Part shown: piece after piece, positions 1 to 64,000 of the stretch
Layout: every line of letters begins with the position of its first letter
Numbering within the stretch: position 1 is the stretch's first letter
NCBI GenBank assembly: GCA_024137785.1
Contig: JAHRHZ010000031.1
Span: forward strand, 17,441,653-17,505,652
Reading direction: 5' to 3'
DNA length: 64,000 nucleotides
Origin: Ginglymostoma cirratum
Lineage: Eukaryota
Translations under genes and position numbers: made by a program
Notes under the pieces: generated by a model
What the model saw: only the letters and a program-made list of their open reading frames with translations
Told to the model about the DNA's origin: nothing
Database searches by the model: none

Positions 1-895
1 TTAGCAAGTTTGCTGATGACACTAAGGTTGGTGGAGTTGTGGTTAAGGTGGAGGGCAGTTATAGGTTGCAACGGGACATTGACAGGATGCAGAGCTGGGC
101 AAAGAGGTGGCAGATGTAATTCAACGCAGAAAAGTGTGAAGTGATTTATTTTGGAAGGTCAAATTTGAATGCAGAATACAGGGTTAATGGCAGGATTCTT
201 GGCAGTGTGGAGGAACGGAGGGATCTTGGGGTCCGTTGTCCACAGATCCCTCAAAGCTGCTATCCAAGTTAATAGGGTTGTAAAGAAGGCGTATGGTATG
301 TTGGCTTTCATTGGCAGGGAAATTGAGTTTAAGAGCCATGAGGTTATGCTGCAGCTCTATAGAACTCTGGTTAGACCACACTTAGAATAATGTGTTCAGT
401 TCTGGTCACCTCATTATAGGAAAGATGTGGAAGCTTTAGACAGGGTGCAGAGGAGACTTATCAAGATGCTGCCTGGACTGGAAGGCAGGTCTTATGAGGA
501 AAAGTTGAGGGAGCTAGGGCTTTTTTCATTGGAGCGAAGAAGGATGAGAGGCGACTTGATAGAGGTGTACAAAATGATGAGGCATAGATAAAGTGGACAC
601 CCAGAGACATTTTCCCAGGGTGGAAATGACTATTACGAGGGGGCATAATTTTAAGGTGATTGGAGGAAGGTATAGGGGAGATGTCAGAGGTAGGTTCTTC
701 ACACAGAGAGTGGTGGGCATGTGGAATGCGCTGCCGGTAGTGGTAGTGGAGTCAGATGCTTTAGAGACATTTAAGCGACTCTTGGATAGGCACATGGAGG
801 ATAGTAAAATGTGGGGTATGCAGGGTAGATTGATCTTAGTACGATAATAGGTTGGCTCAACAGCGTGAGCCGAAGGGCCTGTACTGTTCTATGTT
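1..895 (+). mobile_element. CR1-clade LINE (HER1-like) 3' portion, degenerate
   Basis: [11 protein letters not shown] at the start; KKAYGMLAFI..LYRTLVRPHLE; FFTQRVV..WNALP; tail ending gggcctgtactgttctatgttct; stops and frameshifts. Confidence 0.9.
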
Positions 896-1589
896 CTTTC
901 TAGACCTGGTACATGGCACCAGTACTGGGAATCCCAGGAATACTTCTGACACTGCCAGGTGCACGATAGCACAAGTGGGTCACCATAGAGATGTGCTGCA
1001 TAGCTATTAATGAGCTGTGGAGAATATTGTGAGAGATCTTGTAAGAAGTCACAGAGAGAAATCCTTTGTGAAACATCCTGAAAAGGACACAGCTGCTATA
1101 TGGGAATATTAGTCCAACATTTCCAAAAATAAAAACATGGGATTATGTCAAGTGCCTGGCAAGATACTTATGGTGTGAATTGATGGATTGTTAATATTGC
1201 TCAGAAAACAGATCAGGGGCCATTAATTTAGTTTGTGGCTTCTGAAGAATCAGGTCATCAGTTCGTAAGAACCATTTCCTCCTAGTAGGAGAATCCAGTT
1301 TTCAGTTCAAATGCAGAAGGGTTTTAGTTTGTGAAGTCTCCGTATTGAAAGAGTTTGTATAGAAGTTGTCAGAATTGGGAAGAAACTTAGGCCAACAATC
1401 CAAGGAGAACTAGAAAGAAATCATAAAACAGTCTTAACGGTCTTAGAAGGCAAACTTGTCAGAACCAGTTAAGTAAAGAAACTAAAGAATTCAAATAGGA
1501 GTGATATTTGTCTGGGAGTTGAACGTCTTCAAAACATGCAATAACCATCATGAACAAATAAAAATTTACAGCACAAAAAAAATAAAGCG

Positions 1590-2370
1590 GCCCAATTGAA
1601 CATGTTTGCTATTTAAGCTACCTACAAGCCTATTGCAGTTCATGTTTCTTCTTTCCTGCCTTGTATGACAATTTATTACTCCATCAACCTCAAATTTACC
1701 CTTAAATGCATCACCATGTAGCAGAGAATTCCACATTTTCTCCATTCACCCTGCCCTCCTTTAAGATTTTTTAATGACACATTTGCCTCTTCTTCTTTTC
1801 AACCGTTTCTGCTAGCTGCATCTTCTCAATTTTAGCAATACCTTTGCAAATCTTTTCTGTACTTGCTCCAGTGTTTTATGCTTCTGTTGTCTCAGGACCA
1901 TAACTCTGCACATGATTTCAACTTCACTTGCACTGTGGATTGAAAATTACTGCTTTTATCTATTCCTTTACAAACAAGTATCAGTGCTTTCTTGCACTTT
2001 TCATGACTTCAGCATCTTGCTCCAGTACTTCTTCCAATTTATGTTTTCTTTGTGTTTCAATCCCACTTAGTTTCTCACCTTTCTAGGGGTAAATCATCAT
2101 ATTTTATCTCACAAAATAAATTACTTTACACTTACCCAGTCTGAATGTCTTTCTATACTTTGATACAATCCTTTCCATTATTAACCGTACACCGGTCTCC
2201 TTCAAGTGCACCATCCACCCCACATCCTCAATTTGATTGATACATGAGAGTTTTGACATTGATTCAAAAGAGTTCAAATCATTTATACACACAGTGAATC
2301 ATGGTCCAGTGTGGATCCCTATGGGAAACCACTTCCCACTTTCTGCCATCCTGAGAAACTTTCATTAACC
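1590..2370 (-). mobile_element. Old CR1 LINE fragment
   Basis: ORF 2104..2292 (INDL...LGKCKVIYF) resembles decayed CR1 RT. Confidence 0.55.
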
Positions 2371-5099
2371 AACTTGTAGCCAATATTTATTGATTTATAC
2401 GGGGCCAATCAAGATTCTGGGTGGCTAAAGTGTAAACCAACATCCATTCAATTAAAAAAATCTTCACATAACTTACCAACTTAAAAATAAGGGAGAAAAT
2501 TATACCAACGATTACTTGCATTTATTTAGCACTGCTAATGTGAAAGAAAAACATCCCAAGCCACTACTCAGATAGGGGCTGAGAAAACAACCACCTAGTC
2601 AGAGCATGATTAGGAAAGGCAATCACAATTTGACAGACGAGGAGATTGACAGGAATAAGTTATTCCATGACAATGGTCTGAAAGAAGTGTTGCCACAAAA
2701 TTGAATGGCATTTGCAATTGAAAACATGTAGCATTTTGAAATTGAGCTAAGAACACGAAGATCATAGTCCAACTGATAACTTGCAAAGAACTTAGCAGTG
2801 ACAATTTTGCAATATGCTTCAGCAATGAAGTTGCAGGCATGGGAGATATGTGGAAGTAAGTTTGGTAGGTTGCTGTTGCACATTTTGTGAAATTTACATA
2901 GTGCAGAAACAAAACTCTGGCAGAAAGGATTAAGCATGGTGCTTCTCAGAGTGTTCTAGCTTCTTACTATTGCAGCCAAAACCAGATGAGTGATAGATAT
3001 CCTATCACAACACTGACTTGTATTGTTCAGATAGCAGAGGCATTTTTTTTGCGGCGGGGTTGGTGGCAAGAAGGGAGTCTGAAATTGAGCCTCAGTATCC
3101 AGCCTCTGCTTTTATGGCCAGTGTTGAGATGCTTAGTTCAGCTTCTGGGTTAGTTTGGTAGAGGTGAATATAGTATGAGCCTGGTAAGGAGAACAAACTC
3201 TTTTAAAAGACCAGTTGGGCTGAATTAATTGCTTTTGAGCTGTCATCTGTATTGACGGATTTTGTAGGTCATTACAGGTCAGAGAAGGCAACTAGCTCTT
3301 TTTCTTGTTGTAAATGGCATTGTCTGAAACTCTTGTGCTACAATTATACTTACCACTTCTCAGACAACTACATGTTATCCAGGCGTTGCTATGGGCAGCT
3401 ATATCAGCTTCTTCCAAAAAAAAAAAAAGTTTTGAAAAACTGAAAAACTATAATCATCAGCTAAGAACCTCATTTATGACTAAAACAATGGATAATCATT
3501 GGTGAAGCAGCTGCATCAACGTCATGAAGCAGTGATGACCGGTCTCCTAACGTTATCATCTGTGGATCAGCCATGACTCAGGCCAAGGGGGTGGTTGGGC
3601 AGGGATGCAGGTAAACTCCTTTATCCAGGTTTTGCCAGGGCTTTCCATCACCTTTCCATCATTGGCTGATAAGGGTTATGATGAGGCCTGAAGTCAAGTA
3701 GCTCCGCTGTAAACTGAACTAACAAATAATTGATAAATAAGATCCTCTGACTGGCTAGATTAGTTTGTTGCTATTGATTAACAAAAGCTGTTTAGGTCCA
3801 TAATTGTTTGAATTTGCCCTTTGCATCGAGTATAGCAGCACATACCTCTATTGTTCACTAGTGTCAAAGTTGAACTGAAATGGTTTGGCTAGGGGCAAGA
3901 CAGCAGTCAGCGTGCTTTCTTTCATCAGTACAAGCACGATGTGCTACATTGTTCTATTACTTAGTGGTGAAGGAGGATGCTTCAGCTGGACTTGTCCACT
4001 CCTTTTCTTTTCTCTTTTGTCTTTTTTCTCCTCCTCCTGTCTCATCTCAGATTCTGACCTCACTGCCTCAGACTTCCCGGCCTCAGTGCAGACCCAGCGA
4101 GGTGTGCTCTCAACCTGACATGGCAGCCTCCCAGCCTGATGTGACGATTTCTCAGCCCAGCGTGGTCTGGAGTCAAAGCCCACTGCAGACTGGAAGCTAG
4201 GTGCCAGTGTGGACTGGGTTAGAAGATTCTTGTTCTGAACTTTCTTTTCTGCACTTTATAATTTAACTAAAATTTGCAATGCTGGACTTCCTACTTCTCT
4301 ATTTTGCTAAGAATTGTAACTAAAGGACCTTTGTGCCTAAGAAGGCACTGTAAGTGGCAACTCATACACTGTTCACTGTACTCATTTGAGTACATGCGAC
4401 AATGCAGCTAATTCTAATCCTATTTGTGTACATCTTCAGAACTACTGCTGGAATGCTACCAAAACTTAGCTTTTTTGTGTGGCCAGGGCTCTCAAATACT
4501 GCTTTGCAATGTGTCGAATGAACATTTTCAGGACACTTGTGTGTCATGTACAAATCCTTTAGACAAGTAGAATTATTCACTGTTCTTTTTGTTTGTGGTA
4601 TTGGCAAGCACTAAAACTCTTTTTTCTTGCACTTGTGTGTGCTGGGCTCCACCAGGGGTAGGGCTGGAAATACGTATACTATCTTCTTCCACGACTGACT
4701 TCATTGTTCACAACTATCCTTCAAAAGACATGGCAGGTTTAGAGATCTTTGGCCTAATCAGTTGATCGTAGAACAATTTAGTGCTACCTATAAGCTTGGT
4801 GCTTTGAGTGTTCAGCACATTGATGGAATCACTTATTTTGAAATCAGTACAGATGGCTTTGGGGAACCATTTCCATTTTATTCCTAGAAACTTTTATCGG
4901 CCACCTTCAGGCATGGTCTGGATTCTGCGAAGTTACCATTGACTCAACTGACCGTAGGGCTGTTCTGTCATTACAGCCAACTGGTGGTGGTTTAACATCA
5001 GGTTCACCACACCTCACAAGGTTGATAAAGTGGTGAGCCAGCACTCGACAGCACAAACCAGCAGTGCAACTGGTCTATTCTTTGGTTCGATTTCCCCAA

Positions 5100-6233
5100 C
5101 TGTAGTTTTCGTAACAAGATCAGCCAGGTGGATCTCAGAATACGAGATCCCTGATTGGACAAGATTAACAGCCCCAATCAAGGGGACCTGGCTGACAGAC
5201 ATAAAACAGGAGTATCAGAGGTTCTGATCACTCAGAGCTGGAAAAACAGCAAAACCCTAAAACAAAGCCAAGCCTCGGCCAAACTGTTAAAATTTTCTTC
5301 AGGATCCATGCCGGCATGCCATTGCAGTTGTACATGGACTTGAGACAGTAAGAGTCCCACTAGACCTAAACTGAGTAGGAAAACTCAAGAGGCCATTATC
5401 GAGGAAAGTGCACGCACTGGCAAGACTACCTACATCTGATTCAGAGCAGTTAAATTGCTTAGCAACATCCAAATCAGAACCAATCAAAATAAACGTGGGG
5501 TTAAATGGTGATCCAGTTCTAATGGAGGTCGATACTGGCATGGCCATTTCAGTAATCGCAAAACTAGTCTTTTACAAAATTTGCTCTAGACTTAGGTTTG
5601 CACAAGACTTCAGCTGGACTGAGAACCTACACCATGGAACCTTTACAGATTAATGGTACAACTTTGGTTCTGGTCTCTTATGAGAAGGAACTGGTTCGGT
5701 TACCACTGATTGCAGTAAAAGGTTGGGCCTAAACTTGATGGGGCGAAATTGGCTGAGAAAGGCTCACCTTGATTGGCTCAACCTTTTTCCATCAGAAAAT
5801 GGCAGTCTGAATGAAGTCCTAATTAAATATCTGGAAGCTTTTCAGCGGGTCTGGGACTACTGAAGGAGCCAAACCTATCTTGCATGTTGGCCAAGAAGCA
5901 ATTCCACGATTCTGCGAGGCCTGCCCTGTGCCATCTGCATTATGGGAAAAAGTAGAGGCAGAAATCAGGAGGCTGCAAAACAAAGAAATCATCAAACTAA
6001 TCCAGTTTCTGTGATGGACAGTACCAGTCATATCAATTGCAAAGCCCAACAGATCGGTTAACCTTTGTGGGGATTTTAAATAAACAGTAAACTGCTTTCT
6101 GCAGCTGGATAAGTACCCAATCCCTCAAAACTGGCAGTGGGGACTGTCCTCCACGAAACTGGATATGAGCCATGCACACTTGCAAATAAAGGATGACTTG
6201 GTGATGGGATACCAGCCTCTTTGGCATTATTTC
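5100..6233 (+). mobile_element. Gypsy/Ty3 LTR retrotransposon remnant (protease + RT start)
   Basis: PIKINVGLNGDPVLMEVDTGMAISVI aspartic-protease motif; LMGRNWL; RT N-terminus LCGDFK*TVN..LQLDKYPIP; many stops; ends with AATAAA...TTTCA. Confidence 0.8.
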
Positions 6234-6574
6234 ACCAACCATATCTAATTCTGCTCCGGTTAAGTATATCACTATGCACCTTCAATATGTTGACACATTC
6301 TAAAATTTGCCTCATACTGTTCCTGGTACATTCCTTTACAGTATGTTCCATTAATGCAAGATTAGTCTCCAAGCCTGACAGTGCCAAGGAACGAATTATC
6401 TTCCAGGCCATAAGTTTAGAGATTAAAACTGCATCTATTTCTGCTGCTGTTAATATTGTACTGTGTTCAAGAGATGCCTAATTTCAGGCAGCTGAAACTG
6501 TCACATTCTTGATCTAATTCAGTCCTTAACCTGTCACATTCAGAATAGCATTCATGCTATACTGTTTATCAGAG

Positions 6575-6616
6575 GTAGTAAAACCCAAAACTGAAGACAG
6601 AACAAATTTATTTATT
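6575..6616 (-). terminator. Polyadenylation signal (overlapping AATAAATAAA) with downstream U/GU-rich element
   Basis: Plus strand tttatttatt at 6607-6616; the minus strand continues TTTGTTCTGTCTTCAGTTTTTGGGTTTT. Confidence 0.6.
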
Positions 6617-7905
6617 TCTTGCCAAGATGCTGTATTATGTACAGTGGTATATTAGAGTTGCAATAGAAAAATGTGCAGTTAAAGTGGGACTGTATTATTC
6701 ATGAACACAGACAATGGTATTTAAATTACAATACAACTACACTCAGAAGTATTATACATGAGTTTATATAACTACAATGTTTATTAGCCATAATGCACAA
6801 AGCATTCTTTCATAAGTATGTTGTTACCTATGCAAAAAATGTTTTCTTACTAAAACGAATTTACCTTGTATAAAAAGGCAACCAGCAACAAAATAAAAAT
6901 CTCTAGTTTCATAGACTACGTACTTATGTAAAATAGTCATTTCTTCCAATTAACACATTTATGAAATACATTCAAGTTGTTACTGGCTAGGAGATTTTAC
7001 ATTCGTGTCCCTGATTTATTATTTTTTTCACAGGCACAGATAGTAACACAGCTTACTATCAGTATGTTAGGTCTCACAGTGTAAAAAACATGGCTGGTTG
7101 ACTGTACATCACCAGTCAACAAATTACAAAGAAAAACTAAGGATAAGAACATAGTATAAACACACAAACGTTAAAGGCCTTTAAGATAATCTGCCAAAAC
7201 ATTGTGCTGGTCTAGTTTTCAATTACTGCATAACAGTGTAAACCACTGCCTGATCCCTTTAAGGGCGACAGTATTAGCCTGGTTGATCATATGACAAAAA
7301 TCATATGTACAAGATCGATTGCTCCACTGGAGCATAAGAGGAGCCAGGTAAGAATAGTCACAGGGTTTGCTGAGGCAAGAATACCTGATCACTCAAAAAT
7401 CCTTCTAGTAATCTAGAAGCTTTGCATAAACATTTTAGTACAGTAAAATCCTGATGCAGATATCCTTTGGATTTTAGCTATTTGGTACCAGGACACTAAA
7501 AGCAGTTATGGATTAACAAAAACCTGCGAATGGAACACTGCATTCCTACACATTAACACCAGGAAGATAAAAATGATAATTCTGTATCCTATGTCTAACA
7601 GTAGACTTAATTGTGTTGAGTTACCAAAGCATGTACAGAAACACCTTAAATGCATAATATTCAGTACTTTTGCATCCTTGTTATATGAAATACAAAAATG
7701 ACAAAACTTCCTTGGACACTGCAAAATAGACCCATTTCAAATATATTGCAGGATGAAACTGTACATTTTCTTGGTTTAAAAGTCATTAAATAGCAATACA
7801 ACTGGTCCTCTAAGAAAAATCATAAAATTATTTCATATAAAGAGGAATTCAGTGGCTTTGAGGACAAACATTTCCATCAGGCGGACAAAAGAAAGAAACG
7901 ATCTT
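6590..7905 (-). other. scml2: scml2 3' UTR
   Basis: AT-rich stretch with no recognisable repeats after the stop; AATAAA on the minus strand at 7015-7020, 6780-6785 and overlapping 6607-6616. The exact end is inferred. Confidence 0.65.
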
Positions 7906-8031
7906 TTAGTATTTTCCATGTTTCAATCTCTCAATGTGATAACAAATCTTCAAAGCCGGGCCCAATTTCAATCCCATATATTTCATTATCATGTCGCTTC
8001 GTAGTAAGAGTAATGCCTTTCCATCAATTTC
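7906..8031 (-). CDS. scml2: SCML2-like terminal coding exon, SAM C-half ([41 protein letters not shown])
   Basis: 126 nt, acceptor ttgcag|GAA, TAA at 7908-7906; canonical Scm/Ph SAM motifs [10 protein letters not shown] and GLKLGPALK. Confidence 0.97.
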
Positions 8032-8136
8032 CTGCAACATGCCATAATAATAAGTATTAAAACATGTTTAGCAAACAGATTCTCAGACCTAGTACATGTT
8101 AAAAAGATATTCCAAAGAGCTCTGAAAAATACTTAC

Positions 8137-8300
8137 ATGTTTTCTGAAAAGATCAGCATGTGGTGCTAAAGCCTGGGGATCTGCTTCCTTAACAAACTTC
8201 ATTACTTCTTCAATGGACCAAGTGGAAGGATCTTTACTACTAGTTCTTGGGGATTCACGTTCTGTCGAATGAAGGTCAGGTCCAGTTGTAGAACTTGCAG
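8137..8300 (-). CDS. scml2: SCML2-like exon, SAM domain N-half (...SKDPSTWSIEEVMKFVKEADPQALAPHADLFRKH)
   Basis: 164 nt, phase 1 to 0; acceptor gtgtag|CT, donor CAT|gtaagt; SKDPSTWS is SCML2-type. Confidence 0.96.
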
Positions 8301-8889
8301 CTACACCAAAAAGGTAAATAAATACAAAGCCAGGCATTAATTTCTACCAGGAACATTGAATTCAGTTTTCCGGATCCGAATAAACTCATCTAGGTGGATG
8401 ATTTTGCGACTCATGATAACAAAAAGTACATAAAATTTAACTTCCATTTCTAGAAACATTAATTTTTTTTTGATGGGCACAATACTGGCTATTTTCTATC
8501 TTACCCAAAGATTAATGCCAGCACTTTAATAACTACAGGTTGGTCAGTTTAACATCAATAATGGGTAAGATTTTGGAAAATCAGGAAATAAAAATCAACA
8601 GGCATCTGAAGAGGTGGAGTTAATTAAGGTCATGCTACACAAATTTGTAAATGGCAGATTATGCATGACCAATTTAACTGATTTTTTTGATCCAGTAACA
8701 GAAAAGGTTACAGAAGAGAATATCAATTTTTTTTAAAAATTATTTTTAAAGAAAACTAGTGCCATTCCATCCACCTTCAATGACTTTTAGACATTTACAT
8801 CCAAGTCCCTCTGACCCTGCAGCACCTTTAGAATGTAAACTTTTATTTTATTAAAAGCACAATATGAAGAATGTTGGGGCTCTTAGATA

Positions 8890-8985
8890 AAAGCAAAAAC
8901 TGGAGATACTCAGCAGGTCTGGCAGCACCTGCAGAGAAAGAAATGGTTAATTTTTCAAGTTCAATATGACTCTTCTTCAGTACTG
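8890..8985 (-). mobile_element. Penelope pLTR-derived solo unit with degenerate hammerhead
   Basis: Minus strand CTGAAGAAGAGTCATATTGAACTTGAAAAATTAACC...GCTGCCAGACCTGCTGAG; same family as 17197, 43411 and 60288. Confidence 0.65.
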
Positions 8986-8989
8986 TTTA

Positions 8990-9600
8990 CATGATCTTCA
9001 TATGGTTCCAATCATAATGCTTCATTTTATTAATGCATTAAACGCCATTGGCTAGTTGACTGTCCACTTCAACAACTTATCTTTGTCCTTTTGCACTTCT
9101 ACACTATTTTCATAGCTCAATGCTTCTAATTTTTGTATCACCTGCCAATTCCACAACTTTATATGTATTTACATACCAGGAGGAGTAAGGATCACATTAT
9201 CAACACTTGGGAACTCCATTATAAACCATCCTCCGTTCCAAAACACATCCATCAACTACTACACTGTTTCCTATCATTGAGTAATTTTATATTCAGCTGC
9301 TACTGTCAAATAAAAGTTCCATAAGCATTAGAAGCCTGTGGTGTGATATCTATCTTTTGGATATTCAAATAACAAATAACAGTCTTACTCTCATTCTTCT
9401 CAATTACCTCTTGAAAAAACTCCAGCAAGTTTGTTAATCGTAATCGGTTCTAACAAAGCCATGCTGGCTGCCCTTAATTAACCTGGATAGGCTCAAGTGA
9501 CTAATAACTTTATGTAGAATTATTGTTTCTAGAAATATCGCTATCACCAAAGTTAAACTAACCAGCCTGTAGTTGCTGCATCTTTTTCTGAAATTCACAG
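8990..9600 (-). mobile_element. Old CR1 LINE fragment
   Basis: Decayed RT region (QHGF...LTNLLEFF on the minus strand near 9420-9470). Confidence 0.55.
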
Positions 9601-10229
9601 TTCTTCCACCCAGTACAACCAGCCTGTGTACACTTGCTACATCTCATTTGGTCTGGTGTCTTAACAACATTTTAGCACAAACAACCAAAGCATCTCATCA
9701 ATTCTGAATCCTTCAAGTTTTTGAATTACCTCCTCTTTCACCATAACCCAAGAAATATCAATACTCAGTCTCTCTACCAAGTAAGTTTAGTTAATGTCTC
9801 AGCTATTCTTCCACCTACCTGCATAAACCCTTTTCTAGGCTTTAAATCAGTCCCACTCTTGTTACAACCTTTTAACTTATACCTATGGGAGATTTGAGGA
9901 TTTCCTTTTATACGCTCTTTGGTTCTCTTAGTTGATTTTACACTTCTCCTCTGATGCTAATCAAGAACCAGGTAGCAACCCAACAAGCGGAGAAATTTCT
10001 CCTTGATGCCAATCTTAGTGAAATGCAGCCTTGATGTCAACAGCAGTTACTCTCACCTCACCTCTGGAATTACTGCTCTTTATTCATGTTTGAACCAAGG
10101 CTGAAATGAAGAAAACACCTGAGTGGCCCTGGCAGAATCCAAACTATGTGGCAGTAAGTAGATTATTGCAAAGCAAATGCAGTATTATAGCACTGTCATT
10201 TGATTCTTACCATCACTTTGCTTTACAAG

Positions 10230-10535
10230 CAACATCACATTAACAGGGACTAAAAGCTGACAAATTTCCAGGACTTGATGTCTATACCCTGGGTTTCTAT
10301 AAGTAATAACTGCTGAGACAGGAGACATATTGGGTATAATTTGCCAAAATTTTCTAGATTCTTGAGCAGTCCCAACAGTTTGAAAGTTAGCAAATGCAAC
10401 TGCTCTTCAAGAAGGGTGAGGGGAAAAGAGGGAGAAAAAGGAACAACAAACCCATTAGCCTGACATTAATCATTGGGAAAGAACTGGAATCTCTTATCAT
10501 GGAATGCTTAACAATACATGCAGAAAGTCATAGTG
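10230..10535 (+). mobile_element. CR1 LINE fragment
   Basis: LFKKG...PISLTLIIGKELESLI (ORF 10394..10618). Confidence 0.75.
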
Positions 10536-10549
10536 AACAGAGGTTTTCT

Positions 10550-11080
10550 TTTTCATTCATGGGATGTGGTGAGCTGTCTTTAACCATTGCAGTCCATGTG
10601 CCATGGGTAGATCTATAATGCCATTAGGGAGGAAGGGAATTCCAGGATTTTGACCCAGCGACACTGAAGGTACATCGATATATTTCCAATTTGGGGTGGT
10701 GAGTAGCTTGGAGGGGAACTTGTAGACGGTGGTGTGCCTTTGACCTTCTAGATCGCAGTGTTTGGAAGATGCTGTCTAAAGATCTTTGGTGAATTTCTGC
10801 AGCGCATCTTGTAGATGGTGCACATTGTTGCTGAGCATTGATGCTAGAGGGAGTGGAGGATGTCAAGGTTTTTGCAAGTTGTTGGAGCTGCAGTCATCAA
10901 GGGGAGTATTCCATCATACTTCTGACCTGTGCCTTGTAGATGGTGGGCAAACTTTGGGGAGTCAGGAAATGTGTTCTCACTGTCGTATTCCTAGCCTTTG
11001 ACCTACTCTTGTAGCCACTGTATTTATATGATTAGTCCAATTCAGTTTCTGGTCAACGGTAACTCAAAAGATGTTGATAG
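10550..11080 (-). mobile_element. Second non-LTR LINE family (CR1/L2 superclade), 3' end
   Basis: Minus strand reads HSL*H...CTIYKMRCRNSPK and SKSWNSLP; tail ccacatcccatgaatgaaa; related copies at ~16180-16620 and ~48225-48800. Confidence 0.65.
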
Positions 11081-11099
11081 TGTGTCAGAAATGTCACAT

Positions 11100-11820
11100 T
11101 TCACAGGATTTATTGGAGGTTTTTGAGGATATATCAGTAGGGTAGTTTTAAAAAGAATTGCTAGTGGATGTAGTATGGTTGAATTTCCACAACGTATCTG
11201 ATAAGGTACCAGGATAAAATGCAAGATGAGGACTCATGGATCTGGGGTAGTACATTAGCATGCTTTGAGCTTTGCTCAACACACAGGAAGCGAGACAATA
11301 GGATAAACAAAGCTTTCAATTGGGCAAGCTGTAACTGGTGGGGCTCTGCAAGGATCCGTGCTCGAGCCACAGCAAGGAGATTGTAAACTGAGGATTAGAG
11401 AGGGTGCAATAATACATAAATAAGTGGGTGACAAAATTAGTAGTGGGGAAATTGCTGGAGTTACTTTCAAAGATCTAATAACAGAACACCTGGAAAGCAT
11501 TAATGGGGTTAGACATGTCGGTGTGGATTTTAGAAAGGGAAATCATGCTCAACTAATCTTTTGGAAGTTTTTGAGGAGGTAACTTGTAGGACAGATAATC
11601 AAAAACCAATGGATGCAGAATATTTGGGTTTTGGTTAAGCTTTTGATAATAAAGTACATGGGATTGGGGAAATATACTGGCAAGGACAGAGAATTGATTC
11701 ACAGACCAGAAACAGAGGTGGAATAAATAAGTGTTTTTCTAGGTGGCATGTAACAGATCAGTGCTTGGGCCTCACCTATATATAAATGGTATAGATGGTT
11801 GTATAAATGGTTTGAGTGAG
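11100..11820 (+). mobile_element. CR1 LINE fragments
   Basis: GKSCSTNLLEVFEEV-like and QGSVL-like RT segments. Confidence 0.7.
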
Positions 11821-11824
11821 CATA

Positions 11825-12015
11825 ATCATAGAATCACAGAATCCCTGCAGTATGGAAGGAGGCTATTTGGCCCCACACTGACCCAGCACGCAACCTCACA
11901 TCTACTCTGGTTAATCCTCCTAGCTGACATATCCTTGAATACTACGAGGAATTTCAGCAGGGGCAATCCACCTAATCTGCATATCTTTGGACTGTGGGTG
12001 GAAACCGGAGCACCT
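11825..12015 (-). mobile_element. HE1-type (V-SINE) partial copy
   Basis: atcatagaatcacagaatccctgcagt tail and caatccacctaatctgcatatctttggactgtgg core, matching the 35088 copy. Confidence 0.75.
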
Positions 12016-12084
12016 AGACATGGATAATTGTGAAGTTATACAGTTCCATATGTAAACAGAAAGGCAGAGTAGTATTTAACAGTG

Positions 12085-13460
12085 TATGACAAATCCCCAG
12101 GTGTGGGTGAGCTGTATCCCAGACTGTCGTGGGAGATACGAGAGGAAATTATAAGGGTCCTGACCAAAATTTTTAAAATCATTTCTGGCCACAAAAGAGG
12201 TGCCAGAGAACAGTTAATGTAGTTACACTTTACAAGAAGGCCGATAAGAGATAGACCAGCGAGTCTAACATCGATGTTGGGGAAGTTAATGGAGTAAATA
12301 GTGAAGGACAAAATTATTCTTCATTTAGTGAGGAAAGGTTCGATTAGGAATAGCCCAATGGCTTTATCAGAGAGGCATCATGCCTATCAAATCTGGTGGA
12401 ATTTTGAGGTGGTGACCCAGTGTTGGATGAGGTTAGGGCAGTTGATGTAGTTTACACGGGTTACAGCAAGGATTTTGACAAGGTCCCATATGGGAAATTG
12501 ATAAAGAAGTAAAATCTCGTCAGATCTAGTGTAACCTGGCAAATTGGATCCAAAATTACCTTCGTGACGGGAAACAGGGCAGTAGTAGAAGACTGTTTGT
12601 GACACTGGAGCCTGGTGTGCGGTCGCATACACAGTGATCAGTGGTTGCTCCGTTATTGTTTGTGATATTCATAAATGATGTACGTAAGAATGGTGGGAAT
12701 GATAAGTAAGCTTGTGGATGACACAAAAATTGGCTGGGTGGTTGACAGTGAGGAAAGTGATGTACAGGAAGGTATAAATGGATTGGTTAGATAGGCTGAT
12801 CAGTGGCAAACAGAATTTAACCCTGATAAATGAGGTAACGTACTGTGGAAGAGAAAACAAGTCCAGGGAATGCTCAACGAATGACAGGACACTAGAAAGC
12901 TCAAAAAGAACAAAAGGATCTTGGGGTGCTTGTCTACAAATTCCTGATAGGGTTGTTAAGGCTGCTTATGGGATGCCTGCCTTTGTCAGTCATGGCACTG
13001 ATTATCAGAGCAGGGGGTCATATTGGTCATCGCACTATAGGAAGGATGTGATTGCACTGGAGACGGATTCACAACGATATTGACTGGGATGGAGCATTTC
13101 AGCTACGGAGAGTGGCTGGCTAAGCTGAGGTTGTTTTCTTTGCAACAAAGACGTTTGAAGTCAGACTTGGTAGAGGTGCACAGGGGGCAAATTTTTAAGG
13201 TGACAGGAGAAAGTTTTAAAAAGGACATGAGGAGCAACATTTTAACGCCGAGAGTAGTTCGCTTGTGAAATAAATTGTGAAAGGAAGTGGTGAATGCAGG
13301 CACAGTAACAATGTTTAAAAGACATTTGGATAAGTATACGAGGAGGAAAGGTTTGGAGGGATATGGGCCAAACACACATAAGTGGGACTGGTTTAGTTTG
13401 GGATCACTGTTACTGTGGATTAGTTGGAGCAATGGGTCTGTTTTCATATGATGTATGACT
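12085..13460 (+). mobile_element. CR1 LINE, internally deleted, with 3' end
   Basis: KSPG..LYPRL, FDKVP, DDTKIG, RLKSDLVEV motifs and tail tgtatgactct. Confidence 0.85.
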
Positions 13461-14382
13461 CTACAATTGGTAAATGGCTATTTTTCAGATTGGAGATCGG
13501 AAGAAAATCATGTTCCCAACATATGAATGAATATGTATAAATAACTTGTTTGGAATGGAGGGTAAACCTTAAAATCTGCCAAAGACAGTACACCTGGAGG
13601 TATGGCAAAGTGTTATGAGATCAATCAACTGCAACAGGATCTACAGACAGGCTAACAAAATTAGTACTCAAGTGGAAGATGGAATTTTAGAGGATCAACT
13701 TAAATTATGACACTTGAGTGATTTTTACATACTCTACTGTTTCCACTACTTTTGAAGTGACAGAAGCTAAGAGAATTGCAACAAAACATACCTCAAAGTT
13801 TTAAAAACACAATTCTCAATTTTTAAAACTCCTGATGGGCAAGTTTCAAACAACCTGGCCGTCTGTTTTATTTCAAGAACATAAAGCAAAAATAACTTTT
13901 AAGAATTTTCCAGGTGGTTATCCTGCTATATTATATACCATAGAATATTATTCTTCTCCTAATCAATTCTTTCCCAATTCGACTGGGGGATCTTTTGGCT
14001 CTTGCTACCTTATGCAGATTATTAAGGAATATAGTCAAGGTGTCCTGTAACAATGGCAGCTGTCTATACTTGATGCAGCGTATGAAGTGCACTCATTCAG
14101 GAATGCAATAGTTGAATGCTTTATATTATCCACATATATTGTATAAGCTAAGCACAAACTTTTACCCTTCTCTTCTCTCCCAACACAACTGATTGATCCA
14201 ATGGATCAACCAGGACAGGGAACATGACCAGAAAGGTCATATGTCATTTTCTTCATATAAAGAGTGTTTTCTATAAATTCTAATGACCCATTTTTTCAAG
14301 ACTCCTCTAGAAGTGATGAATGAGTTGGATTTGTCTTTATGGGGTTGTTGATTTGCTCGCCGAGCTGGCTTGTCTTTCTTCA

Positions 14383-14415
14383 GACGTTTCGTCATGTGCT
14401 AGGTGACATCATCAG
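14383..14415 (-). ncRNA. Minimal hammerhead ribozyme motif (inverted copy, sense to scml2 pre-mRNA)
   Basis: CUGAUGA-U-GUCA(CCUAGCACA)UGAC-GAAAC-GUC. Confidence 0.7.
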
Positions 14416-14658
14416 TGGAACCTTCGATGAATCAATATTATTCTCTGCACTTGGAATTTATACTGTCCAGTCCTTTATGGTGAGTACTGTGAATTCCTAG
14501 AGGCATGGTTCTCCACCCATACTTCAATCAACAAACATATAGAATTGGACCCCATATATAAAACCATACAGATCAAAACCGGAAATGATAGTACTCACCA
14601 CAACAGACTGGACAGTATAAATTCCAAGCGGTGTAGAATAACATCGCTTCTTCAGAGG

Positions 14659-14701
14659 TTCCACTGATGATGTCACCTAGCATGGTGACGAAACGTCTGA
14701 A
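14659..14701 (+). ncRNA. Minimal type I hammerhead ribozyme motif
   Basis: CA-CUGAUGA-U-GUCACC(UAGCAU)GGUGAC-GAAAC-GUC-UGAA: intact core, 6-bp stem II, palindromic ACGU in place of stem III. Confidence 0.8.
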
Positions 14702-15534
14702 CAAAAACAAGTCAGCTCGGCGAGCAAGTCAACAACCTCACCCACAACCCAAGCCACAGATCTTTGCCAAAACTTTAAACAACTACAGGCATAACACACT
14801 AAAAACTGCCAGACAACAGGAAACCTTCACCATTTGTTTTTATGCCACACCTGTGAGAGAAGCAGTTTTGCCAGAATTAAGAGATGATGTAATGTAATTT
14901 AAATGAGTGCTTTGCATGTTTTCTTCTTGAACAGAAGCAGGATCCTGGAGTTTACATTTAAAGATGTGGCTCAGACCTTGCTTCCCATTACAGATGCCTG
15001 AATATCAGTTGCTGTAGGGGGCTAACAAAATCACTTGTACTTTTACATATACGCACAATGTGCATTTAGGTAATTCTGACAATTTACAGCTTCAGGTCAG
15101 CTATTTAAATTTAGAGTTCATCTTCTTCTCTACAGTGAATTTTCTCCCTCCCTAATATTTGTATTTGCAGAACGTGTGGACCTTTTACAACTCTAACAGC
15201 AGTTTAGAAAACTACTTTTTGGGAAATTCAACTTGTGCTGGGGACACAATTCCACTACCTTGCATCATTTTGTATATTTAATTTGTTTTATACTGTAGAA
15301 AAACCTGGAATATTTTACTATATAATTTAGGAATAAATTACAACACATAATACATAAATTACATAATATGCAGTTACAGAAATTGCAAAATGGACACTTG
15401 CTATTTGATCCAAACAGATCCAATTTACCTTTCCTTTGTGCACTTATTTGATTCCTACTTCACTAAGATTGTCCTTATACAAAAAGCTGCAAGACTTTTA
15501 TTAAAAAGGCATGCTACAGGAGCAAAAGACTTAC

Positions 15535-15813
15535 CTTCTATTCTCCTTTGCATGCGGGTTCTGTTAATATCATAGTAACTATTACTTGCTGCTGAATTTG
15601 AAGTCTGCCTTCTCAAAGTAGGTGCAGAGTTTGAGGTACAGCCTGATGATACAACAGAACTTCTGAAAACAAATTTATTTCCTGAGTTACGATATTCATT
15701 GGAATTCCGTTGAGGAGGACTAGGTGGTTTACAAGAATTTAAGGCGGAATCCAAGGACTCTGAATATTTGTGCTCCTTTGGTGTAACATTCTCTTCTGCA
15801 GGCAATGTTTCTG
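15535..15813 (-). CDS. scml2: SCML2-like exon, Ser/Pro-rich linker (AETLPAEENVTPKEHKYSESLDSALNSCKPPSPPQRN...RMQRRIE)
   Basis: 279 nt, phase 1 to 1; tandem acceptor ttcag|cag|, donor GAAG|gtaagt; within ORF 15455..15823. Confidence 0.87.
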
Positions 15814-16179
15814 CTGAAGGCAAAATTAAAAAAAGATTCTATTAAAAACATTTAAATTAGAACTTTGTTCCATTAAATCATTTTCTCTCACAGAAGACAA
15901 ATGCTACACAAAAAGCTGCGCACAACCTTCATTTTTGATTGGATTTTTCACACAATGTGGGATTAGTCCTTTTGTTGATTCATCAAAAATGAAGATCACA
16001 CAACTACATAGCAGTTTTCAAATAATTTACTTGCACATTATCCCACTTCAAATAGTGGGAGTGCGTGGGAGGTGAGAGTGGGGGGAAGAGAGGGGAGGGG
16101 AAGGTGTGCTACTGCTGACCATCATTGCTCCTGAATTTCTACAATAATGCAATGGCCTATCAGACAAACCTGTGGGCTT

Positions 16180-16620
16180 TGACGATGAGGAACGTGCATT
16201 TTGCCCATACCTCTCAAGGAGGTGGTTGTCTGTTGCCTTTTAAATTGCTGCAGTCCCTGTGATGTAGGTAGACTTATGGTATTGTTATTAAAGAAACTCC
16301 AGAATGTTGATGCTGGAAGAGTGAAGGACTGATGAAATAGTTCCTAGTTAGTGTGGTGCATGACATAAAACGGAACTTGAAGGGTGGTGTATTTCCATGT
16401 GACAACTGGCCTTATTCTTCTAGATGGTGGATGTTATGGATTCAGAAAGTAGAGTTCAAGGAGGTTTGGTGAGTTGATGATGGTGCATGTTGTGCATGGT
16501 ACCCACTTCTGTTCTCTTCCGTGTTGGTGAATGAGGAACTGAATGTTTGAAGTTGGTGAATGCATGCTACTTTGGCTTGAATGGTGCTGGGTTTCATTGG
16601 AACTGCACTCATAACAGTAG
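16180..16620 (-). mobile_element. Second LINE family fragment, older copy
   Basis: Similar to 10600-10880 (gaacttgaagggtggtg...ttctagatggt...gatggtgcatgttgtgc). Confidence 0.55.
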
Positions 16621-17196
16621 ATCATAAGAAAGAAAAGCAGGAATAGACCATATGGTTCCTTAAGCATGATCAGCATTCGATACTACTTTCTGGTCCACTC
16701 CCTACATCGTCAATTCCAACAGATTATCGAGAGAAAAGGGCTGCCCACTTGTGAAGAAAGCTGCCGAAACGCTTTCCTGTTTCTTTTCCAAGAGCAAAAC
16801 AACTGAGTCAAACTCCAACACCCAAGTACTGGTGCAAAGTGAGGGATTTCCAGATATCACAAACCTGTCCCTGCCACTTGTCGCTGATTGCTACAGAGCT
16901 GGTGTTGCGTGTGGGGGAAGGTCATCTTTTAGGTAGATGCCTTGTGCAAGGCATCTTTTAACCTGAGAAAGCTGTTGCACAACAGTAGACATGTTGTCCT
17001 TGACAGAAGCTGGATTGAGTTCCTGTGGCAAGGAAACCTTGGGTAAGAATCTCCCCACTGCTGCAGCCTTCATTTACCATTGCAGTCGTTGATATCACAT
17101 GAACACTTACAACTGGATCGCCATTGAGGACCTGTTTCAGATTGCGCTTTGTCTGCTTCCTTTCTTGTCGCCAATAATGGGTGGCACTACCAGGTG

Positions 17197-17330
17197 TTCT
17201 GACGAAGGGTCACTGGAACCGAATGTTAACTCTGCTTTTTTCCCCCACAGATGTTGCCAGACCTGCTGAGTTTTTCCAACAATTTCTGTTTGTATTTCTG
17301 ATTTCCAGCACCTGCAGTTCTTGTGTTTTA
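17197..17330 (+). mobile_element. Penelope pLTR-derived solo unit with degenerate hammerhead
   Basis: ttCTGACGAagggtcactggaaccGAAtgtta...gccagacctgctgag...ttccagcacctgcagttc. Confidence 0.75.
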
Positions 17331-17502
17331 TTTGTTTATTCCAAACATAATATTAGTTTGTAAACAATTGCATTGTAAATTGCTATTTACTTATCAGATG
17401 AAAAACAAATCGGGGTTAATAATAGTTAATCATTGCTAGCCAGATGCAATGGGTTTCACAATGCCATTGGAAAGAGGACAGTGGAAGTCATTTGAGAGCA
17501 GT

Positions 17503-17707
17503 GATAACAAGGTGTAGAGCTGGATGAGCACAGCAGGCCAAGCAGCATCAGAGGAGCAGGAAAGCTGACGTTTCGGGTCTAGACCCTTCTTCAGAAAAAC
17601 TTCAGAAAATTTTTTCTGAACAAGGGTCTAGACCCGAAACGTCAGCTTTCCTGCTCCTCTGATGCTGCTTGGCCTGTTGTGTTCATCCAGCTCTACACCT
17701 CGTTATC
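17503..17707. mobile_element. Palindromic (fold-back) Penelope pLTR element with 15-bp TSD
   Basis: Two ~95-bp inverted arms nearly identical to the terminus of the Penelope at 52310; flanked by tcatttgagagcagt at 17488-17502 and 17708-17722. Confidence 0.9.
17567..17594 (-). ncRNA. Minimal hammerhead ribozyme motif
   Basis: CUGAAGA-A-GGGUC(UA)GACCC-GAAAC-GUC; the plus-strand mirror copy at 17616-17643 has a core mutation (CUGAACA). Confidence 0.72.
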
Positions 17708-18343
17708 TCATTTGAGAGCAGTTTACAGATTTCCCTACAAATCAATGAACATCACAGACAAACATCTGAATGGCTATCAGAAAATTAAAAGGCTTACATA
17801 TGACATGTTTTTGTGTAAACCTGTTCAACTGTTAACCAGATATTCAAACTTTGTTTTAAACATTATCAGCTTTTGTGGAGATCATGACAGACAGATTTTT
17901 CACTATTGTACTTGGAAAGAAGGTATAGTAATAGAGCAGAAAAGGTCAGTTTGGGCTCTGGGCACCGGGCACCAGAATGAACTTGATTTCCTATGACATA
18001 ATTTTCTACAGATGTCACTCCATTTCTCTTCTTAAAAGTAGGTACTATACATGAAGTACCTACGTTACTATACAAGCTATACATGAAAAGCAGTATCTTT
18101 TCCAGAAAATAAATGGGCAATACATATCAATAATTCTAGTTAGGTGCAGCTTGCACCCAAAAGACTTCTTCAAACACAAGCTGCAAACTACAGTAAGTCT
18201 TCAGTTTTATTGTCAATTCTTTTCAGAGCTTTGGGATGCTGAATCAATGCAATACTCATTACATCAAACGATCAATTAAGTATGTGTATACACATGCACA
18301 CACAAAAGAGGGGCATTTCAGATTCAACTTTCAGAGTCAAGAA

Positions 18344-18525
18344 TCCAAAGATGTGCAGGCTAGGTGGATTGGCCACGCTAAAGTGCCCACAGTGTCCAGG
18401 AAAGTGCAAGGTAGGTGGATTGGCCATGGGTACATGCAGGGTTACAGGGACAGGGTAGGGAGTGTGGGATGGTCTTCGGAAGGCCGTGTGGAGTCGATGG
18501 CCTGCTTCCACATTGTTGGAATCAG
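18344..18525 (+). mobile_element. HE1-type SINE, 3' half
   Basis: tccaaagatgtgcaggctaggtggattggccacgctaaa core (duplicated) and HE1-like tail. Confidence 0.75.
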
Positions 18526-19400
18526 ATGACTTCCACGATGATTTCTAATCTTGTGTTTGCAATGCTGATTCAAGGGCAAAGGAACAAATGTTGAGACAAC
18601 CTGATAAGTGAAACTGTTGTCAACTTGAAAATACTAAACTGGACAAAGGCAAATTACACATGAACACAAAATATTTTTAAACCATATTCTCCCCTAACTT
18701 AAGTCATTAGTTTTCTAGTTCATCAACCAAAACAGCTATTCAGGAACAGAAAAAAAAAAAGAGGAGGCCGCCGATGGAATTGCTTTGCCATTCAACATAA
18801 TCACAGGGGATCCTCTATTTCAATGCAATATTCGCTCTCCCTTCCCACACCCTTTGGCAACTTTATGCTGTTTATTTTTTAAAATAGATTTAAGGATTTG
18901 TCCTCCAGAGTCTACAGGCTCGCTACTCTCCATGCGCAGAATGTTTCTCATCTTAATCCTACTCCATGTTTTGAACTGTGAAACACTGCTCAGTTGCAAT
19001 ACACTTAAATGACATGCACAACAGATTATGACAAGCAATGAGATCAGTGGAGTTATACACCGCTTTTAGCCATTCTTCTCCCCATCCTGATCTCTGTCCA
19101 ATATTTATAAATAGTTTCATAATCAGGGAAAACAATGATGCATATCATTGACAATGTCACTGATTAGATAAAATCACAAGGGGAATTCCGTGACTTAAAT
19201 CACTATTTTATTTCTCTTAAAATTCATGTATAATTCCACGAGTGAACAAGCCTTGTTACCGTGTTTAGCAGAAACAATACAGAAGAAAAAACTGCATGAT
19301 TTACACGAGGTAAATGCATTTTGCCAATTTACTCTGACATTTTCTTACTAAATGCTCAAAGGATCAAATAATGGGTCACCTTTAATGAGCTATACAGTAC

Positions 19401-19526
19401 CTTCTGAAGGATGAGACTCTGTTCTTGGAAGTTTTGGAGAGAGGGGTGCACTGTAAGGAGGAGATTCTTGAGGAAACCGTTTTAATCCCCTGGTTACCAT
19501 GGCCGGATCTAATGTTTCTTCTTTGG
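19401..19526 (-). CDS. scml2: SCML2-like exon (AKEETLDPAMVTRGLKRFPQESPPYSAPLSPKLPRTESHPSE)
   Basis: 126 nt, phase 1 to 1, hand-translated (this frame is absent from the ORF track); acceptor cttttag|CC, donor GAAG|gtactg; resembles the human SCML2 AKE...PLSPKLP..E..SE segment. Confidence 0.88.
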
Positions 19527-20037
19527 CTAAAAGGGTTGCATTGGTTGACATAAGTACATTGCAGCAGTAACATCATAACATTTAAACAGAAAACTAAAAT
19601 CTTAGGCATTCAACTGGCTAACAAAGAATGTAGAATAATTACCAACTTGATAATTTATTTATTTTTGCTTCAGAATTAAGGACTACATTTTTGAAAACAT
19701 AAACTGAACTAATCATTCTACTGAATGTACAAATGCTTTATTTAAAATATTATCTATAATACCTTACATACAAATACAGAATCTAAGAATATAAATTCCA
19801 TGGTATACTTTCCAGACTTACTTGACAACACAGCTTGCCTCAGAGTTGGAAACATTACAAAGCAGGATATTAGGAAAATCAGACAGAGGTGGGTGCGGCA
19901 TTCTATTCAACAGTTATTGTTTCTCCAATATGCATTTGTCAAATTTACTCTCCAACCGTAGCTGGTTCAGACTCTCAAAAAAAAACTATGCTTATATGTG
20001 AAAGTATTGTTCACCTGTCAGTAGACAGGCAAACGTA

Positions 20038-20130
20038 GAGTCATCTAGACTCGAAATGTTAGCTAGCTCTCTCTCCATGGATGCTGTCTGACCTGCTGTG
20101 ATCTCCAGCATTTACTGTTTTCAGTACAGA
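20038..20130 (+). mobile_element. Penelope pLTR-derived fragment
   Basis: gagtcatctagactc-GAAATGTTA...gatgctgtctgacctgctgtg; begins at hammerhead stem II. Confidence 0.6.
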
Positions 20131-22239
20131 AAATACTCTTACTTCAAACTTTCAAGGTGAGCTTGGGGAAAAAATTAAGCTTATGCACCAAAAGTACTGT
20201 TCACACTTAGTTTCCACAAAAATAAACAGAATCCCTCTGTAATACATGCAAATACCACATCAGTGACTAAGGAAAGTTGAAAGTGGCAAACCTTTTTCGG
20301 TAGTGCACTGTCATTTTTTTGACACGTACAAATACATATTTGCACATTGCATTCAAGTTCCATACAGACATTGTTTTGCAAACTTGAATTCTAATCCATT
20401 TAATAATGATATTTGCAATGAGAAAAGATTCAACCTCCTAATTATTTTTCCTTACTTCACAAATCTGAAGATAAAATTTATTAAATCGGTGTTTAGGGAG
20501 TGTAATCATTAACTTCGGGCAAAACCAAGCAACAATGGGAGCCATGAGACCTATTCTGAATTCTGCTGACAGTAAACCTAAGTACAGGGATCCACATGAT
20601 CCACTAGCTCAATATACAATCTTATTGTATTCGTGAACAATTTACAGTGTTCGTTCAGCTGCTTTGCACTTATGTTATTTTAGCATGTTGCCAAAAATTC
20701 TTTCATTACTTCTCACGGGAAAGAAAGCCGTGCTTTTGGTTCTTTTGCTATTGTCAGGTTTTTCTGAAACATATCTCCTACAAGTAGCAAGGATTCCCTG
20801 TAGTTTCACTTTTAAAGACTGAAGAACTCAGGTTGCTTTACTGAGGACATGTGTGGACAATGACTGAGGCATATATACTGACAGCAGATAGACTATTTGT
20901 CTGTAAAGTCACAAGAAGGTGGTAAGAATGTCAAGTTTTGCAAATGGTTACAATTTAAGTGTGTACTTAAAGGAAAATTAGTTAGAAGTCTAAAGAACAG
21001 CCAATTAGCATTTCCAGATCCAGGGAAAGCCATTTTTAGGATTTGATTACAGGCTTTCCAAACAGGGAGACAGAATGGGGGAGTGGGTGGAAGGATGGAT
21101 GCGCAGTCTCTCTGTTTTGTCACACACAAATGTGGACAGGAGCTCTTCCTCAGACTGAAAAGACCAAATTCCTGAGGATTTAGAAGATGACTGGAGTCTC
21201 ATCTTGAATTAGAGGGGGCATGCCTAGGAAAAATGTTGTCTACTGTTAAAATTACTCCCAACATATTAAATCGTCTTGTGTCAACCTTTCAGCTAATCAC
21301 TGGAAGCTTGAATTTCTTAAGTTTTTGGCATCTATGTACAGTCCAATATTCTTCAAAAGGCAACTTAAACAGGATTTCCTTGCCTGATGCTCTTGTCCAC
21401 GATTGCAGCATGAATGATTATTTTCAGTTTATTTTTCATCATAACTGAGCTTTCAGCATCAATTGCTGAAGTCAAGTGAACCATTCCAGCTTGTTTATTA
21501 AGTCATTCAACACAGGTAATGTACGACACTAATGCTTTGTGTACACTGGTTTCATTTCTGATCTGATGGGTCATTTCAAGGGGTGAAAGGTGGACAATTG
21601 GTGGGACTACACTAATTATGGTAAGATAAAAATTCAAGGCATAATTTTCCCCTTGTAAAAAATGTAACGAATGAGGATATAAGGCAGCTGGACCTATCAT
21701 GTGTCAACACCCTAACAGCTGACAGCTGAGTGTGGATGAGTTTGTTGGCTATTGCAGGACTTGACACTGGGCTCCAGAAGTTGCTGGCTAACTGACTTGT
21801 AACAACACGCGGGTCCTAAAGATCCATCAAGACCTACTTCTTGGAAGACCCAATTATGAGGTGGTCTTTTACCATCTTTCTGGGGTTATGAGGAGATTAA
21901 AGGAAAGGGCAGAATACAAGACTTTCAGAGGCCAAGCCCTTGCTTTTCATCCATACCTCCAACTGTCCCCAGACAGGAGTAATCGGAAGTCCCATCACCA
22001 ACCTAGTAGAGTCACTGTGGTTTTGAAAACTAGTCAACTTTATAGCCCTCCAGGAAGACAGTTAATTGGGCAGGTTGCATGTTTAGCTTAAGTGTTTATT
22101 AATTGATCACAAAGACCGAGCTGATGGCAGGTCAAGAAAGTTGCCCATGGATATTACTACCCAGTACTGGTGAAGTGAAGAATGAGGGTTAGCATCTCTG
22201 TATGGACAACTTCCCCAATCATTCTTCCACATTAGGAGG

Positions 22240-23005
22240 GGAAAATCATGCTCTGCATACAAATTCTCTTGGATATTAAGACTCCTTTAATCTTAAGATA
22301 AGTACTGCTGAAAAGTAGTACACATTTTGATGAAATCGCATGTCTTGGACTCATCAAGACAATTCTCAAGAATACCAATTTAAGGGGAAAACCAATATTT
22401 ATGTGCACAAGAGTGCAATGATTAGTTGACAAGTTAGCTGATTGGTTGAGAAGTTCACTGATTGGCAGACATTACATGGAAAGTGCCTCCACCAGTGCTG
22501 ACTGACAGTTAACTGGCATACTTTGCTCAAATTCAGAACCAGGTAGGTTAATTCTGACTGGTCAAGACATTGCTCTGAGAAACTAACCACTGAATGGCCA
22601 TCACCTATCTGCTGAGCTTTTTTCCTTCTGCTCAGAATAGGTCACTGTGTATTAATATCTGTAGCTTCCAGTACAGATAGGTGTGCTACAATGACAACCA
22701 AACAGACAATCTTAAATTAGCTATCAGGGTAATCTTTGGCATACACAGGATAATCCAGCAAATATTATCCAATTGCAGAATCCGATTTAATGTTGGGCAC
22801 TTCAGCGAGGCTACCTATTCGTTGTAAGCAGAAAGAACGTGTACATGTACTGCACCTGCCTTAGCCCAGCATAAAGGGTGTCAACTATTTGCTAGTTAAT
22901 TTCTCACGGCAATGTCCTGACCAATCAGAATGAGCCTGCCTGATTTAAAACTTAAAGCCTGTCAATCAGCATTAATGAGTATGTTTTTCAACACCTCTAC
23001 CAATC
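22240..23005 (-). mobile_element. Old Penelope-like element of a third family, with inverted 5' copy
   Basis: Minus strand ~22785-22615 translates DSAIG*YLLDYPVYAKDYPDS*FKIV...HLSVLEATDINTQ*PILSR (decayed GIY-YIG C-terminus); inverted repeat ~22540-22590 / ~22894-22942; plus-strand EATY..CKQKERVHVLHL. Confidence 0.65.
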
Positions 23006-24650
23006 ATAAGAATGGGAGATATGAGGAGTAGGCTATTCAACCTTTCAAGCATTCCCTCCCATTCAATAGGCAATGGCTGATCTGCCCTAGGCATCTACTC
23101 TCCTCTCATGCCATCGCATCATTGTTCTCAAAGTCCCTGATATATTCAAACATCTAACTCCTCTTTAAAAGTTTCAGTGATTGAGCCTCCACAATTATCT
23201 TGGGTAGGGAATTTCCAGACATTCACTACTGCCTGAGATTAAAAAATATCCGTTATACCACATTTTCCCCTTACCTGCTTAGTTGTCCTTCGTTAGTCAA
23301 CCCTTTCAGCTCAAGAATCAATTCAGTGAATGACTTTTGAAGTGCGTGAAGTGCTAGCTTTTTTAAAATATTATACCCAAACAGTATGTAGTACTCCAGG
23401 TGCTGCATCACTAACAGCATACATAGTTGTGACAAGACTTCCCTTTTCTTAAAGATTGTTTGTTGATTTTGACAACTGCGGGCAACTACACACAGGCACT
23501 CATTGGGGAAACACATTCACATCCAAGCACTGATGCAACACATAGACCACAGCCGCCACCAAATCTGTGCACATGCAATTCAAAGCAGCACGTAGCACAC
23601 GTGTGTCTGTGTCAACAAACTGACCCATTTCTGGATTCCACGTCCCATCTTAATTATTTGCTGCACCTGCATGCTCGCTGCGTCTCAACCAGATCCATCT
23701 GTGCCGCATTTTTGGAGTCTCTCTCCATTTAAGTAATAATATGCCTTCTCATTATTCCTATCCAAGTGCATGACCTCACACTTTCCTACATTTAACTCCA
23801 TCTGCCAAGTTTTGCCCACTCATTCAAGCTGTCTATATCCCCTTGCAGATTTGTCATGACCTCGTCACAACATGCTACGCCACTGATGTTTGTATTACCA
23901 GCAAACTTACACACATTATATTTTGCCCTGGAGTCCAACATTTTGACCAAAATTTTTGCTGAGTGCCATGAGATAGCCGTTTAAATGTGTGGACATTGGC
24001 CTCCCCCTTAGTCTATTTTGTCAGTCACTTCAAACAATTTTCTTCCTACCTCTGTAATTGCCCTAAATTGAAGACAGTAGTTTGAGGCCCACATTCCTTC
24101 CTCTCGAACTGAATAAGAAACCCTACCATGTTGCAACTGATCCTTAACTACAAGATTTCTTGTTAATTCTACCTGTTTCACATTACTGGATCCAAAATAG
24201 CCTGTTTCCAGATTGTTGCACGTGCTTTAACTGCACTAAGAAAAAGGCCCTAATGCACTCAAATTCATCTGCCATGCTATCCCTGGCCAACTGATTTGTC
24301 CAGTCAATGGGCAGATTAAACCACCTATGACAATTTAGTGCCCTTGTCACATACCACCATTACTTCCTGAATTAGACCAGTGAGGCAGCTTTTCAGGAGC
24401 CTGCAGATGACTCCAACCCAAGACTTCTTTCCATTGTTATTCCTTATTTCCACCCAAACTGATTTCATATCATGATCTAATGGATCAATTTCATAACTCA
24501 CTACTATACTGATACCTTCCTTTACTTAGAAAATTACCTCAGTTCCTTTTCTTCTTTGCCTATTCTTCCAGAACATCAAATACTCTTGAATATTAAGTTT
24601 CCAGTTTCGATTGCCCTGCAACCATGTCTGAGCAACAGATATCAAGTCTC
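23005..24650 (-). mobile_element. CR1 LINE fragments
   Basis: 3' tail cataagaatgggagatatgaggagtaggc; HLEYYILF and WQMELNVGKCEVMHLD motifs on the minus strand. Confidence 0.75.
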
Positions 24651-25305
24651 ATTCATTTATTTCCACTTGTGCCACCAAATCATCTATCAGTATCCATTTC
24701 TCAACCAATCAACACTCATATCTCTGACAGTACAAATATTTTTTCTCAAATTGGTATTCTTGCAAACAGTTCTCAAGAGCAAAACAACTACTCAGAAGCC
24801 AGTTCATGTCTTTATCTGTATATTATTTCACCAGAGAATTGACACCACCAGTTCAGACAAGCAACTTATCTGGAGTGAAATTCATCAAGTCGTAAAACAT
24901 GCGCTTTTCTTGAATACTCTTCCACTGAATACAAATAGTTGCAAACATTTGGCACTCCAAAACTCAATACTGTGACTGGAGAGCTGAGACGAGGAGACAG
25001 AAATGTCAATGACACAACAATGAGAAACCTGGATGGGGAAACTCTGACAATATTGAGCAAAAAAAGCATGTTAAGGAGAAGTGGGACAAAATTTATCTAA
25101 TTTACTTCTTTCCTACCAAAAATAAATAATAAAAAGAGGCTATGAATGTAATAAATTCACTCATATTTATAAATGCACATGAATTCATTGACCCAGATTT
25201 CACTTCAGACTCAATATTTTCACTTTAGCTTTCCATGCAAAAAAACTAGTTTCATTCTAAAATCACAATAATGGTTCTTTTTAACAGAAATTGAGGCTCC
25301 TTTAC

Positions 25306-25488
25306 CTGATTTCACTCTCTCATATTCTGTTGGAGTGTGTGCATTACCTATATATGGGCTGAAAGGCTGGCTGCTAAAGAGATTTTCGCACTGCAAACTG
25401 TAACAGAGCTTCTCCAGAAATCTCAATACAAATGAGACGCTATTTACTGATGGAAGCTTCACAGTATGCTTCTCTCCATCAAATGTGG
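25306..25488 (-). CDS. scml2: SCML2-like exon, SLED C-half (ATFDGEKHTVKLPSVNSVSFVLRFLEKLCYSLQCENLFSSQPF...VKS)
   Basis: 183 nt, phase 1 to 1; acceptor cttgtag|CC, donor TCAG|gtaaag; VLRFLEKLC..LQC.NLFS motif. Confidence 0.94.
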
Positions 25489-25619
25489 CTACAAGAGGAA
25501 AAAGATGATAAGTGGAAAGTGCTCGTTGGACAAAGTGCAAAACACTTCAACAAATAGTACAACAGAAAATAAATTAATGATATGTGAACCTTAAAAATAC
25601 CTAATATCCAATATATCAA

Positions 25620-26900
25620 AATTACAGAAGAATAGAATTGCAGGGGGTCATTCGGCCCAATGCTTCTGCACATTTTGACCGAGTGCCGAACTCCTGCCTT
25701 TACCCCATAAACGCTGCACATTATTTAAACAACCTTCGAACGTCCTCTTGAATGTCTCAATTGAATTTGCCTTCAATGCACTTCCAGGCACAGCATTCCA
25801 AACTTGGGACTATTCGCTTTGTGTCAAAGCCTTTTCTCACTTTATTTGCTTGTCTTGCAAGACACTTTCAAACCGTGCCCTCTGATTCTCAATCTCGAGG
25901 AGCAGGAACGGTTTCTCCCTTTCTACTCTGTCTAGGTACTCCTAGAAAGGTTTCAAAAACCTCTCAGATTTTCCCTTAGTCTTCTACTCTTCAAGGAAAA
26001 CAAAAGTTCCAATTTCTCCAATTTATCCCTGTAACTGAAATTTCTCATCTGTGGAATCATTCTCTCAAATCTCTTCAGCTCTGTCTTCCAATGCATTGCA
26101 AAACTTTTCCTCAAGTATGGCATCCAGAACTGTACACAATACTCAAAAGGTGAGATCCGTACAGTGCCCTGAACAGGTTCAGTGGAACATTGCTGATCTT
26201 AACGCACTCTGCCCTATTAATGAAGCTTAGAACACAGAACGTTTTGTTAGTAGCTCTATCTGTCCTTCCAGCATTAATGGCTCATGCATATTTACATTCA
26301 GGTCTTTCTACACCTGCACAGCTTTTAGAATAGAACCCTTTATTTTACACTCGCTTTCCGTGGTCTTTGTACCAAAGTTTATCACTTCATACTTGTTCAC
26401 TTTGAACTTTATCTGTCATCAACCCACCCATTTCAACTTGCCAATGTCTCTTTCAACTTCTACACTTTCATCCTCACAGTTGACAAATTTTCTAAGTTTG
26501 TGTCATTTGCCATCTTTTAAATTGTCCCCTGCAAACCAAGATCTAGGTCAATTTATACAAGTCAAAGTCCTAATACCAAAACTGGCAGAATTTCACAACA
26601 AACTTTTCTCCATTCATTAACTATTACACTGCCAATTTTGTATCCATGTTGTTACTGTCCCTTTCTTCCAATTTTCAAGTGTAGCATTGTATTGAATGCC
26701 TTTTGGATGTCCACCAATACCACAACAGCCTTGTCCTCCTCAATCCTGTTACCTTTCAAAAGGCACATCAGTTAGACACTATTTTCCCACAACAAATTTA
26801 TGATTACCCTACAGAATTACTGCACATTTTTCCAAGTGACTATTCATTCTATCCCGAATAATCGTCTTTAGAAATTTCCTTTCAAAGATAAATTGATAGG
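25620..26900 (-). mobile_element. CR1 LINE 3' portion
   Basis: Tail acagaagaatagaattgcagggggtcattcggccc; decayed RT motifs. Confidence 0.75.
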
Positions 26901-27149
26901 CCCAGCAATTACAGTCAAATCTTTACAACAAATTATATGAGCAAGTTAATAAACAGAACATGACGTAACATATGTTTTTCAAGATTGCAACAAATAACAC
27001 AAATTTGGATTAGAAAAAGAAAAAAAAACAGAATTCCAGCAATTTTATATTGAATAAATGTCAATTTAAATTTGGACAGACTATCTTAAGTGCTTTTATC
27101 CCTTTGGAATGTCAGATAAAGGAAATAAATAAAGCCTTCATCCTAAAGT

Positions 27150-29960
27150 ATAGGACCATAAAATATAGGAGCAGAATTATCCACTTAGCTCCTCAACCTT
27201 ATACTCCTGCCTTGTCCCCATAACCTTTGATATCCTTACTAATCAAGAACGTACCTATCCCATCTTAAATACAATGACTTGGCCTCCACAACCCTGTGAC
27301 AATGAGACACCCAGATTCATCACCTTCTGGCTGAAGAAATTTCTCGTCACCTCAGTTCTGAAGTGTTGTCCCTTCACTGAGGCTGTGCCCTCGGATCCGG
27401 ACTCTCCTACTAGTGGAAACATCTCCACGTCCACTCTGTTCAGGCTTCTCAGTACTCTTAAGTTTCAATTATACCCGGTCCCCGCCCGCCAAACCGCCCA
27501 TCCTCAACTCCACTGAATGCAAGCCCAGAGTCCTCAACCGCAACTTGTGACAAACCTTTCATTCCCAGATCATGCTTCTGGAGCCCCTCCAACACCAGCA
27601 CCTCCTTCCTTAGATAGGGGGCCCAAAATTGCTCTCAATATTTCAACTAGGGTCTGACAAGAGCCTTATACAGCCTCAGCAGTACATCCCCGCTTTTGCC
27701 TTCTAGCTCTTGAAATTAATTCTTGAAATGAATGCCAACATTGCATTTGCCTTCCTAACTGCCAAATGATCTTGTACGTTAACCTTAAGAATCGTAAACT
27801 AGCATTGAGTCTCTTTGTGCTTCAGATTTCTGAAGCCTTTCCCCAATTACAAAATAGCCTATGCCTCCACCCTTCTCAGCAAAGTGCATAACCTCACATT
27901 TTCCCACACTGCATTTCATTTGCCACTTCTTTGCCCACTCTCCTGGCCTGCCCACGTCCTTTGCAGCTTCCTTGCCTACACAACACCACCTGTTCCTATA
28001 CCTATCTGCAAACTTAGCAACAATGCCCTTACTTCCTTTGTCCAAATTGTTACTGTATAATATGAATAGTTGTAAACCCAACACCGACCCCTGCAGAATT
28101 CCAATAGTCACCAACTGCCATTCTGAAAAAGACCCCTTTCTTTCTACTCTGTGCCTTCTGTCAGTAAGCCAATCCTCTATCCATGTCAGTATCCTGCCCA
28201 TAACCCCTGGGCTCTTATTATACTGAGGAGCAACCTAAGCGGCATCTTGTCAAAGGCCTTCTGGAAATCCAAACAGATCACATCACGAGCTCTCCTTTGT
28301 CGAACTTGCTTCTCAAAGAACACTAACATTTGTCAGGCATCACCTCCCATCGAAGCTGTGCAAACTATTTTACCGTGCACTTCCAGGCACTCTGCATTCT
28401 CATCCTTAATAACATACTCAAATCTTACTAACAACTGAAATCAGAGTAGCCACTTATAATTTCCGACCTCCTGCCTGTCTCCCTTCTTTCGTAAACAGGG
28501 GTGTTCCATTTGCCATTTGCCAGTCCTCTGGGACCCTCCCTGACTCCAATGATTCCTGAAAGATGACCACCAATGCCTCCACAATCTCCTCAGCTATCTC
28601 CTTTAGAACACTGGGCACAGTCCATTTGGTCCAGGTGAAAGCACTTTCATACTTTTCAACTTCCCCAACTCCTTCTCCTTCACGATGGCCACTACACTCA
28701 AAGTTGCAGATATTCCCCTGGTGTTTTCTACCATGAACAGTGGTGCAAAGTAACTATTCAGTTCCTCTGCCATTCCTTTGTTTCCCATTACTAATTCTCC
28801 AGCCTCATTTTCCAGCAGTCCAATTTCCATTTTGGCCCCCCTTATCTTTTATATATATCAAAACTCCTGCAATCTTCTTTTATATTACTAGCTATATCAC
28901 ACTCATATTTCATATTTCATCTTGCCTCTCCCCCTTCCCCCTCGCTTTTTCAGTTGTCCTCTGCTAGTTTTTAAAAGGCTTCCCAATTCTCTCGCTTCCT
29001 ACTAATTTTCACCACATCGTATGCTTTTCGCTTTGCTTTTATGGTATCCCTGATTTCATTTATCAGCCATGGCTCCCTCACCCTCCCTCAGTAAATTTCT
29101 TCCTTTGGATGAACTTCTGTGCTTCCCTAATAACTCCTAGAGCTCATGCCATTGCTGCTCCACTGTATGACCTGCTGGGCTCCCCTTCCAATCAACTCTG
29201 GCCAGCTCCCCCCTCAGGTCTTTCTAGTGACCTTTACTCAATTGTAATATCATTACATCTGATTCCAGTTTCTCCCTCTCAACTGCAGACTGAATGTTAT
29301 CATATTGTGGTCTCTGCCCCCAGGGGTTCCTTCACCTTCTTGAAGAAATCTGCTTCATTACACATCAAATCCAGTACTGCCTGTTCCGTGGGGTCTACCA
29401 CAAGCTGCTCCAACAAAAAACTCTCTCATTGACATTCCACAAATTCCTTGTCTCGGGATCTGCTATCAGCTTGATGTTCCCAGTCCAGCTGCATACTCAA
29501 GTCTCCCATGATTACTATCATGTTGCCTTTCTAACACTTCTTCTGTCTCCTGATTTATTTTCTGCTCCACATCCTGACTACTTCTAGGAGGCTTGTACAC
29601 AACTCAGATCAGGGCCTTTTCTCCTTTGCCATTCCTCAACCCGATCCACATAGATTCTATGCCTTCCAAACCTACATTGCTTCTCGCTATTGATTTAATT
29701 TAATTTCTTACTAACAAGACAACCCCATCTAACTGCCTGCCCTTTTGAAAGGCCATGTAGCCTTGGATTGTTAGTTGCCAGCTCTGAACACCTTGTCTCT
29801 ATGGTGCTCACACAGCACACCCACCAATTTTAATCTGCACTGCAAGCTCATTAAGATTGTTTTATATATTGCGTGTATTTAAATACAACACCCTCAGTCC
29901 TGTGTTGGCTGCCCTCTTTCTCATAGTTGTCCCCTTTTTTGCTGTGCCTCGAGTTAGATT
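27150..29960 (-). mobile_element. Long decayed CR1 LINE (ORF2 EN to RT to 3' end)
   Basis: ORFs 27785..28201 (WIEDWLTDRR..QGSVLG..KFAD..WQMKCSVGKCEVMHF) and 28603..28830 (MAEELNSYF..SPGPNG). Confidence 0.9.
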
Positions 29961-31342
29961 TCTGACCCTTTCCATACACTGTCCTATTACTTCTGGAAAC
30001 TTCAACAACCTCTCCTGAACCCTCTTTCCCCTTCAAGTTATAAACCGCTTGTAGTCTTGATTTACTCCATCAATTCATCTATTTTATTCTGAACGCTTTC
30101 GTAAAATGTAATCTGACTAGGTTATATATGACAACTTGCACTTTCATAGTGTGTTTAACATTGCAACTTCTGAGCAACTTAAAAATTTGTAGGATGTTTT
30201 GGAAACTACACAACAACATTGCAATAAAAGAAACATCCATTCGGTTAGATCAGTTACTATTTAATTCCTTTGCCCTTGAAATTACTACCTTTGACCACTT
30301 GCAACTGTGTGGCTAGCAATTGCAAATTAATAGCTTAGTTATACACAAATGGCTTGCGAATGAATATTTGTTGGAAGAGTCACATAAGCTCTCTACAATG
30401 AAGCATACATTCTTTCAATTTGTAGGTCAAAGTCATTATTATTTCAGGCAATTATCTTCCAATTCTTTTGATTTTTTTGTAATCAATTTTTATTCTTCTC
30501 CAAAAGACTTCGTATATCCCTCTTCTCCCATAGTAGTGTCTTCCCGACAAAGAAGTTGATTTTTAAAACAAAAAACTTTGCTTCTTTGATCTACTTCTCA
30601 CCTTGGTTTTAAGAACCAGCCACATTTTCCAACATAATTAATCAACTTGAGCCCTCTGGTAGTCCGAAAATTAAAGAACCTGTTAAATTGTCAGATGTCA
30701 ATTTAAAGTGGGATCTAGCATATTAGAAAGCAAATAGAGGAGGAAGGATTCCAAAGACAAGTTGTATCTATGAAGATAAAATTAGGAAATCAGGCATAGT
30801 TAAAGACAAGATGGTGTTCCAGTGGGTGAAGATGCAGTTTATATGTATCACAAACTCATGCAAGACTTTCACTCAGCACCATTGCTTCTGAAGAATGAGA
30901 AGTTTAAAATAACAAAGCAAGTAAGTTTAGAATTAGTTGACATAGATAGATGCAGGTCTATAAATTTAAAGGCAACAAACTGTTTGAAAATCACCACATT
31001 TGTCACATCAGAAACTATCTTAGTTTTGCTTTAAGTGGAAAGACATTTGGTGTGCATTGAAATCATGACTCCCTATATTTCCTTACTTATTGTTTCAAAA
31101 AAACTGTCATTCATGATAAATACATTGATCATACAGCTTTAAGATTTCAACTACTAAACCTTCCAGTTGAAAAAACTGATAAATTACTCTGTTGCCAGCA
31201 GTGAGTCTGAGTAAAATTATGGGTAATTCATTGAACCTTAGCTCTAGCATTTGGGTTAGGCTTTGCTAACATGCATTTTGAATCATTATTCATATAAAAC
31301 AATTCAAATTTTGCCAATGACTGTCAACTGGAATCTAATTTA

Positions 31343-31605
31343 ATCATAGAAAACCTCTTCTGCAGAAAGAGACCATTCGACCCATTGAGTCTGTATCAAC
31401 CCTCTGAACAGCATTCCATCCAGTCTCAAACCTCACGCTATCCCTGCATTTAACACATCATCCTAACCTGCATATCTTTGGACTGTGGAGGGAAACCAAA
31501 ACAGAGCAGGGGAGAACTTGCATAGCCCACTGTCACCAAGGCTGGAATTGAACTTGGGTCCCTGGGGCTGTGAGGCAACAGTGCCAACCACTGAGCCACT
31601 TTGCT
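31343..31605 (-). mobile_element. HE1-type SINE
   Basis: tRNA-like head (gtggctcagtggttggcactgttgcctcacagc...agttcaattcc on the minus strand), V-core and atcatagaa tail. Confidence 0.8.
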
Positions 31606-32313
31606 CCCCAAAATAATAATACACTGAAGTATAATCAGTATATAACAGTAAAAATACAGAATTTAATCTAAATTTCCTTCACAGTTCTTAACATTTAGTC
31701 ACTTTCAAAGATCTACTTCAGACTGTCTGTCATGTACCTAGTAAGCCTACACTGATGGTCTCCACTTGTTATTTGTTGTCTAGCTATCTAAGCTAAAAAT
31801 CACAATTTTGTAATTCACAATCAACTTATTTAACTTCTACCTTAGCAATACTGGAGAACAGATGCAAGGTACAGTACATTGTACTGTTACGTTCAGCAGA
31901 ATAAAATATTGCCATAAAATAACTTCAACTGCATTTCAAAGTGCAGTGGACAGAATTTCAATCAAGGCCTTGAAAACACAATTAGATAATTAATTGAAAA
32001 CGTACCATTTACAAAGCTACAGAGAAAAGGCAGAAAAACAGGAAAAGGAGAACTGCTGGTACAGAGAGATGGTATAGGCAATATGGGCCAAATAGCCACA
32101 GCCTATGCTATAAACATTCTACAAATCTACATGAAATGCATCCAATTGACCAAAACACACTTTGAACTCACGACAGGCACAATATAAATTCATTTCTTTA
32201 CTCAAATATTCGGTATAGATGAAATAAATCATATCTGAACAGACTGAATAAACATCTTTCTTTACCAACATTTCTAATTAAATTTAAAAAAATACAGCGA
32301 CTTTTTGCCCCAC

Positions 32314-32517
32314 CTGTTATTGCCTCTCCACCATGATGGCCAGACTTAAGAAAGGAGAAGACTGTTTTAGCCTGGTAGGCACAATCAACACAACCCTGTA
32401 CAGCCTGTTGAAGCACTGTTGGTACAGGACCAGGTCCAAAATGATCTGGAAGCTGTTGAATGTTTTTTTTATTCAAATGTGGTCCACAGTTTCCATGCTT
32501 GTTAACGTACACACAAA
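32314..32517 (-). CDS. scml2: SCML2-like exon, SLED/DUF3588 N-half (VCVYVNKHGNCGPHLNKKNIQQLPDHFGPGPVPTVLQQAVQGCVDCAY...)
   Basis: 204 nt, phase 1 to 1; acceptor ttacag|TT, donor ACAG|gtgggg; LPDHFGPG SLED motif. Confidence 0.96.
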
Positions 32518-33434
32518 CTGTAATAAAAGAGTTGATATTAAACATTAATACTTCAGCTTGATCTAGTCAATGAATTTATTAACTAGTAACCAACACTAAA
32601 TAATAGCTGCTAGCCTAATTTTTTTATCCTTTAAATGAATCACTTGGGTAACTTCTGTGCTGACCAAGTACACTTTAATAGTCTTATGATCTTTTAAAGA
32701 TGCTTTTGTAATCCTTTTACCAATTTGCTTGTCATGCCACGACTAAATTCTAAAGTGCACGGTTAACCTTGTCTGGAAACATAACAATCACATCTTAACA
32801 TTTATATGGATAAACCAACTGTAGTTGGTAAATATGTAAACTGTGGTAAGGAAAAGAGTACGTAAACATACTTTGTATGACACCTCACCCAGAAGAGCAA
32901 ATTACTTAGGATTGAGGTTGATTAAAATGTTGAAGTTTTAATGTTGAGAAGTGGATTATTAGTCTAACTCTATGCATCAATGCCTTGGATAAAGAAATGC
33001 AATAACATGTTTGTAAAATGTTTAGAATTTTTGTTCAAGAAAACTTCTTTAAAGGCTACGCAGAATTGTGACCTTCAGAATCTTTTGCAAGAGCTGTTAA
33101 GAACAGCATAGCCCTGTGAGGGTCTGTGAACTGAAATGTAAAGAAATTATGACAGCAGACTAAATCATGTGACAAAGGTTGGGATATGCCCTAAGAGGGC
33201 AGACCAAAGATTATCAGTCAACTCAACACTTGGAGAGATGTTGCCACAGATATGCAGGAAATAAGCTCTGAAGTCATGTTAAGATACAGCTGTGTACTGC
33301 TGCCCATGTTACCGTTCACTTCCGTTGGTTAAATGTGATAACAACTGTCATTCAATTATTGTCTGCAACTGTGTGCGGTCCTTGACTAATCCAGCAAGTC
33401 TGAAATCTAACAGCAAGGTAAGGATGGCAAGTAC

Positions 33435-33525
33435 CAAAACCAGAAATTGCTGGAAACACTCAGCCAATCTGGCAGAGTCTGCGGAGAGAAAGCGGAGTTT
33501 TCAGGTCCAGTGACCCTTGTTCAGA
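33435..33525 (-). mobile_element. Penelope pLTR-derived solo unit
   Basis: Minus strand tCTGAACAagggtcactggacctGAAA...gccagattggctgagtgtttccagcaatttctgg. Confidence 0.65.
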
Positions 33526-34830
33526 TTATCTTGTTTAAGAATGGCATTACCTTAGGATATAATGGTTTTTGACACTCAGCATCAACAATGCATTGTAGGT
33601 TCAAAAGATTGGGTGCTGTGCAGATAAATCCAGAGCAAAGCTCCCTACACATTGTTCTAACATGCTCCAGTCTCAAAACGGTCTCCTGAGAAGTGCAATT
33701 TTCCTTATTATCCATTATTTTGGTTTCTTAGAACAGAATGTCAATTTCACGTTGAATTAAGGACAGCTCTTTGACATGGCAAATCAACTCATTAGGAGTG
33801 AGAAAGAAGCATTTCAAATGGAGTTCTTATGCCTAATATTAAGGAGAGAAGTCTTCCTACCCATCAGCTGGGCATAAATTCAAATCTGAGTTTCAAGTGG
33901 CACAATAGCATGCTAATTCACCACTGCATCAAATTCCTTAAATTGTAACCTTGAAAACGCAACTGAACAATTAATTTATTTACTTGGTTAAACTTAACCA
34001 CCTTCATCAGTTTTAAAATCACATCACTCCAGTACACTGCAACATGTAACTAGCTACAACAAACAGGATACAGAAGTTAGAGTACTGCAAGGCTTAACGT
34101 CACTTTGACTGTAGGCAAAAATTCTATGCACAGAGCATTTTTTCAAAGCCGAGGAATAATGATGTACTAATCTGTTTTTCACAGCAGTCAAAGTGAGCTT
34201 TTGGAAATCTGATCTGATTATGTACCAAATTTAAATTACATTAATTAATCCTTCAAAAATTGCAATTGTTATTCTGTGTACTTTGTGAATATCCAAACAT
34301 TAAACTTTTAATAATGTAATACTTGGCATTCATCTGGCTCAAATATTTTCTTGGAAATCTCAAAATTATTATACGTAAACTAAACTAAATTGAAACAATT
34401 TCCTAACTCTGGTTCCTTGGGTTTCAAGCAAGTTAATTTAATTTCAGTTATTAAACATTAAGTTGTTAGACATCAAGTCATGTGTTATTATACACCATTG
34501 AACTTTATGAAGTTGTCTTCACTTAGATCATAAATTTAATGTTAGTTCAAAAAAGTACATGTTTTTCATTTCACTTCATAATACTCAGATATCAAATTTT
34601 CGCAGAATACTTAATGAAATGTTTCTCTCAGGATATATGCCCTAATTTCAAATTGCAAGAGCAAAATTGATCATTAAAAAAGCGTTCAGAATATGTTCAT
34701 CATTCATGTACAAGGAATAAAGAACCGACTGCTTACAACCACAACCACGCTATATCCTAACAGGCAATTTGCAGACAGCTTTTTTAAATTCACTATTGCT
34801 TATTAGTTTGAAATGACTAGTGACGTTTAC

Positions 34831-34966
34831 CTGTAGACATTACAGATGGAGTTGTATTGTGAATACTAGCAGCATCTTGATGCACTTGGGCACTGCTAAT
34901 ATCAGGTTCAGGGGTTGTTGTGGTAGGAGAGGGAGGATGTGGACTCTGTGTGCTTCTTGACTTCCT
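34831..34966 (-). CDS. scml2: SCML2-like exon (RKSRSTQSPHPPSPTTTTPEPDISSAQVHQDAASIHNTTPSVMST)
   Basis: 136 nt, phase 0 to 1; acceptor ttttcag|AGG, donor ACAG|gtaaac; phases match both neighbours. Confidence 0.88.
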
Positions 34967-35087
34967 CTGAAAAGTAAAAAAAGCTTGAAAATTTCTACTA
35001 ACTGTGCATAAATTATTGCAATGTGATTTTTTCGATACTTCAAGAACAGTCACTGACCCCAAAGTTTAACCATACATTTCCTAGATC

Positions 35088-35426
35088 AGATCACAGAATC
35101 CCTACAGTGTGGAGACAAGCCATTCAGCCCAACAAGTCCACACCGCCCCTCTGAAGAGCATCCCACCCAGACTCATTCCTCTACCCCTGCATTACCCAAG
35201 TCTAACCCACCTAACCTAACATCCCTGGACATTATGGGCAATTTAGCATGGCCAATCCACTTACCCTGCACATCTTTGGACTGTGGGAGGGAAAAACGGA
35301 GCATCCGGAGAATGCACAAACAGACACAGGGAGAATGCGCAAACTCCACAGAGACAGTTACACGAGGGTGGAATTGAACCCCCTTTCCCCTGGCACTGTG
35401 AAGCAATGCCAACCCCTGAGCCACCC
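35088..35426 (-). mobile_element. HE1-type (V-SINE) near full-length copy
   Basis: A box (ggtggctcagggg), B box (ggttcaattcc), V-domain tgtggagtttgcgcattctccctgtgtctg, CR1-like tail. Confidence 0.88.
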
Positions 35427-36848
35427 TTGATATTTGAAAATGTGACAAGGTTGAGAAATTTCACTCTCCTTGTTTCATTTACAACTGTGCATCAAGTCAT
35501 GACACCGATTTCAGTACAAACTGAAGTCTCTTCCTACCACTACAGATTTTAAAAACAATTTCTTAATTAATTTTGTTACATCACTGGTAAGTAAACTACT
35601 TACTTTTCGTTACCTAAGGAATGGCCCTGTATTTGTGTGCATGATGCTGCATTGCATTAAAATATTTAATTTATACTGCCTGCTTTACTTTTGCCAGTAT
35701 TTTATGTTCCACTCTTTGGTGGCTTTGGAAGCTGGTATGGCACTTAATTAGACAGCACCCCAATTGAGTCAGCAGCACAAAAGCCAATGAATTATCTTTC
35801 CATTCACTGCCAATTTAGCCTGTAGGTGGGAAATTAATGCCCAATTAAGGGTCTTTTCCCATCACTGCTGGAATTAACTTCGGAATGAGGAAGTGAGCTG
35901 GCCAGTCACCAACTGGGAAGCGCAACATGTAGATCTCTGTGGTCTCATTGGAGTGCCTCATTTAAAATCACTTAGTGCCTGATCGAGATACCTGGTGTCA
36001 GGAAGGGATAACATACTGAGTACCACCCACCCCTGCCCTAATTGCCAAACTTCCTTGACCCATACCTCACAAAGCCCTTCCACTAACACTTGTATCCTTG
36101 GCCTGCAGCAGCCAACAACCTTCTAGTGACGCCTGAATAAAAGAGCGGCTGGCCTCTGTGTGTATGACCACGGCCGCCCCGGTTCTAATCCTGTGAAAAG
36201 CCTGCCAGTAACTTAACTGTTTGATGAGCTCATAATATAGTGGGATTTCCTAGGATTAGATAGCACAGATTCCTCATTGCCTTCATAACATTTCACATCA
36301 TTGTGTACAGAGAGGTACTGGAATTGGTCAGACAGAGAAGAGGAAGAAGCTTAGACAGAATGAGTTAGAACAATGGGTAGAAAAGAAATACAGTCATAGA
36401 GAGAAACATGGAATGGGAAGAAGGTGGAAAACTCCATCAGCAGGGTACAAGAGTGAGCTCTTCTGTCTTGCAGAGATGAACTACCTACTGTCGGTACATT
36501 TGGCTAATTGACAAGGAAAGCTGTCTTGCTTTTCTTATACATCAAAGTGGCATCATGCTTGGTTTATTTTGACTGTTTACTACCAGAAAGTTTATAAAAG
36601 TCCTTTTCAAGGCTGTTTAATTGATGATAGGTTGAAAACAAGTAAATTTTCTTACAGGTTCTCAGCATAAGTCAGTGCCACTTGTGACTAATTGTCTTCT
36701 ATTTAAAAATGAAAGCCTACCGACAATATTTTAACACTAACCTCTTTGCTACATATCAGTTTTCATTTTGGAGTATTATGGTGGTTTTTAGTAATAAGGA
36801 CTCTGGTCTAACTAATGGGAAGTCTTTCATGCCTATTTAGTCGCAGGG

Positions 36849-37000
36849 TCAGAGTCGTAGCTGAGACAGACCCTTCAATCCAACCAGTCCACGCAGAACA
36901 TAATCCTAAACAAAACTAGTCCCACCTGCCTGCTCCTGGCCCATATCCCTCCAAACCTTTTCTATTCATATATTCATCCAAATGTCTTTTTAAAATTGTT
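36849..37000 (-). mobile_element. CR1 LINE 3' tail
   Basis: Matches the 59290-59440 tail (aactagtcccacctgcctgc...ggcccatatccctcca). Confidence 0.75.
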
Positions 37001-37427
37001 GCTGATAATGGCTGAACTCACTTGATGTCCTACTTGGGCTGGGAGGTTTCACTATGATGAAAGCACCATTTAAAATACAACTCATCACCATCAATGAGTC
37101 ACCATACAACTATCATGTGCAGCATCAATAGAATGTAGCAGCCAGTCACTTTTTAAACCAAAACAGTTACTTCCAAATTAACAATATCCCTTCACAGAAA
37201 TATCAGTAGGATTAAATATACATTCACCTCTACTATACAACAAAAACATCATTTGTTAAGAGAGAGATAATGGTTCAAGATATTGTTCCTGTCAAAATAC
37301 AAATGAAACTCAACAATAAATTTTGTCTATTACAATTCACAACATAAAATCCTTGAAAATGTATCAACGTGCAGAATACTAGATTTGGGAACATTTCAAT
37401 TATATAATTATACCCGTTTGAACGAAC

Positions 37428-37675
37428 CTTGACTCCTGGCTTCACTCCTCTTTTCACTGTTTTGGATGGATCAGAGATGGAACCAGATTGAAGTGGTGAA
37501 TTGGACTGTGATGGTGAATTCTTTTTTGAAGTAGATTGTCCAGGTCGTTTGCCTCGTATGTTTTTATGACTTTTCTGATTTGTCACCTCATCAGATTTCT
37601 GTGGTGATTGCATTGTACGTTTAGGCAATCTGGAAGGAGCTGATGGAGTAGCAGGAATACTCTTTGGAATTGACA
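37428..37675 (-). CDS. scml2: SCML2-like exon, basic/low-complexity RBR-like region (VSIPKSIPATPSAPSRLPKRTMQSPQKS...VKRGVKPGVK)
   Basis: 248 nt, phase 1 to 0; acceptor cttag|TG, donor AAG|gttcgt; within ORF 37275..37775; MQSPQK motif recalled from human SCML2. Confidence 0.85.
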
Positions 37676-37934
37676 CTAAGATTAAGCAGAATATTTCAAA
37701 AAATGCTTTATTAAATCCAACAATACTGACGTAAAATAAATGTTTTCCTTCAAAACAAACCAAATCATCTATCATATTGCCTAGTAAGAGTATCTTCGAG
37801 TCTAAGTGCTCTTGTGGAAGTTGTAAGTTAAGACTTCACTGACAACCTAAGCTCAACTGCAATACTCCCAACCTCTCTGTCAACCGTCACAGGTTCATAC
37901 TACAGTTCGCGACTTGAGAACTAGCTGGTGACAG

Positions 37935-38075
37935 GAATGTTGGGAGGGCTGCAACGCTGGAGGTGTCATCTTACCAAAAAAAAACCTCAAACTAAGGTTC
38001 ATCCTTCTCTCAGGTGGAAGTCAAAAAACCGTAATGTAGGGGAGCAGTCCAGCATCCTGGTCAAATTTTAGAACT
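37935..38075 (+). mobile_element. DeuSINE-core-like remnant
   Basis: ctgcaacgctggaggtgtcatctt...aaactaaggttc...ctctcaggtggaagtcaaaa...tcctggtcaa resembles the Deu domain as recalled. Confidence 0.5.
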
Positions 38076-41000
38076 ACTCAAATACATTTAGTAAAATATC
38101 ATGAAGATATCAAGTCAGGATGGAAATAACTTTTGCTCAATCAAGCTGAAATTAAATGTGTCTAGTAATTGGCTGTCCAGTTTGCCAGTTAATCAAAACT
38201 TAGACATCTGACTGCCACCTTAAACTGATATAAAAAGAGTTAGAACTAGAATTGGCATCACATTTACTGTTTTGTAAAAATGTACTCAATCATTTGTAGA
38301 GACTTAGAAACCAAAAGAAGTGGCCAGACCCCAAAATGATGAGTTCCACGAGCAAAATAATAGTTGAAGGAAATAATATGCTTCAACAATTAACATATAC
38401 AACTATTAAGAAAAAACACAACACTAAAACAGAAGTGTTTTTGAAATGATCCATCATATACCGGACCTCATCCAACCATCATGACAGATGGATTGAACAT
38501 TTACATATATTATCAGAGATTGGAAATATTTCCAATAAATTGAAGTTCTGACACAAGTTAGGAAGATCTCAACCTTGACCCTAATCATTATTTGAAAGGT
38601 TGCAGCCTTTCAAGTTTTGCCCAGTTTTGCACTTGGTGAAAGAATAATAAGTTAATTTAGCAATGCAGATGACATGCAAAAAAAAAAAAAAACTGATACT
38701 AATCCAGTATATGCTCAAACCTACAACAAATGTTTGGCTATTACCTTGGAAAATCCTGTTTCCATGCTGATCTGATAACCTGTAAATGTTGGGTATGACC
38801 TAAGATTCAGGTTTTGAATAGATTCTATACTAACTGTTATATTATACATCAATAACTTATAGCATTTATCATGCGCAATTGCCCCTGTTATAACTAGAAT
38901 AGGGGATATATTTATCGACCTTGAAGTTCAGTGCTTATAGGCAATGCATTTGAGCCTGCAACTTTTACAAATCAAACGTCCATAACTGAAAAGTTATACT
39001 ACAGGAATAGCAATCTGTGTATCAATTATCCATAAAAAAAGCTAGCAGGCTGGCATAAATTAGCTCAAGTCAATCCACTTTCCTGCTCATTTGTGAATGG
39101 CTACAACATTGGCAAGAATAAAAAAAAGCTGATTTTGCAGAACTGCTGCCAGGGTCAAGCCAGAAGCAGTAAGCCTGACGTCATGGGTAAGAGTCAAGAC
39201 TTCTAATTTATTTGCACAGACTCCATGTGGAAGAGCACAGGTAACTCAAGCTGCTCAGGAATGGGAGAATTTTTAAGTTCTGCAACTCAGCATGAAAGTA
39301 GGAAAGAGTGATGTTACAATACAAAACGAATAAACTAGTTCACAAACTGTTGTAAATAAGCAGAGAAAATATGAAAGTAAGCATACCCAAAATCAGTCAG
39401 ACCATTGATGAAAAGACAATATGCTGAAGTAACAAAGCTGGTTTTCTCCAAAGGAGGCTGAATGTGACCATCTTGAACCTTTCTCATTCAAAGCTAAATA
39501 TCAATTAAACAATGAGGCAGTGAAATAATTCTCACCACTGAAGATGGATTTTCTGGGATGCTCTCCAAACTGACAAAAATCAATCAGAAATTACACATTT
39601 GCTGCATTATCATGGGAAATCATGACAGATGTAAACTATGTACCCATTTACCTACTGCACAGTTCTGCCAAAGTCTGATATATGAACTTATTATACACAC
39701 TTTCAGGAGAAAGGAATTATGTGACCATCAAGAGACACCCAAAACTGAAGGGAAGTTACTGCTTTTTGCTGCACAGTTACCAGTAAGTATGCCTCAACAT
39801 CTTTGCACCATCTCACCGTCTTCTTCCATTCCTCCCAGTCTACCTGTGCTCCCTCCGTCCCTCCTTGACTCTGCACTTGCCACCGCTCTCCTCTCTTTTT
39901 CCGAATCCCCTCATCATCCACCATCCTTCCCCACACCTCCAGCTTCAGTGTCAGAAATAATTTGGAATATGATGACACATTATCACATAAAAGACAAAAA
40001 GGTTATCATTGTTCCCATACGCAGTGACATGCATTTTGAAAAATAATAACGTAAGGCACAGTATTCTTGCAGCTTATCTTTACAAGGTATTCTTTCCTAA
40101 TACCACAAAAACAAATTTGCAATTTCCTATTCTATAGGGTCTTCTCAAGATCGAGTAGCGTTTTGATAACCACAGTATTTCACAATTCGTTATGTCACAC
40201 GTTACTCAAGAAACAGTATGGGTATATACATCCTTGGGCATTTACGCCATGAAGTAAAGGAAAGAGCACAAAATAAAGCCCAAGTGAAGATCAGTCGTGG
40301 AAGTGACAGAGAAAGAAGATATTAATCCACAGTGCTAACTCCAGACATTCCACAATTATGAATCTTTTTATTGACATCGCCAAGGTTTTGTGACACAGCA
40401 TTGCCCGTTATTATGGCAGCAATAAGTAGATTTGCTGTGCATTGAGTACCAAGGTGCGTGCGAAGGTCAGGTCTCATACTAGAGAATTTCTCTTATGGAC
40501 TGCTGTACTGTGGAATCTAATTAAGAGTCTTCTCAGTTTCTGAATGGACAGGCTGGGAAATAACCTTGAAACAACTTTCATGGTATCTTTCACACTTCTC
40601 TGGTGTCTAATTATACACATTCCAACACAGAAACCTGCTCATCTTGCACGAATCCACAACAGCGAGGGTAAAACAGGAGAAGGAAGGCAAAGCGGGAAAA
40701 GAAATAAATGACGCAGCAAGACAGCTGTCCAAAATCAAAGCTCCAGACATTGCAGAGCCATTCTATGATCCTCCATTAAAAGGTACATGTCGATCTCTAC
40801 CATGAAGTTCCCACTAAAAACACACCCTGCCACCAAACACTCTTTCTGCAAGGGTAATAAATGCAGAACAAAAGACATCATTACCAACAAAAGAGCACTC
40901 CTGCGTTCAGCTATCAACTTAGGTTTTGCACGCTTATTCATAAACAGGATTTAAACTCCCACTTTCCGATGTACAGGAAGTATTGTTGATAGATGGTGAA

Positions 41001-41353
41001 TGACACGTTGAACTCATGGTACTCTTCCATTCAGTCAAAGTTATTTTCAGGCAATGCATCCTTTCCACAGGGAAAGTAATGCCTCTTGCACACGACATCG
41101 GTGAGCAGTAAATTGGTTGATGTAGCATGTATAATTGTGGTAATTAGAGCATCTAGGTATATAAATTAATACACTGGTGACCCTTACTGCTGTAAAAATA
41201 ACTATTGCTATTGTTGAATTTATCTGTAGGTCATCATTGAAGAGGTGGCTTAGCAGTTTTGATTGTGAAATGTTTCTGAAAACAGGGTCCCTAGTCATAA
41301 TTTGTGAACACAAGTCCTAGGATTAGGTTTAATGTCTACATGTGGGACAGAAC

Positions 41354-41575
41354 GGAGGCACAGTGGTTAGCACTGCTGCCTCACAGCCCCATAGACCCGG
41401 GTTCGATTCCACCCTCAGTCCAAAAATATACAGGCCATGCTAAATTGCCCGCGGTGACCAGGGATGAGTAGATTAGGTGGGTTATAGGGGGATGGGTCTG
41501 GGTGGGATGCTCTGAGGGTTGGTGTGGACTTGTTGAGCAGAAGGGCCTGTTTCCACACTGTAGGAATTCTATGAT
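41354..41575 (+). mobile_element. HE1-type SINE with central deletion
   Basis: ggcacagtggttagcactgctgcctcacagc...gggttcgattcc head; tail gggcctgtttccacactgtaggaattctatgat. Confidence 0.85.
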
Positions 41576-41762
41576 AATGTCTCTGGTACAGTTGCACCCA
41601 TTTTTCTTAGACTATGTGCAGTACTGCACAACTTTCAGTCACCAGTCATTTTCTTACATTTGTCTTAGCTGGCTTCAACCAGGGTTTCAGGAGGCAACTT
41701 CCATGAGGGGACTCCAGTTATACATGACACCAATGGAGCAAAGGAGCCTCATTGGCTGAGAT

Positions 41763-41962
41763 CAATACAGCGTGGAGCTGGACGAACACAGGTCAGGCAG
41801 CATCCGAGGAGCTGTAGAATCGACGCTTCGGGCCTAGACCCTTCATTCTAGGCCCGAAGTGTCAACTCTTCTGTTCCTCTGATGCTGCCTGACCTGCTGT
41901 GTTCCCCCAGCTCCATGCTGTATTGACTCTGATTCCAGCATCTGCCATTCTTGCTACCTGAC
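41763..41962. mobile_element. Palindromic Penelope pLTR element with 10-bp TSD
   Basis: Inverted arms of ~75 bp plus a 3' extension; tggctgagat at 41753-41762 and 41963-41972. Confidence 0.82.
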
Positions 41963-42104
41963 TGGCTGAGATACCCAGTGCTTGCAACTGGTTTCAGCAA
42001 AAAGAATGTGTTTCACTGCTCATTTATCTATTTAGTAAAATGAACCTGACCCATATGAAGTATTTTTTTTCAAAGATTAATTGATCAAAAATACACCAAC
42101 CTAA

Positions 42105-42480
42105 TTTGTTGGAGGGTAGATTTGATAAAAGCATTTCAAAATCTTGAAGGGTCTGGACTGGCTAGATAGGGAGAAACTATTAATGCTTATAAAAGGATCA
42201 AGAACCAGATGGTGCAGCTTTAAAGTATTTTGCAAAAGAAGCAAACGTGAGGCAAGAATAAATGTTTACGCACAGCGAATGGTCCAGGTTGGAATGCACT
42301 GACTTCAAACGTGATGGCGACAGAGTCATTTGAGGCACTCAAGAGAACATTGGATTATTATTTAAACTGAAACAATATGGGAGGGCTATGGGAAAAGACA
42401 AGAGTTTACCTTAAAATGCTCAGAAAGCCCGTGCGGGCCAAATGGTACCTTGTGCACCCTAACAATTTCATGATTCTGTG
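42105..42480 (+). mobile_element. CR1 LINE 3' end
   Basis: LEGRFDKSISKS/KILKGLD...cacagcgaatggt...ggaatgcact segment and tail. Confidence 0.7.
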
Positions 42481-42539
42481 GAAAAAAAATTTAGCGTAGT
42501 GCGAAGTTAGGCCAATGCTTATCACTAAGCAACCATCAG

Positions 42540-42774
42540 GTGGTTGAGGTTGGTTGGCTCACCGAGCTGGCTTGTTTGTGTGTCTCTTCTAATTTGGTCC
42601 GTTTAATGACGACAAAGGTGTCGTCTACGTAGCGTATCCATAGTTTAGGTTGGATTTGCGGAAGGGCGGTCCTTTCCAGTCTTTGCATCACTGCTTCTGC
42701 GACCCATGGGATCGCCTATCTCATGATTCATAGCAGAAGCAGTGATGCAAAGACTGGAAAGGACCGCCCTTCCG
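42540..42774. mobile_element. Penelope (Poseidon-like) RT fragment with internal inversion
   Basis: Minus: AEAVMQRLERTALPQIQPKLWIRYVDDTFVVIK; plus: PMGSPIS*FIAEAVMQRLERTALP; pLTR piece ggctcaccgagctggcttg similar to 14350-14373. Confidence 0.82.
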
Positions 42775-43174
42775 NNNNNNNNNNNNNNNNNNNNNNNNNN
42801 NNNNNNNNNNNNNNNNNNNNNNNNNNNNNNNNNNNNNNNNNNNNNNNNNNNNNNNNNNNNNNNNNNNNNNNNNNNNNNNNNNNNNNNNNNNNNNNNNNNN
42901 NNNNNNNNNNNNNNNNNNNNNNNNNNNNNNNNNNNNNNNNNNNNNNNNNNNNNNNNNNNNNNNNNNNNNNNNNNNNNNNNNNNNNNNNNNNNNNNNNNNN
43001 NNNNNNNNNNNNNNNNNNNNNNNNNNNNNNNNNNNNNNNNNNNNNNNNNNNNNNNNNNNNNNNNNNNNNNNNNNNNNNNNNNNNNNNNNNNNNNNNNNNN
43101 NNNNNNNNNNNNNNNNNNNNNNNNNNNNNNNNNNNNNNNNNNNNNNNNNNNNNNNNNNNNNNNNNNNNNNNNNN
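42775..43174. other. Assembly gap (400 N)
   Basis: Run of N. Confidence 1.
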
Positions 43175-43307
43175 CCCTTCTTCAGAAATGCATTTTTGCA
43201 GAAAAGCAGCCTTCCTGCTCCTCTGATGCTGCTTGGCCTGCTGTGTTCATCCGTCTCTACACCTTGTTATCTCAGATTCTCCAGCATCTGCACTTCCTAC
43301 TATCTCT
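43175..43307 (+). mobile_element. Penelope pLTR (17503/52310 family), partly in the gap
   Basis: cccttcttcagaaa turn followed by cttcctgctcctctgatgctgcttggcctgctgtgttcatcc...gttatctcagattctccagcatctgca. Confidence 0.8.
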
Positions 43308-43410
43308 TAGAAACCATCAGGTGGGTTGGGAGAACTGTAACCATGTTTTTTTTTAAATCTCCTGATACAAAGTGAACAACTCACAACTTAAACTGAGTAA
43401 CTGCCTCCAA

Positions 43411-43516
43411 ATCAGAAGTTCTGAGAAAGGGTCACTCGACCCAAAACATTAACTCTGATCTCTCTCCACAGATGCTGCCAGACCTGCTGAGCTTTTCCAG
43501 CAATTTCCATTTTTGT
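43411..43516 (+). mobile_element. Penelope pLTR-derived solo unit with 10-bp TSD
   Basis: ctgcctccaa at 43401-43410 and 43517-43526; ttCTGAGAAagggtcactcgacccAAAAcatta degenerate hammerhead. Confidence 0.82.
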
Positions 43517-46500
43517 CTGCCTCCAACTGAGGCCTATATGTATCAGAAATGGGAGAAGAACATTAAATAAAGCAATTTCTTCAATTTAAATAAACTATTT
43601 TCTATAGCATCAAATTATTTACAAATCATAGGTTACAAATGATTACTTAATTTACTTTTATAGACAGTTTAAGATATTATTCAACAAAAAAATATTGATC
43701 ATCTTTCGAAATAATGCTGCAGTATTAAGAACACTTCTTTGATAGGACTATGGACTTGGCAATTAGAAATGGGACAGCGTTTTCTTCTTTTCACACATGT
43801 AAATGTCAAAGATCCAATTATTATTTAATTGAATTGTGGGACAGCTGGTCACTCTTGGATATTAAATGACATACATGAAACATAACTAATTTCAAATACA
43901 AAATATTCCAGACACAGCTTTATTGCTTTCACGCAAACAAAAGCCTAAGAATACCGTATCAGTAGATTTATATTTAAAAAGATAGAACTAATTGAAAAAT
44001 AGAAAATGTGTTCAAAGTTCACTCTAACCCAATGTCAGAGTCAAATTTTTCACCAAGGTACACAATTCTCACAAGAAAACATGATTAAAATTGAAGTTAT
44101 GCTATGGCAATCTTAGAGTTTATTAAGCTTCAATAAAATTACTCAGGCCTTTATTTAGAACAAAGAGCAATATCTAAATTTCAAATCATATAACACAACT
44201 GAATGCAAAGGTACATATGCTAAAATAGTAACTTATGGTTTTACAAGTTTTTGACCAAAATTTGCAGCCAAGTTAAGCTATAACTCTAAAACATTGTACA
44301 ATACAGCCCTCAAATGAAGACTGCAACATTCATAATATAACAATTTGTTGGAATAGTATTTATTCCAAGTTTAGATCTGCAACACTTGGCCTAAATCTGT
44401 AGACACTTGAATTTAGTTTTCCAAAAAACATTTTTAAAAAATGACCTTTTTTTTTAAACAAAAGGACATACCCTACGGCCTTCATTTGGATTGATACACT
44501 CTTGTCACACAAAAGGTATGCAGGCAAACAACAAAGGCCTACATCTCAATTCAATTTAGCAGTAAAGTTTTTCTTAAAAAAAGGATTTCATGCTCCAGCA
44601 TTGCTCACCGTAGTTTGTGTTTTAATTCTTCTTAAACTTCTACCAGATCAGGAGCCTTGAATTCCCTTTCTAGATTTCCTCTGTCGACTGCACTTTTTTC
44701 TGCCTGCTAACTCATCAACAAAGCTCATGCTGACTGAGGCTCTACCAGCAAACAGCATGTCTAGGATATTTGCATTTGTTTGGTTGGTTAGAGGATGGGG
44801 GTGGTGAGGGGGGGGGGGGGGGGAGAGAAAGAGGGGCAACTTGGGTTTTAAAGTAATATGTATATTGTGTGCAGGCCATAGTGACAGTGCTCATCAGTCA
44901 CCTGCTCCCACTATCTCCACCCCCACTTTTGCAGAAGGCTAAAAGGTTAAAATGGGTCACAGATCCACAAAAGGCAGAAAACCAAATTGGTCATTTGCAT
45001 CTGTAGACAAAAAAGTGTCTATTCTGAAGCATATGCGATGAAACCAAACCAAAAAGATGTGGATTAGATTCTCATGGAATGAGATTTTGACAGTCAACTG
45101 GTTTGTTTTAAGATTTTTTTGCAAAATTTGGTAAATTTATAATTATTTATCTGATTGAATCAGTAAGGAGATAGAGGAGCCAGCAAAATACACATTTAGT
45201 CTTGCACTCAAATCACAAGCTACCATGAATAGACTTATGCAGCAATGAAGTCAACTGTCAAAGGCAATATTTAAACTATGCAACAGCAATTGTACTTCTC
45301 AAATATAAACTACTATTATCAAAATGACTAAAACCTCTACAGCTATTTTATCAGCCAAATATTGTAAAGTTCAAGTTCATAAGCTTTTTTTTGTCTGTTT
45401 ACTTAATTGATGATTAACTATCTCCAAGGGTCATAAATATTAAGTAAAGCAATTTTCTCAATTTAAATAAACAATTTTGGCATAGTAGCAAGTTATTTAG
45501 AAATCAGGGTAGGTTACAGATGATTCCTTAAACTGTCTTTAATAATAAAGGCATGAATATTTAGTTTATTAACTCAAATTCTAATTCTTTTCTTTCAACT
45601 ACATCAAAAGGCCTCCACAAAATCTCAACAGTACCTTGATCTAATTGCTTTCATGAGGAAAGCTGATTATCTAGAATGCGTTTAATTAGCAATTGATAGT
45701 ATGGCTAAAGGAAAGGGTTAACAATCTGCAGGACAGAAAATAAAGTGTACAAAATGACTACACTGCTGATGACTACACAGAAGTTTTTTCGAAAATCACA
45801 AGGTTTTTTAATCCTCCATGGCAGAGAAAATAAATGAATCTTGAGCATATGGTAACACCATTTTTTGAATCAGAGCCTGAGGTCCCCTGAAGAATGATTC
45901 TGCTATCTATCAGAGAAGGTCCTATGTTCACTGCAGGCACCAGATTCTCACGTAAGAACAAAGAGTCTCTGTCCTATTGGCTCAAATGAAAATGTCGCAT
46001 CTCTCCTCCCTGTCTCATAAAAAAGATTTAAAGGGATTTAAAGGCAGCCATATAGTGTGTTCTGAATAGCATTTGACAATGCAATTTGAAGAAACAGGAT
46101 GCAGTCTACAAAGAGGAATCTGTCATTCTGTGTTCGCATGTCCTTTGAGGTATCATTTCATCAATTCCCTCCCTGAAGAGGCTACAATGAAACTGTACTC
46201 AGTTGTCAATTCCAGATAAATACAGTCTCAGCACAGATTCCAAAATCAAACTTTTTCTGCAATCTCTGATTATTTGTTTCCTAAAACAATTCAAACTCAA
46301 ACCCATACCCCTGAGCCAACTGGTGCCTTCTTCAAGCGAAAACAAAATTTTAACGGAGCAACATAACGGAAAGAAATTATCAATGAGTTACTGAAGACTC
46401 AACAGCATTCAATGAAAAGATTGACACCTTTGGTGGGCCCATTAATGGAAATGCTCAAACCATTAGTTATTCTGGTATTCATAATGGAACTGTGCCATAT

Positions 46501-47349
46501 GATACAAAGAGTCAAGGTAGTTAGTTTAAGTTGGGGATTTTCATAGAGCGCCCAAGGGGCTGTAAAGGTTTCCCATCACAACCCGGGCTCCAGATCAGCT
46601 AATTTCTCACTAACTATTGATTGACAACCATCCTGGTCATCAGAATACCAGTCATGTCATCCATCTGATCTCTGTCTCCCTTCTCATAAGTCCTCATTCG
46701 CAAAGTGTACTGAAATATTTATTTTTCACATATCCAAGAATAAGATGTTACTTTTTCACAGCATGGTTCAATTTTCATTATTCTCTCCCAAATGCTTCTC
46801 TTCCTGCCCTCGCCCGCCAATCCCTTCCACCTCTTGCCTTGCTCTTGAATTGTATGAGCTGACTATTCTGTTTAAATTAACAGTGTGCATGGGGATAACA
46901 GCATTTATATAGAGTGGGGTTTCTACTCTGGGAAACAGCAAGTGCCCCAAAGTATACAGCATTTCTTATTCTGTAGCACAGAAGTCGTTGGATCAGTACA
47001 GCAAATAATGCAAAGCTGGATCTTCAGTGGCAACAAAACCAAAGTATTAAGCCAGATTAAACATGTCAAAGATGCTGCCACAGCATCAGGACGACTACAC
47101 AGTACCAGCAATATGTTTCACATCCAATAACACAGAAAGAACTGATGTTCAACTTGTAAACAAGTTATCTTTAGTTTTTAAAGAGTCCATGAAATTGTAA
47201 ATAAAACATTGCTATAATCTTCAAGTTCTTCTGTAAACACTGATGCATTGCACCATGACAAGGTCCTTGCGGCACCATCCAGCACTAACACCAAAGGAAA
47301 ATCAGGAAGGCAACTTAGGTGATGATGAAAGTACTCAGCAGCCGACTGC

Positions 47350-47715
47350 AGCATAATGGTTGTGTCACAAGACATAACCCAGATACGCAAGCTGACGTGC
47401 TGGAACATGTTTTTGAATCCCACCATGACAGCTGGTGAAAATTTACATCACGTAACAATCATGGAACTTGAAGCCAGTCTTAATAATGTTGACCACAAAA
47501 AACTATTAATTGCTAAGAGAATATTGCTAAGAGAAACCCAGCTGCCCTCCTTACCCAGTCATGCCTACATGTGACTCTGATCCTCAGCAATATAGTTGCA
47601 ATTTAACTACCTGCAGGAATGGCCTGGCAAGCAACACAATTTAAAGGTAACCAGGGAGGGACTACAAATATTGACAATGTCAGAGTTGTCCACATTCACA
47701 AAATAATAGAAAAAA
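47350..47715 (+). mobile_element. tRNA-derived SINE (second family), diverged copy
   Basis: Aligns by eye to 62700-63020 (aatcccaccatg..cagctggtg, ccttacc..gtc..gcctacatgtgactc); A-rich tail. Confidence 0.55.
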
Positions 47716-48224
47716 ACGAAAGAAGATCTTGTAATACAACCATACTCTCACATGACAAGTTGTTCACTCCACTTCAAAGCAAAATGCTGCGTTTTGAAGA
47801 CACATTTATGGAGCCTTCTGATTAAATAGTCTACCTGAGAAATTCAACTATATTTCTGACTTTGATAACATGATTACTGCCATAAATTGGGTTGGCATTT
47901 AGATCCTTACAAAACATTCTCACCCAAAAAAAAAATCCCTGGAAACCTCAAAAACAAGACAGTGCACCTTTTAAAATATCAAATGTGTACTACACACCGT
48001 ACAATTTGGCATGTTTAAGCAAGATGTACATGTTTTTACATACACAATTCACCATGAGTTTTCCACTAGTCGCAAATTTCAACCTTTATCATAGTTGCGC
48101 TCAACAGTGGTGACCACAAGCACAGCTTGCAATATAAAATCAACAAGCCATTAATACCAAAATTGCACTGTCATGGGAATTAATAATTTTTGACCTTATA
48201 AAACAATCTTTAAAATATTCTTTC

Positions 48225-48800
48225 CTATGTGCCACTGGTAGGTCAGCATTTGTTACACAGCCTTAATTGTACTCGAGAGGTGGTCAGGTACTTTCTTCAA
48301 ATTGTGCAATCATCTAGTTTCAGAATTAAGTAACATGATTTTGACCCAGGGACATCTTAAGATAGTTTGTGGCTTGGAGGATGCTTCTAGGTGGCAGGTC
48401 TTGGGTTGGAAAGTGCTTTCAAGGGAACTTTCATGAAATGCTACAGTGCTTCTTACAGATGACAAGCACTGAAGCCACTGTGCAGTGATGGGAGTGGATC
48501 TTTAAGGTGGCGGACAGGGCACAGATCAAGAGGGCTGCATTTTCCTGGACTGTATTAAGCTTCAAGCTGTTGTTTCCATATCAAGGGCAGTTATCTCAAG
48601 TTCATCACTTCTGTCCAAATTCGCATTAAGGCTGTAATGAGGTTGGAAGCCAAAAGCCCTGACAGAAGCTGAACTGAAAATTGATGAGTAGGTTATTGCA
48701 GTTTAAGTGCCACTTGATTGTACTGTCAAAGACATATTCCATCATGAGAATAGACCAGTGGGGTGGTAATTAACTCGATCTGATTGGACCTGCTCTGTGG
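48225..48800 (-). mobile_element. Second LINE family fragment
   Basis: gattttgacccag...ggcttggagg...gggttggaaagtgct shared with 10640-10780. Confidence 0.6.
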
Positions 48801-49619
48801 AAAAGGCTGGCTTCCTGTTGTAAATGTGAGATAATATGACACAACCAAAAACACTTCAACTGACGGGTAGTAAATAATCATTATTTGAAAGCAAGCTAAA
48901 AGTCATGATTTAAATCTTTCAAAATTATTACAGGAGATTCTGAAGATCAAAGAACTTCAAAAAACAAATCATGCCCAATGCAAAGTTAGCTTCAGATGTT
49001 TTGAACTAGTTCAAAAAGCTAGAAATTGGTCATGCATCCAGATTAATCACCAATTTATTGTCCATTTCTGATATTTGGGGCCTTTAAAACATAAAAGTGT
49101 AATTAATTAACAGGCACATTTCAAATTAATTTTATATTTAAAAAGAAGTACTTGAGTTCTGTACACCAATACAACTAGTAAATCATTCTGTTCAGCTTCT
49201 CTTCAACAAAATATTCACTAATTTGCAAGTTGTTACTTAGATAAGGGACAAAACACTGGTTTGTTTCAAATAAACCCATTCAAATTATACAAGTAGGTAG
49301 TAAGCTGGTACATTTTGAAATATAATAGGGGTGTTTATAACAGGAAATATTTCAAATTTACAGTCTAAAATGCTCTCCAACTGCTCAGGTTTATGGCACA
49401 TTTACATCTGACAAAATGCAAATGAACTCAAGGAGGAACATGAGCAAAAAACCTGTTAAAACTAGTTTAATTGTGAAACCAAATTTGTACCCAGACTGCT
49501 AATTATAGCCAATGTTGTAATATTGGGCCTCATGATTGACTGTGCATAGACCACTTCTTTCTGGAAAAACAAATTCAGTATATTTCCTAAGACTGAAAGA
49601 TGTAGAAGCAAAACAGGTG

Positions 49620-51620
49620 ACTTGGCTTGCTGAGTCAGCTCCACGATTCAGAGAGATCTGGCTGACCTGATAGCCCTCAACCCCACCTTTCTGCCTTATC
49701 CCCACAATACTTGATTCCCTTACTAAATTAACAAACTAGCTTAACCTTCAATCTACTTAACAATCCAGTATTTAAAACCCTCTGATAAAAAAAAATCCTC
49801 AGATTCTGTAGCCTCTAAAAGTTGAAATTTTCTTATCCATCTTACATGGTGACCCCTTAACCTGAGAATATGTCCTCTCGTCCTACACTCTTGCACAAAT
49901 GGGGGAAAAAAAAACTGTCTACCTACTATCGAGCCCCTCAAGATTCTTCAGTTTCAATAAATTTGCCTCAAATTCTTCTAAACTCCCATGTACACAGGCT
50001 CAACATAGTCAACCTCTCATGAGAGAACCCTTCCATGCCAGGTTCAACCTGGTAAAGTCTGCCTGGACTTCCACCAGACATCGTGTTTCCTTTGTTAAGG
50101 GGGCCAAAACGATTCACACTATTCTTGGGATGATGAAACTCATGCCTTGATTTGTTGAGCAAGGATTCCTTATTTTCATACTCCATTCACTTTGAAATAA
50201 AGGCCATCATCTGTATGCCTTCCTTATTACCTGCTAAACGTGGATACTAGCTTTTTACAATTCAGGCACAGGGAACCCAAATTCCTTTGCACTGCAGATT
50301 TCTACAGTTGCTCCCCATATAAATAATATTAGATAAATAATATTCAAAACAAAGAGTGCGGCTAAGAAACAGCAGGTTTGGCAGCATCCGTTGAGAGAAG
50401 AACAGAATTAACATTGAGTCTAGTGACCCTTTGTTAAAACTGGACTCGAAATGTTAATTCCATTTTTCTCTCAACAGAGGCCGAGTACCAGACTTAGTAT
50501 GTTTCTCCCCGACTCTTTCATAATTGCAGCATCTGCAGTTCTCTGTATTTATATATTTTTAAATTTAATTAATATTAGACCCCTCAATTCTTCCCGCCAA
50601 GGTTCATAATCTCATATTTATCCACAATACATTCTATCTGCCATGTTATTGTCGACTTACTTAACCTGTCCACATCATTTGGTAGACTCTCATTCTCGCA
50701 GCTTGCCGCCCCATTTATTTTTGTGTAATCCACAAAACCTGGTCAAAGTACATCCACTTCCCTCATCCAAATCATTAACATATCACGTAAATTATTGTAG
50801 TCCCAAATATCTGTGGCACGCTACTAGTTGCATGTTGCCCCATCCTGAAAATACCTCAGCAATTTTTAAAAATGATTTCATCAATCCTCCATCCGTGCTA
50901 ACATACTAGCCCTGACACCCTGGCTTTATCTGATTAAGGGCCTTACACGTAGTACCTCAGTGAATGCCTTCTGGAAATCCAAATATATTACATCTGCTAC
51001 TGCCCTTTTTAATCGATCTGCTTGTTACCACCGCAAAGAAATTTAGTATATTTGTCAGGCATGATTTCCCCTTCATGAAACCATGCTGACTCTGCTTCAT
51101 TTTATTATGCATTTCTAAATGCTCTGGTACTGTATCCTTTATAATAGACTCTAACATTTTTCCAATCATAGATATGCTAACTGGCTTCTAATTTTTTTTT
51201 GACATCTTCTACTTTAAATAATGTATCACATTGGTAGTTTTCCAATTCTTTGGGACATTTCCAGAATCTGTGGACTATTGGTATTCTACTATCAGGGTGT
51301 CACCACGTCTTTTGCAACTTCCTATAAAATCCTAGGTTGCAACTAATCAGGACCAGGGGATTTGTCAGCCTTTAGCTCACTAGTTTCTCTACTAACGAGT
51401 ACTACTTCTCTTATGACAGTTATTGTATTTGTTTCCTATCTCCCTTTTGCCCCTTGATTACTTAGTATTTTTAAAATGTTATTAGTGTCTTCTACCATTA
51501 AGAGTCTTGCAAAGTATTTATGTACTTCCTCCACTGCTTCCTCATTCCTCTTTATTATTCCCCCAACCTTGCTCTTGAAGAAGCCTAAGTCCACTCTGGC
51601 ACCTTATTTTCCTTCTTATT
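49620..51620 (-). mobile_element. CR1 LINE, decayed
   Basis: GKMLESIIKD..KQSQHGFMKGKSCLTN (ORF 50957..51169); RTRGH.LRLRG (ORF 49753..49941). Confidence 0.88.
50345..50550. mobile_element. Older palindromic pLTR element inserted in a CR1
   Basis: ttgagagaagaacagaattaacattgagtctagt / actggactcgaaatgttaattccatttttctctcaa inverted arms; cagcatctgcagttc tail. Confidence 0.6.
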
Positions 51621-52309
51621 TTAGGAAGCTCTGAATTTTTAAAAATATAAATAGCTTCCCTTTTCAGTTCGCCCAATACTTCCCCCGGAAAGAAAGGGGA
51701 GGCAGAAATTTCTCAAAAATAGCCCAGTTAGCTTGATGTTTGCAGTTGTGAATGCGTCGGAATCTAACATAAAGGAAGTTATAACTGGGCATTTGGAAAG
51801 TGGTTAGGAAGAGTCATCATGGTTTTGTGAAAAGGAAGTAGTGTTTAACCAAATTTTTGGAATTCTGAGGTGGTAACGTGTTCACGAATCAAGAGGAGCT
51901 CAGACATTGATGTACTGTACTTGGATTTTCACAAAGCATTTGGCGAAGTTTCAAAGAAAAGGTCACTGTGCAAAGTACAAGCTCACGGTAAGAGAGGTAA
52001 CACATTAGCATGGTATGTATGCTATATTGGCTGGCTGGAGTAAAACAGAGCTTGCAAAAATGAGTCATTTTCAGATTGGCAGGATGTAATGAATGGGGTT
52101 CCACAGAGACCTGTACTGGGACCTCAATCTTTCTACAGTTCATGTCAATGACCGAGATGTGGCAAACAAAGCTTTGGTGGCTAGATCTGCAGATGACAAA
52201 GACAGGCAGGAAATCATGCTGTGAAGGTAACATTCAGCCTGCTTAGACAGGTTAAGCAAATGGTCAAAAATATGGCAGATCAAGTCCAATGTGGGAAATA
52301 GTGGTAACA

Positions 52310-54290
52310 GATAACAAGGTGTAGAGCTGGATGAACACAGCAGGCCAAGCAGCAGCAGAGGAGCAGGAAAGCTGACATTTCGGTCTGGACCCTTCTTCAG
52401 AAATGGGGTAGTGGAAGGGGATTCTGAAATAAAGAGAGATGGGGGAAGGGATGGAAGATGGATAAAGGAGCAGATAGGGGGACAGGAGATGGACAGGTCA
52501 AGGAGGTGGGGATGGAGCTAGTAAAGGTGAGTGTAGGTGGGGAGTTAGGGTACGGGTTGGTCAGTCCAGGGAAGACGGACAGGTCAAGGAGGTGAGGATG
52601 AGGCTGGTAGGTAGGAGACAGGGGTGGGGTTTGAGGTGGGAGGAGGGGATAGATGGGAGAAAGGACGGACAGGTTAGGGAGGCGGGCACGAGCTGGGCTA
52701 GTTTTGGGATGCTGTCGGAGGCAGGGAGATTTTGGAGCTTGTGAAGTCCACATTGATACCATTAGGCTGCAGGGTTCCCAAGCGAAATATGAGGTGCTGT
52801 TCCTGCAACCTTCGGGTGGCATCATTGTGGCACTGGAGGCGGCCCAGGATGGACATTTCGTCCAAGGAGTGGGAGGAGGAGTTGAAGTGGTTCGCGACTG
52901 GGAGGTGCAGTAGTTTGTTGCAAACTGAGCACAGGTGTTCCGCAAAGCGGTCTCCAAGCCTCCGCTTGATTTCCCCAATGTACAGGAGGCCACATCGGGA
53001 ACAGCGAATACAGTATACCACATTAGCAGACGTGCAGGTGAACATGTGTTTGATGTGGGAGGTCTTCTTGGGGCCTGGAATGAGGTGGGGGGGGGGTGCG
53101 CGCGAGAGAGAGAGAGAGAGAGAGAAGGTGTAGGGGCAGGTGTAGCACTTCGTGCGGTTGCAGGGAAAAGTGCCAGGGGTGGTGGGGCTGGAGGGGAGTG
53201 TGGAGCGGACAAGGGACTCACGGAGAGAGTGGTCCCTCTGCAAGGCAGATAAAGGGTGGGGAGGGAAAAATGTCTTTGGTAGTGGGGTTGGATTGCAGGT
53301 GGCAGAAGTGCCAGAGGATGATGTGTTGCATCCGGAGGTTGGTGGGGTGGTACGTGAGGACGAGGGGATTCTGTTTTTGTTATTGCGAGGAGCAGGCGTG
53401 AGGGATGAATTGCAGGAAATGAGAGAGACGCGGTCGAGGGCATTTTCGGCCACTGTGGAAGGGAAGTTGCAGACCTTGAAAAATGAGGACATCTGGGATG
53501 TCCGGGAGTGTAATGCCTCATCTCAGGAGCAGAAACGGCGGAGGCAAAGGAATTGGGAACAGGGGATGGCATTTTTGCAGGAAGGTGGGAGGGAAGAGGT
53601 GTATTCTAGGTAGCTGTGGGAGTTGGTAGGCTTGAAATGGATATCGATTTCCAGGTGGTTGCCAGAGATGGAAACAGAGAGGGGTATCGGAGATGGTCCA
53701 GGTGAACTAATGGTTGGGGTGGAAGGTGTTAGTGAAGTCTGTGAACTGTTCGAGCTCCTCGTGGGAGCACAAGACGGTGCCGATACAGTCATCGATGTAA
53801 CGGAGGAAGAGGTGGGGGATAGGGCCAGTGTAGCTTTGGAAGAGGGATTGTTCCACGTATCCTACAAAGAGGCAGGCATAGCTTGGGCTCATGCGGGGAC
53901 CCACGGCCACCCCCTTTGTCTGTAGGAAGTGGGAGGCATTGAAGGAGAAGTCGTTAAGGGCGAGGACGAGTTCAGCTATGCGGACAAGGGTGTCAGTGGA
54001 GGGGTCTGGTCAGGACTACGGGACAGGAAGCAGCGGAGGGCCTTTAGGCCATCTGCAGGGGAATGCAGGTATATAGGGACTGGATGTCCATGGTGAAGAT
54101 GAGGTGTTGGGGACCAAGGAATCGGAAGTTTTGGAGGAGGTGGAGGGCATGGGTGGTGTCACGGATGTAGGTGGGGAGTTCCTGGACCGGGTGGGAGAAA
54201 ATGGAGTCGAGATAAGTGGATATAGGTTCGGTGGGGCAGGAGCAGGTGGAGGCAGCAGGTCAACCGGAGCTGTCAGTTTGTCAGTCAGGC
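52310..54290 (-). mobile_element. Penelope-like retroelement (Neptune-like; RT + Cys-rich linker + GIY-YIG), 5'-truncated and frameshifted
   Basis: MAVGPRMSPSYACLF...FLRYIDDC (RT); FPCNRTKCYTC linker; VVYCIRCSRCGLLYIGE..RFAEH..HFN..H..LGTLQPNGIN (GIY-YIG); pLTR at 52310-52402. Confidence 0.93.
52374..52400 (-). ncRNA. Minimal hammerhead ribozyme motif in the Penelope pLTR
   Basis: CUGAAGA-AG-GGUC(CA)GACC-GAAAU-GUC. Confidence 0.62.
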
Positions 54291-55049
54291 CACTGGGAAA
54301 AAGTGTTGTTGTTCACGCACATTGAAAGAATAAAAAAGGCTGAGCATTATTAAATGCAACACAACTGCAAAATTTTCCAAATGCAGAGGAATCCGGATGT
54401 TCTAATGCATGAAACACACAGTTAGTATGCAGGTACAGTAAATGATTAAGGTGGCTAATGGGATGTTATCCTTCATGAAGGGAGGAAGTGGACAGAAAAG
54501 GAAAGAGTTTTTGCATCAGCTGTATAGGACACCAACGAGATCACAGGCTGAATCTATGTGTAATTTTGGCCTCCTTATTTAAGGATGGAGAAGGTTCTGA
54601 GGCAGTTTGTTAGGTTGATACCCGGAATGAGCGAGTTATCTGAGGACTAAGTTGAATAGGCTGGCTTATTTACACTGAAGCTTAGAAGAGTGACTTGATT
54701 GAAGTGTAAAAGATCCTGATGATCTTGACAAGATGGATGTGGAAAGGTTGTTTCACCCTATAGAGAGAGTGCAGAGCTCACGAAATCTAATTTAAAATCA
54801 GGGGTTGCCTTATTTTTGACACACGGAGAATTACTCTGCGGAGGTTGCAAATTTGGAATTGTGCCTCAGAAGGCAGTGGACAGGGTAATTGATTTTTTAA
54901 GGTGAAGACAGATTGCTTTTGTTCGACTAGGGAATCAAAGGTTATGGGGTTGATGGGAACAGGGAATTCAGAACACAAATAGCTCAGCCATGATCTTTAG
55001 GAATGGCAAAGATGGCCTAAAAGGCCAAATGAAATACTTTTCCTCTGAA

Positions 55050-55530
55050 ATCACATGTTCCCTGTCCCTTGCATCTGACCTCAACCTCCCAAGCCCTCCT
55101 GCAGCATCCTTCAATCTCTCCAAAACCCTCTTGCAGCCTCATTTTTCAGTCTTTCTCACCAAATTTCTCCTGCAGCCTCCTTTTCTCATTCCATATTCCT
55201 CACACCCATCTTCCCACTATTCTTACAGCTTTCTTCTCCCCTTCCAACCATGTATGAAGCCACTTTCCTGACTCTATCCTTCTTGCAGCCTCGTTCTCCT
55301 CAAACCCACTTCTTGGAGTCTTCTGTTCCCCTCCTACCATTTTGACAGCCCACTTTATCCCTACAGTACTTCTTTCAGCTTCCTTCTCTTCCCCACCCGC
55401 TCGGCCAAAAACTGTGCAACCTCATCTTCGCACCCCACCCCAAGTGCTATTCACAGCCTTCTTCTCCAATCTCAACTCCTTTTGCAGCCCTTTTTTGGCA
55501 GCCTCTTCACTAGTCCCCAGCTGCTTTGGT
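55050..55530 (+). repeat. Degenerate pyrimidine-rich tandem array (recurrent YTGCAGCCTC motif)
   Basis: About 10 variants of cttgcagcctc separated by C/T-rich spacers. Confidence 0.55.
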
Positions 55531-56366
55531 AGCCCCCTTAAGACAGCTGTTATTGCTGAATATTTTTTGTTCTTATCATCAGTAAAATAATCAAATCAAC
55601 CAAGATTTCTTGTTACATTGCTTAAGCTTGCAGACATGCACTTGGTAAATATGATGGATACTCTGGCCTTTCAATCTATGGACGGTTTTTGTGAAACTTG
55701 TAGTTAACACACAAAATTCAAACTTCATGGCTAAAACTATACAAAGTACACAGAACAACAACCATTGACTAACTTTATAATATTAAAGATGAGTGAAAAA
55801 GCAAATTTCAGTAGCTCTGTACTTGTGAGTTATACCATACAGACCTTTCTCAAAACAGATGTACAATACCAACTCCTTTTCCTTAAACATAGTTCTTTAT
55901 TTACACTGAAGCATAACTGACCACACAGACACAAACCAGTACGATGGTTGGGCAGAAATATAAAAAGGTACGTAACTATACACTGACTATAACGTGTGTT
56001 CCAACAAACACTGTTGGAACAGTCTATAGAAAACAAAGCAGAAATGTACAATTGTGTCAGCATATATCCACAACTTCAATGCAAGATATTATACAATATT
56101 CGTTGTACACAAACTGAACAACTGACCTGTAGAGGTCAACTATATGGCCTTTAACAACATCTACAATGTCAGTTTATAGACATTTAATAAATTATTATAA
56201 CACAGAAAAGCTGATATAATATTTGCATGATATAGCATAAGAGTTATAGGATCCTGCATTGTTCTAGAATAGAGCTCTTCTGAAATTTTAGTCTAAAATA
56301 TTCCACAATTTAGAACACTTTTCTGGCAAACTTAGTACAAAATGATAATCCATTTCAAACTCTTAC

Positions 56367-56610
56367 CTCTATTTCCAGGTGGCTGAAGGCCATCTCCCGT
56401 CATGCCACACCATCCGACTGGAAAGATATCACGAGAATCATATCTGCACCAATAATCAAATGCGCCTCTCCAGCCATCAAATGTTACGAAAATGTCATCG
56501 GCTTTCACTTCACTGATGGTTGCTGGACAAATCAGGTGAGGGTTTTTTCGATCCACTGCTTCCAGTTTCATCCCAACTTTGAAATGATTTTGCTGTGGGC
56601 TTGGGGGTTC
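56367..56610 (-). CDS. scml2: SCML2-like exon, second MBT repeat (EPPSPQQNHFKVGMKLEAVDRKNPHLICPATISEV...FDYWCRYDSRDIFPVGWC...LQPPGNR)
   Basis: 244 nt, phase 0 to 1; ORF 56332..56571 shows the MBT signature; acceptor tttgag|GAA, donor G|gtaag. Confidence 0.96.
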
Positions 56611-58084
56611 CTCAAACAGGAAAGAAATTAGTTTTTTTTTCTCTCCTGCCCAAGTGCAAGCATGAACTTAACATAGAACAAATGGATTGTAACTCCTTCG
56701 AGTAAAAAAAAAGTAGCATTTACGGACTGCGACTATAGTTCAGCACTTTCGGATGTGTAATGAACTTCTATAAAAGTTGAATGCGTGCAGGTATATTATC
56801 AATGCACAAATGATGCGTTGTTTTTAAAAAACAGAAATCCAAAACATGAGGATACATCACAGTTTGGTGAGTTTAAGAGAATTTTAATTTACACAGCAAA
56901 AAATTACAAGCCTATTAGAGTTGAAGTCTAACAAAAATAAACGTTATTTTCCAAGGCTTCCCAACAGAGTGAAGCTTTGTTTCTAGAAAGAAAATATGTT
57001 ACAGTCATTACTTCATTTCATGGTCACAGCTAGCAACAGTGCAGCGAGTCTCAAAATTATCTCCATGAAATCCAACATAGCTGAAAAAGTACTCAACTCC
57101 ATACCCAAAATGCAAGATGAAGAGAAAGAGAGAAAACTGGCTTTAAAGACAACAGAGTAGTCTAGAATCCATGTAAAATTTAAATCAAGACGAAGCATTT
57201 AGCTCTGCAATATAGCAAAAGATAGCAGTGCTCATTAGCCAGGACTAAATGTGGAGTTAAAAAGGAAAATAGCCATTGAAAGAAGCAAAGATTACAGTAA
57301 AATAACAAACTGACACTAGCAGCTGATAGAATAAACTTCACTTTTCCAATGGTGTGACTTCATCCACACCCAAGCAACATCTTGGTCCCGTTACTGATTC
57401 TAAGTTAATCTTTAAAGTATAAATTTAGGACTGTGTTTACTAATTCTCTCCTTCTCCGCACTCCCTCCTCTGCTGTGCCCCATTTCAAAACGGCATGCAT
57501 GCACAGTGCTTTACTAACTTACGGCATCATATGTATATTAATTGATGACAGTGTCTGCCATTCATGCATAGTTGCCTGCAGTGGTATCAGAAAACACTAC
57601 CTAATTTTATTCAATACATGCAAGGATACAAGCAGAGTTTATCCCTCATTTTACGCACAGTAAGTTTTTGCACATTTCCTAATAGCTGATGTTCATTTTT
57701 TTGCACAGGACAAATGTACACAGTGCATCATATCCCAAAGCTCATCAGCACCAATGCTCGAGTTGTGAAGTGCTATGTAGGAAAGTTTCACAGCATAATT
57801 TTGTTTTCCTCAAGGGCTTCTCTTGATATTCCCCAAGGGCTTTTTTTTTATTGTTGGGGACCTGTTCTTCTGTCTCAGTAATTTCATTAGGTGTTGCAAA
57901 CTTTTCTGTATGTTGATATCTGGTGGGCTTGAACTCAAAATAGAACTAGAAGAATTAATCAAATTCCCAGTCATCGTTACTGCTCCATTAAATTTAAAGC
58001 AATACATACAACCACAACATTAATTTTCTCAATAAGACAAAATTTACAATGGGCAACAGACAATGGGCTTACGGCAGCAACAGA

Positions 58085-59230
58085 GTCAGAGTCATACAGC
58101 ACAGAAACAGACCCCTTGGTGTGCCAACCAGATGTGTCCATCTGAACTAATCTTATTTGCTGGCATTTGGCCCATATCCCTCTCAATCCTTCCTAGTCCT
58201 ATACACATGGAGATGCCTTTTAAAATGTTCCAATTATACCAACCTCCACCACTTCCTCTGGCATTTCATTTCATATACACACCAGCCTCTGCGCGGAAAA
58301 AGTCACCTTTCAGGTCCCTTTTAAATCTTTCTCTCCTGAGCTTAAACCTATGCCTTTAGTTTTAAACTCCAATATCCTGGGGAAAAGCCATTTGACTATT
58401 CACCCTATCCATGACTTTATAAACCGCTTAGGTCACCCCTTAGCCTCCAACACTCCAGGGAAAATAGCCCCAGCCTATTCAGCCTCTCCCTATAATTCAA
58501 ACTCTGCAGTCTCGGAAGTATCCTCGTAAATCTTTTCTGCACCCTCTCAAGTTTAACAACATCCTTGCTATAGATGTGCAGCCAGACTTGTGCAGTATTC
58601 GAAACGTGGCCTCAACTATGACCTGTACAGCCACAACATGACATCCCAACTCCTACACTCGATTTTCTGACCAATAAAGGCAAGCATTCCAAACCCCTTC
58701 TTCACCACCTTGTATACCTGTGACTCCATTTTCAACGAACTTTACACCTGCACCCCTTGGTTTCTTTGTTTGGTAACTCTCCCCAGGGCCCTACCATAAA
58801 CTGGAGAAGTGCTGCCTTGGTTTGTCTTACCAAAATGCAACATTTCACATTAATCTAAGTTAAACTCCATCTGCCACTCCTTGGCCCATCTGATCAAGGT
58901 TCCATTGCACTCTTCGATAATCTCCTTCAATGTCAACACCACCACCTATTTTGGTGTCATCTGCAAATGTTCTAACTCTGCCTCCGACATTCACATCCAA
59001 GTAATTTACATAAATGACAAAGCAATGGACCCAGCACCAATCCTTGAGGCACACCGCTGATCACAGGGTTCCAGTCTGAAAAGCAACCCTCTACCACCAC
59101 CCTGTTTACCACCTTCAAGCTAATTTTGTATCCAATTGGCTGGCTTCCTCTGGGTCCCTTACTTAGCAGTGTACCATGCAGAACCTTGTTGAATGTCTAA
59201 ATGGACTTCAGCAAAGCAACATCTGCTGCT
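58085..59230 (-). mobile_element. CR1 LINE 3' portion
   Basis: VIYVNYLD..RTFADDTKIGG (ORF 58860..59054); agagtcagagtcatacagc tail. Confidence 0.9.
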
Positions 59231-59289
59231 CTGCCTTCATCTCTTCATAAAAAGAAATGTTTCTTTGAAAAAAAACCTGAGACACTTAG

Positions 59290-61570
59290 AATCATACAGC
59301 ACAGAAACTGATTCAGTTCAATTAGTCTATACCGAACACTATCCCAAACTAAACTAGACCCACCTGCCTGCCCCTGGCCCATATCCCTCCAGATCTTTTT
59401 TATTCATGTATTTATCCAAATCTCTTTTAAACCTTGTAATTGTACCTGCATCTACTACTTCCTCAGGAAGCTGATTCCACATGCGAACCACCCTCTGTGT
59501 GAAACATCTGCCCCTCATGTCTTTTAAATCTTTCTCCTCTCACCCTAAAAATGTGTCCCCTAGCCAAGGGAAAAGAAAATTATCGATTCTGTCCATACCC
59601 CTCATTATTTTATAAATTTCTATCCCGTCACCTCTCAACCTCCAATGCTCTACTGGAGAACAGTCCCAGGCTATCCAGCCTGTCCTTCTAACTCAAACCT
59701 TCCATACCCAGCCACACCCTGGTAAATCTCTTCTGAACCTTCTCCAGCTTGATAATATCCTTCATATAACTGGTCGACCAGAACTGGACATAGTATTCCA
59801 GAAGAGGCCTCATCAATGTCCTATATGACCACAACATAAGTTCCCAATTCCTGTACTCAAGGGACTGAGCAATGAAGGCAAGCATGCCAAATGCCTTTTT
59901 AATCACCCTGTCTATATGTGACGCAAACTTCAAAGAATTATGAACCTGCACCTCCAGATCCCTCTGTTCTACAACACGACCCCAGGCCCTATTCTTGTTC
60001 GTTGTACCAAAATGCAATACCTCACAGTTATCCAAATTCAACTCCATCTGCCATTTTTCAGCCCATTGACCCATTTGATCAAGGTTCCTTTGTAATCTTA
60101 GAAAACCTTCTTCACTGTCTACAATGCCACTGATTTTGGTGTCATCCACACACCCACTAACATATCTTCTATATTCCCATTCAAATCATTTATATAAATA
60201 TCAAACAAGAGACAACCCAGAATCAATCCCTGTGGAGCACCGCTGGTCACAGGCCTCCAGAACGAAAAACAACCCTCCACTACTACTAAATTCTGAGGAA
60301 GGGTCACCGGACCCAAAATGTTAACTCTGTTTTCTCCTTCACAGATGCTGCCAGACCTGCTGAGCTTTTCCAGCAACTTTGTTTTTGCTCCACTATTACT
60401 CTGTCTCCTTCCATTAAGCCAATTATGTAATCAATTGGCAAGCTCACCCTGAATCCCATGAGATCTAAGTTTACTAATTGGTCTACCACGCAGAACCTTG
60501 TCAAAGGCTTTACTTAAGTCCAAGTAAACATTAATTGTTTTGTTTTCATCAATCTTTTCGGTTACATAATTAAAAACTCAATCAAGTTTGAGAGACACGA
60601 TGCTCCTTGCACAAAACCATGCGAACTATCCCTAATCAATTTTTGCCTCACTAAATGTTCATAAATCCTATCTTTTATAAATATCTCCAACAATTTACCC
60701 AGAACTGAAGTCAGGCTCACAAGTCGATAGTTCCCTAGTTTCTCCTTACAACCTTTCTTAAGCAAAGGTACAACATTAGCCAGCCTCCAGTCACCAGGCA
60801 CCTCACCCGTAGTTATAAGTGATGCAAATATTTCTGCAAGGGATCTCGTAACTTCTTCCCTTACTTCCCACAATGTTCTGGGATACATCTGATCAGGTCC
60901 CAGAGATTTATCTACCTTAATATTCTCAAAGACCTCCCAAGCTTCCTCTTCTGTAATGAGAACTGTTTTTAAAAATCGAAGTTTATTTCTCTGCATTCTC
61001 TAGACTCCATTTCTTCCTTTACAGTAAAAGTTGACAAAATATTTGTTTAGTATCTCTCCCATCTCCTGGGGTTCAACACAAAGACAACCTCCTTGATCTT
61101 TAAGCAGCTCTACCCTCTCGCTCTCAACGTATTTGAAGAATCTCTTCGGATTGTCCTTGACCTTATCTGCCAATACTCTCTCATATGCCCTCTTTGCCTT
61201 CCTGATTTCTTTCTTAAGAATGCCTCTACACTCTTTATATTGATTCAGAGATTCAATTGAACCAAGCAGTCTGTATCTAAAATAAGATCCTCTTTTATTC
61301 TTGACCAGAACCTCAATATCTTTATTCATCCACTGTTCCTTAATCCTACCAGCCCTAACCTTCATTCTAACAGAAACATAGACCCTCTGAAGTCTCATCG
61401 TCACACTTTTGAACACCTCCCACTTGTCAGATGTCCTTTTACCTGCAAACAGTCTACGCCAATCAACCTTTAAAAGTTTTGTCTCATACCATTAAAATTT
61501 GCCTTAAGTCAATTAAAAAACTCTAACTCTTACGGAAGGCTTATCCTTTTCCATAAGAATCAAATTATGA
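59290..61570 (-). mobile_element. CR1 LINE ORF2, decayed
   Basis: ORFs 59688..60149, 60562..60996 and 61000..61416 are CR1 ORF2 segments (KDNPKRFFKYV, GNYRLVSLTSVLGKLLE, DDTKISG). Confidence 0.93.
60288..60387 (+). mobile_element. Penelope pLTR-derived solo unit with 13-bp TSD, nested in a CR1
   Basis: ctccactactact 60275-60287 / ctccactattact 60388-60400; ttCTGAGGAagggtcaccggacccAAAAtgtta. Confidence 0.85.
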
Positions 61571-61574
61571 TCGC

Positions 61575-61995
61575 TAGTCCCCTGAGCGGGCTCCACCATT
61601 CAATACGGTCATGGCTGATTCAATACACAACTCCACTTTCTTGCCCTTTCCCCATAACCCTTGATTCCCCCACCGATCAAGAATCTCAGTTTTAAATATA
61701 CACAAGGACTTGGCCCCTGCAGGTCTCCCTGCGCTAAGGAGTCTGAAAGACTCTCAACCCTTAGAAGAAATTCTTCCTCTTGCCAGTCAAATCGGTGCTC
61801 CTTTATTCTGAGACCATGCCCTCTGGTCCTAGACTGTCCCAGGAGGGGAATCATCCTGTCAACATTCACCCTGTCAAGCCCCTTAAGAATCCTAAATGTG
61901 CTGATGAGCTCACCTCTCATTCTTCTAAATTCCAATAAATAGAGTTCCAACATGTTTAACCTTCACTCATAAGACAGTACCTCCATACTGGGAAT
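61575..61995 (-). mobile_element. CR1 LINE 3' end (different subfamily)
   Basis: LEFRRMRGELI.TFRILKGLDRV...SRTRGH.LRIK (ORF 61609..61953). Confidence 0.88.
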
Positions 61996-62034
61996 TATCC
62001 CATTGGAAACTGCTCATCATTCCCTTTGTACCCC

Positions 62035-62300
62035 ATCCCACTTTGCAGCCCTTCTTAATTTGTCTATTTTTGCAGCTCTCATCTTCGATTCCTGCCCCAC
62101 TTTGTAAGCCCCCTTCATTCATCTTCCACCCCACAGCTCTTCTCCATCTGTCTCTTGACCTTTGCAGCTCCTCTCTCTCCCCTTTTGGGCCCTCCAGTCA
62201 CAATCCTTGGGCCCTAGCCTTAACAGCCTCATGACGGCCTCAACTTTGCTCCTCACATCACCACCACCAGCACTGGCCCCATGCCTCGTTACCCAGCCCT
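62035..62300 (+). repeat. Degenerate pyrimidine-rich array (ctttgcagc motif)
   Basis: ctttgcagccc, ttttgcagctc, ctttgtaagcc, ctttgcagctc at ~30-60 bp spacing. Confidence 0.45.
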
Positions 62301-62569
62301 TAACCTCAGTTCTTCTTCCCACCCACTGTGGCTACCTGTTGCATTGCTGGTGCAGTAAGATGAGTGGCAACAATCACAGGGTGTGTCACTCCCAGATTTG
62401 CTGCTGATGGGTTCACCGTGAAATAATTACAGCAATTGTGGGATAGAACAAACCTGGGATGGGATGAGCAGCTCTTCACCATTACCTTCCATTCAGTTTT
62501 TGGTAGGGGTTGAGACAGAGTGAGGAATGCAAAATTTTTCCGATGGAATGGCGGCTAAAGGTTGATCCT

Positions 62570-62680
62570 CGTTCTTCAAATATTGGCAAGGCATCTTTTA
62601 TATCCACCTTTTAAGGCCAAGGTTCTTACGTCATTTAAGACGGTTGTCTCCAACAAAGCAGTACATAGTGGGAGTGACAA
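62570..62680 (-). mobile_element. DeuSINE-core-like remnant
   Basis: Minus strand gtactgctttgttggagacaaccgtctt...aggtggatataaaagatgcc...tatttgaagaa resembles the Deu domain as recalled. Confidence 0.5.
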
Positions 62681-62699
62681 CCGATTATTGTTGGCGTAT

Positions 62700-63020
62700 T
62701 AGAGACCCAGGTAACTTTCTGGGGGGCTGAGTTCAAATCCCTGCTTGGCAGATAGTGGAATGTGGGTTCAACTAAAAATAAATCTGGAATTCAGGGTCTA
62801 ATGATGATCATGAAACTGTGTCATTTGTCAGAAAAATCTATCTGGTTCACTAATGTCATTTAGGGAAGGATATCTGTTGTCCTTACCTGGTCCAGCTAAA
62901 TGTGACTCCAGACCCAAAGAGACGTGTTTGACTCTGAACTGCCCTCTGGGCAATTAGCATTGGACAATAAATGCTGGCCTCGTCGGTGATGCTCAAACCC
63001 CATGAATGAACAAAAATAAA
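62700..63020 (+). mobile_element. tRNA-derived SINE (second family)
   Basis: B-box gagttcaaatcc; tail gggcaattag...aataaatgctggcc...ccccatgaatgaacaaaaa shared with the LINE at 10550. Confidence 0.7.
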
Positions 63021-63404
63021 CACGGCTTCAGTACTACATAAAAATGTCAACCTCAATTTATGGAAGCAAGTCAAAGTCTTCAAAACCTGAAGAAGTATTC
63101 CAAGAGTCAGAAGTCTACAGCATGGAAACTGACCCTTTGGCCCAACTTATCCATGCCACCCAGTTTTAAAAATCAACCTCTAAGGATTTTCTTTCCACTA
63201 CTGCAGAGTTTATCAATTTTTTTAATAGGTAAAATCATTGTTATTTCAAGGGAAAACTCATTTTGGTCATGCCGTCTAATTATTTAAGGGAATATGTTAG
63301 ACAACGAAAGAATGGACTTTATTCAAACAATCCAATGAGCAGTGAGGGACTGGGCATAATAAAAAAAATTACAAATTTATTTAGTCTTTAAACACTTTTC
63401 TTAC

Positions 63405-63493
63405 CTTCTTAAATATGGATGCTGGGGCCATTTCTGCTCCATTTAGTGTTCGCAACAGAAACATTGGCCAGGATGAGGCATTCATTCTGAATC
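63405..63493 (-). CDS. scml2: SCML2-like exon (first in window; MBT region), (G)FRMNASSWPMFLLRTLNGAEMAPASIFKK
   Basis: 89 nt, acceptor gaacag|GA, donor AAG|gtaag; near-identical to the vertebrate SCML2/SCMH1 MBT segment as I recall it. Upstream exons lie outside the window. Confidence 0.95.
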
Positions 63494-64000
63494 CTGTTCA
63501 CTCGTATAAAAAAAAACAAACGAAACAAACACGAACAAACAAATCAGTTAGCCTTCCAAAGTACTCCATACATATAACTGTCATATAGCAGAAAGGTCCA
63601 CTCCAAGTAACATTTCATATGCCCAGGAGAGCAATGGGATCTCAATTTCACCTGGAATGCCAATGAAACTTTCGTACGGATGAAGTTCTACCCCGTACAA
63701 GGATGTACCTCTGTGATTAATTTTGCAGTGTCAGAGTCAAGGCCATTCACATGTCTACAATATGTTCTCTAGCATCTGACGGGGTCCATCAGAGCTTGGC
63801 AAAGCAGTCTGCAGCTGGTGGCCTCTGTCAGCTGAAAAACCACTTCTAAAAGGGTCCTTTTTTTTTTTAAACAACAAAAGAATCTTTTGCAAATTGCCCA
63901 GAGGAACCAAACCCCTTTCAACAGCCTCATTCAAAAACCTTAATTGGAGGTTTGGTCCAGAGACAATTCTAACTGGTAATAGTAGATGTAGTGTCATCAA

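Follow-up and report, generated by a model that had tools for sequence, protein, structure and literature searches.

Short hammerhead-bearing Penelope repeats in the nurse shark genome share a fixed 5' edge that may be a transcription start

A 64,000-nucleotide stretch of DNA from the nurse shark Ginglymostoma cirratum (the window; contig JAHRHZ010000031.1, positions 17,441,653 to 17,505,652) carries ten short repeats with a hammerhead ribozyme motif close to their 5' ends. The locus raises two questions: what these repeats are, and why so many of them begin at nearly the same base. An initial annotation had proposed that they were relatives of the terminal repeat of a Penelope-like element (PLE) at 52310, that the folded ribozyme made their fixed end, and that short non-autonomous ribozyme elements repeatedly arose in this way. 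All ten were found where that annotation had placed them. Positions within elements are given on the sense strand of the element, 0 being the C of CUGA.

The ten repeats are the 5'-truncated ends of about five sister families of Neptune-type PLEs. Their proposed kinship with the repeat at 52310 holds in that all are Penelope terminal pieces; it fails in that they belong to several families, of which B, C and D have long copies of their own, each family with its own 3' UTR. A GIY-YIG match lies upstream of the terminal repeats of families B and C. The long family A copy in the window (52309-54281, minus strand) is itself 5'-truncated and contains reverse transcriptase (RT) fragments, a CxxC linker, a GIY-YIG endonuclease (EN) piece, a 3' UTR and a hammerhead, with the C of CUGA at 52400 and a tail that reaches priming site 1. 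YIDD and VVY..Y.GE motifs are visible in its fragments; the Pfam matches are below cut-off (RVT_1 over broken fragments with FLRYIDD, E 5e-4; GIY-YIG, E 0.024), and the RT fragment had no match among PDB sequences. RT followed by C-terminal GIY-YIG, as in Neptune-type EN+ PLEs, is thus found on sub-cut-off Pfam matches. Between them lies a zinc-finger-like CxxC linker (CNRTKCYTC, in the 52698-53522 frame), a feature of EN+ PLEs named in the relevant part of PMC8557442, and the partial tandem (pLTR), inverted partner and optional tail of such elements are also present. As the unit is circularly permuted (hammerhead-tail-body-3' UTR), tail sites are found at two places: about 95-135 nt past the upstream repeat's hammerhead, and again at the far 3' end.

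The abundant repeats measure 100-250 bases. In family A, a left arm at 17503-17597 (minus strand; -3, at 17597, to +91) and a right arm at 17613-17710 (plus; -3 to about +91/94, core mutated) are separated by 15 nt of filler and flanked by a 15-bp target site duplication (TSD; 17488-17502 and 17708-17722). A second left arm of this family (43175-43189, minus) has its inner end at -4 (43189) and its outer part hidden in an assembly gap (42775-43174); its right arm (43207-43306, plus) runs from +27 to +126, at priming site 2. The family B solo stubs, all on the plus strand, are at 60288-60391 (3-nt filler, then -2, at 60291, to +98; TSD of about 13 bp; core mutated), 43411-43516 (6-nt filler, then -4, at 43417, to +95; 10-bp TSD; core decayed) and 17196-17332 (-3, at 17196, to about +134; core decayed), and an old family-B-like stub with a decayed core is at 33435-33525 (minus; -1, at 33525, to +94). 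A family C stub at 20038-20130 (plus) begins at stem II (about +5 to +7) and ends at +98. The family D insertion at 41763-41959 has arms of about +5 to +95 (minus) and +11 to +125 (plus) joined inside stem II, with a TSD of about 10 bp and the CUGA lost. An old stub of a further family, E (8890-8985, minus; C of CUGA at 8980; core decayed), has an approximate 5' end, and an old decayed two-armed insertion of E/B type occupies 50345-50545. The ends described earlier, close to the core and at stem II for 20038, were confirmed; in the other arms checked they fall at -4 to -1.

These terminal pieces do carry minimal hammerheads, as had been suggested. The core motif is present, but among the listed elements unbroken CUGANGA with GAAACGUC occurs in one arm only, that at 17503-17597 (17594, minus), and the statement that cores are intact or decayed applies with that restriction. 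An Rfam scan of the window, a check proposed with the initial annotation, returned no hammerhead at E<=1 and only chance matches to miRNA hairpins, so that the repeats fall outside the Rfam hammerhead model. The ribozyme call therefore rests on the motif (CUGANGA, extra base, stem II, GAAA, NUH and stem I, as in minimal type I hammerheads) and on compensatory changes between families. In 12 near-intact natural copies from four families, 92% of cells are paired and 4 of 9 pairs show two-sided change; these copies were picked by hand and their relatedness inflates the figures. Covariation of core and stem II, also put forward as a check, is to that extent seen.

The edge recurs far outside the window. 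A blind-chosen sample of 1,464 kb (621 kb of it N, 843 kb analysed) gave 112 family A arms, of which 14 were dropped for N at the junction, and 62 family B arms; matches to a query beginning AAATT all begin AAATT and were left out of the 5' end counts. In this sample 29 of the 98 usable A arms and 20 of the 62 B arms end 2-5 nt before CUGA (-5 to -2), and the per-base hazard at the edge is 37 times background in A and 30 times in B. The pile-up was repeated in a second family A set, with loci found by search (29 of 70 arms), and by eye in family D, where about 8 of 20 ends lie within -6 to 0. The edge of family C is blunt (4/31 arms at -5 to -2, 5/31 at -16 to -13 and 13/31 at -1 to +7, among listed arms from which a filter had dropped about seven long copies). 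Many peak arms have TSDs of 8-15 bp, and their flanks are unique, with one short shared pair among 29 in A and none among 20 in B. The claim of a fixed 5' boundary near the core is therefore upheld, since ends pile up outside the window too and are not evenly spread. The further point that cis cleavage at GUC does not make this boundary also stands: the predicted cleavage site (+25 to +28) accounts for few ends (A 2/98, B 4/62), and a start at +28/+30 is at most a minor class, the four B ends at +28 being confounded by a GTTAAC palindrome.

The most frequent end is -3, not -4. Among 26 ends at -3, 22 are preceded by a T where the template has an A (P 1e-5), as are 18 of 22 in the second set. 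In family A, slippage on a U run or target microhomology could account for the extra T. Of 19 ends at -4, 9 have a G in front of them (P 0.03), which hints weakly at copying of the cap. Five copies are rejoined internally; three of these pass from -4/-5 into a fragment of the body, one of them via an A-tract. AT-rich microhomology was rejected as the cause of the edge: there are no ends at -38 to -24, and none of the 26 arms at risk ends inside the equally AT-rich octamer described below. A splice acceptor at -4 was likewise discarded, as family A has no AG there and no upstream exon is common to the copies.

The two-armed insertions are informative about how the ends arise. The two priming sites in the tail are about 34-37 nt apart, and the two arms of a pair have their outer ends at different sites in 19 of the 20 family A pairs that could be assigned (20 of 40 were unassignable) and in 10 of 10 in family B (4 of 14 unassignable). 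These outer ends (29 of 30) indicate that each hairpin-shaped insertion consists of two cDNAs, one from either tail site. They had been read as fold-backs at the core; a single-strand fold-back is ruled out by the unequal outer ends. Of the distinct family A insertions, 25 have two arms that extend at least to +1; among these, both arms stop at -7 to +1 in 9, both pass in 15 and only 1 is mixed; 12.0 mixed pairs were expected, and none of 100,000 shuffles gave so few. The blind sample by itself had 0 mixed of 8 rows (P 0.006), one insertion being entered twice. Since arms in long-long pairs are very unequal, the both-or-neither rule does not reflect a shared stopping time.

An AT-rich, TATA-like octamer starts at -35, 31 nt before an A at -4. 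In family A, TATTTATT with this A is found in 63 of 78 long copies; family B has CATATAAA, CAAATAAA or CATAAAAA in 6 of 6 and family C CATAAATG, exact in 3 of 8 and shifted by 2 in 2, while the position in family D was counted in one long copy and is similar in three more. The box-to-edge spacers of A, B and C are unlike in sequence. In the 52309-54281 copy the octamer (-35 to -28) lies at 52428-52435 (minus), with one substitution, and the candidate start at 52404 (minus). A TATA-to-start distance of -31 and a pyrimidine-A initiator are textbook values, and in motif terms this arrangement is that of a core promoter. Because the box keeps its distance in four families, which share ancestry and are not independent samples, we consider it likely, at a probability of roughly 0.65, that transcription starts at the edge and that each stub is a run-off cDNA resembling strong-stop DNA. 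Position by itself does not tell promoter from ribozyme, for the 4-bp stem I begins with this same A at -4.

A Poseidon-type family with a longer stem II serves as control. Its insertion at 14340-14779, absent from the earlier list, has arms of -83 to +76 and -173 to +115 and hammerheads at 14415 (minus) and 14664 (plus). None of 54 Poseidon arms ends between -8 and +17, nor does any of the 25 not chosen by query. This family has TATAAAT at -48, and only 2 of 54 arms end at -21 to -15, so that a TATA-defined start does not give run-off ends in every family. A pile-up at TATA+30 was searched for and is absent, the two apparent cases being a diverged subfamily.

The idea that RT stalls, or is made to switch template, at the folded ribozyme has some points in its favour: the edge is the 5' end of stem I, the fold is kept between families and might act in trans or clamped by protein, and the hazard is mildly raised over the ribozyme (about 0.010-0.012 per nt at +6 to +24, against 0.003-0.004 outside). 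However, if every template carried the fold, each arm would be stopped independently of the other, and the both-or-neither rule and the Poseidon arms do not support this. On reaching -1, an RT would have both stem II and the stem I 3' strand behind it as copied template, with no cis fold ahead, and a helix should halt the enzyme where it enters, at the 3' edge (+19 or +30), rather than after it has passed; ends within stem II are partly joins via its own palindrome. The fold as stopping point is thus largely refuted by the pair test, and we regard it as very unlikely. That the stubs are an independent SINE- or retrozyme-like family from short master copies might be argued from their fixed ends, TSDs and abundance (the sample has about 58 peak arms per Mb, which would scale to roughly 250,000 in the whole genome), and dispersed retrozyme monomers have been described (bioRxiv 10.64898/2026.07.22.740005, in part). 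However, a tree of 57 tiny and 70 long family A copies is intermixed (42 label changes, against 40.3 +- 2.8 after shuffling; with 91 columns its power is limited), tiny and long copies have diagnostic variants in common, no upstream flank is shared, and rare changes in tiny copies are equally common in core (11/570) and tail (62/3353), as in neutral decay. An own lineage, as expected of a SINE-like family or of propagating ribozyme elements, is thus not seen in family A, and this explanation is very unlikely.

It is also conceivable that the edge is a processed RNA 5' end: with the AT-rich box as a signal of poly(A) type, a host nuclease would cut after CA at -5/-4, and RT would run off the downstream fragment. 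This would explain the both-or-neither rule equally well and would place the end at -3, the observed mode; CATAAA and TATAAA, present in families B and C, are variant poly(A) hexamers. However, TATTTATT, carried by families A and D, contains no sense-strand poly(A) hexamer, the constant 31-nt spacing suits a TATA box better, and uncapped downstream RNA fragments are normally short-lived. We hold processing to be unlikely. A cut by the GIY-YIG endonuclease, trimming new DNA just upstream of the hammerhead on a resolving intermediate, could hit both arms if the intermediate were double-stranded, and Anolis Poseidon EN favours ATT in its own pLTR (PMC11167929, in the part concerned), the triplet that family A has at -4 to -2. 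However, the bases there are AGTT, AGCT and AGTC in families B, C and D, with the same peak in B, there are no ends at the ATT motifs at -34 to -28, and untemplated bases and jumps at the edge suit a polymerase end better, which makes such a cut very unlikely.

If the edge is a transcription start, RNA polymerase II would initiate at the -4 A, with a TATA-like box of the preceding 3' UTR starting 31 nt upstream, and the RNA would open with an uncut hammerhead. Copying begins internally at the two tail sites, one per cut target strand, as the DNA shows and in agreement with Poseidon in vitro. Priming so near the RNA 5' end would yield a run-off cDNA of 100 or 135 nt, often one base short and with an untemplated A, which may then be joined to the target (solo, with TSD) or to a partner cDNA (hairpin-shaped), or jump to another RNA. 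The stubs have no TATA box and would not propagate. Among 22 copies with the front of the body and an upstream repeat, 11 reach -40 or further and 2 end at -4/-3, so that a plain capped monomer is not the only template; long copies may come from priming on a template continuous across the hammerhead, such as the far 3' tail, a tandem transcript or a ribozyme-made circle. It is possible, if on balance doubtful, that there are two template forms: a TATA-driven capped RNA from hammerhead base 1 that gives stubs, and a unit-length circle that the two hammerheads of this RNA, as a dimer, cut out and close. On the circle a dimeric RT, with primers at both tail sites, would copy more than one unit and so restore the TATA promoter missing from the RNA. 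The ribozyme would in this way stand in for LTR regeneration, and about a quarter million fossil insertions would be the record of it.

The component parts (pLTR hammerheads, inverted partners and tails) are already known. Retroviral minus-strand strong-stop DNA is likewise a short, internally primed cDNA that ends at the RNA 5' end and can jump; here the primer would be cut target DNA, hence insertion, and the likeness is one of analogy only. As far as the accounts in PMC8557442 and PMC3846280 go, Neptune EN+ PLEs resemble ours in RT, CxxC linker and C-terminal GIY-YIG, partial tandems, an inverted 5'-truncated partner, a one-sided 30-40 nt tail and solo pLTRs, and a putative TATA plus Inr is noted in the rotifer Pen2a pLTR; truncation is frequent there but not piled on one base as here. 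Head-to-head palindromes are ascribed in the same part of PMC3846280 to self-priming on an antisense template, whereas here they are two cDNAs from sites 1 and 2. Anolis Poseidon PAc, from another clade, primes internally at two tail sites in vitro, extends both target strands and uses uncut RNA as main substrate, with no fixed 5' edge or run-off insertions in the portion of PMC11167929 drawn on; the nurse shark Poseidon family also has two sites and lacks the pile-up. The metazoan PLE hammerheads in the corresponding part of PMC4209133 are minimal type I motifs like ours, with an extra base before stem II, a palindromic ACGU stem III and a 4-bp stem I, mostly single and ascribed to truncated PLEs or in opposite-strand pairs, as here. 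A circular template was proposed for them; 5' ends are not mapped in that part, and helix I abuts an intron end on its 5' side in D. virilis, where our families have the candidate start site. The internal, TATA-less promoter of D. virilis Penelope (PMC2377424) counts against a TATA-defined start. Animal non-LTR retrozymes (PMC7229834; bioRxiv 10.64898/2026.07.22.740005, both in part) are also short, non-coding, pLTR-related, PLE-mobilised and of type I hammerhead, but are defined by tandem units each with an intact hammerhead, whereas our copies, both those of the window and the listed arms, are solo or head-to-head. Our literature search found no paper stating that the edge is the RNA start with stubs as run-off products.

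These results bear on how Penelope-like elements prime, terminate and regain a promoter. PLEs are the closest relatives of telomerase RT, and to our knowledge in vitro reconstitution has been achieved for a single one. Should the edge mark the RNA start, the genome would itself record the start site, the two priming sites and a rule by which one RNA primes on two strands, with base-exact predictions for CAGE and in vitro tests. High numbers of short hammerhead repeats in genomes of this kind would then be mostly dead by-products, not ribozyme mini-elements.

All ten short hammerhead-bearing elements that the initial annotation had proposed for the window were found. They had been read as one family related to the terminal repeat of the Penelope-like element (PLE) at 52310, but they fall into five or more related families: A (17503 and 43175, with the long copy at 52310), B (17197, 43411, 60288 and probably 33435), C (20038), D (41763) and E (8890 and perhaps 50345); B, C and D each include long copies whose 3' UTR is their own. 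The long copy at 52309-54281 (minus strand) is 5'-truncated and retains RT fragments, a CxxC linker and a GIY-YIG endonuclease match, about 340 nt behind which lies a sense-strand hammerhead; in its domain content the copy fits what PMC8557442 defines as the Neptune or Nematis type. The core motif, described as intact or decayed, is mostly the latter, being intact in one arm only among the listed elements, and an Rfam scan of the window returned no hammerhead matches at E ≤ 1. The anticipated covariation was seen in 12 hand-picked copies from four families, where compensatory changes keep stems I and II, and the layout is that of the minimal PLE hammerhead in PMC4209133. The 60288 stub, a short 5'-truncated piece, is located between minus-strand open frames at 59688-60185 and 61000-61491, which resemble CR1/L2-type LINE fragments.

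Positions below are counted on the element sense strand from the C of CUGA (position 0), and an arm is one stretch with its 3' end in the tail. The tail joins the body directly in copies with the front of the body; the unit is therefore hammerhead-tail-body-3' UTR in a permuted repeat. The 3' ends are bimodal (sites 1 and 2: A, +92..94 and +125..127; B, +95..98 and +130..133), the same tail signature that PMC11167929 traces to two internal priming sites.

We mapped 5' ends against natural long copies in a blind sample of this 4.36-Gb genome, 1,464 kb picked irrespective of content and including the window (843 kb non-N). After 14 of 112 A arms with N at the junction were dropped, 29 of the 98 usable arms ended at -5..-2, as did 20 of 62 B arms (identity of 80% or more). 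The per-base hazard there was 0.15 versus 0.004 elsewhere for A (37-fold) and 0.21 versus 0.007 for B (30-fold), and 29 of 70 arms in a second A set, from search-derived loci, showed the edge. The proposed fixed boundary at the hammerhead core hence holds beyond the window, and breakpoints are far from uniform. The edge is not an alignment artefact, because the upstream flanks are unique and target site duplications adjoin or nearly adjoin many ends. Few ends lie near the cleavage site (A, 2/98; B, 4/62), in agreement with the earlier view that cis cleavage does not make the boundary. The family C edge is blunt. Family C also has a second small cluster at -16..-13 (four loci: L300, L307, L309 and L310), where its CTTCA repeats may provide an alternative start.

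The hairpin-shaped insertions had been interpreted as fold-backs. Among assignable head-to-head pairs, the arms began at different sites, one each at sites 1 and 2, in 19/20 A and 10/10 B cases (an end was unassignable in 20/40 and 4/14 pairs, respectively), the 17503 element being the sole site-1/site-1 case in A; Poseidon-type pairs gave 18/19. The hairpin is thus a pair of cDNAs, each made on a different target strand, that are joined end to end, and not a single-strand fold-back. Such forms are probably undercounted, because assembly gaps often fall in the middle of these insertions or within an arm (window 42775-43174 and several other loci). The left edge of that gap is abutted by an inverted repeat (42659-42774) whose 42-bp arms match perfectly across a 32-nt spacer; by eye it is unrelated to the PLE tail. 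Upstream of the body, locus L183 carries the -12..+30 hammerhead segment inverted and repeated in tandem three to four times, a pattern that RT slipping or re-priming several times over would give.

The 57 A junctions listed (two insertions listed twice) yielded 25 distinct insertions in which both arms reach +1. Both arms stopped (-7..+1) in 9 and both passed in 15; one was mixed, against 12.0 expected. Without the 19 rows from loci chosen on coding parts, mixed pairs were 0/18, and in the blind sample alone 0/8. Arms do not simply stop simultaneously, because long-long pairs have very unequal lengths (e.g., -150 and -1146). Whether the arms stop is therefore set by the template common to both, with some templates ending at about -4 and others extending further.

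This pairing argues against the ribozyme fold as a fixed stop or switch point, as does a Poseidon-type family, represented in the window by a two-armed insertion with two hammerheads at 14340-14779 that the initial annotation missed. Dimeric PLE hammerheads have reportedly been described by Lunse et al. in 2017. The minimal hammerhead of Poseidon differs from that of the Neptune-type families in its longer stem II, and of 54 arms (29 chosen by a core-spanning query; the other 25 behave alike) none ended at -8..+17 and 50 passed -2. A hammerhead alone does not stop a PLE RT, with the qualification that the Poseidon enzyme differs from the Neptune type.

What ends the template is suggested by long copies, in which an AT-rich octamer starts at -35 and a CA dinucleotide has its A at -4. 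The octamer is TATTTATT in 63/78 A copies and in D, CATATAAA or a variant in 6/6 B copies, and CATAAATG in 3/8 C copies (shifted by 2 in two more); the octamer-to-A spacers of A, B and C are equal in length and differ in sequence. In the textbook Pol II promoter, the box lies at -31..-24 relative to a pyrimidine-A start. Stem I opens with this same A at -4, and an RNA starting there would have the ribozyme at its very front. The opposite strand of the family A box (-35..-28) reads AATAAA, absent in B and C, a possible antisense poly(A) signal. A T replaces the template A before -3 ends in 22/26 cases (18/22 in the second set), as expected of an untemplated A on run-off cDNA; G precedes 9/19 of the -4 ends (P 0.03). 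Three of five internally rejoined copies switch from -4/-5 into a body fragment, one via an A-tract, as if the RT had jumped templates on reaching the end of an RNA. In chimeras at L172, L163 and L165 the element front is fused directly to a -4/-5 stub, one via a short A-tract, and L165/L182 is a tandem of this unit.

We therefore regard the edge as an RNA 5' end (probability about 0.8), and somewhat less confidently, from the promoter-like motifs, as a transcription start. The template shared by both arms would end at about -4, the RNA start, where cDNA would run off. If the 5' end were processed and not capped, the pair rule and the position of the commonest end, -3, would be accounted for equally well; the blunt edge of family C and the Poseidon family, whose two 3' ends lie at +76 and +112/115 and whose TATAAAT at -48 has no 5'-end pile-up 30 nt behind it, speak against run-off at a TATA-set start. 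A further point against it is that D. virilis Penelope has an internal, TATA-less promoter (PMC2377424).

Stubs may represent the front part of full mRNAs or short transcripts initiated in the 3' repeat of truncated copies. Copies selected for the front of the body argue against a plain capped monomer as the only template: 22 of 30 had an upstream repeat, and 11 of these 22 run at least as far as -40, with just 2 ending at -4/-3. To give productive copies, the template must therefore exceed a single capped unit. A ribozyme-made circle, as proposed in PMC4209133, read-through of a tandem or a jump to a 3' repeat could supply it.

The short copies had been viewed as non-autonomous ribozyme elements. 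Diagnostic variants are common to 57 tiny and 70 long A copies, which intermix in a tree of 91 columns (42 changes versus 40.3 ± 2.8 shuffled); cores are intact in 31/57 and 38/70, respectively, and rare changes in tiny copies affect core (1.9%) and tail (1.8%) alike. By this comparison, each subfamily gave rise to stubs in parallel, and these then decayed.

In the PLE literature consulted (PMC11167929, PMC4209133, bioRxiv 10.64898/2026.07.22.740005, PMC8557442, PMC3846280, PMC2377424, PMC7229834 and PMC8969392), we found no report of a both-or-neither rule, of run-off insertions or of a 5' edge fixed at the hammerhead, and "strong-stop" does not occur in the PLE papers found by literature search. 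In summary, the initial observation is largely confirmed and its mechanism changed; this kind of element is known, and its base-exact mechanistic record is, apparently, previously unpublished.
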